This document shows, piece after piece, positions 1 to 64,000 of a stretch of 64,000 bases of DNA; positions within the stretch are counted from its first letter, which is position 1; every line of letters begins with the position of its first letter. The notes below the pieces were generated by a model that saw only the letters and a list, made by a program, of their open reading frames with translations, was not told the origin of the DNA and made no database searches. Position numbers and translations under genes: made by a program. Origin of the DNA: an uncultured delta proteobacterium (GTDB taxonomy: Bacteria; Myxococcota; Myxococcia; Myxococcales; Anaeromyxobacteraceae). The stretch is from positions 208,034 through 272,033 of the forward strand of contig CAWHDZ010000007.1 of assembly GCA_963828255.1 (NCBI GenBank), written 5' to 3'.

Positions 1-106
1 CGGGGGTGGCCGGCGGAGCCAGCGCGGTGCGCGCCGTCTCCTGGGTCGAGCAAGATGCGGCGAGGAGGAGGGCGGGAAGGGCGAGGGTGGCTTGGACGGG
101 GCGCAC
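1..106 (-). CDS. N-terminus of a lipoprotein, truncated by the window edge
   Basis: GTG at 106 with GGAG upstream; reads MRPVQATLALPALLLAASCSTQETARTALAPPATP, a signal peptide with lipobox LAASC, open to the edge. Confidence 0.55.
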   Translation of the reverse strand, partial: MRPVQATLALPALLLAASCSTQETARTALAPPATP

Positions 107-192
107 GGGACGGCTCCGGATTCTGGGCGCCTCGGAACCCTTCCCGGGCGCCCGGGCTCCAACCTCCGTATCATCTGGAAGGGAGCGTGGGA

Positions 193-426
193 ATGGACGT
201 CACCGGCATCTGGAAGCGGCTCTGGAAGTCCCCCTGGCGGGCGGCGCTCTTCGCGGGCGTGGGCGCGCTCGTGGGGATCGCCTACTACGAGCTCATCGGC
301 TGCCGCTCCGGCGGAACCTGCGCCATCACCTCGTCGGCCTGGCGCAGCGCCGCCTACTTCGGCCTGGTGGCCGCGGTGGTGGGGTTCCCCGGCCGGGCGC
401 CCGAGAAGCGCCCCGACCAGGGATGA
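193..426 (+). CDS. small membrane protein, DUF6132-like
   Basis: ATG at 193 after GGGAG; two hydrophobic segments around the motif YYELIGCRSGGTCAITSS. Confidence 0.7.
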   Translation: MDVTGIWKRLWKSPWRAALFAGVGALVGIAYYELIGCRSGGTCAITSSAWRSAAYFGLVAAVVGFPGRAPEKRPDQG

Positions 427-451
427 CGCCGCACCCTCCGGGGTGAGCCGG

Positions 452-3400
452 CTACCACCTCTCCGATCCGTGGCAGCTGTTGGCGCACGTCCGGGTCTGA
501 CCGGTCGTGCAGCCCACGAGCGACGCGACGTTGTTGCACCTGTAGCCGGCCTGCGTTCCCAGGTCCGTCCTGGTGTTGTTGTGGAAGGGCGCGACCGTGG
601 CCGCGCTGGTGAAGCCCGTCGGGTGGCACTTGTCGCAGCGCAGGTTCCTGTGGTCGCTGATGGTGTGCTTGCCCGTGGTGGGTGGGTCGCCGTGGCAGCC
701 GGTGCAGCCTCCGCCGTCGGCCTTCCCGTTCACGTGGCCGCCGCCCTGCTTGATGGTGCCGTTGGCGTTCACCGACTGCGGGTGACACTGGAAGCAGCTC
801 ACCGCGGTGGGCGTCCCGGTGTAGGTGGGGTGGCCGGTGGGCGGCATGGCGTGGCAGGCCGTGCAGGCGAGGGGCGCCGTGCTCGACCAGACCGCTGTGG
901 CGTTCGATCCCGACACCACGCCGAGCTTGAAGTTGCCGTGGCAGTAGGTGGCCGAGCAGCCGGCCGTCACCGGGTCGAACGTGGGAGCCGCACCCCCGGT
1001 CCTCGCCTGCGTCCCGAAGACCACCGGGGACGGTGGCGGAGCGGTGGCGTGGGCCGAGTCGGTCGGCACCGGGTGGCATCCCGAGCAGGCGATGGGCGGC
1101 ATGAGGTAGCTCGCCGTCGTGGGGTTCGCGTGGCCCGTGTGGGCTCCCACCGCGTAGGACGGGGCGCCGGCCGGAGCGACCGGAGGGGCGGCGGCGAGAT
1201 TCAAGTCGGTGCCGGCGAGGTTGCCCTTGCGGGCCGCGTCGCCGTGGCAGGTGGTGCACCCCACCGCCGAGGTGTCGTTCAGCCCGTTCAGGTGGCCGCG
1301 GGCGGTCAGGTTCATGGTGCCGTTCGCGTTCACGGCCCTGGGGTGGCAGATGGCGCAGGAGGCTGCGGTGACGGGCGCCACGACCGCCACGTGGCCGGTC
1401 GGGGGCATGCCGTGGCAGGAGGTGCAGGTCATCGCGGCGGTGCTGGTCCAGGTGGGCGTGGCGTTCCCGCCGGTGACGGCGCCGAAGGCGAAGTTGCCGT
1501 GGCAGTAGGTTGCCGCGCACCCCAGGGTTCCCGCGGTGAAGGTGGGGGCCGCGCCGCCGGTCCGGGCCAGCGCCCCGAAGACCACCTTCTGCGCCGGGGG
1601 GCTGGTGGCGTGGGTCGAGTTCCCGGGTACCACGTGGCATTCCGAGCAGGAGATCGGTCCCATGAGCGCGGTGGCCGCGGTGGGGTTCAAGTGTCCCAGG
1701 TGTGCGCCGACGACGGTGGAGGACGCGTTGGGCGGCGCAACGGGGGGGGCCGAGGTCAAGTGGATGTCCACGCCGGCCAGGTTGCCCGTGCGGGTGGCGT
1801 CGCCGTGGCAACTCGTGCAGCCCATCGGAGAGGTGTCGGCAAGCCCGTTCAGGTGCCCCCTGTCCACGAGGTTCAGCGAACCGTTGGCGTTGAAGGCCTT
1901 CGGGTGACAGCCCGCGCAGGAAGCGGAGGTGGCCGGCGCCGAGACCGGGACGTGATCCGGCGGCGGCATCCCGTGGCAGGAGGTGCAGGTGAGCGCGGCC
2001 GTGCTGGTCCAGAGCGGCGTGGCGTTGTCCCCGGCGATGCCGTTGTAGGAGAAGTTGCCGTGGCAGTACGACGCGGAGCAACCGGTCGAGCCCGAGCTCC
2101 AGAAGGGAACCGCGCCGCCGGTCCTCGAGAGCGCGCCGAAGGTCACCCTCTGTGCGGGTGGCCGGGTGGCGTGCCCCGCGTCGGCCGGGACCACGTGGCA
2201 CTCGGCGCAGGCGATGGGGGACCTGACGGCGGTGGCGGTGGCCGGGTTCACGTGGCCGAGGTGCGCACCCTCCGCGTAGGCGGGGGCTCCAGGCGGTGCG
2301 CTGGGCGGGGCAGACGCAAGGTGAAGGTCGGCCCCGGCCAGGTTGCCCTTCCGCGTGGAGTCGCCGTGGCAGTCGGTGCACCCCAGCGACACGGTGTCGG
2401 ACCTGCCGTTCAGGTGTCCCCAGTCCACCCTGTTGATGGTCCCGTCGGCGTTCACCGCCGAGGGATGGCACCTCGCGCAGGAGGCGGCGTTGACCGGCGC
2501 GGCGACCGCCAGGTGGCCGGCGGGGGGCATGGCGTGGCAGGAGGTGCAGGAGAGCGCGGTGGTGCTGGTCCAGATCGCGATCGCCGCGGATCCGGTCACC
2601 CCGTTGAAGTTGAAGCTGCCGTGGCAGTAGGAGGTCGAGCACCCGGCCGAGGCCTCGTTCCAGGCCGGCCGCGCCCCTCCCGACCTGGCGAGCGGGCCGA
2701 AGGTGACGCCCTGCGCCGGCGGGTAGGTGGCGTGGACCGTGTCCACGGGCACCGGGTGACATTCGGCGCAACCGATGGGGCGCATCAACGCCGTCGCGGC
2801 CACCGGGTTCACGTGCCCGGCGTGGGCGCCGACGGCGAAGGCGGGCGCGCCGGGGGGCGCCGCCGGGGGAGCCGAGCCGAGGTTCACGTCGGTGCCCGGG
2901 AGGTTGCCCGTCCGCGTGTCGTCACCGTGGCACGAGGTGCAGCCCAGGGCGGTCACGTCGGCCTTGCCGTTCAGGTGGCCCCGGTCGGCCAGGTTGATCG
3001 ACCCGTCGGCGTTGACCGCCGCGGGGTGGCAACTGGCGCAGGAGGCGGCGACGACCGGCGCGGCGACGGCCAGGTGGCCCACGGGCGGCATCTCGTGGCA
3101 GGAGGTGCAGGTCATCGGGGTGGTGTCGGTCCAGACCGGCGTCGTGCTCGTCCCGGAGACCGCGTTGAAGCTGAAGTTCCCGTGGCAGTACGAGGCCGCG
3201 CAGCCCGCGCTGCCGGCCACGAAGGTGGGCGTGGCGCCGCCTGCGGTGGCGATGGGTCCGAAGACGACCCGGGCGAGCGGCGGGGTCGAGGCGTGCGCGG
3301 AGTCGGCGGGCACGACGTGGCACTCGGCGCAGGCGATGGGCCCCATGATGGCCCTGAAGTCGACCGGGTTCACGTGCCGCTCGTGGGCGCCCACCGCGAA

Positions 3401-5701
3401 GGCGGGCGCATTGGGAGGAGCGACCGGAGGCGCCGAGATGAGGTTGGGGTCGGTGCCCGGGAGCAGCGGCTTCCGCATCTCGTCGCCGTGGCAGGCGGTG
3501 CACCCGAGAGCGGCCACGTCGGCCAGGCCGTTCAGGTGGGCGCCGCCGAGCAGGATGTCGCCGGCCGCGTCCACCGTCTGGGGATGGCATGCGCCGCAGG
3601 AGGCGGCCGTGATCGATCCGGCCAGCGGCGGGTGGCCGGTTGGCGGCATCCCGTGGCAACCGGTGCAGGCGAGCGGTGCGGTGCTGGTCCAGAGCGGCGT
3701 GGCGTTCGATCCGGAGACGCCGTTGTAGGTGAAGTTGCCGTGGCAGTACGAGGCCGCGCACCCGGCGGTCCCGGCGACGAAGGTCGGCGTGGCCCCGCCC
3801 GTCCTCGAGAGAAGGCCGAAGGTCACGCGCTGCGCAGGCGGGTTCCGCGCATGGGTCGCGTCGGTGGGAATGACGTGGCACTCGGCGCAGGCGATGGGGT
3901 TCATGACGGCCGACGCGCCCGCGGGGTTCACGTGCCCTTCGTGGGCGCCCGCGGAGTAGGCCGGAGCGCCGGGGGAGGAGACGGGAGGTGACGAGGTGAG
4001 GTCGATGTCCGTGCCCGGCAGGTTCGGGATGCGCCCCGCGTCGCCGTGGCAGCCGGTGCATCCCAGGCTGGCGACGTCGGCCTTGCCATTCATGTGGCCG
4101 CGCTCGACCAGGTTGACCGACCCGTCGGTGTTGAGTGCGGAGGGATGGCAGGTCGCGCACCCGGCGGAGCTGGCGGGCGCCGCGACGGCCACGTGGCCGG
4201 TCGGGGGCATCCCGTGGCAGGAGGTGCAGGTGAGGGGGTTCGGGTCGGTCCAGATGGGCGTGGCCAGCGCGCCCTTGACCCCGTTGAAGTCGAAGTTGCC
4301 GTGGCAGTACGAGGCGGCGCAGCCCGCGGTCCCGGCGGCGAACGTGGGGGCGGCGCCCCCGGTTCGCGAGAGGGCTCCGAAGACCACCTTCTGGGCAGGG
4401 GGCGCGGTGGCGTGCGCGAAGTCGCTGGGGACGACGTGGCACTCGGCGCAGTCCATGGGCCCCATGAACGCCCCCGCCTGGTACGGATTCAGGTGGGCCA
4501 GGTGGGCCCCGGTGGAGTAGGCCGGTGCGCCGGCGCTGGCGGCCGGAGGGGAGGAGGCCAGGTTCACGTCGGCGCCCGCCATGTTGCCGGTTCGCCCCTC
4601 GTCTCCGTGGCAGCTCGTGCAGCCGAGCGCCGCCACGTCGGCCTTGCCGTCCAGGTGGGCGCCGCCGGACACGATGGCGCCCGAGGCGTCCACCGACGTC
4701 GGGTGGCAGCCGCTGCAGGAGACCGCGGAAGTCCCCTGGACCAGGGGATGTCCGGTGGGAGGCATGCCGTGGCAGGAGGCGCAGCCGATGGGGGCGGTGT
4801 CGGTCCAGATCGGCGTGACCGTCGAGCCGGACACCCCGTTGAAGGAGAAGTTTCCGTGGCAGTAGGTGGCGGCACAGCCGGCGGTCCCGGCCACCCAGGT
4901 CGGCGACGCGGCGCCGGTGGAGGCGAGGGTCCCGAAGACCACCGTCCGGGCCGGAGGCGCCATGGCGTGGACGTCGTCGGTCGGCACCTGGTGGCACTCG
5001 GCGCAGGCGAGAGGCGGCATCACCGCGCTTGCCGGCATGGGATTGACGTGGCCGAGGTGGGCGCCCACCGAGGAGGGCGGGGCGCCAGGCGACGAGGCCG
5101 GTGGGGACGAGGCCAGGTAGATGTCGGTTCCGGGGACGTTGGGGATGCGGGACGCGTCGCCGTGGCACTCCATGCAGCTGTTGGCCGCGATCTCCGCCAT
5201 CCCGTTCAGGTGCGCGCCGCCGGACACGTTGATGCTGCCATCAGGCTTCACGGTCCCGGAGTGGCAGGCGTTGCAGCTCGCCGGAGTCGCGCCCGTCGCC
5301 ATCGCTGGATGGCCTGTGGGCGGCATGGCGTGGCAGGAGTCGCAGGTCATGAGGGCCGAACCGGTCCACCCGACCTTTGCGCCGGACCCCTGCACGCCCC
5401 GGAAGGTGAAGCTCCCGTGGCACATGACGTTGCTGCAGGTCTTGGCCACCGGGTCGAAGGTTGCGCCAGCCGCCATGACCATCGGGTTCTGGGAGAAGTC
5501 CACCGCGAAGCCCGTGGGGGCGTGGCAACCGGCGCAGGTGACTCCAGAGGAGAAGGCGCCGCCGCGGAGGTGGTTGGCGTGGAGGGCTCCTGCCGGCGCG
5601 ACCACCGCGGGGGCGGAACTCGAGGTGGTTGCTCCACATCCGGCGATGAACGAAGCGATGCTCGAGACGACCAGGAGGAGGTTCAGACGGGGGGCTCGCA
5701 T
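452..5701 (-). CDS. lipoprotein multiheme cytochrome c, CxxxxCH/CxxCH-repeat type, 1749 aa, ~47 heme motifs
   Basis: Lipobox FIAGC. Manual count 37 CxxCH + 10 CX3-4CH: a 4-motif N-cap, 8 five-heme modules and a 3-motif C-cap ending CHGSERW. Confidence 0.93.
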   Translation of the reverse strand: MRAPRLNLLLVVSSIASFIAGCGATTSSSAPAVVAPAGALHANHLRGGAFSSGVTCAGCHAPTGFAVDFSQNPMVMAAGATFDPVAKTCSNVMCHGSFTFRGVQGSGAKVGWTGSALMTCDSCHAMPPTGHPAMATGATPASCNACHSGTVKPDGSINVSGGAHLNGMAEIAANSCMECHGDASRIPNVPGTDIYLASSPPASSPGAPPSSVGAHLGHVNPMPASAVMPPLACAECHQVPTDDVHAMAPPARTVVFGTLASTGAASPTWVAGTAGCAATYCHGNFSFNGVSGSTVTPIWTDTAPIGCASCHGMPPTGHPLVQGTSAVSCSGCHPTSVDASGAIVSGGAHLDGKADVAALGCTSCHGDEGRTGNMAGADVNLASSPPAASAGAPAYSTGAHLAHLNPYQAGAFMGPMDCAECHVVPSDFAHATAPPAQKVVFGALSRTGGAAPTFAAGTAGCAASYCHGNFDFNGVKGALATPIWTDPNPLTCTSCHGMPPTGHVAVAAPASSAGCATCHPSALNTDGSVNLVERGHMNGKADVASLGCTGCHGDAGRIPNLPGTDIDLTSSPPVSSPGAPAYSAGAHEGHVNPAGASAVMNPIACAECHVIPTDATHARNPPAQRVTFGLLSRTGGATPTFVAGTAGCAASYCHGNFTYNGVSGSNATPLWTSTAPLACTGCHGMPPTGHPPLAGSITAASCGACHPQTVDAAGDILLGGAHLNGLADVAALGCTACHGDEMRKPLLPGTDPNLISAPPVAPPNAPAFAVGAHERHVNPVDFRAIMGPIACAECHVVPADSAHASTPPLARVVFGPIATAGGATPTFVAGSAGCAASYCHGNFSFNAVSGTSTTPVWTDTTPMTCTSCHEMPPVGHLAVAAPVVAASCASCHPAAVNADGSINLADRGHLNGKADVTALGCTSCHGDDTRTGNLPGTDVNLGSAPPAAPPGAPAFAVGAHAGHVNPVAATALMRPIGCAECHPVPVDTVHATYPPAQGVTFGPLARSGGARPAWNEASAGCSTSYCHGSFNFNGVTGSAAIAIWTSTTALSCTSCHAMPPAGHLAVAAPVNAASCARCHPSAVNADGTINRVDWGHLNGRSDTVSLGCTDCHGDSTRKGNLAGADLHLASAPPSAPPGAPAYAEGAHLGHVNPATATAVRSPIACAECHVVPADAGHATRPPAQRVTFGALSRTGGAVPFWSSGSTGCSASYCHGNFSYNGIAGDNATPLWTSTAALTCTSCHGMPPPDHVPVSAPATSASCAGCHPKAFNANGSLNLVDRGHLNGLADTSPMGCTSCHGDATRTGNLAGVDIHLTSAPPVAPPNASSTVVGAHLGHLNPTAATALMGPISCSECHVVPGNSTHATSPPAQKVVFGALARTGGAAPTFTAGTLGCAATYCHGNFAFGAVTGGNATPTWTSTAAMTCTSCHGMPPTGHVAVVAPVTAASCAICHPRAVNANGTMNLTARGHLNGLNDTSAVGCTTCHGDAARKGNLAGTDLNLAAAPPVAPAGAPSYAVGAHTGHANPTTASYLMPPIACSGCHPVPTDSAHATAPPPSPVVFGTQARTGGAAPTFDPVTAGCSATYCHGNFKLGVVSGSNATAVWSSTAPLACTACHAMPPTGHPTYTGTPTAVSCFQCHPQSVNANGTIKQGGGHVNGKADGGGCTGCHGDPPTTGKHTISDHRNLRCDKCHPTGFTSAATVAPFHNNTRTDLGTQAGYRCNNVASLVGCTTGQTRTCANSCHGSERW

Positions 5702-5723
5702 GTTCCCCCCAGCCTAGTCGTTG

Positions 5724-5770
5724 ATTCATGGTATGAATACTATAAGTACTCTAATTTATTATGTAATAAA
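5724..5770. promoter_or_regulatory. AT-rich upstream region with two perfect inverted repeats
   Basis: ATTCAT-ggt-ATGAAT (5724-5738) and TTTATTA-tg-TAATAAA (5755-5770), directly upstream of the ATG at 5701. Confidence 0.5.
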
Positions 5771-5829
5771 ATGTAGGTGCTGGTGCGATATCGCCACGAC
5801 GGCGACCGGGCACAGTGGGTCCCAGGAGG

Positions 5830-8800
5830 CTACCACTTCTCCGCCTTGTGGTCCTTGCCGTGGCAGTTGACCGTGCAGTTGCCGAAGGTCGTGCCCGTCG
5901 GCGAGCACCCCTTGAGCCCGCAGCTGTAGCCAGCCTGGGTGCCCAGGTCCACGACGTCGTTCTGGTGGAAGGCCCCCACGGCGGTCGTGCTTGTGTAGCC
6001 GGTGGGGTGGCAGCCGTCGCAGCGTTCCTTCCGGTGCTCGCCGTGCTCACGCGTCGTGGGGGGGGAGCCGTGGCAGGCGGTGCAGCCGCCGCCGTCGGCC
6101 TTCCCGTTCACGTGGCCGCCGCCCTGCTTGATGCTCCCGTCCGAGTTCACCGACTGCGGGTGGCACTGGAAGCAGCTCGCCGCGGTGATGGCGCCGGCGT
6201 AGGTCGGGTGGCCCGTGGGCAGCATGCCGTGGCAGGAGCTGCAGGTGAGCGGCGTGGTGGTGGTCCAGATCGGGGTCGCGTTCGAGCCCTTCACCGCACC
6301 GAACGTGAAATTGCCGTGGCAGTAGGTGGCCGAGCAGCCCGCGGTGGTGGCGTTGAAGGTGGGCAGGGCGCCGCCGGTCCTCGAGAGGGCGCCGAAGACC
6401 ACCACGGTGGCCGGGGGACTCGTGGCGTGGGCCACGTCGGCCGGGACGACGTGGCACTCGGCGCAGGCGATGGGGGCCATCATGTAGCTCGCCGCGGTGG
6501 GGTTCATGTGCCCCATGTGCGTGCCCACCGCGTAGGCCGGTGCGCCGGGCTGCGCCACGGGAGGCGCGGAGGTCAGGTTGGCGTCGGTGCCGGGGAGGTT
6601 GGGCTTCCGGTTCGCGTCGCCGTGGCAGCTGTTGCAGGCCATGTTGTTCACGTCGGGCTTGCCGTTGATGTGCCCCTTGGCGGTGGCGTTGATGGAGCCG
6701 TTCGCATTCACCGCGTCGGGGTGGCAGACGGCGCAGGAGGCCGCGGTCGCCGAGGAGACGGCGAAGTGGCCGGTGGGCGGCATCCCGTGGCACGAGGTGC
6801 AGGTGAGGGGGGCGGTGTCGGTCCAGAGCGGCGTGGCCCTGGCCCCGACGACCCCGTTGAAGGTGAAGTTGCCGTGGCAGTAGGTGGCGGCGCATCCGGT
6901 GGTCGTGCTGGTCCAGGTGGGGATGGCGCCTCCGCTGCGCGCGATCGCGCCGAAGACCACCTTCTGGGCGGGCGGGGTCCTGGCGTGGGCCGAGTCCACC
7001 GGGACGACGTGGCACTCGGTGCAGGCGATGGGGGCCATCATGTAGGTGGCCGCCGTGGGGTTCATGTGCCCCTGGTGCGCCCCGACGGCGTATGGCTTGG
7101 CGTTCGGCGTCGCGGCGGGCGGCGCCGAGATGAGGTTCGTGTCGGTGCCGGCGAGGTTGCCCGTGCGGTTCGCGTCGCCGTGGCAGGCCGAGCAGCCGAG
7201 CGCGGAGGTGTCGGAGACGCCGTTCAGGTGCCCCCTGGCCACGAGGTTGATCGACCCGTTTGCGTTGACCGCATTCGGGTGGCAGGGCGCGCAGGAGGCC
7301 GCCGTGACCGGGGAGGTGACCGGCATGTGCCCGGTGGGAGGCATGCCGTGGCAGGAGGTGCAGGTCATGGGGGCGGCGTCGGTCCAGACCGGGGTGGCGC
7401 TGGAGCCGGTGATGCCGGCGAAGTTGAAGTTGCCGTGGCAGTAGGTGGCCGCGCAGCCGAGCGACCCGGCCACGTAGGTGGGGGCCGCGCCCCCCTTCCT
7501 TGCCAACGTTCCAAACACCACCGTCTGGGGCGACGGGTTCGAGGCGTGGCCGAAGTCGGAGGGGACCACGTGGCACTCGGAGCAGGCCATCGGCGCCATG
7601 AGGGCCGAGGCCGCCGACGGGTTCAGATGGCCGAGGTGGGCGCCGACGGCGGTGGCGGGCGCGCCGGTGGTCGTCCTGGGCGGGGCCGACTTGAGGTTCA
7701 TGTCGGTTCCGGCGAGCGCTCCGACGCGGGCGGCGTCGCCGTGGCAGTCCACGCAGCCGACGTCGGCGATGTCGGCGCGCCCGTTCATGTGGAAGCCGGC
7801 CAGGACGACGAGACCGGCGGCATCGACGGTCTGGGGGTGGCAGGCGCTGCAGGAGGCGGCGGACGTCCCGGTGACGGGGGGATGGCCGGCTGGGGGGCAT
7901 GGCGTGGCACGAGGCGCAGGCGATGCGGGTGGTGTCGCTCCAGATCGGGGTCGCCGTCGAGCCGGTGATGTTCGTCGCCGCCTGGCCGGCGACGAGCGGG
8001 GTCGTCCTGAACGAGAAGTTCCCGTGGCAGTAGGTGGCCGAGCAGCCGGCGGTGACGGGGTTGAACGTGGGACTGGCGCCGTTGGCGGTCGCCATGGCCC
8101 CGAAGACGACCTTCTGCGCAGGGGGGACCGTGGCGTGGAGCGCGTCGGTCGGCACCAGATGGCACTCGTTGCAGGCGGTCGGGTGGGCCGCGGCGATGGC
8201 CGGGTTCGGGTTCAGGTGGATGAGGTGCGCGCCGTCCGCGTAGGCGGGCGCGCCGGCCGGAGAGATGGGCGGGGCCGAGGTGAGGAAGGGGTCGACGTTC
8301 GCCATGCCGGGGAGGCGGGCCGGGTCGCCGTGGCAGGCCGAGCAGTCGCCGCCGGTCACCTCGGCAAGGCCGTTCATGTGGGCTCCGAAGGCGATGTTGA
8401 TGGTGCCGTCGGCGTTCACGGTGTCGGCGTGGCATCCGGAGCAAGACGCGGCGTCCTGGCCGCCCACCCTGGGGTGTCCGGTCGGCGGCATGGCGTGGCA
8501 GGACCCGCAGGTGAGCGGGGTGGTGTCGGGCCAGGCCGGGGCCGCGCGCGTGCCCGTCACTGTACCCATGGTGAAATTGCCGTGGCAGGAGACGTTGCTG
8601 CAGGTCTTCGACGACGGGTCGAAGGTCGCGCCCGCCTGGTGGACCGACGGGTTCTGGGAGAAGTCGACGACGAATCCGGTCGGTGCGTGGCAGCCCGCAC
8701 AGGTGACGGAGGGGCCCATCGAGCCTGCCACCAGGTGGGTCTGGTGGTTCGTGCCCTGCGGCACGACCCCCGACGCGGTCCCGTCCGTGCTGGCGCCCTG

Positions 8801-8866
8801 GCACCCGAGGACCACGGAGGAGAGGAGGACGACCGCCGAACCGGTACGGAAATGGAGCGCGCGCAT
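5830..8866 (-). CDS. lipoprotein multiheme cytochrome c, ~1011 aa after correcting one +1 indel, ~27 heme motifs
   Basis: ORF 6047..8866 supplies the N-terminus (lipobox VVLGC) up to CASCHAMPP. Removing one G from the G6 run at 7892-7897 continues AGHPPVTGTSAASCSACH into ORF 5830..7788. Same caps as 452..5701 but with 4 modules. Confidence 0.88.
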
Positions 8867-9052
8867 TGCCCCCTCTGTAGTCCGGGATTCACGGTACTTC
8901 TAGTGTAAACAGGACGCGCCGAGTCGATCCCTGTAATTGCCCGTAAAGACTCGTCCTTACTATGATAATTTACCAATGAAGGGGCCCGGCATTCACGACT
9001 GCTCCCTTCATCCGAAACGGTCTCGAAATCGAAAACTTCTCACGCCTCCGGG

Positions 9053-10909
9053 TCACTGACAGCTCGGGCTCGTGCCGGGGGTCCAGTACCGGGTTCCTCC
9101 GTGGCAGCCGGTTGCGGTTCCAGTGTAACCGTTGGGACCGGGGGCGGACGGATTCCAGTTGGAGAAATCCGGGGCCCCGGGAGCCGGGGCCGTGTTCATG
9201 TCCGGAACGCCGTTCACGTGGAACGGGAGGGCGTCCGGGCCGACGGCTCCGAGGCTGTACCCGGCCGGGTGGCAGGTCCCGCAGGAGACCGCGTACCAGT
9301 TGGGAAGGGCGTGCATCTGGTGCGAACCGGTGGTGGGCGGATCGCCGTGGCAGGCGCCGCAGCGAGCCTGTGTCCCGTCCACCTTGGTCCATTCGGGCGC
9401 GGTCGTCGTTCCACCGGTGAGCGTCGCCCCGTGGCAGTAGTTCGCGCAGGTGGCGGCGGTCCGGTCGAAGGAGGCCTGGGCGCCGTTCGCCGTGGCCAGC
9501 GGGCCCCAGTCGAGCGTGGCGGGCGTCGTGAAGGCCGGCCCCACGTGGAGGAGGCTCGCGGGCGAGGGGACGACGTGACACTCCGTGCAGTCGATGGGCT
9601 CGGAGATGGCGCTCGCACCGGGGAGGAGGTGGGCCTGGTGGGCGCCCACGCCGACCTGCCGCGTGTCGGAGGAGCCGAACCGGTCCACCGGCGGAGCGGC
9701 CTTCACCAGGGCGTCCATGCCCGTTGGCACCACGCGGTTCGGGTCGCCGTGGCAGGCGGTGCAGTCGGCGCTGAGGAACGGGGCACGGACGTCCGGGAGA
9801 CCGTTCACGTGGAGTGTCGGGTTCACCGTGGCCCGCGAGTAGCCCTGGTGGCAGAAGCCGCAGTCGGCGCCCGTCGCGATCGCGGGGTGCCAGGCGCTCG
9901 TGTCGATGGAGCCGCCGGGGAGGGCGTGGCAGGAGCCGCAGGTGATCTCCGAGGGGGGATTCCACGACGGGGTCGTGAGTGTTCCGCCGCCGAGCGGCAG
10001 GCCCGGGCCGCCGCCGTGACAGTAGACGTTGCTGCAGGTGATGGAGGAGCCCCCGGGCGGAGGGAGCACGAGAACGGGGACGGCGCCGTTCGCCGACGCG
10101 AGCCCCGAGAAGGTCACCGTGGCGCTGCTGGTTGCGGTCGGGCCGACGTGCGCCAGATCGGTGGGGACGACGTGGCACGCCGAGCAGGCGATGGGCAGGG
10201 AGAGGGGGCCGGCCGCGGGGAGGGAAAGCGGATCCCCGGCGGGGAGCAGGTGGCGCTGATGCGCGCCGACTCCCCGCAGCGACGGGCTGGACGCGCCGTT
10301 CCGGTCCACCGGGGGCGCCGCCTTCACGATGTCCGGGGTGCCCGGGGGCAGCGCCCGGCTCGCGTCACCGTGGCAGGCGGCGCAGTTGGTGAGCATGGTG
10401 GGATCGGTGAGATCCTGCAGGCCGTTCACGTGGACCTGCCGGTCCACCGTGGAGTTGGTGAAGCCGGGGTGGCAGAGGGCGCACTGCACGCCCGCGGCCA
10501 CCACCGGGTGCCACGGGGTGGCCGTGCCGGCACCCGGGGAGGCGTGGCATCCCCCGCATCCCAGGACCGAGGGCGGGTTCCAGATCGGGGCCGGGACCGT
10601 CCCTCCGCCGATCTGCAGGCCGGGGCCGCCCGAGTGGCAGTAGACGTTGGAGCAGGACAGCGAAGTGGAGTTGAACGCCCCGACTGCCCCGTTGGCCCGG
10701 GCCAGGTTCCCCTCCAGGGTGACGGCGAACTGCCCGTTGTGGCACTCGCCGCAGGAGATCACCTTGGCGATCGGCCCGGAGAGGTGGACCGTGTGGGCGC
10801 CGGTGGTGGGCTCGCCGCCGCTCCCGCTCTCGGACGCCTCGCGTGCGGAGCAGGATGTGAGGCCGAGACCGGTGACGGCAAGAAGGACGGCGGTTCTGCC
10901 GTGGCGCAT
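9053..10909 (-). CDS. lipoprotein multiheme cytochrome c, 618 aa, ~14 heme motifs
   Basis: ATG at 10909, MRHGRTAVLLAVTGLGLTSC lipobox; 11 CxxCH + 3 CX3-4CH. The upstream part of ORF 9053..13093 is an off-frame shadow of the neighbouring gene. Confidence 0.9.
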   Translation of the reverse strand: MRHGRTAVLLAVTGLGLTSCSAREASESGSGGEPTTGAHTVHLSGPIAKVISCGECHNGQFAVTLEGNLARANGAVGAFNSTSLSCSNVYCHSGGPGLQIGGGTVPAPIWNPPSVLGCGGCHASPGAGTATPWHPVVAAGVQCALCHPGFTNSTVDRQVHVNGLQDLTDPTMLTNCAACHGDASRALPPGTPDIVKAAPPVDRNGASSPSLRGVGAHQRHLLPAGDPLSLPAAGPLSLPIACSACHVVPTDLAHVGPTATSSATVTFSGLASANGAVPVLVLPPPGGSSITCSNVYCHGGGPGLPLGGGTLTTPSWNPPSEITCGSCHALPGGSIDTSAWHPAIATGADCGFCHQGYSRATVNPTLHVNGLPDVRAPFLSADCTACHGDPNRVVPTGMDALVKAAPPVDRFGSSDTRQVGVGAHQAHLLPGASAISEPIDCTECHVVPSPASLLHVGPAFTTPATLDWGPLATANGAQASFDRTAATCANYCHGATLTGGTTTAPEWTKVDGTQARCGACHGDPPTTGSHQMHALPNWYAVSCGTCHPAGYSLGAVGPDALPFHVNGVPDMNTAPAPGAPDFSNWNPSAPGPNGYTGTATGCHGGTRYWTPGTSPSCQ

Positions 10910-11001
10910 GATACCCCCAGGGTGAATACCCCGGGAAGGTACCACGCCCGCCGCGCCATCCAAGAAGGACGACGGGGCGGGCCCGTCGGGTGTTCCGGGG
11001 G

Positions 11002-13011
11002 CTACCAGGTCTCGCTGCCGTGGCAGGCCGGGGCGCACTGGAGCGTGGAAGCGTTCCACGAGTTGATGCTGGTTCCCGCTCCTGCCACGTTCTTCACGCC
11101 GTTCACGTGCAGGGGCACGTTCACGACGGTCGTCGAGTATCCGGAGTGGCACGAGCCGCAGCCGATGCCCGCGCCGTTGTGGAGCGAGTGTTCCCCCGTG
11201 TTTGGCGGCCGGCCGTGGCAGGACGTGCAAGTCATCGGTCCGCCAGTCCAGAGCGGGGCGGCGGTCGTGGCTCCACCGGTGAAGCTGCCGTGGCAGTAGG
11301 TCGCCGAGCAGGTGAGCGTGGTCGGGTTGAAGACAGGCCGGGCGCTGCCGGTGATGGCGATCCCGCCGAAGGGCAGGGAAGCCCTCTGGCCGTCCACGTG
11401 GGCCACACCGGACGGGAGGGGGCTGGCATGGCAGTTCGTGCAGGCGAACGGCGGTGCCCTCTGCCCGGATGCCAGCGGGTTCACGTGCTTCTGGTGGGCG
11501 CCCACCATGGCGTCGGTGGTGAGGGTCTGCCCCTGCGGGCCCACCGGGGGGGAGTAGGCCAGGAAGGGGTCCGTCCCGGGGACGTTGCCGGTCCTTCCCG
11601 TGGTGCCATGGCAGAAGGTGCACTCGTTCTGCCAGTCCGGGTGAGAGGCATTGGAGTGGCAGGTGTTGCAGGAACTTGTGGCGATGCCGGAAGCCGCGCC
11701 GAAGCCGGTGTGGCAGCCGGTGCAGGTCTGGAGCCCCTGCTGGTTGGCCGAGTAGCCGTGCGCTGTGGGGATGGCCCAGCCAGCCGGGTGAATGCCCGAG
11801 TACTCGGCGAGGCCGTTCATGTGCCTGCCGCCCCCGACGTTGATCACCCCGCCGGCGCTCACCGTGTCGGGGTGGCACCCGTTGCAGGACGCAGGCGTGA
11901 CGGCCCCCGTGGCAGGATGGCCGGTGGGAGGCATGCCGTGGCAGCCGGTGCAGGAGAGGGTCGGGGTGGCGTTCCACGCCGGCGTGGCGCCCGCATTCCC
12001 GGTCACTCCACCGAAGTTGAAATTCCCGTGGCAGTAGGTCGCCGAGCAGGAGAGGGTCGTGGCGTTGTAGGTCGGGGCCGCGCCCTGCGTGGTGGCGAGC
12101 GTGCCGGGGCTGAAGACGATGCGCTCGGGGAGCGTGAGGGCGTGGTTCGCGTCGTCCGGGACCACGTGGCACTCGTTGCAGGCCACGGCCGCGCGGATGG
12201 TGGTGTCGGTCAGGTGGAGCAGGTGGGTGCCAACGACCCTGGCAGGATCGGTACCTCCGGGCGCCAGCGGCGGCGCCGCGTCGAGCAGCGGGTTGGTGGC
12301 TGTCACGGGGCGACCCGGGGTGCCGTGGCAGGAGGTGCAGTTGGCCGCCACGTTCGCGACACCGTTCACGTGGCCTCCGCCGGCGACGTTGATGGTCCCG
12401 TTGGCGTTCACGGTGGACGGGTGGCATTGGCTGCAGGTCGCCGCGGTGACCGGCGGGGCCAGCGCCGGGTGGCCGGTGGGCGGCAGGCCGTGGCAGTTCA
12501 CGCACTGGATGTCGGTGTCGGTCCAGAGCGGCGTCCCCGAGGCGCCGCGCACGCCGGCGAAGTCGAACCCACCGTGACAGTAGGTGGCGGAGCAGCCCAG
12601 CGTGGTCCCGTTCCAGGCCGGGTTGTTCCCCTGCGTCCTCGCGAGCGCCCCGAAGAGGACGGGGCTCGCTGGTGGATTGGTGGCGTGGGCGATGTCCGTC
12701 GGAACGAGGTGGCACTCGTTGCAGCTGAGGGGAGCGCGGAGTGCGTTGGCACTGGAGGGGTTCACGTGGCGCAGGTGAGCGCCCTCCGCCGAGACCGGAG
12801 ATCCGGTCGTGACCACCGGAGGGGCCGCGGCAAGCTGCGGGTCGGTTCCGGCCAGGTTCCCGATGCGTCCGGCCGTGCCGTGGCAGTAGACGCAGGCATC
12901 GGGGTTGCTCACCGAGCCGCCCGGTGCAGCGGGGCGCGAGGTGCAGGCGGAGGTGGACAGAACGCAGACGAAGGCCGCGGCGGCGAGGACGGGAATCCGG
13001 GTCGAAGTCAC
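11002..13011 (-). CDS. lipoprotein multiheme cytochrome c, ~669 aa, ~18 heme motifs
   Basis: GTG at 13011 with AGGAGG upstream; lipobox STSAC; 14 CxxCH + 4 CX3-4CH; three modules plus a two-heme insert (HPAGWAIPTAHG...CTGCH...CNTCH). Confidence 0.9.
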   Translation of the reverse strand: MTSTRIPVLAAAAFVCVLSTSACTSRPAAPGGSVSNPDACVYCHGTAGRIGNLAGTDPQLAAAPPVVTTGSPVSAEGAHLRHVNPSSANALRAPLSCNECHLVPTDIAHATNPPASPVLFGALARTQGNNPAWNGTTLGCSATYCHGGFDFAGVRGASGTPLWTDTDIQCVNCHGLPPTGHPALAPPVTAATCSQCHPSTVNANGTINVAGGGHVNGVANVAANCTSCHGTPGRPVTATNPLLDAAPPLAPGGTDPARVVGTHLLHLTDTTIRAAVACNECHVVPDDANHALTLPERIVFSPGTLATTQGAAPTYNATTLSCSATYCHGNFNFGGVTGNAGATPAWNATPTLSCTGCHGMPPTGHPATGAVTPASCNGCHPDTVSAGGVINVGGGRHMNGLAEYSGIHPAGWAIPTAHGYSANQQGLQTCTGCHTGFGAASGIATSSCNTCHSNASHPDWQNECTFCHGTTGRTGNVPGTDPFLAYSPPVGPQGQTLTTDAMVGAHQKHVNPLASGQRAPPFACTNCHASPLPSGVAHVDGQRASLPFGGIAITGSARPVFNPTTLTCSATYCHGSFTGGATTAAPLWTGGPMTCTSCHGRPPNTGEHSLHNGAGIGCGSCHSGYSTTVVNVPLHVNGVKNVAGAGTSINSWNASTLQCAPACHGSETW

Positions 13012-13177
13012 GGGCAGCCTCCTGGGAAAAACACGTGAAACTTGTGCGGGATCGGTCCTCGAACCGACAATCGCGTTTACCCCCAAAGGGCATTTTAGTC
13101 CAACCAGGAAGCGCTCATTGTCCGTCGCGCAACGGTGAGGCCCACCCGGGATTCCGGGTGGGTCTCGCGCCGAAGCG

Positions 13178-13696
13178 TCACCTCGGAATGTCGGCCTTCA
13201 TCTCCGCACCGTGCGCCGGTGCCTGCCCGTGGGCCCCGCCCGGCTTCCCGCCCTTCGGTTCCAGGTACTCGTTCGACAGGGTGGAGACGGACGCCACCTT
13301 CCATCGGCCGCCCTCGCGAACCAGCTCGTAGCTCATCTTCATGTCGGCGACGAAGGTCGGCCCGTCGGGCTCTCCGGGCTTCGTGTGGCGGTCGTGGTAG
13401 CGCCACCTCTCGCGGGTCTCGACGGTGCCTGCGTCCCCGGTCGTCGAGGCGCTCGTCACCTCGAAGGCATCGATCCGGCTCTCGAGAACCAGCTTCGCCG
13501 AGGTCTTGAGGTCCACGAGCACCTGCACGCGCCCCATCTCCTTCGCGGTGGCCAGGTTGGCAAGCGGCGAGGCGTCGCCGCCGGCGTAAGCGCGTACCAG
13601 CGCGTCGTCATAGGCGCGAACCGCCTTCGCAGCTTCCTGCGAGGCGCCCTGGCAGGACCCGAGGACGAGGAGCGCAGTGGCAGCGAGCCGTCGCAT
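13178..13696 (-). CDS. lipoprotein of unknown function, NTF2/IMS-like, coupled to ccsA
   Basis: Lipobox VLGSC; start overlaps the ccsA stop; C-terminal YELVREGGRWKV strand pattern. Confidence 0.75.
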   Translation of the reverse strand: MRRLAATALLVLGSCQGASQEAAKAVRAYDDALVRAYAGGDASPLANLATAKEMGRVQVLVDLKTSAKLVLESRIDAFEVTSASTTGDAGTVETRERWRYHDRHTKPGEPDGPTFVADMKMSYELVREGGRWKVASVSTLSNEYLEPKGGKPGGAHGQAPAHGAEMKADIPR

Positions 13697-14508
13697 CAGC
13701 TCCCCACCATGTAGGAGTTGTGGATGGTCGGCACGAGGATGGCGACCACGAAGAGGGTGACCACCGCGAATCCCAGCGCCACGAAGGTGAGCCAGGCCAT
13801 GCGCCGGCCGCTCCAGCGGTGCAGGACCCGGAAGTGGAGCACGATGCCGAAGACGATCCAGGTGACGAGCGCGCTCGTCTCAATGGGATCCCACCCCCAG
13901 TAGCGCCCCCAGGACTGGTGGGCCCAGAGCGCGCCGGCGGCGATCATCACTCCCAGGAAGAGGAAGGAGATGATCATGAACTGGTGGGCGTAGAGGTCGA
14001 GCTTCTCCGGGCTGGGCAGCCTGGGGAGCGCCGACGGCTTGCGATCCTTCAGGAGCCAGGCAGCCGCGCAGGCAGCCGCGAGCAGGATGGCCGCGAAGAA
14101 GAGCTTGGCGAATCCGATGTGCATGAAGAGCCACCAGGACTTGAAGATGATGGGCACCTCGCGCTTCAGCTCGAAGGTGGAGACCGCCCAGCCCATGAGC
14201 AGGAAGGCCGATGGGGCCACGAAGACGCCCAGGCCACGAAGGCCGCGGGCCATCGCCGTGGCCACCAGCCAGACCGCCACCACGATGAAGGTGTCCGCCG
14301 AGATCACCTCGTAGCGGGTGTTGTAGGGGCCGTGCCCCACCTCGACCCAGCGCAGCGCGAGCGAGCCGGCGTGCGGCAGGAGAGCGGCGGCGAGGAGCGC
14401 CATCCCCGCCCGGGCGCCCCACTCCTTCCCGAAGGCTGCCCAGGCGAACCAGGCGACCGTCGCCAGCGCATAGAGGGTGACTGCACTCCAGAAGAGGATG
14501 CTCTGCAC
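13696..14508 (-). CDS. ccsA: cytochrome c biogenesis System II heme lyase CcsA/ResC
   Basis: Multi-TM protein with WWD motif WAHQSWGRYWGWDPIETSALVTW and conserved His residues (WLFMH, IVLHFR). Confidence 0.93.
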   Translation of the reverse strand: MQSILFWSAVTLYALATVAWFAWAAFGKEWGARAGMALLAAALLPHAGSLALRWVEVGHGPYNTRYEVISADTFIVVAVWLVATAMARGLRGLGVFVAPSAFLLMGWAVSTFELKREVPIIFKSWWLFMHIGFAKLFFAAILLAAACAAAWLLKDRKPSALPRLPSPEKLDLYAHQFMIISFLFLGVMIAAGALWAHQSWGRYWGWDPIETSALVTWIVFGIVLHFRVLHRWSGRRMAWLTFVALGFAVVTLFVVAILVPTIHNSYMVGS

Positions 14509-14517
14509 GGGTTCTCC

Positions 14518-15729
14518 TCAGGCCGGCGGACCGGCGCGCTCCCAGTCGGTGGCGATGGCCGCACCCCCACGGACGGTGAAGACCAGCGCGGCGGCCCCCT
14601 CCCCAGCCCGGCCGATCCGGGCCACGCCGGCTGGGAAGGCGAGCAGCGTGCAGCCGGCCAGGATGACGATGAATCCGGCGAATACGCCGGAGAGCCCGGG
14701 AGTGCGGGTGTACGTGAAGCGCCCCCAGCGCCCGATGCCGAGCACGCGCGCCTGTCCCGCGCCGAAAGGGAAGCCGACCCCCGGGGCCAGTTCCCTTCGC
14801 TCCCCGCGGCTCTCCATCCAGAGGAGGAGCTTGCCCGTCCCGGCCGAGCCGTCGATGTCCCGCTCCGTCTCGAGGACGAAGCGTGCCGGTTCTCCGGAGG
14901 GGCTGGTGACCTCGGCGGCGGCCCTCCGCGGTGCCTCGGTCTGGAGCCGGAGCGAGCGCATCCCCATCCCGGGGATGTCGATCGTGATGGCCATGCCCGA
15001 TGGGATGGCCTGGAAGATCTCGATGTCGCCAGCGCGGATGCCGGCCGCCCGGTCCACGGTCTCCACCCGGAGCGGCTCGCCGGGGACAATCACCTCGAGC
15101 TCGGAGAGCCGGTCGCTGGAGTACCCGGCCTGCTTCTGGAACGGGTCGAAGCGGACGAGCGCCACGTCGACCTCGGGGAGGGACTGCCGTGCGAGCGGCC
15201 CCTTCTCCCGGCCGAAGACGGTTCCGTGGGCCGCGAGGCTCGCCTTCTCCCCCTCGGACAGGTCGAAGACCCCCGAGTCGAAGAGCGCGTGCTGAACCAG
15301 GACCGCGGCGATGAGCACGAGGAGGCCGACGTGGAGCACCCAGCCTCCCCAGAGCGCCGGGCCGAAGCGGGTGAGGGTCTCGCCCTGGCCGCGGAAGCCC
15401 TGCTCCGCGAGGAACGCCCGGGCGTCGGCGGAGCGCACGGGGAGCCTGGTCGCCGACGGAGGCAACTCGCCGCGTCCGATGGCCAGGGTGCGGGCGCGCC
15501 GACCCCAGGTGCAGGCGAGCGTGCTCGCGAAGAGCAGGGCCACGACGACGAGGAACGGCCAGGAGGTGAACGGATGGTCCAGGCCGATGGCGACGGCCCA
15601 GGCTGGCGCGGCGGGCCCCTGCGGTTGCATCCACGGGGCCCAGGCGCCCACGCCGGTCCAGACGGCCAGGAAGCCGATGACCGAGAGGGCGAGGCGAGGC
15701 GATCGGAGGAACCGGAGGAGGTTCGACAA
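14518..15729 (-). CDS. resB: ResB/CcsB-like cytochrome c biogenesis protein
   Basis: N-terminal FLRSPRLA plus TM helices, LFASTLACT, WGGWVLHVGLL His-containing TM, periplasmic domain and C-terminal TM; adjacent to ccsA. Confidence 0.8.
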   Translation of the reverse strand: MSNLLRFLRSPRLALSVIGFLAVWTGVGAWAPWMQPQGPAAPAWAVAIGLDHPFTSWPFLVVVALLFASTLACTWGRRARTLAIGRGELPPSATRLPVRSADARAFLAEQGFRGQGETLTRFGPALWGGWVLHVGLLVLIAAVLVQHALFDSGVFDLSEGEKASLAAHGTVFGREKGPLARQSLPEVDVALVRFDPFQKQAGYSSDRLSELEVIVPGEPLRVETVDRAAGIRAGDIEIFQAIPSGMAITIDIPGMGMRSLRLQTEAPRRAAAEVTSPSGEPARFVLETERDIDGSAGTGKLLLWMESRGERRELAPGVGFPFGAGQARVLGIGRWGRFTYTRTPGLSGVFAGFIVILAGCTLLAFPAGVARIGRAGEGAAALVFTVRGGAAIATDWERAGPPA

Positions 15730-15768
15730 GGTCTGTTCGCTGTAATCGGTCGCGGGCCGGGGTTCAAG

Positions 15769-18700
15769 AGGGGCGGCGGCGTGCCCTGTGGCCAGCCGCC
15801 GCCCCCGGGGATCAGTGACCAGTGCCGTTGCAGCCGCAGTTGTCCTTGACCCAGCCCGTGGTGTTGTTGGCGGGGTAGGAGACGATGTAGAGCCTGCTGC
15901 CCGTGCCGCCCTGCGCGTAGGGTGCGGCGTTGTCCCAGCCGGCGATGGTGCCGCCGACGTTGGCGCTGGCGCCGGCGATGGCGACGAGGATGCCTGGGCG
16001 GGGTCCGCCGTGGGGGATGGCGGCGTGGCAGTTGAAGCAGGCCAGGCGGTGGTCGCCGCGCGAGACGTGGGTCGCGAAGCGTGAGCTCCCGAAGTTCTGG
16101 TTGTGGCAGTTGATGCAGAAGGTGTTGGCGGGCATGCCGGCGCTGGTTCCGACGAGGGTGTTGTTCCAGGCGGTGTTCGGTCCCTTGAGGATGAACTTCG
16201 CGGCCGAGCCGTGCGGGCCGTTGGGATCGGTGGTCGTGTCGGAGGCGTGGCAGTCGGTGCAGGTCATGAGGCTGGTTCGCGTCCAGGGGGCCTTGATGTT
16301 GCTGGTGGCGCCCAGGTTGCTCCCTGCGCTCGCGAGAACAGGGTGGAAGCTGCCGGCGGTCTCGTTGTTCGCCCACGTGCCGGCGAAACTCCCCACGTTG
16401 GCGGGGTTGAATTCCTTGGCCTGGTCGGTCTCGGCAAAGGCGCCGGAGGGTGACGTCGGAGGAGTTCCGGTGCCCCAGTAGTACCCGGTGTGGCACTTGA
16501 AGCAGAGGGTGGCCTGGAGGTCGGTGCCGGCGGCGATCACCTTCTTGGTGAAGTTGGCCGAGGTCGGGGCGGTGAAGAAGGCCGGGTTGGAGGTGAGCTG
16601 CGCTCCCCAGGCGCCCTGGAGCGCGGGTCCTGAGACGTTGCCGGTGGTCGCGCTGCCGGTGACGCGCAGGCTTCCGGACGTGGGCTTGGCCTCGTGGGAG
16701 TCGTGGCAGTCCATGCAGCTGGCGTGGCGCTGGCCGGCGCCTGCGGTGACGCCCAGCGCGTTGCCGAAGACGGCGTTGGTGAACTCGGCGGCCGAGTTGT
16801 GCCGGGTGTCGGAGTTGGAGGGGTGGCCCGACTGGTTGGCGGTGGTGGCGTGGAGGACCTGGGTCTGGATGTCCTTGCCGGAGCGGTTGCCCTGGGCGCC
16901 GGCGGCGGGAGTCGCCGTCGAGCCGTGGCAGTTGTAGCAGGCGAAGTTGGCCGCCGTTCCGGCCGGGTTGGTGGTGCCGGCGAGCAGGTTCACGTCGGTG
17001 GTGGAGTAGTGGACGGAGACGGTGGTCGTGCTCGCGGGCGTGTTGCCCTCGACGCGGCTGGCGTGGCACTTGGTGCAATTGCGGGCGAAGCTGCTGGCGT
17101 CGTGGAGCCCGTAGCTCCAGTTGTAGGTCGTCGCCCCCACGGTGTTGGTGGAGAAGTCGTGGGCCGAGAGGCCGAAGGTCGCGGCGGAGACGGTGATGCC
17201 GTTCGCCAGGATGGGCTTCTGGTGGCAGCTCGCGCACAGGCCCACGTTGAGCGTGGTGTCGAAATCGGTCCGGGCGCGGTTCTGGGTGCCGGTGCCGCCG
17301 GTGCCGATGCGCGTGGTCGCCGTGACGGCGCGGGTCGCCTGCGTTGTGGCGTCGAGGAAGACGTTGTTGGCGTGCCCCGCTCCGGCCGGGCTGGTGACGG
17401 TGTGCGGGTGGTCGCCGTGGCACATGGAGATGCAGGTCCGGTTGGCGATCGCCACCGAGGTGTTGAGATCGGTTCCGGTCCAGCTGAAGGCGCCGTCCGC
17501 CGGGACGTCGCTGCCGAGGGCGTGCCGTGAGACCGGCGCGCCGGTCACCGCCGTCATCCGGTTGAAGTAGTCGGTGTGGCAGCCGCCGCAGCTCGAGCCG
17601 CCGGTGGCGGGCTCGCCGCCGCCGTCGAGCTGGCCGTTGATGTGGAGGCCGCCGGCGACGTTGATGGTGCCGTCGGTGTTGACCGTGCCGCCGTGGCAGC
17701 GGTTGCAGTCGGTGGCGGCCGCGAGGACGCCGGTGTGGCTCACCGTGGGCGGGAAGGCGTGGCAGCTGCCGCAGGTCGCGGCGGTGCCGGTCCAGGACCA
17801 GGTGGCCCCCACCGAGCCGGTGAAGCCCGCCGCCATCGTGGCGCCGTGGCAGTAGGTGGCGCAGGTGGTGGCGGTGGTGCTGCCGTTGCCCAGCGTGAAC
17901 GTCGCAGTGAACGCGCCCAGGTTCGCGCCGGTGGCGGTGGCGAAGGTCACGTTCCGCGTGCTGTTCGAGTGGGCGTTGTTTCCGGCGTTGTTCGGGTGGC
18001 ACTCGACGCAGGCGACGGGCCGGTACACCGCGCCGGTGGCCACGGGGTTCACGTGGGAGACGTGGACTCCGACCCGGACGCCGGTCGTGGCTCCCAGCGA
18101 GTCGGCGGGGGGCGCCGACTGCTGGTTCAGGTCCGCGCCGGCCACGCTCACACGGGTCGCCGCGCCGTGGCAGGACGTGCAGGTGAGCGCGTCGACCTGA
18201 ACCGACCCGTTCAGGTGATTGGCCGGGTTGATGCTGCCGATGGTGTAACCGGTGTGGCAGTTCTGGCAGGCGGAGTTGGCTGGGTGGGTCCCGCCGGGGG
18301 GCGTGCCGTGGCAGGTGCCGCAGTTCGCTGCGGCGACGCCGCCGAGCCAGGACGGGGCGAGAGTGGTCGCGCCGTTCGTGAAGTTGCCGTGGCAGTAGAC
18401 GTTGGAGCAGGTGCCCGCGCCGTTCGTCCCCGCGCCGGTGGTGCTGCCCGCGTAGGCGGCGGTGGTGATGCCGCCCGTCCTGGCGAGCGTGCCGAAGGCG
18501 ATGGTGGCGCGAGCTCCGCCGGTGCCGACGCCCGTCGCGTGGGCGACGTCGCCCGCGCCGGGAACCGTGTGGCACTCGTTGCAGGCGAGCGCGGTGGCGC
18601 GCCAGCGCGTGCCAACGAGGTGCGCCGCGTGTGCGCCGACGCCGGCGGCCGTCGCAGCGGTCGCCCCGGTGGTGTCGGCGGCGGTGGCGTTGAAGCCGGG

Positions 18701-18870
18701 GGCCGAGGCGTTCGACGTTGCGGCGACCGCGGTCTGGGTGAGATCGCCGTGGCAGAGGGTGCAGCCGGAGCGGCTCAGGTTGACGGTGCCGTCCACGTGG
18801 GTCGCGGCGACCACCGTCGTCGCCGTGTTGCCCGCGCCGTGGCAGGTCGCGCAGGTGGCGTTGGCAGGGT
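15769..18870. repeat. copy 1 of a ~3.1-kb near-identical direct repeat (copy 2 at ~23458-26560)
   Basis: Offset 7689 bp; only a few substitutions visible over the first ~2.4 kb. Confidence 0.92.
15770..15805 (-). terminator. GC-rich stem-loop after giant cytochrome gene 1 (no U-tract)
   Basis: GGGGCGGCGGC-14 nt-GCCGCCGCCCC; identical copy at 23459-23494. Confidence 0.55.
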
Positions 18871-21800
18871 GGTGCGACGCCGCGTTCAGGGCCGGGGGCG
18901 CGCCGTGGCACGAGGTGCAGGCGAGCTTGCCCGAGGTTGCCCAGGAGAGCGCCGCAGCGCTCTGGTTGCCGCCGGGGAAGTTGCCGTGACAGTAGGTGTT
19001 CGAGCAGGTGTGGGCCGTGGGGTTGTAAGCCGTCGGCACCGCGCCCTGGGCTGTCGACAGGCCAGCGTAGGTCACGCCGATGACGCCGTTCGAGTGCGTA
19101 CTGGTGGTCGGGAGGACATGGCAGTTGACGCATGCCATCGGCCTCGACAGCGCAGGCGCCGTGGCGCCCTGGTTCACGTGCGCCAGGTGGACGCCGGCGA
19201 TCCCGGTGGCCGACGCGACGACCGGAGGCGCGGCCGCCTGGTTCAGGTCCGCACCGGCCACGCTTACCCGACCAGCCGCGCCGTGGCAGGAGGTGCAGGA
19301 CATGCCGTTGACGTCGACCGTGCCGTTGACGTGGGTGGCCGGATCGATGATCGACTGGGTGGCGTTGCTGTAGTTGCCGTGGCAGTTGCCGCAGGTGGCG
19401 AGCGTGGAGCCGGCCGGGTGGGTGCCGCCAGGAGGCGTGCCGTGGCAGGAGGTGCAGGTCGTCGCCGCGGCGGTCCAGGTGATGGCGCCGGCGCCGACAC
19501 CGTTCGTGAAGTTGCCGTGGCAGTAAGTGTTGGAGCAGGTGCTGCCGGCGTAGGAGGGGGCCGGGAAGGTGGTCCCGGTGCCGGTCCGCGCCAGCGTCCC
19601 GAAGACGACGTTGGGCGCGCCGTTGGCGTGGAGCGGGGTGGCCGGGATGGCGGCGTTGTGGCACTCGCTGCAGGCGACCTGCTTGGAGAAGCTTGGGCCG
19701 CCGGCGGCGCCGGTGAAGAGGTGCTTCGCGTGGGCGCCGACCTTGGCGCCCGTCGAGAGGTTGGTCGCATCGACCGGAGGAGAGGACGAGAAGGCGACGG
19801 CATTGGCGTCGGCGCCGGTGCGGGCCGGATCGCCGTGGCAGGTGGTGCAGGTCTGGGTGGTGTACTCGATGACGCCGTTCACGTGAGTCGCCACGTTGAC
19901 GGCGACGCCGGTGTAGCCCGTGTGGCAGGAGCCGCAATCGGTGCGGTTCGGGTGGAAGCGCCCGGTCGACGTCGTCGACGGCGGCATCCCGTGGCAGGAG
20001 GCGCAGACGAGCGTCGCGGCGGTGGTCCAGGCGGGCGTCACGTTGGTCGCGCCTATGCCGCCGCCGAGGTTGCCGTGGCAGTAGGTGTTGGAGCAGGTGA
20101 GGGCCGTGGTGGAGTAGCTGGCCGTGGCGATGCCGCCGGTCGTCGACAGGTTGGCGAGCCCAACCGTGCCGGTCGTCGCGACGCCGGTCTTGTGGACCTG
20201 GACCGTGGGGACGACGTGGCAGGCGTTGCAGAGGACCGGGCGGGACCGCGTCCCGAGGACGTGGGCCGCGTGGACGCCGACGCCGCGGCCGGTGATCGCG
20301 GTGAGGCCGTAGGTGTCGGGGGAGCCAACGCCCCTGGGTGCGGCGCCGACGTTCGGGTCCTGCGTGCCGGTGGCGACGAGCGTGCCGCCGTGGCAGGTGG
20401 TGCAGGTGAGCGTCGAGGTATTGACGGCGCCGTTCACGTGCAGGCCTCCGGCGACGTTGACCACTCCGGCCGCGTTGACGGTTCCGCCGTGGCAGCTCGC
20501 GCAGGTGGTGAGCGCGGCGGCGTTGTGGTGGTTCGCCGTCGTCGGGGGCGACTTGTGGCAGCTGCCGCAGTCGGCAGCCGCGCCGTTCCAGGACCAGGAG
20601 GCGACGCTGCCGCGGGTGGTCGTCGCGTTCAGGCTCGAGCCGTGGCAGTAGGTGGCGCACGTCGTCTGCGTCGTCGTCCCGTTGCCCTGGACGAAGGTGG
20701 GAGCGAACGCGCCCAGGTTCGCGCCGGTGGCGGTGGCGAACGTCACGTTGACGACGCTGTTCGAGTGGGCGGCGCTCAGGTTGTTGGGGTGGCACTCGGT
20801 ACAGGCCACCGGCTTGTAGACCGCGCCGGCTGCGGCAGGATTCACGTGGCCGAGGTGGGTTCCGACCGCGACGCCCGTCGTCGCGCCCGCCGTGTCGACC
20901 GGAGGCGCCGACGCCTGGTTCAGGTCTGCGCCGGCCACGCTCACGCGCGCAGCCGAGCCGTGGCACGAGGTGCAGGACATGTTCGAGATGTCGATGACGC
21001 CGTTCAGGTGGGCCGTTGTGTTGACCGTCGTCGCGGAGTAGCCGGTGTGGCAGGTCTGGCAGGCGGAGTTGGCCGGGTGGGTCCCGCCGGGAGGCGTGCC
21101 GTGGCAGGTGCCGCAGTTCGCTGCGGCGACGCCGCCGAGCCAGGAGGGAGCGAGCGTCGTCGCGCCGTTCTGGAAGTTGCCGTGGCAGTAGACGTTGGAG
21201 CAGGTGCCCGCGCCGTTCGTCCCGGCGCCGGTGGTGCTGCCCGCGTAGGCGGCGGTGGTGATGCCGCCGGTCCTGGCGAGCGTGCCGAAGGCGATGGTGG
21301 CGCGCGCTCCGCCGGTGCCGACGCCCGTCGCGTGGGCGACGTCGCCCGCGCCGGGCACGGTGTGACACTCGCTGCAGGCGAGGGGCGTGCTCCTCCAGCG
21401 CGTGCCAACGAGGTGCGCCGCGTGTGCGCCGACCGCGGCGGCCGTCGCAGCGGTGGCGCCGGTGGTGTCGGCGGCGGTGGCGTTGAAGCCGGGGGCCGAG
21501 GCGTTCGACGTTGCGGCGACCGCGGTCTGGGTGAGGTCGCCGTGGCAGAGGGTGCAGCCGGAGCGGCTCAGGTTGACGGTGCCGTCCACATGGGTGGCAG
21601 CGACCACGGTCGTCGCCGTGTTGCCGGCGCCGTGGCAGGTCGCGCAGGTGGCGTTGGCAGGGTGGTGGCTTGCGGCGGTGAGCGCGGGGGGTGCCCCGTG
21701 GCAGGCCGTGCAGGCGAGCTTGCCCGAGGTGGCCCAGGAGAGCGCCGCAGCGCTCTGGTTGCCGCCGGGGAAGTTGCCGTGACAGTAGGTGTTCGAGCAG

Positions 21801-23251
21801 GTGTGCGCCGTCGGGTTGTACGCCGTCGGCACCGCGCCCTGGGCTGTCGACAGGCCAGCGTAGGTCACGCCGATGACGCCGTTCGAGTGCGTGCTGCTCG
21901 TCGGAAGGACATGGCAGTTGACGCATGCCATCGGCCTCGACAGCGCAGGCGCCGTGGCGCCCTGGTTCACGTGCGCCAGGTGGACGCCGGCGATGCCGGT
22001 GGCCGACGCGACGACCGGAGGCGCGGCCGCCTGGTTCAGGTCCGCACCGGCCACGCTTACCCGACCAGCCGCGCCGTGGCAGGAGGTGCAGGACATGCCG
22101 TTGACGTCGACCGTGCCGTTGACGTGGAGTGAAGCATCGACCGAGGTGGAGGTGTAGCCGGTGTGGCAGGAGGCGCAGTCGGAGTTCTGGGTGTGGGGCG
22201 CGGCGGGCGGGACGCCGTGGCAGGTGCCGCAGGAGGTGGCGGCGGGATTGGTCCAGGTGGGGGCATAGCCCGCGTTGCCGCCGGAGAAGGAGCCGTGGCA
22301 GTAGACGTTGGAGCAGGTCGCGCCGTTCCAGGCGGGCGAGGCGCTTCCCGTCCCGGCGATGGTCCCGAAGGCGATCTCGGCCGGCCCGTTCGAGTGGGAG
22401 TTGCTCGTGGGGACGACGTGGCACTCGGTGCAGGAGAGCGAGTTGCCGTCCTTCAGGTGGAGGGCGTGGGCGCCGACTGCACGGGCGGTGGTGGCGGTCT
22501 CGCCCTTCGAGCCCCTGGGCGGCGCGGCGGACAAGCGAGGGTTCAGGGTGGTGTCGGCGCGGGCCGGATCGCCGTGGCAGGAGGAGCAGGAGAGGTTCGC
22601 GACGTCGACCTTGCCATCGATGTGGGTGGCGAGGTTGACGGTGGTCGCGGTGTAGCCGGTGTGGCAACTGCCGCAGTTCGAGGCCGAGCCCACGTCGGGG
22701 TGCGGAGCCGCGGGAGGAAGGCCGTGGCAGGTGCCGCAGGACGACGCGCGGGCCTGGGTCCAGACCGGGGCGTTGGTGGAGGAGCCGCCCACGAAGCCGC
22801 CGTGGCAGTAGGAGGCCGAGCAGGAGGAGCCGTTCCAGGTGGGAGCCGCGCCGCCGGTGGTGGCGAGCGGGCCGAAGGCGAGGTCGACCTTTCCGTTGGC
22901 GTGGGCGGTGGTGGTGGGGACGATGTGGCACTCGGAGCAAGCGACCGCCGGGCCGATTGTTCCGCCCTGGAGGTGGAGTTGGTGGGCGCCGACGGCGCGG
23001 TCGGTCGTGGCGGCTTCGCCCTTGGTGCCTTTGGGGGGTGCGGAGGGGAATTGGGGGTTGGTCACCGTTGCCTGACGCGTCCCGTCGCCGTGGCACAGGG
23101 TGCAAGCTTTGCTCTGGCCGGCGGCGCCGCCGTCCACTCCGTTCGACGCTGCCGGACGTGGGTCAGCACAACCTGAAAAAATGACGACGGAACATGCCAG
23201 GATCAGGGAGTAAGCAGATGAATGAGTGCTGCCTGCCCGCCGTCCCCGCAT
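15812..23251 (-). CDS. giant lipoprotein multiheme cytochrome c, ~2479 aa, ~60 heme motifs
   Basis: ATG at 23251 with GAGGA upstream; lipobox IFSGC; 10 five-heme modules plus a distinct 10-motif C-terminal domain; 49 CxxCH + 11 CX3-4CH (manual count). Confidence 0.93.
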   Translation of the reverse strand: MRGRRAGSTHSSAYSLILACSVVIFSGCADPRPAASNGVDGGAAGQSKACTLCHGDGTRQATVTNPQFPSAPPKGTKGEAATTDRAVGAHQLHLQGGTIGPAVACSECHIVPTTTAHANGKVDLAFGPLATTGGAAPTWNGSSCSASYCHGGFVGGSSTNAPVWTQARASSCGTCHGLPPAAPHPDVGSASNCGSCHTGYTATTVNLATHIDGKVDVANLSCSSCHGDPARADTTLNPRLSAAPPRGSKGETATTARAVGAHALHLKDGNSLSCTECHVVPTSNSHSNGPAEIAFGTIAGTGSASPAWNGATCSNVYCHGSFSGGNAGYAPTWTNPAATSCGTCHGVPPAAPHTQNSDCASCHTGYTSTSVDASLHVNGTVDVNGMSCTSCHGAAGRVSVAGADLNQAAAPPVVASATGIAGVHLAHVNQGATAPALSRPMACVNCHVLPTSSTHSNGVIGVTYAGLSTAQGAVPTAYNPTAHTCSNTYCHGNFPGGNQSAAALSWATSGKLACTACHGAPPALTAASHHPANATCATCHGAGNTATTVVAATHVDGTVNLSRSGCTLCHGDLTQTAVAATSNASAPGFNATAADTTGATAATAAAVGAHAAHLVGTRWRSTPLACSECHTVPGAGDVAHATGVGTGGARATIAFGTLARTGGITTAAYAGSTTGAGTNGAGTCSNVYCHGNFQNGATTLAPSWLGGVAAANCGTCHGTPPGGTHPANSACQTCHTGYSATTVNTTAHLNGVIDISNMSCTSCHGSAARVSVAGADLNQASAPPVDTAGATTGVAVGTHLGHVNPAAAGAVYKPVACTECHPNNLSAAHSNSVVNVTFATATGANLGAFAPTFVQGNGTTTQTTCATYCHGSSLNATTTRGSVASWSWNGAAADCGSCHKSPPTTANHHNAAALTTCASCHGGTVNAAGVVNVAGGLHVNGAVNTSTLTCTTCHGGTLVATGTQDPNVGAAPRGVGSPDTYGLTAITGRGVGVHAAHVLGTRSRPVLCNACHVVPTVQVHKTGVATTGTVGLANLSTTGGIATASYSTTALTCSNTYCHGNLGGGIGATNVTPAWTTAATLVCASCHGMPPSTTSTGRFHPNRTDCGSCHTGYTGVAVNVATHVNGVIEYTTQTCTTCHGDPARTGADANAVAFSSSPPVDATNLSTGAKVGAHAKHLFTGAAGGPSFSKQVACSECHNAAIPATPLHANGAPNVVFGTLARTGTGTTFPAPSYAGSTCSNTYCHGNFTNGVGAGAITWTAAATTCTSCHGTPPGGTHPAGSTLATCGNCHGNYSNATQSIIDPATHVNGTVDVNGMSCTSCHGAAGRVSVAGADLNQAAAPPVVASATGIAGVHLAHVNQGATAPALSRPMACVNCHVLPTTSTHSNGVIGVTYAGLSTAQGAVPTAYNPTAHTCSNTYCHGNFPGGNQSAAALSWATSGKLACTSCHGAPPALNAASHHPANATCATCHGAGNTATTVVAATHVDGTVNLSRSGCTLCHGDLTQTAVAATSNASAPGFNATAADTTGATAATAAGVGAHAAHLVGTRWRATALACNECHTVPGAGDVAHATGVGTGGARATIAFGTLARTGGITTAAYAGSTTGAGTNGAGTCSNVYCHGNFTNGATTLAPSWLGGVAAANCGTCHGTPPGGTHPANSACQNCHTGYTIGSINPANHLNGSVQVDALTCTSCHGAATRVSVAGADLNQQSAPPADSLGATTGVRVGVHVSHVNPVATGAVYRPVACVECHPNNAGNNAHSNSTRNVTFATATGANLGAFTATFTLGNGSTTATTCATYCHGATMAAGFTGSVGATWSWTGTAATCGSCHAFPPTVSHTGVLAAATDCNRCHGGTVNTDGTINVAGGLHINGQLDGGGEPATGGSSCGGCHTDYFNRMTAVTGAPVSRHALGSDVPADGAFSWTGTDLNTSVAIANRTCISMCHGDHPHTVTSPAGAGHANNVFLDATTQATRAVTATTRIGTGGTGTQNRARTDFDTTLNVGLCASCHQKPILANGITVSAATFGLSAHDFSTNTVGATTYNWSYGLHDASSFARNCTKCHASRVEGNTPASTTTVSVHYSTTDVNLLAGTTNPAGTAANFACYNCHGSTATPAAGAQGNRSGKDIQTQVLHATTANQSGHPSNSDTRHNSAAEFTNAVFGNALGVTAGAGQRHASCMDCHDSHEAKPTSGSLRVTGSATTGNVSGPALQGAWGAQLTSNPAFFTAPTSANFTKKVIAAGTDLQATLCFKCHTGYYWGTGTPPTSPSGAFAETDQAKEFNPANVGSFAGTWANNETAGSFHPVLASAGSNLGATSNIKAPWTRTSLMTCTDCHASDTTTDPNGPHGSAAKFILKGPNTAWNNTLVGTSAGMPANTFCINCHNQNFGSSRFATHVSRGDHRLACFNCHAAIPHGGPRPGILVAIAGASANVGGTIAGWDNAAPYAQGGTGSRLYIVSYPANNTTGWVKDNCGCNGTGH

Positions 23252-23322
23252 GGGTTCCTCCTGGGTGCAAAAACCCAAATCGCAACATTTGCGCCATTGA
23301 CGATGTAGATTTCCGTACCCTT

Positions 23323-23363
23323 TGCACGGGACAGGCCAAGAGCTGACCCTGATGGGGTAAATG
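23323..23363 (-). promoter_or_regulatory. sigma54-like -24/-12 promoter plus adjacent pseudo-palindromic box
   Basis: Minus-strand TGGCCTGTCCCGTGCA (GG-N10-GC) at 23323-23338, identical to 36636-36651; box TGACCCTGATGGGGTAAATG at 23344-23363. Confidence 0.65.
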
Positions 23364-23457
23364 GCAGAATTCTCAGGATTCGGCCGAACGGGACCGCTCG
23401 ACGGGAAGGCAGCTGGTCACCGTTCCGGGTGCCAGGGGGTCACGTTCAGTGAACAGC

Positions 23458-26400
23458 AGGGGCGGCGGCGTGCCCTGTGGCCAGCCGCCGCCCCCGGGGA
23501 TCAGTGACCAGTGCCGTTGCAGCCGCAGTTGTCCTTGACCCAGCCCGTGGTGTTGTTGGCGGGGTAGGAGACGATGTAGAGCCTGCTGCCCGTGCCGCCC
23601 TGCGCGTAGGGTGCGGCGTTGTCCCAGCCGGCGATGGTGCCGCCGACGTTGGCGCTGGCGCCGGCGATGGCGACGAGGATGCCTGGGCGGGGTCCGCCGT
23701 GGGGGATGGCGGCGTGGCAGTTGAAGCAGGCCAGGCGGTGGTCGCCGCGCGAGACGTGGGTCGCGAAGCGTGAGCTCCCGAAGTTCTGGTTGTGGCAGTT
23801 GATGCAGAAGGTGTTGGCGGGCATGCCGGCGCTGGTTCCGACGAGGGTGTTGTTCCAGGCGGTGTTCGGTCCCTTGAGGATGAACTTCGCGGCCGAGCCG
23901 TGCGGGCCGTTGGGATCGGTGGTCGTGTCGGAGGCGTGGCAGTCGGTGCAGGTCATGAGGCTGGTTCGCGTCCAGGGGGCCTTGATGTTGCTGGTGGCGC
24001 CCAGGTTGCTCCCTGCGCTCGCGAGAACAGGGTGGAAGCTGCCGGCGGTCTCGTTGTTCGCCCACGTGCCGGCGAAACTCCCCACGTTGGCGGGGTTGAA
24101 TTCCTTGGCCTGGTCGGTCTCGGCAAAGGCGCCGGAGGGTGACGTCGGAGGAGTTCCGGTGCCCCAGTAGTACCCGGTGTGGCACTTGAAGCAGAGGGTG
24201 GCCTGGAGGTCAGTGCCGGCGGCGATCACCTTCTTGGTGAAGTTGGCCGAGGTCGGGGCGGTGAAGAAGGCCGGGTTGGAGGTGAGCTGCGCCCCCCAGG
24301 CGCCCTGGAGCGCGGGTCCTGAGACGTTGCCGGTGGTCGCGCTGCCGGTGACGCGCAGGCTTCCGGACGTGGGCTTGGCCTCGTGGGAGTCGTGGCAGTC
24401 CATGCAGCTGGCGTGGCGCTGGCCGGCGCCTGCGGTGACGCCCAGCGCGTTGCCGAAGACGGCGTTGGTGAACTCGGCGGCCGAGTTGTGCCGGGTGTCG
24501 GAGTTGGAGGGGTGGCCCGACTGGTTGGCGGTGGTGGCGTGGAGGACCTGGGTCTGGATGTCCTTGCCGGAGCGGTTGCCCTGGGCGCCGGCGGCGGGAG
24601 TCGCCGTCGAGCCGTGGCAGTTGTAGCAGGCGAAGTTGGCCGCCGTTCCGGCCGGGTTGGTGGTGCCGGCGAGCAGGTTCACGTCGGTGGTGGAGTAGTG
24701 GACGGAGACGGTGGTCGTGCTCGCGGGCGTGTTGCCCTCGACGCGGCTGGCGTGGCACTTGGTGCAATTGCGGGCGAAGCTGCTGGCGTCGTGGAGCCCG
24801 TAGCTCCAGTTGTAGGTCGTCGCCCCCACGGTGTTGGTGGAGAAGTCGTGGGCCGAGAGGCCGAAGGTCGCGGCGGAGACGGTGATGCCGTTCGCCAGGA
24901 TGGGCTTCTGGTGGCAGCTCGCGCACAGGCCCACGTTGAGCGTGGTGTCGAAATCGGTCCGGGCGCGGTTCTGGGTGCCGGTGCCGCCGGTGCCGATGCG
25001 CGTGGTCGCCGTGACGGCGCGGGTCGCCTGCGTTGTGGCGTCGAGGAAGACGTTGTTGGCGTGCCCCGCTCCGGCCGGGCTGGTGACGGTGTGCGGGTGG
25101 TCGCCGTGGCACATGGAGATGCAGGTCCGGTTGGCGATCGCCACCGAGGTGTTGAGATCGGTTCCGGTCCAGCTGAAGGCGCCGTCCGCCGGGACGTCGC
25201 TGCCGAGGGCGTGCCGTGAGACCGGCGCGCCGGTCACCGCCGTCATCCGGTTGAAGTAGTCGGTGTGGCAGCCGCCGCAGCTCGAGCCGCCGGTGGCGGG
25301 CTCGCCGCCGCCGTCGAGCTGGCCGTTGATGTGGAGGCCGCCGGCGACGTTGATGGTGCCGTCGGTGTTGACCGTGCCGCCGTGGCAGCGGTTGCAGTCG
25401 GTGGCGGCCGCGAGGACGCCGGTGTGGCTCACCGTGGGCGGGAAGGCGTGGCAGCTGCCGCAGGTCGCGGCGGTGCCGGTCCAGGACCAGGTGGCCCCCA
25501 CCGAGCCGGTGAAGCCCGCCGCCATCGTGGCGCCGTGGCAGTAGGTGGCGCAGGTGGTGGCGGTGGTGCTGCCGTTGCCCAGCGTGAACGTCGCAGTGAA
25601 CGCGCCCAGGTTCGCGCCGGTGGCGGTGGCGAAGGTCACGTTCCGCGTGCTGTTCGAGTGGGCGTTGTTTCCGGCGTTGTTCGGGTGGCACTCGACGCAG
25701 GCGACGGGCCGGTACACCGCGCCGGTGGCCACGGGGTTCACGTGGGAGACGTGGACTCCGACCCGGACGCCGGTCGTGGCTCCCAGCGAGTCGGCGGGGG
25801 GCGCCGACTGCTGGTTCAGGTCCGCGCCGGCCACGCTCACACGGGTCGCCGCGCCGTGGCAGGACGTGCAGGTGAGCGCGTCGACCTGAACCGACCCGTT
25901 CAGGTGGTTGGCCGGGTTGATGCTGCCGATGGTGTAACCGGTGTGGCAGGCCTCGCAGGCTGGGTTGGCTGGGTGGGTCCCGCCGGGGGGCGTGCCGTGG
26001 CAGGTGCCGCAGTTCGCTGCGGCGACGCCGCCGAGCCAGGACGGGGCGAGAGTGGTCGCGCCGTTCGTGAAGTTGCCGTGGCAGTAGACGTTGGAGCAGG
26101 TGCCCGCGCCGTTCGTCCCCGCGCCGGTGGTGCTGCCCGCGTAGGCGGCGGTGGTGATGCCGCCCGTCCTGGCGAGCGTGCCGAAGGCGATGGTGGCGCG
26201 CGCTCCGCCGGTGCCGACGCCCGTCGCGTGGGCGACGTCGCCCGCGCCGGGAACCGTGTGGCACTCGTTGCAGGCGAGCGCGGTGGCGCGCCAGCGCGTG
26301 CCAACGAGGTGCGCCGCGTGTGCGCCGACGCCGGCGGCCGTCGCAGCGGTCGCCCCGGTGGTGTCGGCGGCGGTGGCGTTGAAGCCGGGGGCCGAGGCGT

Positions 26401-26560
26401 TCGACGTTGCGGCGACCGCGGTCTGGGCGAGGTCGCCGTGGCAGAGGGTGCAGCCGGAGCGGCTCAGGTTGACGGTGCCGTCCACGTGGGTCGCGGCGAC
26501 GACGGTGGTGGCCGTGTTGCCCGCGCCGTGGCAGGTCGCGCAGGTGGCGTTGGCAGGGTG
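23458..26560. repeat. copy 2 of the ~3.1-kb near-identical direct repeat
   Basis: Matches 15769-18870, including the stop codon and downstream hairpin. Confidence 0.92.
23459..23494 (-). terminator. GC-rich stem-loop after giant cytochrome gene 2
   Basis: Identical to 15770-15805. Confidence 0.55.
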
Positions 26561-29500
26561 GTGGCTCGCGGCGGTGAGCGCAGGCGGCGCGCCGTGGCAG
26601 GAGGTGCAGGAGAGCGTCGCGACCGTCTTCCAGGTGGGCGTGGCGATGGCGCCGGCGCCGCCGGCGAAGTTGCCGTGACAGTAGGTGTTGGAGCAGGTCC
26701 CACCCGCGCCGGCGTAGGTCGAGGTGACGCCGCCGGTGTTGGAGAGGTTGGCGAGCGTGACCGTTCCGGCCGTCGCGACGCCCGTCTTGTGGACCTGGAC
26801 CGTCGGGACGACGTGGCAGGCGTTGCAGAGGACCGGGCGGGACCGCGTCCCGAGGACGTGCGACGCGTGCACGCCGACGCCGTTCGCAGTGGCGGGGGCC
26901 GTGAGGCCGTAGGTGTCGGGGGAACCAACGCCCCTGGGGGCCGCGCCGACGTTCGGGTCCTGCGTGCCGGTGGCGACGAGCGTGCCGCCGTGGCAGGTGA
27001 CGCAGGTGAGGGTGGAGGTGTTGACGACGCCATTCACGTGCAGTCCGCCGGCGACGTTGACGACTCCGGCCGCGTTGACGGTTCCGCCGTGGCAACTCGC
27101 GCAGGTGGTGATCGCGGCGGCGTTGTGGTGGTTCGCAGTCGTGGGAGGCGACTTGTGGCAGCTGCCGCAATCGGCGGCGGCGCCGTTCCAGGTCCAACTC
27201 GTCACGCTGCCCCGCGTCGTCGTCGCGTTGAGCGAGGAGCCGTGGCAGTAAGTCGCGCACGTCGTCTGCGTCGTCGTCCCGTTCCCCTGGACGAAGGTGG
27301 GAGCGAACGCGCCCAGGTTGGCGCCGGTGGCGGTGGCGAATGTCACGTTCACGACGTTGTTGGAGTGGGCGTTGCTCGTGTTGTTCGGGTGGCACTCGGT
27401 ACAGGCCACCGGCTTGTAGACCGCGCCCGCCGCTGCCGGGTTCACGTGGCCGAGGTGCGTGCCGACCGCGACGCCCGTCGCGGCGCCCGCCGTGTCGACC
27501 GGAGGTGCCGCCACCTGGTTCACGTCGGCGCCGGCGACGCTGACGCGACCGCTGGTGCCGTGGCACGAGGTGCAGGACATGTTGGAGAGGTCGACAGCGC
27601 CATCGACGTGACCCGCCGCGCTGATGATGGACTGGGTGGCATTGCTGTAGTTGCCGTGGCAGTTGCCGCAGGTGGCGAGCGTGGAGCCGGCCGGGTGGGT
27701 GCCGCCCGGAGGCGTGCCGTGGCAGGAGGTGCAGGTCGTCGCCGCGGCGGTCCAGGTGATGGCGCCGGCGCCGACACCGTTCGTGAAGTTGCCGTGGCAG
27801 TAAGTGTTGGAGCAGGTGCTGCCGGCGTAGGAGGGGGCCGGGAAGGTGGTCCCGGTGCCGGTCCGCGCCAGCGTCCCGAAGACGACGTTGGGCGCGCCGT
27901 TGGCGTGGAGCGGGGTGGCCGGGATGGCGGCGTTGTGGCACTCGCTGCAGGCGACCTGCTTGGAGAAGCTTGGGCCGCCGGCGGCGCCGGTGAAGAGGTG
28001 CTTCGCGTGGGCGCCGACCTTGGCGCCCGTCGAGAGGTTGGTCGCATCGACCGGAGGAGAGGACGAGAAGGCGACGGCATTGGCGTCGGCGCCGGTGCGG
28101 GCCGGATCGCCGTGGCAGGTGGTGCAGGTCTGGGTGGTGTATTCGATGACGCCGTTCACGTGAGTCGCCACGTTGACGGCGACACCGGTGTAGCCCGTGT
28201 GGCAGGAGCCGCAATCGGTGCGGTTCGGGTGGAAGCGCCCGGTCGACGTCGTCGACGGCGGCATCCCGTGGCAGGAGGCGCAGACGAGCGTGGCGGCCGC
28301 GGTCCAGGCCGGGGTCACGTTGGTCGCGCCTACGCCGCCGCCGAGGTTGCCGTGGCAGTAGGTGTTGGAGCAGGTGAGGGTGGTGGTGGAGTAGCTGGCC
28401 GTGGTGATGCCACCGGTCGTCGACAGGTTGGCGAGCCCAACCGTGCCGGTCGTCGCGACGCCGGTCTTGTGGACCTGGGCGGTGGGAACGACGTGGCAGG
28501 CGTTGCAGAGCACCGGACGGGAGCGGGTGCCGAGGACGTGCGAGGCGTGCACGCCGACGCCGCGGGCGGTGGTGATGACGGTGCCATAGGTGTCGGGGGA
28601 GCCTGCGCCCCTGGGTGCGGCGCCGACGTTCGGGTCCTGCGTGCCGGTGGCGACGAGCGTGCCGCCGTGGCAGGTGGTGCAGGTGAGCGTCGAGGTATTG
28701 ACGGCGCCGTTCACGTGCAGGCCTCCGGCGACGTTGACGACTCCGGCCGCGTTGACGGTTCCGCCGTGGCAGCTCGCGCAGGTGGTGAGCGCCGCGGCGT
28801 TGTGGTGGTTGGCGGTGGTCGGAGGCGACTTGTGGCAGCTGCCGCAGTCGGCAGCCGCGCCGTTCCAGGTCCAGGAGGTCACGCTACCCCGCGTCGTCGT
28901 CGCGTTCAGCGAGGAGCCGTGGCAGTAGGTGGCGCAGGTGGTCTGGGTGGTGGTGCCGTTGCCCTGGACGAGGGTGGGAGCGAACGCGCCCAGGTTCGCG
29001 CCGGTGGCGGTGGCGAACGTCACGTTGACGACGCTGTTCGAGTGGGCGCTGCTCGTGTTGTTCGGATGGCACTCGGTACAGGTCACCGGCTTGTAGACCG
29101 CGCCCGCCGCTGCCGGGTTCACGTGGCCGAGGTGGGTTCCGACCGCGACGCCTGTCGATGCGCCCGCCGTGTCGATCGGGGGAGCGGCGGCCTGGTTCAG
29201 GTCCGCGCCGGCCACGCTCGCGCGAGCGGCGGTGCCGTGGCAGGAGGTGCAGGTGAGGTTGTCGACGTCGATGACGCCGTTCAGGTGGTTGGCGCCGACG
29301 GTCGTCGCCGTGTAGCCGGTGTGGCAGTTCGCGCAGGTAGCGCCGGCCGGGTGGGTCCCGCCGGGGGGCGTGCCGTGGCAGGTGCCGCAGTTCGCCGCGG
29401 CGACGCCGCCGAGCCAGGACGGGGCGAGAGTGGTCGCGCCGTTCGTGAAGTTGCCGTGGCAGTAGACGTTGGAGCAGGTGCCCGCGCCGTTCGTCCCCGC

Positions 29501-32500
29501 GCCGGTGGTGCTGCCCGCGTAGGCGGCGGTGGTGATGCCGCCCGTCCTGGCGAGCGTTCCGAAGGCCACGACGGCGCGAGCACCGCCGGTGCCGACGCCC
29601 GTCGCGTGGGCGACGTCGCCCGCGCCGGGAACCGTATGGCACTCGTTGCAGGCGAGCGGCGTGGAGCGCCAGCGCGTGCCGTTCAGGTGGGCCGCGTGTG
29701 CGCCGACCGCGGCGGCCGTCGCAGCGGTTGCGCCGGTGGTGTCGGCGGCGGTGGCGTTGAAGCCGGGCGCCGAGGCGCTCGACGTCGCGGCGACCGCGGT
29801 CTGGGCGAGATCGCCGTGGCAGAGGGTGCAGCCGGTCCGGCTCAGGTTGACGGTGCCGTCCACATGGGTGGCAGCGACCACGGTCGTCGCCGTGTTGCCC
29901 GCGCCGTGGCAGGTCGCGCAGGTGGCGTTGGCAGGGTGGTGGCTTGCGGCGGTGAGCGCAGGGGGCGCGCCGTGGCAAGAGGTGCAGGAGAGCGTGGCGG
30001 CCGCGGTCCAGGCCGGGGTCACGTTGGTCGCGCCTACGCCGCCGCCGAGGTTGCCGTGGCAGTAGGTGTTGGAGCAGGTGAGGGTGGTGGTGGAGTAGCT
30101 GGCCGTGGTGATGCCACCGGTCGTCGACAGGTTGGCGAGCCCAACCGTGCCGGTCGTCGCGACGCCGGTCTTGTGGACCTGGGCGGTGGGAACGACGTGG
30201 CAGGCGTTGCAGAGCACCGGACGGGAGCGGGTGCCGAGGACGTGCGAGGCGTGCACGCCGACGCCGCGGGCGGTGGTGAGGACGGTGCCATAGGTGTCGG
30301 GGGAGCCTGCGCCCCTGGGTGCGGCGCCGACGTTCGGGTCCTGCGTGCCGGTGGCGACGAGCGTGCCGCCGTGGCAGGTGGTGCAGGTGAGCGTCGAGGT
30401 ATTGACGGCGCCGTTCACGTGCAGGCCTCCGGCGACGTTGACGACTCCGGCCGCGGTGACCGTGCCACCGTGGCAGCTCGCGCAGGTGGTGAGCGCGGCG
30501 GCGTTGTGGTGGTTCGCCGTCGTCGGGAGGCGACTTGTGGCAGCTGCCGCAGTCGGCGGCGACCGCGCTGTTCCAGGACCAGGAGGCGACGCTGCCGCGG
30601 GTGGTCGTCGCGTTGAGCGAGGAGCCGTGGCAGTAGGTGGCGCAGGTGGTCTGGGTGGTGGTGCCGTTGCCCTGGACGAGGGTGGCCGTGAAGGCCCCCA
30701 GGTTCGCGCCGGTGGCGGTGGCGAACGTCACGTTGACGACGCTGTTCGAGTGGGCGCTGCTCGTGTTGTTCGGATGGCACTCGGAGCAGGCGACCGGCTT
30801 GTAGACGGCGCCGGCGGCGGCAGGGTTCACGTGGCCGAGGTGGGTTCCGACGGCGACGCCTGTCGATGCGCCCGCCGTGTCGATCGGGGGAGCGGCGGCC
30901 TGGTTCAGGTCCGCGCCGGCCACGCTCGCGCGAGCGGCGGTGCCGTGGCAGGAGGTGCAGGTCAGGTTGTCGACGTCGATGACGCCGTTCAGGTGGGCCG
31001 CGGTGTTGACGGTCGTCGCCGTGTAGCCGGTGTGGCAGTTCGCGCAGGTAGCGCCGGCCGGGTGGGTGCCGCCGGGGGGCGTGCCGTGGCAGGTGCCGCA
31101 GTTCGCGGCGGCGACGCCGCCGAGCCAGGACGGGGCGAGCGTGGTCGCGCCGTTCCGGAAGTTGCCGTGGCAGTAGACGTTGGAGCAGGTGCCCGCGCCG
31201 TTCGTCCCGGCGCCGGTGGTGCTGCCCGCGTAGGCGGCGGTGGTGATGCCGCCGGTCCTGGCGAGCGTTCCGAAGGCCACGACGGATGCGAGCACCGCCG
31301 GTGCCGACGCCCGTCGCGTGGGCGACGTCGCCCGCGCCGGGAACCGTGTGGCACTCGTTGCAGGCGAGCGGCGTGGAGCGCCAGCGCGTGCCGACGAGGT
31401 GGGCCGCGTGAGCGCCGACCGCGGCGGCCGTCGCAGCGGTCGCGCCGGTGGTGTCGGCGGCGGTGGCGTTGAACCCAGGAGCCGAGGCGTTCGAGGTCGC
31501 GGCGACGGCGGTCTGGGCGAGGTCGCCGTGGCAGAGCGTGCAGCCGGAGCGGCTCAGGTTCACCGTGCCGTCCACGTGGGTCGCAGCGACCACGGTGGTG
31601 GCGGTGTTGCCGGCGCCGTGGCAGGTGGCGCAGGTGGCGTTGGCAGGGTGGTGGCTTGCGGCGGTGAGCGCGGGAGGCGCCCCGTGGCAGGCGGTGCAGG
31701 AGAGCGTGGCGACCGTCTTCCAGGTGGGCGTGGCGATGGCGCCGGCGCCGCCGGCGAAGTTGCCATGGCAATAGGTGTTCGAGCAGGTCCCGCCCGCACC
31801 CGCGTAGGTCGAGGTGACGCCGCCGGTGTTGGAGAGGTTGGCGAGCGCGACCGCTCCGGCCGTCGCGACGCCCGTCTTGTGGACCTGGACCGTGGGAACG
31901 ACGTGGCAGGCGTTGCAGAGCACCGGACGGGAGCGGGTGCCGAGGACGTGCGCCGCGTGGACGCCGACGCCGTTCGCAGTGGCCGGCGCGGTGAGGCCGT
32001 AGGTGTCGGGGGAGCCAACGCCCCTGGGGGCGGCGCCGACGTTCGGGTCCTGGGCTCCGGTGGCGACGAGCGCGCCTCCGTGGCAGGTGGTGCAGGTGAG
32101 GGTCGAGGTATTGACGGCGCCGTTCACGTGCAGGCCGCCGGCGACGTTGACGACTCCGGCCGCGTTGACGGTTCCGCCGTGGCAGCTCGCGCAGGTGGTG
32201 ATCGCGGCGGCGTTGTGGTGGTTCGCCGTCGTCGGAGGCGACTTGTGGCAGCTGCCGCAGTCGGCGGCGACCGCGCTGTTCCAGGACCAGGAGGCGACGC
32301 TGCCGCGGGTGGTCGTCGCGTTCAGCGAGGAGCCGTGGCAGTAGGTGGCGCAGGTGGTCTGGGTGGTGGTGCCGTTGCCCTGGACGAGGGTGGCCGTGAA
32401 GGCCCCCAGGTTCGCGCCGGTGGCGGTGGCGAACGTCACGTTGACGACGTTGTTCGAGTGGGCGTTGCTCGTGTTGTTCGGATGGCACTCGGAGCAGGCG

Positions 32501-35500
32501 ACCGGCTTGTAGACGGCGCCGGCGGCGGCCGGGTTCACGTGGCCGAGGTGGGTTCCGACGGCGACGCCTGTCGATGCGCCAGCGGTGTCGATCGGGGGAG
32601 CGGCGGCCTGGTTCAGGTCGGCACCGGCCACGCTCGCGCGAGCGGCGGTGCCGTGGCAGGAGGTGCAGGTGAGGTTGTCGACGTCGATGACGCCGTTCAG
32701 GTGGGCCGCGGTGTTGACCGTCGTCGCCGTGTAGCCGGTGTGGCAGTTCGCGCAGGTAGCGCCGGCCGGGTGGGTGCCGCCGGGGGGCGTGCCGTGGCAG
32801 GTGCCGCAGTTCGCGGCGGCGACGCCGCCGAGCCAGGACGGGGCGAGCGTGGTCGCGCCGTTCCGGAAGTTGCCGTGGCAGTAGACGTTGGAGCAGGTGC
32901 CGGCGCCGTTGTCCCGGCGCCGGTGGTGCTGCCCGCGTAGGCGGCGGTGGTGATGCCGCCGGTCCGGGCGAGCGTGCCGAAGGCGATGATGGCGCGCGCA
33001 CCGCCGGTGCCGACGCCCGTCGCGTGGGCGACGTCGCCCGCGCCGGGAACCGTGTGGCACTCGTTGCAGGCGAGCGGCGTGGAGCGCCAGCGCGTGCCGT
33101 CAGGTGGGCCGCGTGTGCGCCGACCGCGGCGGCCGTCGCAGCGGTTGCGCCGGTGGTGTCGGCGGCGGTGGCGTTGAAGCCGGGCGCCGAGGCGTTCGAC
33201 GTCGCGGCGACGGCGGTCTGGGCGAGATCGCCGTGGCAGAGGGTGCAGCCGGAGCGGCTCAGGTTGACGGTGCCGTCCACATGGGTCGCGGCGACCACGG
33301 TCGTCGCCGTGTTGCCCGCGCCGTGGCAGGTCGCGCAGGTGGCGTTGGCTGGGTGGTGCGACGCCGCGTTCAGGGCAGGGGGCGCGCCGTGGCAAGAGGT
33401 GCAGGAGAGCGTGGCGGCCGCGGTCCAGGCCGGGGTCACGTTGGTCGCGCCTACGCCGCCGCCGAGGTTGCCGTGGCAGTAGGTGTTGGAGCAGGTGAGG
33501 GTGGTGGTGGAGTAGCTGGCCGTGGTGATGCCACCGGTCGTCGACAGGTTGGCGAGCCCAACCGTGCCGGTCGTCGCGACGCCGGTCTTGTGGACCTGGG
33601 CGGTGGGAACGACGTGGCAGGCGTTGCAGAGCACCGGACGGGAGCGGGTGCCGAGGACGTGAGCCGCGTGGACGCCGACGCCGCGGGCGGTGGTGAGGAC
33701 GGTGCCGTAGGTGTCGGGGGAGCCTGCGCCCCTGGGCGCGGCGCCGACGTTCGGGTCCTGCGTGCCGGTGGCGACGAGCGTGCCGCCGTGGCAGGTGACG
33801 CAGGTGAGCGTCGAGGTATCGACGGCGCCGTTCACGTGCAGGCCGCCGGCGACGTTGACCACTCCGGCCGCGTTGACGGTTCCGCCGTGGCAGCTCGCGC
33901 AGGTGGTGAGCGCGGCGGCGTTGTGGTGGTTGGCGGTGGTCGGAGGCGACTTGTGGCAACTGCCGCAGTCGGCGGCGACCAGGCTGTTCCAGGACCAGGA
34001 GGCGACGCTGCCGCGGGTGGTCGTCGCGTTCAGCGAGGAGCCGTGGCAGTAGGTGGCGCAGGTGGTCTGGGTGGTGGTGCCGTTGCCCTGGACGAGGGTG
34101 GCCGTGAAGGCCCCCAGGTTCGCGCCGGTGGCCGTGGCGAAGGTGACGTTCACCGTGCTGTTCGAGTGGCTGATGTTGCCGGCGTTGTTGGTGTGGCACT
34201 CGGTGCAGGCGACCGGCTTGTAGACGGCGCCGGCGGCAGCAGGGTTCACGTGGCCGAGGTGGGTTCCGACGGCGACGCCCGTCGAGGCGCCCGCCGTGTC
34301 GATCGGGGGGGCGGCGGCCTGGTTCAGGTCTGCGCCGGCCACGCTCACGCGGCCGGTGGCGCCGTGGCACGACGTGCAGGTCATGTTGGCGACGTCGATA
34401 ACCCCATTGATGTGGGTGGTCAGGTTGACCGTCGTCGCGGTGTAACCCGTGTGGCAACTCGCGCAGGCGGCGTTGGCCGGGTGCGTCCCGCCGGGGGGCG
34501 TGCCGTGGCAGGTGCCGCAGGCGTTCGCGGCCGGCGCCGTCCAGCTCGGGACGTAGGTGGTCGCGCCGTTCCGGAAGTTGCCGTGGCAGTAGCTCGAGGC
34601 GCAGCCCGAGCCGTTCCAGGCTGGGCTCACGTTGCCCGTCTTCGCGAGCGCGCCGAACACCACCTCGGCCACCCCGTTCGAGTGGGCGTTGCTCAGGACG
34701 ACGGAATGGCACTCGCCGCAGGCCGTGCCGGAGGAGGTCGCGCTGGCCTGGAGGTGGCGCAGGTGAGCGCCGACTCCGCGGGCGGTGGTGGCCGTGTTGC
34801 CCTTGGCGTCCACCGGGGGCGCGGCGGCCAGCTGGGGGTTCAGCGTGCTGCCGGCGCGGGCCGCGTCGCCGTGGCAGGAGGTGCAGGAGAGGTTGACCTC
34901 GACCAGGCCGTTCACGTGGGTGGCCGGATCGACCGCCGTGCGCGTGGAGCCAGGGTGGCAGCTGCCGCAGCTGGCCGTGGCGGCGACGAACGGGTGGGGC
35001 GCCGGAGGCGGGCTGCCGTGGCAGCTTCCGCAGGTCACTTCCACGCTCCCGCCGGTCCAGAGCGGGCGGTTGTGGGTGGCTCCACCGAGGGTGGCGCCAT
35101 GGCAATAGTTGGTGCAGGTGAGGCCGGTCGGGTCGAAGGCGGGGGCGGCGCCGCCGGTCGAGGCGAGAGGGCCCCAGGCGAGGTCGAGGGCGCCGCTGGG
35201 GTGCGTGCCCTGGCCAGGAGTGGCGTGGCATTCGGTGCAGGCCATGGCGATGCGCAGCGAGCCCGCGTTCAGGTGGGCCTGGTGGGCGCCGACGCCGGCG
35301 GAGGTGGTGGCGCTGCTGCCCGTGGTGTCCTTGGGCGGCGCGGCGGCGAGATCGGGATTGAGCGCGGTGGCGACCCGGGTCGCGTCGCCGTGGCAGGAGG
35401 AGCAGGAAATCGCGGCGACGTCCACGCTGCCGTTCACGTGGGTCGACGCGTTGACGGAGGTCGAGGTGTAGCCGGTGTGGCACGAGGCGCAGTCGGAGCT

Positions 35501-36565
35501 CTGGGTGTGGGGCGCGGAGGGCGGGACGCCGTGGCAGGTGCCGCAGCTCGAGGCGGCCGGGTTGGTCCAGGTCGGCGTGTAGCCGGCGTTGCCGCCGGGG
35601 AAGGCGCCGTGGCAGTAGACGTTGGAGCAGGTCGCGCCGCTCCAGGACGGCGTGGCTCCGCCGGTCCCGGCGACGGTCCCGAACGCGATCTCGACCGACC
35701 CGTTCGAGTGGGTGTTGCTGGTGGGGACGGCGTGGCACTCGGTGCAGGCGGTGGCGTTGCCGTCCTTGAGGTGGAGGGCGTGCGCGCCCACCGCGCGGGT
35801 GGTCGTGGCGGACTCGCCCTTCGAGCCCGTGGGCGGCGCGGCGGAGTTGCGGGGGTTGAGCGTCGTGTCGGCGCGGGCCGGATCGCCGTGGCAGGAGGTG
35901 CAGGTCATGTTCGCGACGTCCACCTTGCCGTCCACGTGGGTGGCGAGGTTCACCGTGGTCGCGGTGTAGCCGGTGTGGCAGGTTCCGCAGTTGGAGGCCA
36001 CGCCCACGTCCGGGTGGGGAGCGGCGGGAGGCAGGCCATGGCAGGTGCCGCAGGAGGTTGCGCGGGCCTGGGTCCAGACGGGCGCATTGGTCGAGGAGCC
36101 CCCGGCGAAGCCGCCGTGGCAGTAGGACGCCGAGCAGGAGGAGCCGTTCCAGGCGGGGACCGCTCCGCCGGTGGTTGCGAGCGTTCCGAAAGCGAGGTCC
36201 ACCATTCCGTTGGCGTGGGCAGCGGTCGTGGGGACGGTGTGGCACTCGGCGCAAGCGACCGCCGGGCCGATCGTTCCGCCCTGGAGGTGGAGCTGGTGGG
36301 CCCCCACGGCGCGGGCAGTCACGTCACTTTCGCCTCTGGTTCCTTTGGGGGGAGCCGACGGGAGCATCGGGTTCGTGGAGGTCGCCACGCGGGTCGCGTC
36401 ACCGTGGCAAAGGGTGCAAGCTTTGCTTCCGCCGCCGGCCCCTCCGTCCGTCCCCTTCGAGGCCATTGGGCGTGGGTCGGAGCAACCTGAAACGAAGGCT
36501 ACGCAAACCCCTAGAATCAGGGCGCTAACGAAGCCATGGGTGCCACTTGACCGCAATCCCGACAT
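23501..36565 (-). CDS. giant lipoprotein multiheme cytochrome c, ~4354 aa reconstructed across four 1-bp indels, ~110 heme motifs
   Basis: ATG at 36565, lipobox FVSGC. Coding passes through ORFs 30989..36640, 32697..36254, 30415..33060, 28884..31295 and 23501..30418. Indels against sister repeat copies lie at ~33100 (-1), ~32910 (-1), ~31287 (+1) and ~30526 (+1). Span is 13065 nt = 4355 codons. 89 CxxCH + 21 CX3-4CH (manual count). Confidence 0.85.
25390..34390 (-). repeat. tandem ~1.7-kb three-module (15-heme) super-repeats inside the largest cytochrome
   Basis: Module A starts recur near 34378, 32667, 30958, 29250, 27573 and 25869; order ABC-ABC-ABC-AB'D-ABC-A'. Confidence 0.85.
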
Positions 36566-36635
36566 GAACCCTCCAGAGCCCAAAAACCTACACCGCAGGA
36601 ATTGCGCTTCCTTTTGTGTAGGATGATGTACCGTG

Positions 36636-36676
36636 TGCACGGGACAGGCCAGCGTTTGACTCCGATGGACTAAATG
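36636..36676 (-). promoter_or_regulatory. sigma54-like -24/-12 promoter plus adjacent box
   Basis: Same 16-mer as 23323-23338; box TGACTCCGATGGACTAAATG at 36657-36676 with the same 5-nt spacing. Confidence 0.65.
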
Positions 36677-36905
36677 TTTGATTTCTCATCTTGACCCGAC
36701 GCAATGGGGGAGGGCTTCTCGATGCCCCCGCGCGGGCTCCCGCCGCCCTCTTGACACCCAGAGTGAATGCCGCGGTTCTTGGACCAGGGCGCGAAGGAGG
36801 AAACATCTCCTCGCAATCGCTTCCTCCGCGGGGCGCGACTTGGCTATGATGAGGTCGCCACGCGCGGCTGTCCCGCGCCGGGCGGCACCTCTGAAGGAGT
36901 CGATC

Positions 36906-37127
36906 GTGACGCAAGACGAACGCCTGGCGAAGCGAGATGCGCTGCGGTCGGAGATCGTGAAGCTGGAGGAGTCGATCCGCGTCCTGCTGGAGCAGGAGGA
37001 GGAGCTCCTCCGCGAGTGCTCCCACACCTACGCGGGCGGCAAGAGCGCGCTCGTGGGTGGGCGGGTGAAGGTCTGCGTCCACTGCGGCCGATCGGTCCAG
37101 GGCAAGGACGAGAAGCTCTGGGGCTAG
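36906..37127 (+). CDS. small coiled-coil protein with CxH...CxxC putative Zn site
   Basis: GTG at 36906 after GAAGGAG; ECSH...VCVHCG; stop 7 nt before the DUF1015 gene. Confidence 0.7.
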   Translation: MTQDERLAKRDALRSEIVKLEESIRVLLEQEEELLRECSHTYAGGKSALVGGRVKVCVHCGRSVQGKDEKLWG

Positions 37128-37134
37128 CCACCCC

Positions 37135-38349
37135 GTGGCCACCCTCCATCCGTTCCGGGCGCTGCGTCCGTCGCGCGACAACGCGGTCCGCGTCGCCGCG
37201 CCCCCCTACGACGTCGTGAACACGCACGAGGCGCGCGAGATCGCCCGGGGCAACCCGGACAGCTACCTCCACGTCTCCCGCCCCGAGATAGACCTCCCCG
37301 AGGGCACCGACGACCACGCCGACGCGGTCTATGCGCGCGGGGCACGGAACCTTTCCGACTTCCGGGAACGGGGCGTGCTGCGCCCCGACGTCGAGCCCCA
37401 CTTCTACGTCTACGCGCAGAAGATGGGCGCCCACCGTCAGGTGGGGCTGGTGGCCTGCGCCTCCGTGGCCGAGTACGACGCCGACCTCGTCAAGAAGCAC
37501 GAGAAGACCCGGGCCGACAAGGAGGACGACCGCACCCGCCACATCGACGAGATGGGTGCGCACGACGAGCCGGTCTTCCTGACCTACCGCGCCTCGAGCG
37601 AGATCGACGCCGCGGTCGCCGGGGTGATGGAGGGCGCGCCCGAGTACGACATGACCACCCAGGACGCCGTCGAGCACCGGCTCTGGGTGGCGGGCGGGGA
37701 GGCCAGCGCCCGCATCGCAGCGCTCTTCCGGTCGGTTCCCGCCCTCTACGTGGCCGACGGTCACCACCGCTCGGCGGCCGCCTCCCGTGTCCACGCGCTG
37801 CGCAAGGGCAAGCCGGGCGAGCACGACCGCTTCCTCGCGGTGGTCTTCCCGCACGACCAGATGCAGATCCTGGCTTACAACCGCGTGGTCCGGGACACGA
37901 AGGGGCGAAGGCCCGCCGAGCTCCGGGCCGCGCTCGAGCAGGTGTTCAACCTCTCGCCCGCCGACCGGCCCGAGCCGGACGGGCCGCTCGCGTTCGGCGT
38001 CTTCCTCGAGGGGCGCTGGTGGCGGGCGCGGGTCCGTCCCGGGAGCTTCGACGCCAGGGACCCGGTGGCCTCGCTCGACTGCTCCATCCTGCAGGATCAG
38101 GTCCTGGCCCCGATCTTCGGGATCGCCGACCCGCGGCGCGATACCAACGTGGATTTCGTGGGCGGCATCCGCGGCGCGAAGGAGCTGGAACGGAGGGTGA
38201 ACGAGGAGGGCTGGAGCGTGGCCTTCCATCTCTTCCCGACGCGGGTGGACCAGGTGATGGACGTCTCCGACGCCGGGCAGATCATGCCGCCGAAGAGCAC
38301 ATGGTTCGAGCCGAAGCTGCGCTCCGGCCTCTTCGTGCACGCGTTCTGA
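37135..38349 (+). CDS. DUF1015 family protein
   Basis: PFRALRP, APPYDV, IKKHE-like VKKHEKTR, LYVADGHHRSAAA, MPPKSTWFEPKLRSGL. Confidence 0.9.
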   Translation: MATLHPFRALRPSRDNAVRVAAPPYDVVNTHEAREIARGNPDSYLHVSRPEIDLPEGTDDHADAVYARGARNLSDFRERGVLRPDVEPHFYVYAQKMGAHRQVGLVACASVAEYDADLVKKHEKTRADKEDDRTRHIDEMGAHDEPVFLTYRASSEIDAAVAGVMEGAPEYDMTTQDAVEHRLWVAGGEASARIAALFRSVPALYVADGHHRSAAASRVHALRKGKPGEHDRFLAVVFPHDQMQILAYNRVVRDTKGRRPAELRAALEQVFNLSPADRPEPDGPLAFGVFLEGRWWRARVRPGSFDARDPVASLDCSILQDQVLAPIFGIADPRRDTNVDFVGGIRGAKELERRVNEEGWSVAFHLFPTRVDQVMDVSDAGQIMPPKSTWFEPKLRSGLFVHAF

Positions 38350-39687
38350 TCGGGTCGCTCCCGGAATCGTCGGGCGCGACAGGCACTTGCGGCTCGTCTT
38401 CGGCAGTTCCTCCGGTGCGCAGCTTCGCGCTTCCGTTCGCCTCCGACCCCTCGCGCAGTCCGCCAGCAGTCCGGACCTGCACCGGGCCGGTAGAGAACGA
38501 CCGGGACAGCCCCTCCCGGACGTCCTCGACGTCCAGGTGGCCGTAGGTGTGGATGGTGAGGCGCACGTCCGAGTGGCGGAGGAACTTCTGCGCGACTGCC
38601 ATGCCCGCGCTCCGCACCACCGCCGTGCCGCCGGAGTGGCGGGTGTCGTGGAAGCGGACGTGCCGCGGGACGGGCTTCGCCCAGAGTGATGGCTTGCCGC
38701 AGCTCGGGCACGTCTCCGGGAGGGCCGCGGAGGGCCGCAGCTCCTTCCAGCCGCAGTGCGCGGCCCGGCAGCGATGCTCGTAGCCCTCGATGAGGCCGGC
38801 GCGGGCGATGGCGGCCCGGAGCATCCGGTTGAGTCGCAGCTTGCGCGAGTGCATGGTGCCGTCGGCCCTCGGGAACACGAGCGGGCCGGGCGCCTCGCGC
38901 AGCGCCTTCGTGAGGCGCGGCCGGAGCTGATCGGCGATGGGCACCGGTTGCGCCTTGCCGTCCTTCGTGCGCGGCGCATCCCAGGACCGGTTCACCATGA
39001 TGATGCCGGCCGCGAGATCCACGTCCTCCTTGCGCATCCCGAAGATCTCCCCCTCGCGCATCACGGCGTAGAGGCCGGTCGCCACCGGGCCCTGCCATTC
39101 CGGCGGGACCTCCGCGAGCACCGGCTCCCACTCCGAGGGCGTAGGATCTTCTTCGGCCTCGGCACGACCTTGGACCGCTCGACCTCCTCGATGGGGTTCT
39201 GGCGCCCCTCCCACGGTCCACCAGTCTTCCGCGCCACCGCGAAGATGTTGAACAGGTAGCCGCGCAGGTCGTTCCGGGACTTGGGACCGAGACTGTCCAT
39301 CTTGTCGGCGAGGAGGCGCTGGACGCGGGCGGCCGTCACCTCGCGCAGCGGCGCGCCCCAGATGGTCGGGCGCAGGTGCTTCAGCAGGAATGGCTTCACC
39401 GCCGTCGAGCGCAGCGTCTTGCCCTTCTGCTCCCACCACCAGTCGAAGAGGGCGCCGAAGGGCATCGAGAGCGATTCGCTGCGGGTCGGGTCGAGACCGA
39501 GCCGCTGCCGGCGGGCCTTCTCCTCGATCTCTCCGAGCCGCCGCCGAGCGAGTTGCTCCGTGGCCCGGGCCGAGAGGGGCAGTCCGTCGCGGCCCGTCGC
39601 CATGACGGCCTGCTGCCGCTGGCGGCCGCTCCCGTCGATCCACTGGATGATCGTCCGGCCGTTCTTCCGCTTCAGCACCGAGCCCAT
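38282..39687 (-). CDS. int: tyrosine recombinase/phage-type integrase with one -1 frameshift near 39143 (error or pseudogene)
   Basis: N-part ORF 39061..39687 (arm-binding and SAM-like) joins C-part ORF 38282..39643 at KKIL/TPSEW; catalytic residues in MREGE, RTKDG, FHDTRH, LRHS and HTYGHL. Confidence 0.85.
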
Positions 39688-39696
39688 TCGGACCTC

Positions 39697-39936
39697 CTAC
39701 CTTCGGCCAGGATCCCCGGCTACCCCATCGTCCCGCGCGAAATCCCGGACTGCGTCGGGTCTAAACCGGAAGAGCGCCCCGACGCGAACGGCGGGAAGCG
39801 ACCCCTGCCGGCGGAGCTTGTAGACCATCGACAGCGAGACCCGCAGAAAGGCGGCCACGTCCTCGGCAGTCCAGAGTGCGTCGGCAACTCGCGGCGATGC
39901 CGTCGTTGCGTCCATGGCGACCTTTGGAAAGCTCAC
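39697..39936 (-). CDS. excisionase-like HTH_17/MerR-type DNA-binding protein
   Basis: LWTAEDVAAFLRVSLSMVYKL...LPAVRVGALFRF; GTGA overlap with the upstream gene; directly before int. Confidence 0.85.
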   Translation of the reverse strand: MSFPKVAMDATTASPRVADALWTAEDVAAFLRVSLSMVYKLRRQGSLPAVRVGALFRFRPDAVRDFARDDGVAGDPGRR

Positions 39937-41150
39937 GGTCCCACCGTCCTTCCGGGCACCGGAGCCGGTGGGTCGCGCAGGATGAGCTTTCGCAGGTAGT
40001 CGAGGTCGGTCCTGGGGAGGGCGTCGAGGTCGAATCTGCAGTGGCCGGCTCGCTGGTGAAGGGCGATGGCCTCGTAGGCGTCCGAGAGCGACTCGTCCAC
40101 GCGCTGAAGGGAGTCCTGCAGGAGGCGCAGCTCGCGCTCGTCCACGGCCAGGGCGAACCTGGGCGGGGTAGGGACCGGCGCCGTGGCCACCGCCGTCGTC
40201 GGCTTCGAGGCGGATGGCGCAGCAGCAGGAGGCCGACTGGCCGGGACGGTGGAGGCCAGTCGGTCCGGGAAGTACCCGAGGAGCCTACGAGCGGCCTCGG
40301 CGAAGGTGAGGACGATGACCTCGAACGCTCGGTGCTCCATTCGGGCCCTGACCTCCGGGAAGCTCGTGCCGTCGAGGCACGCCTTCACCGCCTGCTCCAC
40401 CCGCCGCCTGCGATCGAGGGAATGGACGACGAAGACGAGGCGCGGAGCGAACCCGTCCGGGAAGGCGCGAACGTACCAGCTGGCCTTGCGGTCGTCGGAG
40501 AGGACGTCGAAGTACTGCCGGTATCGCCGCACCTTCGAGACGATGGCCCCGGTTCGCTCCGGATGGGCGGTGACGATGCTCTGCGTGCCCGTCTCGGCCT
40601 CGATGAAGAGCCGGCGGCCCCGGCCCGGGACCTCCAGGATGGCGTCGGGCTTGAGGACGGCCTGGTGGGACTCCCCGAGGTGGTGGCCGAAGGCGCGGAA
40701 CTGGAGGACCTCGTCGTTCTCGGCGCGCCAGCGGAACGGAAGCTCCTCGAGCAGCGCCGTCTCCGACCGCCTGAGCGAGAGGACGAGCTCGAGGAGGACG
40801 TCGTTGAGGAGCAGCGTGTGCTCCAGGAACCGGGCGCCGACGTCGCTCGCCGGGGCCGGGAGCCAGGGGAGGCCCGGGGTGACGAGGCTGCGGCCGTAGG
40901 GCGTGAGCGCCCAGACCGGGACGCTCGTGCCCTCGTAGCGCCGGTAGTGCAGGCGGCGCAGGCAGGCCCCCTCACCCGGGCGGCCACCGGGCAGGCAGAG
41001 CTTCGCGAGGCGGCGGTAGACGAGCTTCTTGCTGCGGTCGGGCGCGATGAGCCGGTGGACCTGGTCGGCCGATGCGTACCGGGCGATGCCGACGTAGGCG
41101 AGGAGGGCGCGATCGCGATCGGTGAGGACGGCTCCCTTGACGTTCGGCAT
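39933..41150 (-). CDS. replication-relaxation (Replic_Relax) family protein
   Basis: LTDRDRALL wHTH N-terminus, LEHTLLLND, LKPDAIL...FIEAETGT...KVRRY PD-(D/E)xK-like core. Confidence 0.8.
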   Translation of the reverse strand: MPNVKGAVLTDRDRALLAYVGIARYASADQVHRLIAPDRSKKLVYRRLAKLCLPGGRPGEGACLRRLHYRRYEGTSVPVWALTPYGRSLVTPGLPWLPAPASDVGARFLEHTLLLNDVLLELVLSLRRSETALLEELPFRWRAENDEVLQFRAFGHHLGESHQAVLKPDAILEVPGRGRRLFIEAETGTQSIVTAHPERTGAIVSKVRRYRQYFDVLSDDRKASWYVRAFPDGFAPRLVFVVHSLDRRRRVEQAVKACLDGTSFPEVRARMEHRAFEVIVLTFAEAARRLLGYFPDRLASTVPASRPPAAAPSASKPTTAVATAPVPTPPRFALAVDERELRLLQDSLQRVDESLSDAYEAIALHQRAGHCRFDLDALPRTDLDYLRKLILRDPPAPVPGRTVGP

Positions 41151-41186
41151 GGCGCGCCTCCGGGCGGCGCGGCCCCGTTGGGGTCG

Positions 41187-41528
41187 CTACCGCTTCCTCC
41201 CTGGATTCGAGTTCGGGCCGTCGAAGCCGGGCTCCTCTTCGCGGAGCACGAGGGCGCGCTGGAAGAGGAGGTGGAGCAGGTACTCGTACCGTCCCATGCC
41301 GAGCGCGCCGCGATCCGCATCCAGGAGCGCCACCGCGGCGACTGGTAGGCCGAACCAGGTCCGGAGCCCGTCGAGGTGCCGGACGACGTGCGCCGTGAGG
41401 TCCACGCCGCGGGCGTCGGCCTCGCCACGGAGGAAGGTGACGAGCTCACGAGGCATGCGGATGGTCTGCATCAGCTTCTCCGTCGTGGAGAAAGGGCCGT
41501 CGGTGCGTGGCTTCTTACGGGATGCCAT
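41187..41528 (-). CDS. small RHH-like DNA-binding protein
   Basis: ATG at 41528 with AGGAGG; QTIRMPRELVTFLRGEADARG beta-alpha-alpha pattern. Confidence 0.65.
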   Translation of the reverse strand: MASRKKPRTDGPFSTTEKLMQTIRMPRELVTFLRGEADARGVDLTAHVVRHLDGLRTWFGLPVAAVALLDADRGALGMGRYEYLLHLLFQRALVLREEEPGFDGPNSNPGRKR

Positions 41529-41572
41529 AACGAGTCCTCCTGACATACGTATAGTATACGCGTCGCCCTGAC

Positions 41573-41853
41573 GCAAGCGTTCGAGGGCGCTCGACGCTCG
41601 GTGGGTCCGACGACGGCGGCTTCGAGGAGTTCTGCGAGTTCCTCGCCAGCTGCGACCGGAGTTTCTGGTTCTCGGCCCGGAGCCGCACGACCTCGGCATT
41701 CTCCGCCCGGAGCCGCGTGACTTCCTCCATCAATCAGCCAGGCAACCTTCGCCTCCAGCTCGGCGATGCGTTGGTCGCGAAAGTCAGGCGCGACAGGCAC
41801 TAGGAGTGTAGATCACACTCCAGATCCCCTGTCGATCCCGTGAACGGTTGCCC
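41573..41853 (-). mobile_element. IS66-derived non-autonomous fragment (copy L)
   Basis: Terminal GCAACCGTTCAC on the minus strand (41840-41851); encodes the IS66 transposase N-terminal RIAELEA...NSQNSSKPPSSDPP, broken by a 4-bp duplication near 41732. Confidence 0.8.
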
Positions 41854-41872
41854 GGTTGTTAGCTGGCCAGAC

Positions 41873-43201
41873 CTATTGCAAACGCTTCATCGGCGGCGCG
41901 ATCCACTTGCCTTCCAGCGCCTCGGGTTTCGGGACGTAGAGGCGCAAGACCACCCAGAAAGGTCCCTTCGGCGAGGGCAGCCAGTTGGCTTCCTTGTCCT
42001 TGCCGGGTGATTCGTTCTGGACATGAAGCGTCAGCCCGCCGTCATCATCCATCTTGAATTGCGACAGCATGGTCGAGTTCAACAGGTAGCGATTGATCGG
42101 ATTGGCGACGAGCAGGTTCGCCGGATGATCGTACATGGTCAGCGACCAGAACGAGTCGGCGGGCGGCAACTGGCCTTTCTTGAAGCCTAAGCTGTAGCGA
42201 TTGGCACCGTCCAGCTTCTGCCGGTCCCCATCCAGAAAGTAGGGGAGATAAATCGCCTCTTCCTTCGAGAGGCCGTAAATGCCTTTCACCGCGGCGCCCA
42301 TACGGTAGAGGTAATTGTTCTTGAGATATTCACGGGTACCGAAAATGTCGCCTGACGTCACTTCCCCTTTGTTGACCCGATCCAATAATCCATTGAATTC
42401 GGACCAGCCGTCGGCCATGCCGGCCTCGATCGCCTGCTTCGTTTCCGCTGAAAGCTTGCTGGCATCGAAAGGCTGGCCCGCGCCAACACCAATCTTGGCG
42501 AATCGGTCCATGAGGGCCTGCTCTGATGGATGGGTCGGGCAGAACTGCAGGTAGAAGTTCAACAGCGTGTAGAACTCGAGCGAGGTCTTCTGGGTGACCG
42601 GTGTGAGCGGCTTGGGAAAATTGATCGAAGGGGCAGCTTGTGGGGCTGGCTGGCCAAGGAAAGCCGATAAGGGCTTGACGACATACTGCGCTTGAATCTG
42701 CTTGACGTTGTCGAGGTCGGCGGGATTGAAGAGCTGCGTCCGAAACTGCGCCGAAGCCATTTCAGTCTCGCAACGGATCACCTTCGTGATACCCGGGGGC
42801 TTTTCCCCGTGCCAGTTTGGACCGGCGATGAGAAAACTGCCGCCATCGTTGCCTGTCGCGCGACTGCCGGGAATGTCGAAGTTGTGCGTGTAGAGGTCGA
42901 TCAGTTGCAGGCTCCAGTACCGCTCCCGGGCGATGGGCGGCACGGTGAACACGATCGGTTCCGCACGCAAATCCAGACCGATCCACGAGTAGGGAGTATC
43001 CGAGTTGGCGGTCTGGATCGCCTTGTCGTCCGGCGTGAACACGCGGGGAATGTTGAAGAGGGTGTTGTAAGGCGCTTTGTAGTCCGGATCCTTCTTGTCG
43101 GTGAAGTAGGCGTATTGCACCCGCAGGTTATCCACCATCGGGAAGCCGTAGATGTAGGCTTCCTTCGCGATGGCGCGGGCTTTGTCGGCAGTCATGTTCA
43201 T
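41873..43201 (-). CDS. DUF1254/DUF1214 domain protein
   Basis: AKEAYIYGFPMV, NSDTPYS, DLRAEPIV, FWSLTMYD, ANWLPSPKGPF. Confidence 0.9.
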   Translation of the reverse strand: MNMTADKARAIAKEAYIYGFPMVDNLRVQYAYFTDKKDPDYKAPYNTLFNIPRVFTPDDKAIQTANSDTPYSWIGLDLRAEPIVFTVPPIARERYWSLQLIDLYTHNFDIPGSRATGNDGGSFLIAGPNWHGEKPPGITKVIRCETEMASAQFRTQLFNPADLDNVKQIQAQYVVKPLSAFLGQPAPQAAPSINFPKPLTPVTQKTSLEFYTLLNFYLQFCPTHPSEQALMDRFAKIGVGAGQPFDASKLSAETKQAIEAGMADGWSEFNGLLDRVNKGEVTSGDIFGTREYLKNNYLYRMGAAVKGIYGLSKEEAIYLPYFLDGDRQKLDGANRYSLGFKKGQLPPADSFWSLTMYDHPANLLVANPINRYLLNSTMLSQFKMDDDGGLTLHVQNESPGKDKEANWLPSPKGPFWVVLRLYVPKPEALEGKWIAPPMKRLQ

Positions 43202-43219
43202 GATTCTTCTCCAGTCAGC

Positions 43220-44179
43220 CTATTTGCAGGGGACGGCATCCGGCAGTTTGTAGCTGCCATTCAGGACGGATTGGCCGGGGCGATACACGCGCATCAGGAA
43301 ATTCCAACCTTCGCTCACATCCAGCCGGTTGGGCACGTCGCCGCAGGCTTCCTTCGACCCGAAGTGAACCGTGAACGTGCCGTCAGCATTCATCTTCGTG
43401 TTCGCGGCGTTGAGAATGTTGTTGACGCTCTTCATGTAGCCATCCGCGCCGTAAACGGTGATGGACCAGAACGCATTGTTCTCGGGCACCTGGTAGGTGG
43501 CGGTGTGGCATCTATCGGCGGACAGATGTCCGTTGTAATTGATGTAAACCGCGTCCTTGTTCGGGAAAAGTCCCCACGCCCCGGCGCAGCCCAGGTGACG
43601 GGTTGCTTCATCGGCTTCTCCGCGCTTGCCCATCCAGCCGTCCGGATACAGAGCGAACTTTGCGAACTCCTTGTTGTATTCCGCGGTGAGTGCGGCCAAA
43701 GACTTCTTGTCCCATTTCGGTTCCGGGAAAGGGTCGGCGCTGTTGGCCTTGATGACAAACTGATCCTGCAATTTATTGACCAGCGCGATGTCCGCAGGGT
43801 CATCCGGGCGCAACAGCTGGATACGAACATTGATGGCGAGATACTTGGTGTCCTGGGGCAGTTTGTGCGTGCCCGAGGTATAGATCACGCCAGGACAGTA
43901 GTGATCGTTATCAAGCAACAGCACGGAGAAATAGCGGCCCGCTGGCATTTCCGGCACCGTGATGGTGGCACCCTTGGACGTATCCACCAAGGCCACCGTG
44001 TAGAGCGTGTCCTTGTTCATCCGGACGACCGTTTGCCTGTCCAGCGGCGTGACCTGGCGGAAGCTGAACAGTTTGTTCACGCCGCCAGTCAGCTGCGATG
44101 CGTTGAAAAACGTTCGGTCCGTTTCAGCTCGGCAGTAAGTCTCCTGCGTCACCTCGTGTGTCTCGATGATCTCTTTCAT
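43220..44179 (-). CDS. DUF1254/DUF1214 domain protein (short type)
   Basis: ATG at 44179 with purine-rich RBS; RAETDRTF, VVRMNKDTLY, AFWSITVY, GWNFLMRVYRP. Confidence 0.88.
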   Translation of the reverse strand: MKEIIETHEVTQETYCRAETDRTFFNASQLTGGVNKLFSFRQVTPLDRQTVVRMNKDTLYTVALVDTSKGATITVPEMPAGRYFSVLLLDNDHYCPGVIYTSGTHKLPQDTKYLAINVRIQLLRPDDPADIALVNKLQDQFVIKANSADPFPEPKWDKKSLAALTAEYNKEFAKFALYPDGWMGKRGEADEATRHLGCAGAWGLFPNKDAVYINYNGHLSADRCHTATYQVPENNAFWSITVYGADGYMKSVNNILNAANTKMNADGTFTVHFGSKEACGDVPNRLDVSEGWNFLMRVYRPGQSVLNGSYKLPDAVPCK

Positions 44180-44203
44180 TTCCTTCTCTCCTCTTGGGCA
44201 AGG

Positions 44204-44505
44204 GCAACCGTTCACGGGATCGACAGGGGATCTGGAGTGTGATCTACACTCCTGGTGCCTGTCGCGCCTGACTTTTGCGACCAACGCATCGCCGAGCTGG
44301 AGGCGAAGGTTGCCTGGCTGATGGAGGAAGTCACGCGGCTCCGGGCGGAGAATGCCGAGGTCGTGCGGCTCCGGGCCGAGAACCAGGAACCCCGCTCGCA
44401 GCTGGCGAGGAACTCGCAGAACTCCTCGAAGCCGCCGTCGTCGGACCCACCGAGCGCCGAGCACCCCATGGGCGTGCCGGCAGCAACCAGGGCGTGAACG
44501 GCTAC
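44204..44505 (+). mobile_element. IS66-derived MITE-like element (copy R), inverted relative to copy L
   Basis: IRL GCAACCGTTCACG (44204) and IRR CGTGAACGGCTAC (ends 44505); only the ~80-aa transposase N-terminus is retained; ~265 bp nearly identical to 41585-41853. Confidence 0.82.
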
Positions 44506-44553
44506 CGCTCCCGTTGATCGTGGCGAGGCGTCGAGGGTGTCGCCAGCCGAAGC

Positions 44554-44886
44554 CTACTTCGTCGCGGTCTCGCCAGCCTTGGCAGGCCTCGCGGCCCGGA
44601 CGAGCTCGCGCAGGACGACCGACGCGTTCACGCCCCGACGCTTGGCCAGCGCCTGCAGCGTGGACATCTCCAGGTCATCGAGCCGGACCCGATACACGTG
44701 GGTGCGCGCCTGGCGGGTCGCCTGCGGCTCGTAGACGACTTCCTCGCCGCCGGCCTCCATCGCCTCATCGAAGTCATGAGAGAGCCAGAAGCGCTCCTCC
44801 TCGGCCGCCGTTGCGAGCCTGGGGAGCGGCTTTCCGGGCGGCCCCTGCTTCTGCGACGTCTTCCGCGACGTCTTCTTGGTCTTCAT
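44554..44886 (-). CDS. CopG/BrnA-like antitoxin (no cognate toxin visible)
   Basis: LPRLATAAEEERFWLSHD plus C-terminal RHH (YRVRLDD...LAKRRGV). Confidence 0.7.
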   Translation of the reverse strand: MKTKKTSRKTSQKQGPPGKPLPRLATAAEEERFWLSHDFDEAMEAGGEEVVYEPQATRQARTHVYRVRLDDLEMSTLQALAKRRGVNASVVLRELVRAARPAKAGETATK

Positions 44887-44965
44887 CGCTTCACCGTCCT
44901 TCGCCAGGCTTCCCAGTTCATTGCCACGGCGCGCCAGCCAACTGTGGCGGGCAGGCACGGGCCAG

Positions 44966-45403
44966 TCAGCGGCCGGTGTGGACACGCCAGGCGGCCAGGA
45001 AGGCGGCCGGGGCGAGGACCTGGGCACCGCGGTAGTGCTTCAGGTTCCGCAGGTCCGGGTCCTTCGACACGATGTGCGTGGCTGCTCCCGTGAAAGCGGC
45101 CCAGCAGAACATGTCGTCCTTGGGGTCCGCCGAGATGCGCGGTCCGAGGGAGTCCTGGATGACGTCAGCGGCGCCGAATTCCACGACGTCGAGCCACACC
45201 TCCGCGTCGAAGCGAGAATCGAACATCTCGCGATTCTGCGGCCTCGTGAGGACATCGAGGATCTCGTCGCGGATGGCCGTTGACGTCACGATCCGAAATG
45301 CACCGCCACGAGCCAATCGGACGATCACTCCGGGCGCGCCACCGGGGTTTGCCGCGGCGCTGAGCCAGACCATCGTGTCGAGAACGACCCGCCAGGGTCT
45401 CAC
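44966..45403 (-). CDS. PIN-domain putative toxin
   Basis: VVLDTMVWLSA, IRDEILDVL, DPKDDMF, IVSKDPDL acidic PIN motifs. Confidence 0.88.
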   Translation of the reverse strand: MRPWRVVLDTMVWLSAAANPGGAPGVIVRLARGGAFRIVTSTAIRDEILDVLTRPQNREMFDSRFDAEVWLDVVEFGAADVIQDSLGPRISADPKDDMFCWAAFTGAATHIVSKDPDLRNLKHYRGAQVLAPAAFLAAWRVHTGR

Positions 45404-45714
45404 CGCCGCTTGCCCTTGGTGCCCCGCTCAGCGCGGACCTGCTCGAGCGATGCGCGCAGCCGACGCTCGATCTTCTCTGGCCCGATACGCGCGGCGGTCT
45501 CCCGCTGGAACGCCTCGAGCTCGTCGGCGCGCTCGCGTGCGAATTCCTCCAGCCGACGCATGCGCTCGACCGGAACGATGGCGGCGACCGCCTCGCCCTT
45601 GCGCTCGATGACGTAGGTGTCGAAGCGGAGACGCACCCGGTCGAGCACGTCGCCAAGCTTGGCGCGGAGGTCCATGGTGGAGATGTGGTGGGAGCCATCG
45701 GCTGGCCTGCTCAT
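45400..45714 (-). CDS. Phd/YefM-family antitoxin
   Basis: ISTMDLRAKLGDVLDRV...VIERKGEAVAAIVPVE; GTGA overlap with the PIN gene. Confidence 0.85.
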   Translation of the reverse strand: MSRPADGSHHISTMDLRAKLGDVLDRVRLRFDTYVIERKGEAVAAIVPVERMRRLEEFARERADELEAFQRETAARIGPEKIERRLRASLEQVRAERGTKGKRR

Positions 45715-45792
45715 GGTGCCGTCTATAGCAACTATCATAGAGTCGCGCACCTCCTCCGAAGGGTTGCCGGCCGCCTGGCGGCCGCTCCAACC

Positions 45793-46425
45793 TCACGCCA
45801 GGGCCTCCAGGTAGGGCCGGAGGACCGCCGAGACCCGGTCGGCGCGGGCAGCCGCGACCAGGTCGTCGATGGGCGAGCCGGCGCGCCGGTCACCGCCTCT
45901 CGCGACGGGGCGACCGAGGTACCCCCGCAGCGCGGCCAGCGCGACTTCCAGGCCGACGTGCCGGCGGTACCTGAAACAGTCGGCCACGGTCTTGGCCGGC
46001 GTCGTGAGCCGGACCGGGACGCCCTCGATGGTCCTCGTCTCGACGCCCTGCACGAGCGCGGGGCCACTCGCGTACACGACCTCCAGCTTCGGATAGGTGA
46101 CCTTCGGCGTCCGGGCATGGCGGTCGATGAGTATCCAGACCGCGTGCGGGGCCTCCGTCGTGAGTCCGTGGACCTGAAGGGCGCTCAGCAGGGCGACGGT
46201 CGCGTGCGGGACGCGTCGGGCGACCTCGACCAGCGAGTGCAGCTCCGTGACCGGTGCCTCGGGGAGCAGGTAGAGCCCGCGATCAACGCGTTCCAGGAGG
46301 CCGCGCTCGCACAGCCGTCGCAGGTAGACCCGCGGGATGCCCGCCGCGTCGACGTCGCGCGTCCGCAGGGGGCCGGAGCCGGCCAGCCGGAGCAGTTCGG
46401 AGGTCTTGGTCGCGATCGAGGGCAT
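45793..46425 (-). CDS. type IV TA AbiEi-family antitoxin / transcriptional regulator
   Basis: wHTH GLLERVDRGLY, LLSALQVHGLTT, PAKTVADCFRYR, LRPYLEAL. Confidence 0.88.
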   Translation of the reverse strand: MPSIATKTSELLRLAGSGPLRTRDVDAAGIPRVYLRRLCERGLLERVDRGLYLLPEAPVTELHSLVEVARRVPHATVALLSALQVHGLTTEAPHAVWILIDRHARTPKVTYPKLEVVYASGPALVQGVETRTIEGVPVRLTTPAKTVADCFRYRRHVGLEVALAALRGYLGRPVARGGDRRAGSPIDDLVAAARADRVSAVLRPYLEALA

Positions 46426-46433
46426 GTCACAAA

Positions 46434-46463
46434 TCGTAGGTCTAAAATAATAAAGACCTACGA
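46434..46463. promoter_or_regulatory. inverted-repeat operator upstream of abiEi
   Basis: TCGTAGGTCT-10 nt AT spacer-AGACCTACGA, 8 nt from the ATG. Confidence 0.7.
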
Positions 46464-46537
46464 AATGTAACACGCCTCCATCCGGGGCCGCAAGCATGTC
46501 CCACGGGCATCACGAGAGGGCCTTCGCCCGGTCGAGT

Positions 46538-46705
46538 TCAATCCGGACCGGTGCCCGAGAAGAGCCCGTTCTCCTGCCTGAGCTGCTCCCGGCTCTTCTG
46601 CCCGGACTCGAGTGCCAGCCGGTCCTCGTCGCGCTGCTTCTCGGCCTTCCGCCGCTCGAAGAGCCCCTTCTCGACCCGGACCCGATTCTAGCTCTTGCCC
46701 TTCAT
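46538..46705 (-). pseudogene. small charged-protein gene with in-frame TAG at codon 6
   Basis: MKGKS*NRVRVEKGLFERRKAEKQRDEDRLALESGQKSREQLRQENGLFSG; GC3-rich codon usage. Confidence 0.35.
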
Positions 46706-47031
46706 GACCCAAAGAGCCTAACGCAGCCCGAGCACGACAACGACCCCAACGAACAGACGATCCCCCTCAAACTCCCGCCTTCTTCTCTTTGTCTGTCCCC
46801 CTCCCATCCCGGTGATTCCTAGAATCTGCATTCATCCAAGAGTGAACTCTGACCAGCCAGACCCAGCCCCGCCCCGCCGCCCCGAAATCCAAGTTTCAGT
46901 CATCTGGTGCAGTCAGGTGGCCGCTGGTGAGGATGGTGAGGGAGCGGGGAGCGTCCGGGTGGGGAGGGCACTTCTGCGTCACCGCCATGCCCCGCACCCG
47001 GAGTGCCATCATGTACGGACCGGGCTCGGCC

Positions 47032-47706
47032 TCAGCGGCCGTGCTCGGCCGGGCTCGTCACGACGGCCTCAAAAGTGGCCTCGTCGATGAACTGCGGCTG
47101 GTAGGTGACGCCGGCCGCGGTGAGGTGCTCCACGAAGGAACGGAGGTGGTTCCGGCTGCCCTTCATGAGGCTCTCGTAGACGGTCAGGATCCTGGGGTCC
47201 TCGGTCCGCTCGGCCATGCCGGCCAGGTCGGACAGGTCGAGATCCTCGATGGTGGCGCCGACGAAGAGCGCGTCGACGGAGCTCACCGTCCCCGCATCCA
47301 CGAGCTCGACGTAGAGTGCTCCGAGCTCTGCGTTCGTGAACTCCCCGACGCCCATTCCCGCGGCCGGGTCGGGGATGCCCGCGGCCTGGAGAAGCTGAAG
47401 CACGGCGTCCATGTGCTGCTGCTCGCTCGCGGAGATGTTGGCGAGGATGAGGAGGCCCCAGCGTTCACCGAGCGTGACGTAGACGTCGCGGGCTAGCTTC
47501 TCCTCCTCGCGGAGGAAGACGAGGTCCACTGCGACGGCATCGCCCACCGTCAGATCGGTGGCGGTGGTCGCGGTGCCCGTGGTGGTGGTTGCGGCGCCCG
47601 GGGTGACGGTGGTCCCGTCCTCGGCGGACGAGATGGTGCTGGTTCCGCACCCCGCGAGCGATGCGGCGGCGACGGCGGCAACGACGACGACGAACCTCTG
47701 GATCAT
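47032..47706 (-). CDS. DUF2202 ferritin-like lipoprotein
   Basis: Lipobox LAGC; FLREEEKLARDVY, SEQQH, IEDLDLSDL, GSRNHLRSF. Confidence 0.88.
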   Translation of the reverse strand: MIQRFVVVVAAVAAASLAGCGTSTISSAEDGTTVTPGAATTTTGTATTATDLTVGDAVAVDLVFLREEEKLARDVYVTLGERWGLLILANISASEQQHMDAVLQLLQAAGIPDPAAGMGVGEFTNAELGALYVELVDAGTVSSVDALFVGATIEDLDLSDLAGMAERTEDPRILTVYESLMKGSRNHLRSFVEHLTAAGVTYQPQFIDEATFEAVVTSPAEHGR

Positions 47707-48106
47707 GACGGCTCCGTTCCGGAGAAGGTCCCGTGAACGAGGTGCAATCTTCTCCACATCAGGAAACACCGCGGCGGCCGGCAGGTTCTCCTCGCACGGT
47801 GCGGCATGATGGCGCACCCGATCGGTCTAGGCAGCGCTGCCCTGCCGTCCCCGCGGATCCGGCGGCCGCCAACTGGTGGAATGGCGGCGTGGCGCGTCCA
47901 GGGCGTGTTGCGTCCCCCACGCCCATCTGGACCGCTCGAGTCCAGAGGACCCCGCATGGTTCACACCAGGAGGCCACCCCAAGTGAAATGGCGTCCACGG
48001 GATGGTTTTTCCCGCACGAGAAGTGAAGCCTGTGACTGGGGAAGTTCACCCGAGGAGCGATGCAAACATTCCACCGGCAGGAAAGCTGCCGGAGGGGGGA
48101 CCGGGG

Positions 48107-49493
48107 ATGATGACCTTCACACGTAGAGCGACTATGGCGCTTGTTGTTGCGATTGCCTTCACCAGCATGACGGCGGGGTGTACCCCGTTGCAGGAACCGG
48201 ACGCGCCACTCGTGCCGCTCGCATCAGTGGGGCAGGGCGGCGGCGGATCGGGCGGCGGCGGATCGGGCGGAGGCACTGCCCAGGCGGCTGGCGCACTGTA
48301 CGGCGACCTGTACGTCATCGAGCGCGACGGCAACGGTGTGCCGGTGCCGAAAGACAAGACGATCAATGGAGTGGCGTACTCCTGCCAGCAACCGCTCGCC
48401 GCCAATTGCAGCTTCCTCCCGTTGAACTTCGACAAGCCACTGTTCAATCCCGAGCTGGAGGACGCATGCGCCGTGCAGACCCTGCCGATCGATTACACGG
48501 CTGGCCTGCAGGCGGTCTCGTTCGGGAGAGAGAGCGTCTCCCGGGCACCCGCCACGGTCATCGACAAGTCGTACGGGGAGGCCCTCAAGTCGATCAACCT
48601 GGCAGTTCCAGGTAAATGCCTCACGACGAATGGCGCCATCGATGGACGCGCCATCAAGCTGGACCCGGCGGGAAGGATCACGCTCTGTCTGGCGTACGAG
48701 ACGGTCCCCGTCACCTATGCCTGGAAGACGATCGACGCGCCGCTCGAGAACCTCGGACTGTACCGGGCGTCGATGACCAGTGGTGGATGCCTCGGACCCG
48801 TCACCGACACCACGAGGGGCGAGGAGGGGACAATCATCACCGTGACGATCGAGCTGAGCGCTGCGGCGAAGGTCAATCTCGAAACCTCGGGGCTCGGTCA
48901 CCTGGTGTGCAACGGCTCCACGTCGGTGACGAGGAAGGACATGCTCTCGGCGGCCGTGTTCCTCGCGGCCGGGGCGGACAAGGCCAGCCCGGTGACCCTC
49001 GACGAGGTCATCAACCTCAACAACTACGTCGGGGTCAACACGTGGACCTACACCACGTCGAAGAAGGTGAAGACCCTGACCATCAAGTACTTCCAGTTCA
49101 AGGATTCCACCGATGATGGAGTGGGTGGCTGGTTCGCTTACACGAAGGGTAAGGATGCGTGCAATCCGTCGGTCGCCGACAACACCGTGGGGCTTCTCAC
49201 CACCATGGACGGGTCGTCACTTCGCGCCGACGGCCGTGTCCGTGTTCGGTGGTCCGCCGGACGGGGTCTACCTTCGCCCTGAATCGGCGATCGACTCGCT
49301 CGGCGCCGCGGTCACCGTGTGCCGGGGCGGTTCACCGCTGGACGTGTTCTGTGACGCCGGGGCGGCCAATCCGGTGTACGGGGCCAGCGGTTTCGGTTGC
49401 GGCGGCGCGAACTGGTTCACGCAGGCGGCCGAGGACGCGCGCAAGACCATCTGGTACGTGCACAACTGGCGGTTGCCGGTGGTCGCCTACTAG
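48107..49493 (+). CDS. Cys-rich hypothetical lipoprotein with a +1 frameshift near 49220
   Basis: Lipobox TAGC; LYGDLYVIERD, TIDAPLENLGLY, AAGADK; continues in ORF 49113..49493 (FAPTAV...FTQAAEDARKTIWYVHN). Confidence 0.7.
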
Positions 49494-49631
49494 GTGCATG
49501 GCGGGGGGGTCGCCCGCGTCAGGGCGGCCCCCTCATCGGATCGCAGCGGTGGAATGGACGTTTCCGGCGATGTCCCGGAGGCAGCCCCTCGCACCTTCAA
49601 GCCAGGAGGAATCATGAGACCAGGAGGAACC

Positions 49632-51575
49632 ATGAGAAGGGTCGCTTCCTTCCCTTTGCTCTCGTTGCTTCTGATGTCCCTTCTGTCCTCCTGTGGGGAA
49701 TCCACGACCCCTGGCGCGGCGCCGACGGTGACGACGCTCACGACGACGGGGGTCGGGACGACCGGCGCAACGCTCAACGGGAGCGTGAATCCGAACGGCC
49801 TGGCGACCGACGCATGGTTCGAGTGGGGAACCAGTTCGAGCCTGGCCAACTTCGACACGACATCCATCCAGGCGCTGGGGGCCGGGACGAGTTCCCAGCC
49901 AGTGATGGCGACCCTGTCGGGATTGAGTTCCGCGACGACCTACTACTACCGGGTGGCTGCCGCCAACTCGACGGGACCGGCGAAGGGTTCGATCGAGAGC
50001 TTCACCACCGCGTCTTCTCTCTCCTTCGGAGTCGTTTCCACGACTCCGGCGAACAATGCGACGGACGTCCCGCTGGGCAACCCCATCACGGTCACCTTCA
50101 ACCAGGACGTGGAACCCGCCACCCTGGTGGACGCGATCGCCGTGAGCAGCGCCACCGGGAACCTTCCGGGAGTGATCTCGTACAACTCCACGACGAGGAC
50201 GGCCACGTTCGCGCCCGGCAATCCGTTCGCTCCGCTCACCGACTACACCGTGACGGTTGACGCAAAGGTGAAGTCGGTCACCACCGAAAGATTGCCCGCA
50301 CCGTACGTATTCGTCTTCAGGAGTTGCGCCAGCAGTCCCAACTCGACACCCATCACCACATCCGTCGACGCCACGTCCATCGACGGAACCGGCGCCACCC
50401 TGAATGGCACGGTGAATCCCAACGGCCTTGCCACCCAGGCCTGGTTTGAATACGGCACGGATCCGGGGCTTCAGGTACATGCAAGCACACCCAACCAGGA
50501 CGTCGGGAATGGATTGATCGCCCAGCCGGTGAGCACGACCTTGAGCGCCCTGTCACCGGGAACGACCTACTACTTCCGGGCTTGTGCGGAGAACGGTGCG
50601 GGCTACTCGGCCGGCCAGATCCTGAATTTCACCACGGCGTCTTCGGGCAGTCCTCCTGCGGTCACGACGGTCGCGGCGACGTCGGTCGAGGCGACCGGAG
50701 CAACGTTGAACGGGAGCGTGATCCCGAATGGTCTGGCGACCGACGCATGGTTCGAATGGGGAACGGACTCGAGTCTCGCCACCTACGGCACGACGGGAGC
50801 CCAGGCGGTCGGATCGGGGTCCACATCTCAAACGGTCAATCAGGCCCTGACCGGCCTCACCACCGGGACCCTCTACTACTACCGGGTCGCGGCAAGCAAT
50901 GGAGCGGGCACGAGCAAGGGCGCCATCCTGAATTTCCGCCCTGGCGCGGCGCCGACGGTGGCGACGCTCACGACGACGGGGGTCGGGACGACCGGTGCCA
51001 CGCTCAACGGGAGCGTGAACCCGAACGGTCTGGCGACCGACGCATGGTTCGAGTGGGGAACCAGTCCGGGCCTGGCCACCTTCGGCACGACGTCCATCCA
51101 GGCGCTCGGGGCGGGGACCAGTTCACAGCCGGTGATGGCGACCCTGTCGGGATTGAGTTCCGCGACGACCTACTACTACCGGGTGGCTGCCGCCAACCCG
51201 ACGGGACCGGTCAAGGGGTCGATCGAGAGCTTCACCACCGCATCTGTCCTCGTCTTCGGGGTCGTTTCCACGAGTCCGGCGAACAATGCGACCGACGTCC
51301 CGCTGGGCAGTCCCATCACGGTCACCTTCAGCCAGGACGTGGAACCCGCCACCCTGGTGGGCGCGATCACCGTGAGCAGCGCCGCCGGGAATCTTCCGGG
51401 AGTGACCTCGTACAACTCCACGACGAAGACCGCAATCTTCACACCCGGCACTCCATTTGCCCTGCTCACCGACTACACCGTGACGGTTGCCGCAAAGGTG
51501 AAGTCGGTCACCACCGCAAGATTGTCCGCACCGTACATCTTCACCTTCAAGAGCGGCGCCGGGTCCGTCCGGTAG
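49632..51575 (+). CDS. surface lipoprotein with FN3-like and Big_5/Ig-like repeats
   Basis: Lipobox LSSC; four ATLNG.V.PNG...WFE.G...YYRV/A units and two VVST.PANNATDVP units; alternative in-frame start at 49614. Confidence 0.85.
   Translation: MRRVASFPLLSLLLMSLLSSCGESTTPGAAPTVTTLTTTGVGTTGATLNGSVNPNGLATDAWFEWGTSSSLANFDTTSIQALGAGTSSQPVMATLSGLSSATTYYYRVAAANSTGPAKGSIESFTTASSLSFGVVSTTPANNATDVPLGNPITVTFNQDVEPATLVDAIAVSSATGNLPGVISYNSTTRTATFAPGNPFAPLTDYTVTVDAKVKSVTTERLPAPYVFVFRSCASSPNSTPITTSVDATSIDGTGATLNGTVNPNGLATQAWFEYGTDPGLQVHASTPNQDVGNGLIAQPVSTTLSALSPGTTYYFRACAENGAGYSAGQILNFTTASSGSPPAVTTVAATSVEATGATLNGSVIPNGLATDAWFEWGTDSSLATYGTTGAQAVGSGSTSQTVNQALTGLTTGTLYYYRVAASNGAGTSKGAILNFRPGAAPTVATLTTTGVGTTGATLNGSVNPNGLATDAWFEWGTSPGLATFGTTSIQALGAGTSSQPVMATLSGLSSATTYYYRVAAANPTGPVKGSIESFTTASVLVFGVVSTSPANNATDVPLGSPITVTFSQDVEPATLVGAITVSSAAGNLPGVTSYNSTTKTAIFTPGTPFALLTDYTVTVAAKVKSVTTARLSAPYIFTFKSGAGSVR
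49709..51550 (+). repeat. intragenic ~610-bp duplication (49709-50320 vs 50939-51550)
   Basis: Offset 1230 bp, high nucleotide identity. Confidence 0.85.
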
Positions 51576-51993
51576 GCAGGGGCCTGAATCGGCATCCGAA
51601 GCTGCCCGGGCACGACATCGCCCGGGCGGCGCCCAGCCGAGCCGGAAGGGGTACCCACACCCGGACCGTGCGCCTCTACTGCCCGCGGGAGGAGAACAAG
51701 GCGCGCATCGCCTGCTGCAACCAAAAACTGGGGAGGCCGGCTGGTCCGGCGTGTACCTCTCCGAGGTGCCCTGGCCATCGAGGAGGGACAGTCGTCTCCT
51801 CGTTGCAGGTGCCCGGTGGACCCGTCACGGGATCTGCCGGGTGCACCCCGGGTGGAGTCAGGCGCATGGGTCAGGGCATCCGGGTGCGACAGGATGCCGC
51901 GACCACCGAGGGGGTCTGGCGCGCACCCGGGGTGGGCTCAAGGTGTTGATACGGGCGGAAGCTCGACGTTCACGTCAGCACGGAGGTGTTCCC

Positions 51994-52620
51994 ATGAAGA
52001 CCGCAAGATTGGGGCTGCTGGTCGCAGCGAGCATGGTGGTCGGGATGGCCACTCGCGGAACCGCCCAGGACAGGACGCAGGATCGGGACCAGACCCAGTT
52101 GAAGGACCCCACGGCGCACACCGGTGTCCCGGGAACCGGGGATCAGGACCGGACCCGCGATCGAGACCGGCTCAAGGATATCCTCAAGGTCGACGGAAAA
52201 CTGTCGGATGCGGAGGTGGCATCCGTGAGCGGGGACCTCGACGGGTACCTGAAGCGCGGCGGCCACCAGGAGCAGTTCCGCGCCATGGTCCAGAGCTCCG
52301 TCGGGGAGGGCTGCGGCGGAATCTGCCTGTGCGAGGCGGTCCGGTCGATGAACCAGTTCATGGCGCAGGGTCAGTCGGACGGCCAGGCGGGAAAGGCCCT
52401 CGGGACCATCCAGCGCGAGCAGAGGCAGCAGCGCGAGCAGAAGAAGCTGGCGCTCACCGACCAGCAGAAGCAGGAGCAGTTGCGCCAGCGCACGATGGAG
52501 CGCACCCGCGAGCAGGCCCACGAGCGGACCCGCGACCAGGCCGGCGGGGCAGCCGGTGGCGGGGCCGGACAGCCGGGCGGCCCAGGGTCGCCCGGAGGCG
52601 GCAAGCAGGGCGGGAAGTGA
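51994..52620 (+). CDS. exported Gln/Arg/Asp-rich protein
   Basis: ATG at 51994 after GGAGG; signal peptide; QDRTRDRDRL repeats; CGGICLC. Confidence 0.75.
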   Translation: MKTARLGLLVAASMVVGMATRGTAQDRTQDRDQTQLKDPTAHTGVPGTGDQDRTRDRDRLKDILKVDGKLSDAEVASVSGDLDGYLKRGGHQEQFRAMVQSSVGEGCGGICLCEAVRSMNQFMAQGQSDGQAGKALGTIQREQRQQREQKKLALTDQQKQEQLRQRTMERTREQAHERTRDQAGGAAGGGAGQPGGPGSPGGGKQGGK

Positions 52621-52644
52621 CCTGGCCGGGCCAGGAGGAGCGCC

Positions 52645-53556
52645 ATGGGACCCGGGTTCTGCCTTGCCCTGCTCCTCCTCGCGCCGGATGACGCCCGTGT
52701 CGCGCTGGAGGGACAGGTGGGCGCCGGGGGCGGATACGAGGGCAACCTGACCCTCGCCCCCTTGGGCCAGCCCACGTCCGGGTCGGCGCTCGCAGCGGCC
52801 TGGGCCGGCCTCGGGGTCGGATGGGATCCAGGCGAGACGACCCATCTCTCCGCCGGGCTCCGGTACGACGGGGCCTACTACCCCGGCGCCACGGACCTCA
52901 GCCGGAACGCCGCCGGGGCCGACCTGCTCTGGATCCAGGGGATCGGCGAGGTCGTGGCAGTCATCGCCGCGGCCGGAGGAGCCTGGTCCTGGTATTCGGA
53001 CCCGGTGCGGAGCGGCCCCGGTATCGCGCTCCGGGTGACACTTCGGGTGAAGCCCTGGGACTGGCTGGCGGTGCGGGCCGGATACGTCTACACGCAACGC
53101 TGGGCGGAAGACGACGCCTACTCGACCAGTTCCAACCGGATCGGCGGAAGCCTGGAGTGGCGCATCGCGACCGGGATCTACCTCGGCCTTGGCTATGCCT
53201 GGCAGACCGGCGAGCAGACCTTCTACGCCTCGGTGCCGCTCACCACTCCGGTGGCCGCGCTTCGGACCGAGACCCGGCCAGCGACGGGCTCCGGCCCAGG
53301 CACGGGTTCGGGTCCGGGAAGCGGACCCGGCACGGGTTCGGGAGGCAGCGGCGGAACGCCCCAGGGATCCGGCGTCTTCGAGAACCTGGTTCCGTACCGG
53401 GCGAGCACGACCGACAGCACCGTCACGCCGGCGCTCGAGGTGGCCATCTGGGAGGGTCTCTACCTGTTTGCAAGTTACTCCTACACATGGGGCTCTAGCG
53501 TGGAGGGAAGCTACACGGCCCAGTTCGGGCTTGCTGGCGCCGGGTATCGCTTCTGA
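52645..53556 (+). CDS. outer-membrane beta-barrel protein with a Gly/Ser/Pro loop
   Basis: Amphipathic aromatic strands, C-terminal AGYRF, GSGPGT repeats at ~53281-53370. Confidence 0.75.
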   Translation: MGPGFCLALLLLAPDDARVALEGQVGAGGGYEGNLTLAPLGQPTSGSALAAAWAGLGVGWDPGETTHLSAGLRYDGAYYPGATDLSRNAAGADLLWIQGIGEVVAVIAAAGGAWSWYSDPVRSGPGIALRVTLRVKPWDWLAVRAGYVYTQRWAEDDAYSTSSNRIGGSLEWRIATGIYLGLGYAWQTGEQTFYASVPLTTPVAALRTETRPATGSGPGTGSGPGSGPGTGSGGSGGTPQGSGVFENLVPYRASTTDSTVTPALEVAIWEGLYLFASYSYTWGSSVEGSYTAQFGLAGAGYRF

Positions 53557-53576
53557 CCGGGAGATCCGGCGCCAGG

Positions 53577-55578
53577 TCACGGGCGACGCAGGATGGTACC
53601 GGTCTCCCCCAGCGCTCGGACGGATACGGCCGGACTGCCCCAGACGCCGAGAAGGTCGTTCGTGGTACCGCTCGGCGAGAAGGACCAGTCCGCCCCGTTC
53701 CAGTGCAGGATGGTCCCGGACGCTCCGACCGCCCATACGTCGGTCGCCGACCTGCCCCAGACCCCCTCCAGCCAGAGCCGGGTGCCGCTCGCAATCGACG
53801 ACCACGAGGTCCCGTTCCACCGCAGGATGGTCCCGTCCCCGCCCACGGCCCAGACCTCGGTCATGGAACTGCCCCACACCCCGGTGAGCAGGCTGGGCGT
53901 CCCGCTCGGGACGGACGACCACAGGTTCCCGTTCCATCGCAGGATGGTCCCGTTGCCGCCCACCGCCCAGACGTCTGCCGCTGCGCTGCCCCAGATGGCA
54001 TAGAGGCGGCGGGTCACGGTGCTCGGGACCGGCGACCACATGCTCCCGTTCCACCGCAGGATGGTGCCGCGGTCGCCGACGGCCCAGGCCTCGGTCGCCG
54101 AGTTCCCCCAGACGCCCAGCAAGTCATCGCCCGTTCCGCTCGGCACCGTCGCCCAGGCGGTCCCGTCCCAGTGCAGGATCGTGCCTGACGCGCCGACGAC
54201 CCACACGTCGTTTGCCGAGGCGCCCCAGGCGCCGAGGAGATCGTGACCGGTACCGCTCGGCAGGCTGGACCACGCTTCCCCGTTCCAGTGCAGGAGGGTT
54301 CCCGACAGCACCCACGACCCAGACGTCCGATTCCGAGACGCCCCAGGTGGAGCGGAGCGCCGTCGTGCGGCCCCCGGTGACGACCGACCACGCGGCCCCA
54401 CTCCACTGCAACGCCGTACCGCCGCTTCCGACGGCCAGCACGGCGGTCGTCGTGCTTCCCCAGACCGCGTGCAGGGTGTTCGCGACACCGGTCGAGACGG
54501 TCGTCCACAGGCTTCCGTCCCAGTGAATGGCGACTCCGCCGTCGCCAACGGCCCAAACGTCCGTCGCCGCGATGCCCCGGACCCCACGCAGCCGGCCGCT
54601 CGTGCCGCTCGGCACCGCCGCCCAAGCGGTGCCGTTCCAACGGATCACCGTACCGCTCGCTCCCACTGCCCACACCTCCGTCGGAGCCGGCCCCCACACT
54701 CCGAGCAGATCGCCAGGCACTCCGCTCGAGACGGACATCCAGGCGCTGCCGTCCCAGTGGACGGCGACGCCGCCGTCGCCCACGGCCCATGCGTCCGTGG
54801 CCGAGGTACCCCATACCGCGCGGAGACCGCCGTTCGTGCCACTCGACACCGACGACCAGTTGGCGCCGTTCCAATGAACCACATGACCGTCGAGGCCCAC
54901 CGCCCAGATGTCGGACGGGGAGCTCCCCCACACACCTTGCAGCCATCCCGTTGTGGGACTCGGCACGGAGGACCAGGCACTTCCGTTCCATTGCAGGATC
55001 AGCCCCGCGGCGCCCACGGCCCATGCGTTCGAGGGCGAAGAGCCCCAGATTCCGTAGAGGGCGGCGGTCGTCCCGCTCGGCACGGCCGACCACGCCGACC
55101 CGTCCCAGTGCAGGATGGTCCCGGCGTCCCCTACCGCCCACGCGTCCGTCGAGGAGGTCCCCCAGATTGCGTTCACTGGATTTCCCTGGGGCTGGGGAAG
55201 CTCCCAGCGCCAGCTTCCCCCCGCCGAGCCAGCTGTGCTGGCGGTGAAGTCCTGCCCCGGGATGCTGGCGCCTGCGATCGTCACCGAGCGGCTGGCCGGG
55301 GCGAAGGTGTGGCCGGAGAAGCCAGGGGTGATGGTGTAGTTCCCGCTGGCGAGCCCGAAGAAGGAGTAGGTTCCGGTCGCGCTGGTGGTCGTCGTGGCGG
55401 ACGCTGCTCCCGAGAGCGCCACGGTGACTCCCGAGGCGACATCCCCCGAGACCGTGCCGGAGACAACATAGGTCTGGACTGGAGCGACTCCTCCTCCGCC
55501 GACCCCGCTGCTGCAACCGACTGCCACCAGCCCCACCGCCACGGTCACCCACGCGCGTCCACGCGCAATCGTCACCAT
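53577..55578 (-). CDS. lipoprotein: prealbumin/Ig-like domain plus VWGS..DVWAVG beta-propeller repeats; +1 frameshift near 54307
   Basis: ATG at 55578, lipobox AVGC; 39-aa repeats continue from ORF 54124..55683 into ORF 53577..54587. Confidence 0.8.
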
Positions 55579-55952
55579 GGCTCCCCCTTGAGGTCCGTCG
55601 GTCGCGGGCGTGACGAGGTGTCGGCGTGGGCGGGTCGCGAGCCCGGATGTGCAGGATGTCCGCACTCCGGCCCTCGTCGTCAACGACCCACACGTGGCCA
55701 GTCCGGCCCGCGGCCGGGGTACGGCGCGAAGGCGACCCCAAACGAGGGATGAAAGCTCGCCCGCTGGAAGCCGAGGTCTTGACCCGGGTCATCTCGTGAC
55801 CCGGATGATGAGTCCCTTCCAATAATTCCTCGATCGCACTGACCCCAAATCGTGGGAGTTGCCGTACCGGATCCCGAACCTAAAGTGGACCCCGAAATTG
55901 AATGAAGCCGGCGGCCATTTCGGCGGTCTGTGAATCCCGGGGGGGAACCCAG

Positions 55953-57854
55953 ATGACGACGCGTGGATCGAAGCGGGCACTCGTGCCCTATCTCGTGGTG
56001 TGTGCGGTGGCCGTCGCGGCGTGCGGCGGACAGGTGGACGAGGAAGGCCAGGGCGTCTCGCCCGCGGTCTCGGCGCTGCGTGCGGAAGAGGTCCTTCCGG
56101 GTCGGTTCGCGTGGGAGACCGTCGCCAACAACGCCACGGTGATTCCGGACGCTGGGGGAAAGAAGTTCAGCTCCTACAACCAGCCCTCCGTGAACGGCAA
56201 GGGGCTCGTGGTCTTCCGCGCCCGCAGCAAGGGATCGGAGGGGGGCAGCGGCGAGACCATGACGCTCGCGGCGGCAGCCGACGCGGGGCCGGTGCGCGGG
56301 ATCTTCACCCGCGACATGGCGACCCGGCTGGCGCCGGGAGCCATCGCCACCCTGGTTCGGACCGGCGACGAGGTACCCCAGCCGAACAACATCACGAATC
56401 CGGGTCCATCACCCTTCAACGAGTTTCCCTCCATCCCCCGCATCGACCTCATGACGCAGACCATCGCCACGCGTGGCCAGTCGCGACCGGTCTACGAGTT
56501 CGTCATCGACGCGATCGGAAGCACCAGCAGGATCGGAACCTCGGGCGTGTACGCGAACCCGGGCGGGGGGCCACTGTTCACCGGTGCGAGCCTCGTCGGC
56601 GCGGCTACCGACTTCGCCACGGGCGCGCTCCTCTTCCCGCAGTTCCAGGTGCCGGGCGCCGCGCCGGGCACGCGCTTCGACCAGTTCCCGGGGGCACCCG
56701 GCGTCGCCGGCGCGATCCCGGGCGTGGCCGGATCCACCGCCATCGTGTTCAAGGGCAACTGGACCGACCTCACCGATCGGGCGAATCCGGTGGGGAGGAC
56801 CGGCGTGTACTTCCGCGATGTGAGGGCGGCGGACTCGGGGGGGGTGAGCCCCATCGTCCGGATCGCCGACAGTTTCACCAGGAAGATCCCGGGGCACGAC
56901 ACGGTCTTCGGTTCCACCGCGCCTCCCAGCGGCGCGAAGGGCTACATGGTGTTCGTGGGCTTCGACAATGAGCAGAACCCCACGAAGGGCGGCGTCTACC
57001 GCGCCCCGCTGGTCTCGGACCCGCATCTTCAGGTGCTCGTGAAGATCGGTGACAGGGTGAAGGACTTCAAGGGCAACAACATCTACGCTCCTGGAACCCG
57101 TACCCCCTACACGTTCACCCGCTTCGGCGAAGGGCTCTCCTTCGACGGCAGGTACGTGGCCTTCTGGGCCGCATGGGGCCCGGAGACCCGCACGATCGAG
57201 CTCACCTGCCCTGCGGACGGCAACAAGGCGGTGATCCAGTACTGCATGGAGCACAGCCTCCTCGTCGACGGGCTCTACACGGGCAAGTATCTCGAGACCG
57301 TACCGGTGAACCAGGGCCTCTTCGTCTACGACACGGCGGAGCGAAAGATCGCCATGGCCGCGCGGACCGGCGCCTACTTCAAGGACTTCCTCTTCTGGAA
57401 TTACTCCGGTCGCCCGCCCGGCACCGGCGAGGGGGGCGACGAGGGCGGCGAGGACACGCTCGAGCCGCCGCGCTGGCGCTCCAACGCCTTCTCGGCCGTG
57501 AACGCGCCACAGTCGAACGAGACCTGCTACCGGCTCGCATTCAAGGCGGTCCGGCCCGATGGCGCCGTGGGCATCTACATGGCCGCCGGTCCGGAGACGA
57601 GGGAGTCGGCCTTCAAGGTGGTGGTGGATACCAGGACGTCGGCGTGGGACCTCGACCCGGGAGCTCCGCCCGCGGACGCCGCGGGGGCGACCGCGCTCAT
57701 GGTCACCTCGATGGGAATCGAGCGAGACTCCTTCCGCGGCGACGGACGAGAGGACGGGAGGAGCTTCCTGACCATCAACGTCAGCATGGCAAACGCCGAT
57801 GCTTCCGTGACCTGGGCGGGCATCTACGTCGCCCGGATGTCGAACGACGACTGA
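55953..57854 (+). CDS. hypothetical lipoprotein, probably beta-rich
   Basis: ATG at 55953, lipobox VAAC; FSSYNQPSVN, FNEFPSIPRID, FGSTAPPS; coding-like GC3. Confidence 0.8.
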   Translation: MTTRGSKRALVPYLVVCAVAVAACGGQVDEEGQGVSPAVSALRAEEVLPGRFAWETVANNATVIPDAGGKKFSSYNQPSVNGKGLVVFRARSKGSEGGSGETMTLAAAADAGPVRGIFTRDMATRLAPGAIATLVRTGDEVPQPNNITNPGPSPFNEFPSIPRIDLMTQTIATRGQSRPVYEFVIDAIGSTSRIGTSGVYANPGGGPLFTGASLVGAATDFATGALLFPQFQVPGAAPGTRFDQFPGAPGVAGAIPGVAGSTAIVFKGNWTDLTDRANPVGRTGVYFRDVRAADSGGVSPIVRIADSFTRKIPGHDTVFGSTAPPSGAKGYMVFVGFDNEQNPTKGGVYRAPLVSDPHLQVLVKIGDRVKDFKGNNIYAPGTRTPYTFTRFGEGLSFDGRYVAFWAAWGPETRTIELTCPADGNKAVIQYCMEHSLLVDGLYTGKYLETVPVNQGLFVYDTAERKIAMAARTGAYFKDFLFWNYSGRPPGTGEGGDEGGEDTLEPPRWRSNAFSAVNAPQSNETCYRLAFKAVRPDGAVGIYMAAGPETRESAFKVVVDTRTSAWDLDPGAPPADAAGATALMVTSMGIERDSFRGDGREDGRSFLTINVSMANADASVTWAGIYVARMSNDD

Positions 57855-57910
57855 CGCAGGCTGGGCGGCGGGGTCCTGGCGGCGCCGTGCGCCGGGACCC
57901 TCCGCCTCCG

Positions 57911-58663
57911 TCAGAGCGTGACGTCGAACCCGAACGCGAGGAAGTTCACGAGCGCGAAGTTGTAGACGCTGGAGTTGTCCCCCCCGCCCTCGAGGATGCG
58001 GTAGCCGACGCGGCCGCTGACGGCATCGCCGAAGCGGTAGCGAACCCCGAGGAACACGTCCTCGGCGCGCCCCTGGGGGACCGCGAGCGCGTCCCCGTCG
58101 AGGAGGATCGCCCAGGGTCCGGCGAACGTCCAGGCCACCTTGAAGCTCAACAGGGGCACGACCCCGACGTTGTCCTTCACCTGGTGGAGGCCGCCGCCGG
58201 TGAGGGAGATCGACGCCACCCGGACCAGGGCGGTCGCGCCGACGGCGACCTGCCAGCTCTCGTTGTCGACGACGTAGTAGCGGTACGTCAGCCGGTAGGT
58301 ATCGAAGGTCCAGTTCGCGTCGAGGAACGTGTTCGCCGGGAACATGGCGTCCACGAAGAGGACGTCGTACGGGACCGTGCCCGTGGCGCGAATCGTCACG
58401 GGGCCGAAGAAGGCGAAGATCTCGTGGCGGCCGATGCGGACACCCGCGCGCGCCCGGAAGTACGGGATGGCCGGGGCCTTGAGCTGCTGCGTCAGCGAGA
58501 AGCTCGTCCCGCCGTCCCCGGGGATGCGGACGTCGTTGTAGCCGGGGAAGGCCGGGCCGGCCTCGAAGTCCACGAACGGCCGGACCTCGATCCCCAGTGC
58601 GCGGTCCGGTACGAGGACCCCGAGGAAAAGCAGCACCGCCAGCAATCCGGCTCGACGCATCAT
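57911..58663 (-). CDS. outer-membrane beta-barrel protein
   Basis: Signal peptide; YNDVRIPG, YRLTYRY, GYRILEGG, C-terminal FGFDVTL. Confidence 0.78.
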   Translation of the reverse strand: MMRRAGLLAVLLFLGVLVPDRALGIEVRPFVDFEAGPAFPGYNDVRIPGDGGTSFSLTQQLKAPAIPYFRARAGVRIGRHEIFAFFGPVTIRATGTVPYDVLFVDAMFPANTFLDANWTFDTYRLTYRYYVVDNESWQVAVGATALVRVASISLTGGGLHQVKDNVGVVPLLSFKVAWTFAGPWAILLDGDALAVPQGRAEDVFLGVRYRFGDAVSGRVGYRILEGGGDNSSVYNFALVNFLAFGFDVTL

Positions 58664-58744
58664 GACTTCCCTCCCCGGGTTGCAACCCTAGCAGCCGGAC
58701 CTGGAGTGTCAATCGGGTCCGCCGCCTCGGCACCGATGGACGAA

Positions 58745-58776
58745 GACGGCCGCCGATCCGGAGATCGACGGCCGTC
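58745..58776 (-). terminator. stem-loop downstream of the peptidase gene
   Basis: 14-bp stem (one G-U pair on the minus strand) with a 4-nt loop; weak U-tract. Confidence 0.5.
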
Positions 58777-58802
58777 CGTGTGCCTGCGGGCGGGAGCCCT
58801 GC

Positions 58803-60263
58803 CTATTCGTCGCGGTGGTGCTTGTCCTTCTTCTCCCGCTTCTCCTTCTTGTGCTTCTTCCCCTCGTCGTCCCAGCCGATGTCCTCGAGGAGGCTCATCG
58901 TCAGGTCCTTCGGCTCGCCCACGCTGATGGGGAGGTCGGCGTTGATGGCCGGCTCCATGAGCTGGTTGGGCGTGGCGAGCGTGTCCCAGTGGGAGACGCT
59001 CGACCCCGACTCGACCGGGTTGGGCGTGTAGAGGAGGACCCGGCCGGCCGGATCGGCGCCGGCGAGGACCGTCATGTCGAGCAGCAGGGTCGCCGTGACG
59101 CCCGGCAGGGCGGCCTTGAGCGCCGCGCCGGTCGCCTGGGTGACGCGCACCGAGGGGATGGTGACGAGGGGGTCGGCGCCCCCGAGCCCGGCGGGGGGAG
59201 CCACGGGGGCGTTGTCGGCGACCACGACGGCGATGGCGCCGGCGTCCTGGGCATTCCGTACCTTCACCGTGAAGGCGCAGACGCCGCGATCGACGAGCGC
59301 GATCTTCCCGGCCAGGGAAGCGCCCGGGAGGGGTGAGCAGCCGAGCGTGGTTCCGGCCGCATCGACCACGAGCGCCACCGGGCCGCGCACGCCGGCCGCG
59401 GTGAGCGGCGGACCGAACGAGGCGGGGCCGACGGAGTACAGGCCCGCGACGCCGGCCGGAGAGGCCACCGAGAGGAACGGCGTCCCGGGCTGCAGGATCT
59501 CCTCCGCCTCGTCGTTCACCTCCTCACCCGTCCACACCACGTTGCGGGGGTTGACCGCCGACGCGACGCGCTCGGCGACGGTCATCGCCACGCGCGACTT
59601 GCCGAGCACGTTGTCGAAGTAGAACAGCGAGTACACGTCGGGCAGTCCGGCCAGGAAGGCGCCGGTGGCCGCGCTGGTGTAGCTCGCGAAGCCGAGCCCG
59701 TGGGCGAACTCGTGGAGGAGGACGACGACAAGGTTGATCTGGTTCGGGGCCTGGTTGGTGTCGAGCCCGTAGTACCAGCCCGAGCTGGCCAGGCAGGTCG
59801 GCTGGCCGATGTTGGCGTTGAAGCGGGCCCGGATGTCGTCGCCGCTGTTCCCGGTGGCGGCCGGATCGAGGTCCTCGCCGGCGATCTTGTTGGCGAGCGC
59901 CACCGGATACCAGGTGCCCGGGTACTTCGCGCCCGGGAAGTCGCTGAAGACCGTGCGGGTGCCGGCGGAGCCGAGGACGGCGGCCGTGGCGGTGCAGGAG
60001 AGAGGCTCGAAGGTGGCCTGGACGAAGATCTCCACCTTGCTGTCGAGGTGCTTCCCCCAGAAGTCGGCGGCGTACTGGAAGGCGATGAGCCGCTGCTGGC
60101 CGACGGTCGTGCCGGGGTTGGTGGGGAGCGGAGCCACCGGGGTGGGGTCGTTGAATCCGATCCCGGGCGCGTTGGCGTTCACCACCGTGATCTTGGCCCG
60201 GGCGAGCGTGGTGGCGGGAGCGGCGAGCAGGAGTCCGGCAAGGAGGGCGGGGAGGGCGCGCAT
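58803..60263 (-). CDS. secreted zinc metallopeptidase with inserted PA domain
   Basis: Signal peptide; LLHEFAHGLGF; PA domain KIALVDRGVCAFTVKVRNAQDAGA; SHWD...LMEP. Confidence 0.88.
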   Translation of the reverse strand: MRALPALLAGLLLAAPATTLARAKITVVNANAPGIGFNDPTPVAPLPTNPGTTVGQQRLIAFQYAADFWGKHLDSKVEIFVQATFEPLSCTATAAVLGSAGTRTVFSDFPGAKYPGTWYPVALANKIAGEDLDPAATGNSGDDIRARFNANIGQPTCLASSGWYYGLDTNQAPNQINLVVVLLHEFAHGLGFASYTSAATGAFLAGLPDVYSLFYFDNVLGKSRVAMTVAERVASAVNPRNVVWTGEEVNDEAEEILQPGTPFLSVASPAGVAGLYSVGPASFGPPLTAAGVRGPVALVVDAAGTTLGCSPLPGASLAGKIALVDRGVCAFTVKVRNAQDAGAIAVVVADNAPVAPPAGLGGADPLVTIPSVRVTQATGAALKAALPGVTATLLLDMTVLAGADPAGRVLLYTPNPVESGSSVSHWDTLATPNQLMEPAINADLPISVGEPKDLTMSLLEDIGWDDEGKKHKKEKREKKDKHHRDE

Positions 60264-60265
60264 GT

Positions 60266-60718
60266 TCACTCGACCTCCATCGGCTGGGCCGCGCTCTTCG
60301 CGGGAGCCGCGATGCGCCCTTCCAGGAAGGCCTTCGCCTCCTGGGGTGATTCCACGCACCGTGTCTGCGCCTTCCCGTCGGCGACACGTGCGAGCGTCAG
60401 GCTGTCGAAGCTCTCGTCGAGCTCGACCATCACCGCGCCGCGGGGCGTGACCGACACCGAGGGGGTGCTGCGGGCCGAGCGGTTCATCATGCCCTCGACC
60501 TGGCGGGCGAGTTCCTCGCGTTCGCGATGGGTCGGCTCGCGGAGCCGCCCTTCAGCGTCGACTGCGGCGGTCGTTCCGGTGGCGGTGACCTCGTGGTCGT
60601 CCGCGTCCTTGGCGTGAGCCGCGGTCTGCGCGACCGAGACCCCGGGCAGGAGAAGAAGCAGCGCGGCGACGACCCCGATGGGGGCACCGCCGATGAGGAT
60701 CCGGGAAAGTCGAACCAT
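60266..60718 (-). CDS. small exported protein upstream of the peptidase
   Basis: Signal peptide; VDAEGRLREPT motif; its 3' end carries the RBS of the peptidase. Confidence 0.72.
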   Translation of the reverse strand: MVRLSRILIGGAPIGVVAALLLLLPGVSVAQTAAHAKDADDHEVTATGTTAAVDAEGRLREPTHREREELARQVEGMMNRSARSTPSVSVTPRGAVMVELDESFDSLTLARVADGKAQTRCVESPQEAKAFLEGRIAAPAKSAAQPMEVE

Positions 60719-60849
60719 GGATGGAATTCCTTTCGGTCGCGGGAGGATGCAGCCTGGGACGGCAGCATCTATTCAGTCCCGAGTGGGGCGTTTCCATACC
60801 CAAACGAGACTAGACCCAAAAGGGTCCCAGGCCCCGCGGCGAAACGTTC

Positions 60850-61341
60850 TCAGTCCCCTGAGATCCCGTAGACCCGCTGGCGCTCGCCCTTCTCGTCGGT
60901 CCGGAAGGACGGGGGATTCTCCCCCGTGCCGGGGTCACCGTTCACGGTGGCGGAGAAGGAGGTGCGGAGGACCGCGTCCTGCAATCCCATCACGCCGGCA
61001 TCGACGACGACCCGTTGCGGGCCGTCGCGGTCGACCCGGACCTTCCAGCGAACCGTGCGCTCCTTCCCGGGCACGAGGCCGCGGAGTTCCACGCGGTGCG
61101 GGCCGGAGAGCAGCGTCATGCCCTTGGGAAGTCTCAATCTCACCTCCACCGCGTCGACGGGCCCGGAGGACCGGAGCGCCAGCGTGAGCGCGACGGTGCC
61201 GCCCGGGACGGCGGTGGACCTGGGCGGGGAGAGCGTGCCGCGCAGCGGAGCCTCCACCTCCGGCCGTGCCGTGCCCGGCGCCAGCGAGAAGCCGGCGCCG
61301 AGCAGCAAGGCGACGCGCGCCCAGCGGGCCGCGGAGCTCAC
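60850..61341 (-). CDS. small exported Ig-like protein
   Basis: GTGA overlap with the upstream stop; signal peptide; VRLRLPKGMTLLSG beta pattern. Confidence 0.65.
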   Translation of the reverse strand: MSSAARWARVALLLGAGFSLAPGTARPEVEAPLRGTLSPPRSTAVPGGTVALTLALRSSGPVDAVEVRLRLPKGMTLLSGPHRVELRGLVPGKERTVRWKVRVDRDGPQRVVVDAGVMGLQDAVLRTSFSATVNGDPGTGENPPSFRTDEKGERQRVYGISGD

Positions 61342-63743
61342 TTGCACGAGGCGAGTTCCGCGAAGTCGTAGCTCAGGCCAGCCAGTCCCTTCACGATCCC
61401 CCGAAGTCCGTGGGCGTCGTCCGCGCCGCGATCACCGAAGCCGAGGCACGACCAGCCGTCCAGGAAATCCACCAGGTCGCGGCCGGCCGCTCCGCGTTCC
61501 GCGAACTTGGCGTTGCCCGCCTTCAGGTAGGAGGTCAGGACCGTCCAGATGGCGGCGTTCTTGCCGGAGAGATCGTCCTTGTCCTCGTTCGTCGAGTCGA
61601 ACAGGTCGTAGAGGACCGCCGAGACCACCGCCTCGCTCACGTTTCCGGACAGCACGCCGCCGGTGTTTCCCGTCGGCACGTTGCCGGGGAGCGTCTCGAT
61701 GCTGAACGACACGCCCGGCCCGTCGGAGTTGATGGCGATGTAGGAGCTTCGTCGCTGCGAGGCCACGGCGAAGAAGGTGGCCCATCCCTCCGACCAGGCC
61801 AGGGTGGGACCGTCCCGTGTCCAGGGACCGTGATCCCCTCCGGGACTGTCATCCTTGCTGTAGGCGTCCAGCACGAAGTGGCCATACTCGTGCGCGATGA
61901 CCACGTCGTTGTACTCGCGCGGCTTGTCGGCATCCCCGTTCACGAAGATGCCCACCCCGGACTGGTAGTACGAGGTGTTGCCCAGGGGAGGGGACCTCCC
62001 GGCCTCCCACTTGATGACGAGCGCAGGTGGCGACCTGCCCGACTTGCCGTAGGTGTAGAGCGCACTGGCGAGGCCGACCTCGAAGATGTTGAGCGCCCCG
62101 GCGCCATCCGCCTTGCGGACGTCGACGTCGACCTGGAACGGTTGCCCGGGCGCGGTCGGCTGGGTCTCGTCGATCGCCGTCTCCGTCTTCTTCGGCTTGC
62201 GGAAGGCGTAGAGGGTTCCCGACAGGTCCTGCACCGACTGCTTGATGCCGGTGCTGTCCCTCTTCGCGAGCACGTTCACGTAGAACCCGGGCTCCTTGTC
62301 GTTCGCGAACGAGAGGTCGTACCTGCCCGCCGCGTCGGTGCTGCCCTCCGCCAGGACCACGTCGTCCTTGGCGCGGATCACCTGCACCGTGACGAAGCGG
62401 GACGGAACGAGATCTCCGGATCCGAAGCCGGCGTCGGTGACGGGGAAGTCCTCGTAGCGGACCGTCCCCACCACGCGCGAACCGCAGGTGGAGGTGAAGG
62501 TGGTCTCGTAGGCGGAGCCATCGGAAGCCAGGGAGAACGGGATCATCCTGGGCGAGTCGTTCCCGCAGTAGGTGATGGAGAGGGTTCCGCTCGCCCCGGC
62601 CGGACCGTTCTCGCTGCAAGGGGAGGCGAACATGTGCACCCGCACCGTGTACGCGCCATTGGGGGCCTGCCCCACGGGCCAGTAGATGTTCTCGTTGTTC
62701 ACTCCGTCGATGGAGCAACCGGCGTTGGAGTCGAGGTCGAGCCGCCCGCCGGACGGGGAGGTCGTGTTGCCGTAGTAGATCCGGGTTCCACCGGGCTCGG
62801 TGACGTGGAGGTCCACGTCGGTCGGGGTGTCCCAGGCGATCGAGACCTTGACCTCCCCGGTCTGCACCTGCCGGGGCGTGAGGGGGAACGTGAAGGCGGC
62901 GCCCACGCGCCCCAGGGCGTCCTCCAGCGCGACGAGGACGTCCACGGGACCGCTCGCGGCGGCGGCGAGCATCCGGCTCCGCTGCAAGCCCGCCGTGCGG
63001 GTGAAGAAGTCGGCGGCGAACCGGAGGTCGAACGACACCAGGCCGCCCGCGGGAGTCACCGGCACGTGGAAGTACCCGTCGTATCCGGGAACCTTCACCA
63101 GGGCCGCGCGAACCTCCTGCGCACCCGTGGAGCGGACCGTGTAGGTCGCCGTGGCGCCATTGATGAAGCCCGGGGGGCCATCGACCGCCGTCACCGTGGG
63201 ACCGGAGGACGGGGCCGGGAACTCCCCCAGCTCGTACACCCCCGCGTCGGCGGAGATGGGAGGGAGGTCGGGCGCGGTGGACTGGACCTCGAAGCGCGCC
63301 ATCCAGGTGCTGGTCGTGCCGCCCGCGAGGTGCGCCACCGCCGTCAGATCGCAGTATCCGTCGGCACCGGCGATTCCCGTCACCTCGAGCGGCGTCGCCG
63401 CGCCGGTCCTGGCGGACAGCGTGCCGCAGCCGCGTCCAGCGAGGGTGAGATCGATGCCGGTGGCCCCGGGTGCGGCGACGCGAACCCGTACGTCCTTCCC
63501 GGACAGGGGCCGCTCCGGGACGATGCTCAAGGGAGGTGGAGGCTGGACGCCTGCCGATTCCAGCGTTGCATCGTTGGAGGTGGTCCCGGGCAGTCCTCCT
63601 CCACCGGTTCCGCCACCCGGGCCGCCGCCGGTGTCACCACCGGTGCTCCCGCCTCCGCCACAACCGGTCGCGCAGATGGCGCTGGCGATCAAGGCGATGG
63701 TCGCCAGACTGCGACGAGTCCATGTTCCACGATCAGTCAACAT
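61338..63743 (-). CDS. lipoprotein with YfaP/DUF2135-like domain and C-terminal gluzincin-type metalloprotease domain
   Basis: Lipobox ATGC; WDTPTDVDLHVTEPGG...LDLDSN...NENIYW; IAHEYGH...AWSEGWATFFA. Confidence 0.82.
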   Translation of the reverse strand: MLTDRGTWTRRSLATIALIASAICATGCGGGGSTGGDTGGGPGGGTGGGGLPGTTSNDATLESAGVQPPPPLSIVPERPLSGKDVRVRVAAPGATGIDLTLAGRGCGTLSARTGAATPLEVTGIAGADGYCDLTAVAHLAGGTTSTWMARFEVQSTAPDLPPISADAGVYELGEFPAPSSGPTVTAVDGPPGFINGATATYTVRSTGAQEVRAALVKVPGYDGYFHVPVTPAGGLVSFDLRFAADFFTRTAGLQRSRMLAAAASGPVDVLVALEDALGRVGAAFTFPLTPRQVQTGEVKVSIAWDTPTDVDLHVTEPGGTRIYYGNTTSPSGGRLDLDSNAGCSIDGVNNENIYWPVGQAPNGAYTVRVHMFASPCSENGPAGASGTLSITYCGNDSPRMIPFSLASDGSAYETTFTSTCGSRVVGTVRYEDFPVTDAGFGSGDLVPSRFVTVQVIRAKDDVVLAEGSTDAAGRYDLSFANDKEPGFYVNVLAKRDSTGIKQSVQDLSGTLYAFRKPKKTETAIDETQPTAPGQPFQVDVDVRKADGAGALNIFEVGLASALYTYGKSGRSPPALVIKWEAGRSPPLGNTSYYQSGVGIFVNGDADKPREYNDVVIAHEYGHFVLDAYSKDDSPGGDHGPWTRDGPTLAWSEGWATFFAVASQRRSSYIAINSDGPGVSFSIETLPGNVPTGNTGGVLSGNVSEAVVSAVLYDLFDSTNEDKDDLSGKNAAIWTVLTSYLKAGNAKFAERGAAGRDLVDFLDGWSCLGFGDRGADDAHGLRGIVKGLAGLSYDFAELASCK

Positions 63744-64000
63744 GGTCGAGCCCCCCTGCCGGTGTACCGCCGCGCCGAAAGCGTACACGGCCCCACACGG
63801 CCCGACTCGTCCGGCACGGGTCCCCTCGAAGGAGCGCCCGCGCCCGGGGTGGGTGGCGCGCGCGGCCCTCTCGATGCTGCGATCCTGTCCCGTGGATGCT
63901 GGACAGGAGGGCCGATGCGGTCGGCCAGCCGGGCGGCCGGGAGGGCTCGCCCGGCTCGCGCTACCTCCGGAACCCGCCGCCCGGCGGCACGCTGCCGCCG

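Follow-up and report, generated by a model that had tools for sequence, protein, structure and literature searches.

A cluster of six lipoprotein cytochromes sharing one five-heme module, putative heme wires of different length, and a candidate lyase for a decaheme head in an uncultured Anaeromyxobacteraceae bacterium

Results

Heme motifs and gene content of the cluster

In the window, that is, the whole stretch of 64,000 nucleotides analysed, a motif scan located 276 C-x(2-4)-C-H motifs within 452..36565, every one of them on the minus strand, and none in 36566..64000. The motifs are carried by six genes, g1 to g6, with 47, 27, 14, 18, 60, and 110 of them, respectively; shuffled g1 held a mean of 0.89 motifs, compared with 47 in the real gene. 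Along the window, the genes contain 8, 4, 2, 3, 10, and 20 full five-heme modules, an arrangement that does not follow size, and each of them (6/6) starts with a lipoprotein-type signal with a terminal Cys, as judged by eye. This recount agreed with a sequence-only reading of the same DNA, which had described six co-oriented lipoprotein genes with 2, 3, 4, 8, 10, and 20 modules and about 276 heme motifs in 36 kb. Besides the cytochromes, the cluster contains only resB, ccsA, and an ORF of 172 aa, and it is flanked by a di-heme peroxidase gene and DUF1015. Given that c-di-nucleotide riboswitches reportedly lie at omc genes, an upstream riboswitch was sought, and no Rfam match was obtained in the window at gathering thresholds; no tRNA was found either.

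The five-heme module and the genes g1 to g4

In profile searches, TIGR01904 matched g1 and g5 at 275 and 277 bits, respectively, against a cut-off of 27, and PF09698 exceeded its cut-off in g1, g3, g4, and g5. The repeat unit is therefore identical in kind to that of the CxxxxCH/CxxCH domain c-type cytochromes (TIGR01904; PF09698 GSu_C4xC__C2xCH), and homologues, several of them from Anaeromyxobacteraceae, bear the CxxxxCH/CxxCH cytochrome name in NCBI and JGI. By comparison with the 20 modules and 110 motifs of g6, the longest ORF with a TIGR01904/PF09698 domain in five near-complete family genomes is 2,092 aa. Throughout, each module has one long CX3-4CH motif and four standard CXXCH motifs. 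Across 113 aligned two-module stretches, each five-heme module also carries five extra invariant or near-invariant His, and the extra His count per gene is about that of the motifs, so that each module would hold five bis-histidine hemes.

Two modules modelled with AlphaFold in the absence of hemes (pLDDT 81, pTM 0.57) showed little secondary structure and an identical repeat pattern, a result that does not establish a linear wire. No PDB sequence matched g1 or the decaheme head described below, profile searches returned short heme-motif or stalk matches only, and Foldseek found no match for the module or the head. Compared with known structures (VIA), the module reached a best Z of 2.1, with unrelated proteins. 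These blanks do not demonstrate a new fold. A solved structure or tested function of the TIGR01904/PF09698 repeat was not found in the literature.

The gene g1 (452..5701, minus strand) encodes an intact lipoprotein cytochrome of 1,749 aa, in which an N-cap, eight modules, and a C-cap terminating in CxxxCHGSERW follow each other, and its orthologue in the relative G006 also has eight modules, matching module by module. As previously described, g2 (5830..8866, minus strand) has the same types of N-cap and C-cap around four modules, and the last modules of g1 and g2 are 79% identical. The g2 module number is four in the genome under study (G000) and seven relatives and six in G009; intact four-module orthologues are present in G001, G006, G003, G012, and G005. 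The gene g3 (9053..10909, minus strand) encodes a 618-aa lipoprotein cytochrome with two full modules, and g4 (11002..13011, minus strand), which starts with GTG, one of 669 aa with three modules that align to modules 4–6 of a six-module gene present in seven relatives. A single-base frameshift lies in g2 at about 7890. Neither g2 nor g6, which has four such sites, forms one ORF in this assembly, a feature absent from the sequence-only reading, and these indels are probably sequencing errors.

Composition of g5 and g6 and integrity of g6

The gene g5 (15812..23251, minus strand) encodes an intact lipoprotein cytochrome of 2,479 aa with ten modules in the order A B P Q S R T P Q U and a decaheme head. 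The gene g6 (23501..36565, minus strand) comprises 20 modules in the order A B C D SRQ SRQ SRQ SRT SRQ U followed by the head, with 4,355 aa and 110 motifs (89 CXXCH and 21 CX3-4CH) across its four single-base frameshifts; the repeats inside it are 84–97% alike. The earlier observation that both genes share their N-terminal modules and the C-terminal head, at 10 versus 20 modules, was confirmed: modules A and B have 84% and 86% DNA identity, and the head ends lie in a 3.2-kb direct repeat. Its first copy (15769..19009) covers the g5 end and a 43-bp hairpin-like stretch past the stop, and its second (23458..26698) the g6 end and an identical 43-bp stretch. The copies are 98.6% identical, with two mismatches in the final 2.4 kb. 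It is likely that g5 is a second, differently assembled paralogue and that its 3′ end and that of g6 go back to a recent copying event, in one direction or the other.

The frameshifts of g6, at about 33100, 32910, 31287, and 30527, fall inside 2.6 kb, g5 and g6 are nearly identical over 2.4 kb, the contamination of the genome is 6.6%, and contig C2 repeats 17 kb of C3 at 99.7%. On these grounds, g6 could be a pseudogene, or assembly of a mixed-strain genome could have produced the g5/g6 tandem and its module count as artefacts. We regard both as quite unlikely, because the giant gene of G001 has 20 modules in the g6 order with species-specific sequences. Over 13 kb the two giants are colinear, with an identity of 82.5%, and third codon positions diverge most, with 0.67–0.77 compared with 0.89–0.92 at second positions before, between, and after the frameshifts, a codon pattern that points to purifying selection and persists downstream of the frameshifts. 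As for the tandem, g5 is set apart by a distinct upstream region, by its P modules, and by A/B modules at 84–86%, and an independent contig (X4 record 27, 23327-23591) connects a head end with the region upstream of g5. Non-triplet indels are also found in the G001 giant, at sites that differ from those in g6, and eight frame changes, some double-counted, occur elsewhere in G000 among 78 matched ORFs. At two of the four g6 sites the in-frame form was present in short-read contigs, for which sister repeats are a possible source; these contigs are too short to confirm module numbers.

The count of 20 modules rests on two frameshift-prone assemblies, since no read spans g6 and its repeats are so similar. 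The giant of a further relative, G013, has at least 15 modules, or 17 if A and B fall beyond the contig start. The protein database held no head homologues of 4,340–5,000 aa, which is weak evidence.

Module numbers in relatives

The sequence-only reading had proposed that each head comes in two versions, one short and one of double length, with the caveat that the 1:2 ratios might be coincidence. Such a design would mean that selection maintains each head at n and 2n modules for near and far acceptors. Module number is indeed conserved gene by gene across species, G003, G012, G014, and G041 each have two genes with one head type, and three of the five genomes with two N-cap paralogues have a 1:2 ratio, namely G000 and G006 (both 4:8, of one common origin) and G005 (2:4). 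However, the other two genomes have 4:9 (G003) and 2:6 (G009), and a single N-cap gene is found in G001, G013, and G012. The giants across relatives have 8, 9, 10, 16, and 20 modules and, in G013, at least 15. Likewise, g5 was not found at the locus in the three closest relatives (G001, G006, and G013), and among the candidates scored (at most 53 per genome) in 60 other genomes, strong matches to its P module came from G010 and G011 only. Stalk lengths bearing the head also form a continuous range.

Duplication of a whole array was rejected for both pairs. In detail, g5 is not half of g6, as their middle modules differ, and in the module phylogeny modules 1–4 of g1 do not form pairs with modules 5–8. 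Module orders, tree, and the ratios in relatives all speak against a short and a double-length version per head; the 1:2 pairing is likely due to chance, in line with the caveat, and selection for designed pairs is highly improbable. Modules were likely gained and lost step by step, which would have determined the lengths.

The decaheme head and its terminal motif

The 592-aa head of g5 (15812..17590, minus strand) was examined by homologue survey and predicted fold. It is portable: 35 of 98 head homologues sit on module stalks, with lengths of 2–10 and 14 modules, and the other 63 on stalks without five-heme modules, heme-free stalks included. Judging from homologue names, cultured Anaeromyxobacter species encode the head as well. 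All four matches listed for the predicted fold are multiheme cytochromes. The best of them, a weak one, is chain A of the Mtr complex in PDB 6r2q (Z 7.3, rmsd 5.2 Å, 243 aligned), which we take to be MtrA; OmcS reached a Z of 4.6 over 194 residues, and the third structural match, to the OmcS/OmcE filaments, a Z of 2.9. For the Mtr decaheme and the filaments there was no sequence match, and no MtrB partner was found (PF11854 had no match in the genome).

At the extreme C-terminus, the head ends in an atypical CGCNGTGH (CXC-x4-H) at 15815..15838 in g5 and, identically, at 23504..23527 in g6 (both minus strand), a candidate extra heme or metal site. As the motif has no adjacent Cys-His, which is called critical in PMC7096707, it may instead be a disulfide or metal site.

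The resB–ccsA cassette

Between g4 and g5 lie three minus-strand genes. The divergent resB/ccsB (14518..15729) matched PF05140 at 28 bits and the ccsA-type cytochrome c synthase (13696..14508), with a WGWD motif, PF01578 at 101 bits, both above the cut-off; scores stay below the TIGR03144 equivalog cut-off, and G000 encodes three further PF01578 genes. The third gene, the 172-aa ORF (13178..13696), neighbours ccsA at many loci; it had no Pfam or NCBIfam match, and its look-alikes in the Atlas are unnamed.

Among 92 family genomes, 19 have both the cluster's resB and the head, one resB alone, two the head alone, and 70 neither, counts in which kin are non-independent and significance is overstated. 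Consistently, one clade of the CcsA tree (16 rows), to which the ccsA of the cluster belongs, is tied to CXC-type heads and another (nine rows) for the most part to heads that end in W; the genomes G011, G019, and G043 are represented in both. Two exceptions were seen: G082 has a CXC-type head and no match to the cluster's resB, and at locus L068 a CXC-type head adjoins a CcsA of the other clade.

A lyase for the CX3-4CH repeats was considered and rejected, as G004, G005, G009, and G021 have 18–25 PF09698 matches and no ccsA at 1e-25, and the cassette accompanies heads on module-free stalks (L072, L073, and L074). Hence, the maturation genes that the sequence-only reading had assigned to the cluster hold up in a more specific form: the cassette tracks the head rather than the repeats, and this co-occurrence makes it likely that ResB-CcsA is a System II lyase dedicated to the head.

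Discussion

On the above evidence, g1 to g6 are fairly probably membrane-anchored single-chain heme wires, with lengths that arose by stepwise module gain or loss and, for the head of g5 and g6, a dedicated lyase. Each cytochrome would carry a lipid on its N-terminal Cys and reside in the outer membrane; GspD, the type II secretion secretin, exceeds the cut-off in the genome. Electrons would hop along the chain to the C-terminal decaheme head, which would touch an outside acceptor or partner. The idea of heme-wire spacers of different length with a portable tip is plausible and partly supported, by the five extra His per module and by the occurrence of one head on stalks of 2–10 and 14 modules and on heme-free ones. 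The heme-free stalks weaken reach as the purpose, since they show that a conductive stalk is dispensable for the head. The search for an electron donor found no porin gene among the flanking genes scanned and no MtrB match in the genome, in contrast to porin–cytochrome conduits (Mtr/Pcc) with a porin gene in the operon. In a fully extended state, g6 would reach about 140 nm, assuming 13 Å per heme as scaled from a predicted 27-heme, 350-Å wire (PMC11492766).

The same proteins could instead be an electron store, a heme capacitor at the surface or in the periplasm in which length means capacity and not reach. The cluster concentrates 276 hemes and holds 220 of the 532 CXXCH motifs of the genome's multiheme ORFs, a porin is not adjacent, and a capacitor has been proposed for a 40-heme Anaeromyxobacter protein (PMC2330069). 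However, the conserved, separately matured tip and the conserved module order suggest a directional geometry, lipid anchors and GspD are present, and storage can coexist with wiring. A store in place of wires is therefore unlikely.

Giant repeat cytochromes are common in metal-reducing bacteria. Their full heme loading is called unclear in a review (PMC7096707). A likeness in described features exists to the predicted wires of Desulfuromonadia in PMC11492766 (the 27-heme cluster 2, GSU2884/OmcA, OmcG, and OmcH), which are extracellular, modular, predicted to be long, and without a porin operon; g6 is larger and its host a myxococcotal bacterium. In contrast to OmcS/OmcE filaments, g1 to g6 obtain length from repeats in one chain, without polymerisation. 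By size, g6 belongs with the record cytochromes, although counting rules vary between papers: 86 motifs in Desulfuromonas acetexigens (PMC12133095), 86 CXXCH in Agromonas oligotrophica (PMC7096707), up to 87 motifs in a multiheme survey (PMC11492766), and 113 hemes in an S-layer fusion of Ca. Methanoperedens manganireducens (PMC7082337). Expression under extracellular electron transfer conditions is reported for the giants of D. acetexigens and Methanoperedens (PMC12133095; PMC7082337). Compared with these, g6 is a bacterial lipoprotein of one repeat with a module order conserved across species, and its predicted 110 motifs would surpass the bacterial maxima of 86–87 found in print. The literature searched, which lacks most subscription papers, does not name the cluster, a bacterial protein with 110 hemes, or a terminal CXC-x(n)-H motif; the supplements of PMC11475568 and PMC11492766 may list proteins of such sizes. 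It is possible, though doubtful, that g6 is expressed as a single-chain nanowire of about 0.5 MDa and 110 hemes, of constant length across species despite repeat homogenisation, with an eleventh heme on a new CXC-x(n)-H terminus of its portable head, attached by its own ResB-CcsA.

The simplest target of this ResB-CcsA would be the atypical terminal CXC-x(n)-H motif of the head. Dedicated lyases are known for the CXXCK of NrfA and the CX15CH of MccA (PMC7096707; PMC6976685), and in NrfI, the MccA apparatus, and SirE (for SirA) a paralogous synthase likewise accompanies a multiheme protein with a non-standard motif. The motif here differs in its extreme C-terminal position and its lack of an adjacent Cys-His, and is a candidate heme site.

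Taken together, the cluster offers a series of lengths of one module, from 2 to 20 units, in which conduction versus length is directly testable, and g6 is a protein of near-record size that is supported across species. The link between head and lyase suggests a motif for heme attachment that may be new.

Six cytochrome genes built from one module

The window (70% G+C) is part of contig C7 of genome G000. A six-frame scan located 276 C-x(2-4)-C-H motifs, every one of them on the minus strand and within 452-36565; the other 27 kb had none. The motifs are carried by six minus-strand genes, g1 (452-5701; 8 full modules, 47 motifs), g2 (5830-8866; 4 full modules, 27 motifs), g3 (9053-10909; 2 and 14), g4 (11002-13011; 3 and 18), g5 (15812-23251; 10 and 60) and g6 (23501-36565; 20 and 110), each starting with a lipoprotein-type signal as judged by eye. 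The repeat unit has five motifs, one CX3-4CH and four CXXCH, in ~170-200 residues. These motif and module numbers bear out the sequence-only reading, which had not reported one frameshift in g2 and four in g6. Profile searches assigned the repeat to TIGR01904/PF09698, found in 28 of the 41 genomes searched and in 23 of 24 others of the family. The names of annotated homologues suggest that the family is Anaeromyxobacteraceae. Across 113 two-module stretches, five extra invariant or near-invariant His were found per module, one per heme, so that the modules would fit bis-His electron-transfer hemes. The AlphaFold module model was confident locally (pLDDT 81), the orientation of the modules was uncertain (pTM 0.57), and no solved structure matched it.

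Genes g5 and g6 have a conserved stretch in common in their upstream regions (23251-23380 and 36565-36700); it contains TGGCCTGTCCCGTGCA, is a candidate regulatory site and had no Rfam match. Directly downstream of g1, left of the window, lies a MauG-family di-heme cytochrome c peroxidase gene (G000:C7:207042-208151), with an 84% match from the corresponding locus of G001, a different species of the same genus. Upstream of the cluster, 38282-46497 is mobile-element-like, encoding a tyrosine integrase (38282-39643), a replication-relaxation protein (39933-41150), two DUF1254/DUF1214 proteins and an AbiEi antitoxin-type regulator (45793-46497). The DUF2202 protein (47035-47826) is 100% identical in the relative G006, where neighbouring orthologues are 80-90% identical, suggesting a recent transfer. 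Farther on, 49494-51575, 52645-53556, 54124-55683 and 58803-60359 encode Ig/fibronectin-repeat, outer-membrane beta-barrel (below the Pfam cut-off), carboxypeptidase-regulatory-like and PA-domain proteins. Elsewhere in this genome (G000), a second multiheme cluster (G000:C27:170974-188940) encodes a 42-CXXCH protein, two more PF09698 proteins, an NHL-repeat protein and a PPIase; in G003:C37, a cluster like it lies beside a giant gene with the head.

Module order and the 1:2 length pairing

The stability of module number, gene by gene across species, is real: the count for g2 is 4 both in G000 and in seven relatives, and for g4 it is 6 in seven relatives, the first three being lost in G000. With module types assigned by DNA identity, g6 reads A B C D SRQ SRQ SRQ SRT SRQ U head, and g5 reads A B P Q S R T P Q U head; g6 was enlarged by a three-module unit. 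Thus g5 is not a half-length g6, as the middle modules differ and the P type of g5 is absent from g6. The two genes share a 3.2-kb end that is 98.6% identical, with 2 mismatches over its final 2.4 kb, whereas the heads of G001 and G006 are 83% identical to it, which points to recent copying inside the G000 lineage. Identities among g6 repeats are mostly higher within a species (Q 88-96%, S 84-97%) than in the comparison of G000 with G001 (82-88%), suggesting that they are being homogenised while the module order stays.

The proposed pairing of short and double-length versions does not hold as a rule. In a tree of 75 modules, each g1 or g2 module pairs with its positional orthologue of other species, and the first four g1 modules never pair with the last four, which speaks against whole-array doubling; common ancestry of g1 and g2 is clear at the last module only and weak at the first. 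Five genomes have two N-cap paralogues, in ratios of 4:8 (G000, G006), 2:4 (G005), 4:9 (G003) and 2:6 (G009), and a single N-cap gene was found in each of G001, G012 and G013. A 1:2 ratio therefore occurs without being a rule, and is probably a coincidence. The giant gene is followed directly by g4 in G001, G006 and G013, and giants of other relatives have 8 (G012), 9 (G007), 10 (G003) and 16 (G011) modules. The last is an intact 3,902-aa ORF with 94 motifs (G011:C28:30365-42073, L009/L010), whose N-cap is of the g1/g2 type, whose 16 modules include P types and whose head is W-ended; judging from it, caps, stalks and heads would be freely shuffled.

The frameshifted genes

The broken genes g2 and g6 are probably real. 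Intact g2 orthologues are present in G001, G003, G005, G006 and G012. The G001 giant is colinear with g6 across 13 kb at 82.5% identity, with all 20 module types in identical order. Relative to it, each of the four g6 frameshifts is a single-base indel, and the non-triplet indels of G001 are at other places. Divergence is greatest at third codon positions in all stretches (identity 0.67 before, 0.77 between and 0.74 after the breaks; second positions 0.89-0.92). The in-frame form was seen in short-read contigs, which may come from sister repeats, at two of the four sites. In 78 other ORFs of G000 matched from relatives, 8 frame changes were found, some double-counted through antisense frames. 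Counting against g6, no single read spanned the whole gene, contamination of the assembly is 6.6%, 17 kb at a contig end is duplicated, and the G013 giant is heavily frameshifted (15 modules counted from the contig start). The duplication (C2:6631-23906, a copy of C3:1-17271 at 99.7%) points either to heterogeneous strains or to overlap in the assembly. Read through its frameshifts, g6 encodes 4,355 aa with 89 CXXCH and 21 CX3-4CH, ~424 kDa as apoprotein and 492 kDa with hemes.

The decaheme head and its resB-ccsA cassette

The C-terminal decaheme head of g5 and g6 is portable. Among 98 homologues (1,363-4,339 aa, many fragments), 35 have the head attached to a module stalk, with all stalk lengths between 2 and 10 modules, and also 14, represented. 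In the other 63 the stalk has no such modules; most of these have 13-14 CXXCH in total, and fibronectin or Ig-type domains occur in several. P0011, P0025, P0034, P0051 and ~50 more combine the head and four hemes with 1,000-2,800-aa heme-free stalks, under names from Anaeromyxobacter, Thermoanaerobaculia and Holophagales. The predicted head fold (pLDDT 73, pTM 0.74) matched multiheme cytochromes only, and weakly: 6r2q chain A scored Z 7.3 over 243 aligned residues at an rmsd of 5.2 A, and OmcS scored Z 4.6. The head ends in CGCNGTGH; a strict CXC-x(2-6)-H pattern ends 52 of the 98, and many others have a Cys..Cys..His..Trp variant.

Between g5 and g4 lies a cassette of resB, ccsA and a 172-aa ORF, found at a different locus in G001, G003, G006 and G013 (CcsA identity 93%). 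In 11 of the 17 genomes whose loci were read, the gene directly after a CXC-type head is cluster-type resB, also where the stalk has no modules; the same was seen at none of 10 W-ended heads. The CcsA proteins form two clades, one of 16 rows with CXC-type heads and one of 9 mostly with W-ended heads; an exception is the locus L068, where the head is CXC-type and the CcsA belongs to the other clade. A further exception, to the link between head and resB, is G082, a head-bearing genome with no match to cluster-type resB. As the sequence-only reading proposed, the cluster probably has its own maturation genes, and these track the head specifically: in 92 family genomes, among which kin are not independent and the distribution is patchy within genera, cluster-type resB and the last 162 head residues occur together in 19 and are both absent from 70, with resB alone in one (580 contigs) and the head alone in two (74% and 81% complete). 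Dedication to the repeats was ruled out, since repeat-rich genomes without this head also lack this ccsA. This distribution suggests that the cassette serves the head rather than the repeats, and we infer that the terminal CXC motif may be its substrate. Three further PF01578 genes are present in G000.

Discussion

The cytochromes would most likely be exported and then lipidated, loaded with heme by housekeeping synthases and the dedicated ResB-CcsA pair, and displayed on the surface, with electrons hopping along 10-100 stalk hemes toward a cap or head. The genome encodes GspD; no porin gene was present among the flanking genes scanned and no MtrB match in G000. Storage of electrons by the cytochromes is a live alternative to such conduction.

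The cluster observation is real, and the kind of protein is already known. Modular single-chain wires are predicted in Desulfuromonadia with up to 87 motifs (PMC11492766), an expressed 86-motif protein is reported as the largest in electroactive bacteria (PMC12133095), A. dehalogenans has 40 (PMC2330069), neighbourhoods with more than a hundred motifs are mentioned (PMC11475568), and one review gives 86 CXXCH and treats dedicated lyases (PMC7096707); PMC6976685, PMC2825233 and PMC13013709 give context only. The 110 motifs of g6 exceed the bacterial maxima of 86-87 in these papers and approach the 113 of an archaeal protein (PMC7082337). In the main texts of the literature searched, we found no g6-sized bacterial protein, conserved 20-module order or head-specific lyase. 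The 110-motif gene and the link between lyase and head are the points that deserve attention.

Follow-up and report, generated by a model that had tools for sequence, protein, structure and literature searches.

We found that gene A, on the minus strand at 23501..36565 of the window (the whole 64,000-nucleotide stretch of DNA analysed here), reads as one predicted lipoprotein cytochrome of 4354 aa with 110 heme motifs, arranged as 20 five-heme modules and a 10-heme head. We favour, with moderate confidence, the view that its product is a single intact lipoprotein, likely anchored in the outer membrane, in which a continuous chain of hemes would carry electrons to the distal head.

Gene A appears in the list of open reading frames as five overlapping ORFs. 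Its ATG lies at 36565 and its stop at 23501 (13,065 bp), and when the frame was read with an X at each of four breaks, 4354 aa were obtained with no internal stop. A sequence-only reading had claimed that one frame is hidden behind these fragments and that annotation would split it, and both claims hold. Alignment of five sister repeat units placed exactly four non-triplet indels, with the signs first given: −1 near 33101, −1 near 32910, +1 near 31287 and +1 near 30527. All four lie in 30527..33101 (minus strand), within 1.7-kb units whose mutual identity is 92–95%. That the indels sum to zero had been offered as evidence, but we give it no weight because chance alone yields a zero sum one time in three.

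Sequence comparisons suggest that the four indels are probably consensus errors. The orthologue in another species (assembly G001; 13,042 bp) is collinear with gene A at 82.5% identity, with a largest internal gap of 15 bp. It is in frame at all four indel sites, and its 109 motifs follow the order of gene A through the same 20 modules and head. The dN/dS ratio of gene A, indicative of purifying selection, was 0.27 before the breaks, 0.26 between them and 0.33/0.25 after them, and none of the 322 Cys/His positions after the first break was changed. In related genes we counted 47 frame switches across about 51 kb of five few-contig assemblies but none across about 60 kb of six many-contig assemblies. 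At three of the four sites, contigs from public runs have the length expected of an open frame (none covers site 33101), and at 31286–31288 every covering contig, in six of eight runs, was without the extra base. These contigs are only 90–99% alike and so may represent sister repeats or other strains. RNA runs X19 and X20 gave short pieces only, mostly 90–98% alike, which have no bearing on expression. In JGI metagenomes the best match was 68%, and no contig of the same species was present.

An alternative is that the indels are real and gene A is a recent pseudogene, its place taken by gene B, a shorter paralogue that is intact and shares its head and promoter. Gene A's family does carry more frameshifts than ordinary genes of the same assembly (10 in 38.3 kb versus 11 in 238 kb); at the ordinary-gene rate, four or more within 13 kb would have a probability of 0.003, which becomes 0.10 if the upper-bound rate is used. 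None of the three matches of 4096–5000 aa is an unbroken copy of gene A. Gene B could render gene A dispensable, a dN/dS ratio against other species is blind to very recent decay, and in G001 and G006 gene B is missing, together with resB/ccsA, from between genes A and C. However, gene A has neither a nonsense codon nor a lost motif across its 4354 codons, its indels are all confined to the repeats that resemble each other most, and at 30527 two sister-copy alleles seem to have been merged. Furthermore, the breaks in other few-contig assemblies are at different places, and the contigs over 31286–31288 argue the same way. We consider recent decay improbable. Programmed frameshifting was rejected by inference, because it would require four serial shifts of both signs and the orthologue has none at those sites.

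The repeat number of gene A, or the tandem of genes A and B, might also be an expansion produced by assembly. The genome has 6.6% contamination, and over about 2,450 bases the tails of A and B show only 2 differences. Against this, the repeat units of gene A diverge from one another by 5–27%, the divergence between A and B grows gradually upstream of the tail, and proteins like gene B are present in other assemblies. Because the independent G001 orthologue is collinear, with an identical module count, we rejected repeat inflation, which seems to us very improbable, and take the repeat number of gene A to be real.

A recount with CX2-4CH gave 89 CxxCH, 8 CX3CH and 13 CX4CH motifs, in agreement with the 89 + 21 counted before, and the non-canonical share (21/110, 19%) bears out the claim that counting CxxCH only would miss about a fifth. 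The modules, of about 165–195 aa each, occupy 25301..36427 (minus strand) in the order 1 2 3 4 (a b c)x3 a b' d a b c a' and share the pattern 2-2-(3/4)-2-2; a motif of the CX4CH type followed by CxxCH occurs 20 times (13 CX4CH, 7 CX3CH). Pattern and counts confirm the proposed 20 five-heme modules and 10-heme C-terminal domain. The predicted signal peptide and lipobox VSGC (36482..36565, minus strand) have Cys28 as the putative lipidation site and Ser at +2, and a lipoprotein is likely, as had been proposed. The product would have a mass of about 424 kDa as apoprotein and 492 kDa with hemes. Its 599-aa head (23504..25300, minus strand) is identical to that of gene B and is also found on other large cytochromes.

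We grade a continuous heme chain, with predicted heme contact between modules, as likely. The module junctions are linker-free, heme 5 is separated from the next heme 1 by 28–33 aa at all 19 junctions, and five non-motif His are invariant in module 1 across 98 aligned three-module stretches. AlphaFold2 modelled three modules with a pLDDT of 84.4 and a pTM of 0.62; the head was modelled poorly (pLDDT 46.6). The top two inter-module couplings connect the last part of module n with positions 24–28 of module n+1 (z 4.5 and 4.3). They are weak: unrelated pairs came up to z 4.1, and a lenient shuffle control peaked at 2.5. Searches of the PDB by sequence (repeat stretch and head), by module profile (generic multiheme matches only) and by fold gave no solved structure of this module type; the fold search, with Foldseek and VIA-align, was a weak test on a heme-free 511-aa model. 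The ESM Atlas likewise offered nothing more specific than generic multiheme clusters, with a recognition value of 1783 against a mark of 2300. As to length, a wire of tens of nanometres had been suggested, and we estimate that it would more likely span about 80–140 nm.

The intact product might instead serve mainly as an electron store, a capacitor coiled in the periplasm or at the surface through flexible joints. PMC2330069 proposes such a role for the 40-heme cytochrome of Anaeromyxobacter dehalogenans, and passages of PMC11492766 name it as one of two options. The low three-module pTM would fit it, as would the demanding export of a 490-kDa holoprotein and a cluster that holds about 278 motifs in seven genes and no recognised porin. 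Yet storage alone would require no fixed membrane anchor at one terminus and no distinct, conserved head at the opposite one, the junction length is tightly held, and many small cytochromes could store electrons without a 13-kb gene. We regard a storage role as unlikely, although less so than decay of the gene, and retain the wire.

The neighbouring genes, all on the minus strand, belong largely to the same module family. Gene B (15812..23251; 2479 aa, 60 motifs) joins ten modules (1 2 e c a b' d e c a') to gene A's head. An identical 16-mer precedes gene A (36636..36651) and gene B (23323..23338); it is invariant at −86 to −88 in seven of seven related gene starts, and it resembles a sigma-54-type −24/−12 promoter, of putative activity. 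Two candidate System II maturation genes follow: a ResB/CcsB-like gene at 14518..15729 (PF05140, 28.2 bits versus a cut-off of 24.6) and a CcsA/ResC heme-attachment gene at 13696..14508 (PF01578; TIGR03144 below its cut-off). At 13178..13696 lies a gene for a probable lipoprotein of 172 aa that belongs to no known family. Beyond it are genes C (11002..13086, 18 motifs), D (9053..10930, 14 motifs), E (5830..8866, 27 motifs; with a single frameshift near 7880 but unbroken in G006) and F (452..5701, 1749 aa, 47 motifs, intact). The last gene of the cluster, for a lipoprotein of the diheme cytochrome c peroxidase/MauG family, has its first part at 1..199 and runs off the window. Profile search recognised no porin gene among the cluster ORFs. 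Rfam gave no match in 1–40000, and so we call no riboswitch there. Two secretins are present, which we assign to no secretion class, and the six-heme protein C27 had no PDB match and is therefore not called OmcS.

Profile matches place gene A among the TIGR01904/PF09698 cytochromes, a module type to which Geobacter OmcG and OmcH would also belong: TIGR01904 scored 130.5 bits against a cut-off of 27, and PF09698 scored 62.5 and 85.3 bits on two large pieces against a cut-off of 21.7. Compared by eye with partial OmcG and OmcH sequences from a supplement, gene A shares their motif grammar; OmcA (GSU2884) of Geobacter sulfurreducens may be of this type too. OmcG and OmcH are listed, in passages of PMC2825233, among cytochromes required for optimal growth on Fe(III) or electrodes. 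Passages of PMC11492766 predict OmcA, OmcG and OmcH as long single-chain wires, model a 27-heme chain as a 350-Å wire with Fe–Fe distances below 15 Å, and give 87 hemes as the survey maximum; gene A has about four times the hemes of that model and exceeds the survey's maximum. It differs from the Geobacter members in its Myxococcota host, its distinct 10-heme head, its near-identical 1.7-kb super-repeats and its tandem paralogue with an identical head.

Other systems resemble gene A in concept or size. The chain of cytochrome c7 modules in GSU1996, characterised experimentally as wire-like according to part of PMC11492766 (section 11), is also a single chain built by module concatenation. The modules differ: the triheme c7 model TIGR04257 scored 22.6 on gene A against a cut-off of 40, and the module here has five hemes. 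PDB 3ouq, presumably part of GSU1996, matched our module profile only at E 0.015. Giant archaeal cytochromes, namely a published 113-heme protein of Methanoperedens manganireducens (PMC7082337) and ANME MHC-A/B/C (PMC9012536), are described in passages of these papers as single polypeptides of the same size class with proposed extracellular electron transfer; the passages do not state the counting basis of 113, which may not be comparable with 110. They carry S-layer or pectin-lyase domains, whereas gene A encodes a predicted bacterial lipoprotein of one repeated module; Pfam matched neither domain in its two large pieces, which make up 3494 of the 4354 aa, and the remainder is repeat modules. 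OmcS, OmcE and OmcZ likely do the same job, long-range electron transport via closely spaced hemes, but they are small-subunit polymers that reach micrometres, whereas the length of the 4354-aa product would be fixed by the gene. Solved filament chains of this type gave no sequence match and, on the weak heme-free 511-aa model, no fold match. The very large 40-heme cytochrome of A. dehalogenans 2CP-C, from the family of the closest named relatives, has about one-third of gene A's hemes and is likened to it by description only (PMC2330069).

In light of these comparisons, the novelty first claimed for gene A was overstated: the family is named, single-chain wires had been predicted and a 113-heme protein is in print. 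Both the concept of a single-chain wire and the size class are already known. Gene A is also below two intact ORFs of its family in motif count (4096 aa with 116 motifs; 4309 aa with 126 motifs); that ORFs this long exist unbroken also speaks for an intact gene A. Among cultured relatives, Anaeromyxobacter terrae and A. soli have 61-motif ORFs, and a natural length series of 10, 16, 20 and 25 modules exists. The literature searched, largely outside subscription journals, held no report of a bacterial cytochrome with more than 100 hemes, of tandem paralogues that have an identical head and shuffle their modules, or of a conserved sigma-54-type promoter.

We propose a model in which gene A would be transcribed in a sigma-54-dependent manner and its product exported by Sec, lipidated at Cys28 and supplied with hemes by ResB/CcsA. 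The repeat hemes would all be bis-His, and hence electron-carrying and not catalytic. The 20 modules may pack head to tail, and the product may be sorted to the outer membrane and displayed at the surface, where electrons could hop along its length to minerals, humics or partner cells. Module number would set the length of the wire, which could change via tandem duplication and exchange between paralogues. In this model we infer the wire geometry, the surface display and the expression of gene A.

More broadly, we tentatively suggest that Myxococcota and other sediment bacteria make membrane-anchored single-chain heme wires of about 100 nm. The number of modules would encode how far such a wire reaches, and recombination among tandem paralogues that share a homogenised head would readjust it. 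With 116 and 126 motifs in intact members and 110 in gene A, this family would have the highest heme motif counts known for any bacterial polypeptide. It would be undercounted because long-read assemblies fragment its genes, short-read assemblies truncate them and a fifth of the motifs escape any count limited to CxxCH; gene A shows how surveys undercount the largest cytochromes, and its module is widespread. If the model is true, there is a second design for long-range electron transport, of fixed length and with one chain, one anchor and one head, in contrast to open-ended polymers. A length series built on one repeated module would then offer a direct test of the distance dependence of heme conduction.

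From 23.5 to 36.6 kb every heme motif is on the minus strand, and the reading frame switches four times along the way. By aligning five consecutive 1.7-kb repeat units of gene A, we traced these switches to single-base indels, four in all: -1 near 33101, -1 near 32910, +1 near 31287 and +1 near 30527. With an X put at each break, gene A (36565 to 23501) reads as 4354 stop-free amino acids: the lipobox falls at Cys28, and 20 five-heme modules precede a 10-heme C-terminal domain, the head. The sequence-only reading had joined five ORF fragments into one such frame; its motif counts were exact on recount (89 CxxCH, 8 CX3CH and 13 CX4CH), and the zero sum of the indels, which it had offered in support, carries no evidential weight. 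The modules are TIGR01904/PF09698, and the gene A product is a real, very large member of this named, structurally unsolved family.

A congeneric genome, G001, carries a copy collinear with gene A. This copy measures 13,042 bp, shows 82.5% identity across 12,988 alignment columns with no internal gap exceeding 15 bp, and has 109 motifs in unchanged order. This refutes repeat inflation, and it is most improbable that the repeats are an assembly artefact. The G001 copy is in frame at all four break sites, with up to 12 non-triplet gaps at other places. Comparing the two copies gives dN/dS values of 0.27 up to the first break and 0.26 for the stretches separating the breaks; the repeats that follow stand at 0.33 and the head at 0.25. 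Cys/His changes number 4/126 before the first break and 0/322 after it. We also placed contigs from 8 of the 22 listed public runs, which may represent sister repeats or other strains, on the gene A sites: the extra base at 31286-31288 is absent from all covering depth in six runs, a base is added at 32910-32913 in six (most of the depth in four), one base is left out at 30521-30528 in five (less than half of the depth in three), and no contig row covers the 33101 site.

In regions of related genes chosen around ORFs already seen, five assemblies of 8-40 contigs, presumably long-read, showed 47 frame switches over about 51 kb, and six assemblies of 190-510 contigs showed none over about 60 kb. 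Across 217 ordinary genes of the source assembly (238 kb) we counted 11 frameshifts, and a cruder DNA-level count over both genomes combined found 50 in 187 kb. The seven PF09698 genes exceed ordinary genes, with 10 frameshifts in 38.3 kb. This excess, which counts against intactness, is compatible with poor polishing in repeats but also with decay, which would make gene A a recent pseudogene; we regard the pseudogene as unlikely. Also against intactness, an unbroken gene A was absent among the three matches of 4096-5000 aa, and in other assemblies several fragments terminate out of frame, at places differing from those in gene A. Gene A is, in our judgement, quite probably intact in the source strain.

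We examined 123 relatives of up to 5000 aa (all three from one search and the best 120 of 178 from another), of which at least four carry 100 or more motifs, at least 19 carry 80 or more, and at least 42 carry 60 or more. The two largest among the matches listed are intact: P0002 (MBI4817592.1; 4309 aa, 101+5+20 = 126 motifs) and P0001 (4096 aa, 116 motifs). Among these matches, the closest named relatives are Anaeromyxobacteraceae; beyond this family, the module is found in other Myxococcota, Ignavibacteria, Zixibacteria, Calditrichota and Nitrospirae. A variant group (P0042, P0077, P0068, P0088 and P0092) is rich in CX3CH and CX4CH motifs, matches Pfam PF21936 and departs from the five-heme pattern; P0042 has 62+21+19 = 102 motifs. 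The 10-heme head recurs at 52-58% identity on seven large cytochromes (P0090, P0104, P0113, P0116, P0117, P0120 and P0121) whose N-terminal parts differ, in some cases with FN3/Ig domains; the head is a mobile terminal domain.

Gene A leads a same-strand cluster in the order A, B, resB, ccsA, a small lipoprotein gene, C, D, E, F and a diheme peroxidase-family gene, with 110, 60, 18, 14, 27 and 47 heme motifs in A to F. Module identities run 1 2 3 4 (a b c)x3 a b' d a b c a' in gene A and 1 2 e c a b' d e c a' in its paralogue gene B (23251 to 15812), orders that point to growth by tandem duplication and exchange. The two heads are identical; the orthologous heads in G001 and G006, a related genome, are 82% identical. 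The common tail (15769-19009 and 23458-26698) extends over 3.24 kb at 98.6% identity, with two differences in the final 2.45 kb and graded divergence upstream, a pattern suggestive of a recent duplication or gene conversion event. A 10-kb block (13178-23416) made up of gene B, resB, ccsA and the 172-aa lipoprotein gene is missing from the A-C interval in both G001 and G006. The cluster-end diheme peroxidase/MauG-family lipoprotein (L191:7036-8232; window 199 and beyond the window start) has Tyr in place of the Met of classical peroxidases, which we take to be MauG-like; this gene also ends the cluster in G001, G004, G006, G011 and G013.

An invariant 16-mer with GG-N10-GC spacing lies at -86 to -88 of all seven related gene starts, those of genes A (36636-36651) and B (23323-23338) and five relatives; the strict pattern occurs genome-wide at 0.023 per 300 nt. 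We take this spacing to be the sigma-54 consensus, making the element promoter-like.

Upstream of the cluster, 38282-44464 holds an integrase remnant, a Replic_Relax gene and two DUF1254/DUF1214 genes, GC falls to 57.5% at 42-44 kb, and the region is probably a mobile element. A gene at 53694-54933 has 117-bp tandem repeats, possibly a beta-propeller. Elsewhere in the source assembly (G000), a second PF09698 giant (C27:166001-188940; L189, L190) has 52 motifs and five frame switches and adjoins a 42-heme paired-CxxCH protein, an NHL propeller, a PPIase, two six-heme proteins, CsgG-like lipoproteins and a possible beta-barrel, presumably resembling nanowire companion clusters. Two 12-heme ORFs of 854 codons each lie on separate contigs (C2:14280-16844 and C3:7645-10209), in agreement with 6.6% contamination of G000.

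In 98 aligned three-module stretches, the first module's five heme motifs and five further histidines are invariant; with one spare His per heme, ligation would be bis-His. Heme 5 of one module and heme 1 of the next are spaced 28-33 aa apart at 19/19 gene A junctions (median 32 in 1959 modules, duplicates included), which leaves no linker between modules. The AlphaFold2 model of a three-module stretch (pLDDT 84.4, pTM 0.62) has little secondary structure, and solved structures gave no match by sequence or by fold. Across 1110 module pairs, coevolution couplings are strong within modules (z up to 20) and weak between them; six of the top 25 between-module couplings, the two best among them, connect positions 140-171 in module n with 24-29 in module n+1 (z 3.2-4.5), but an implausible pair reaches z 4.1.

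The anatomy, conservation and genomic context described above are established; beyond them, we propose a model in which the gene A product would be exported by Sec and then lipidated, with its hemes attached by System II. Its Ser at +2, which in E. coli directs outer-membrane sorting, may send it to the outer membrane, where it would be displayed on the surface and conduct electrons from anchor to head. OmcS and OmcE extend 7.8-8.5 A per heme. PMC11492766 describes a modelled 350 A wire of 27 hemes, 13 A per heme, and a periplasm width of 17 nm. These spacings would give the gene A chain a length of 86-143 nm, far above that width. We lean slightly towards a single-chain electron wire. PMC11492766 predicts such wires for the 27-heme family, OmcA, OmcG and OmcH, and OmcG and OmcH are among the cytochromes reported as required for optimal Fe(III) or electrode growth (PMC2825233). 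A capacitor role has been proposed for a 40-heme A. dehalogenans cytochrome (PMC2330069), and a capacitor or flexible electron store is a less probable function for the gene A product.

The record heme count given in PMC11492766 is 113 motifs, with up to 87 in Desulfuromonadia when non-canonical ones are counted; PMC7082337 describes a highly expressed 113-heme archaeal protein, and PMC9012536 gives up to 86 motifs for ANME cytochromes. Proteins of this kind evolve fast, according to PMC12977616. The literature searched contained neither a bacterial cytochrome of more than 100 hemes nor an account of the Myxococcota length series. Neither single-chain wires as a concept nor this size class is new; what is added to them is the bacterial extreme, the length series, the common head and the promoter-like element.
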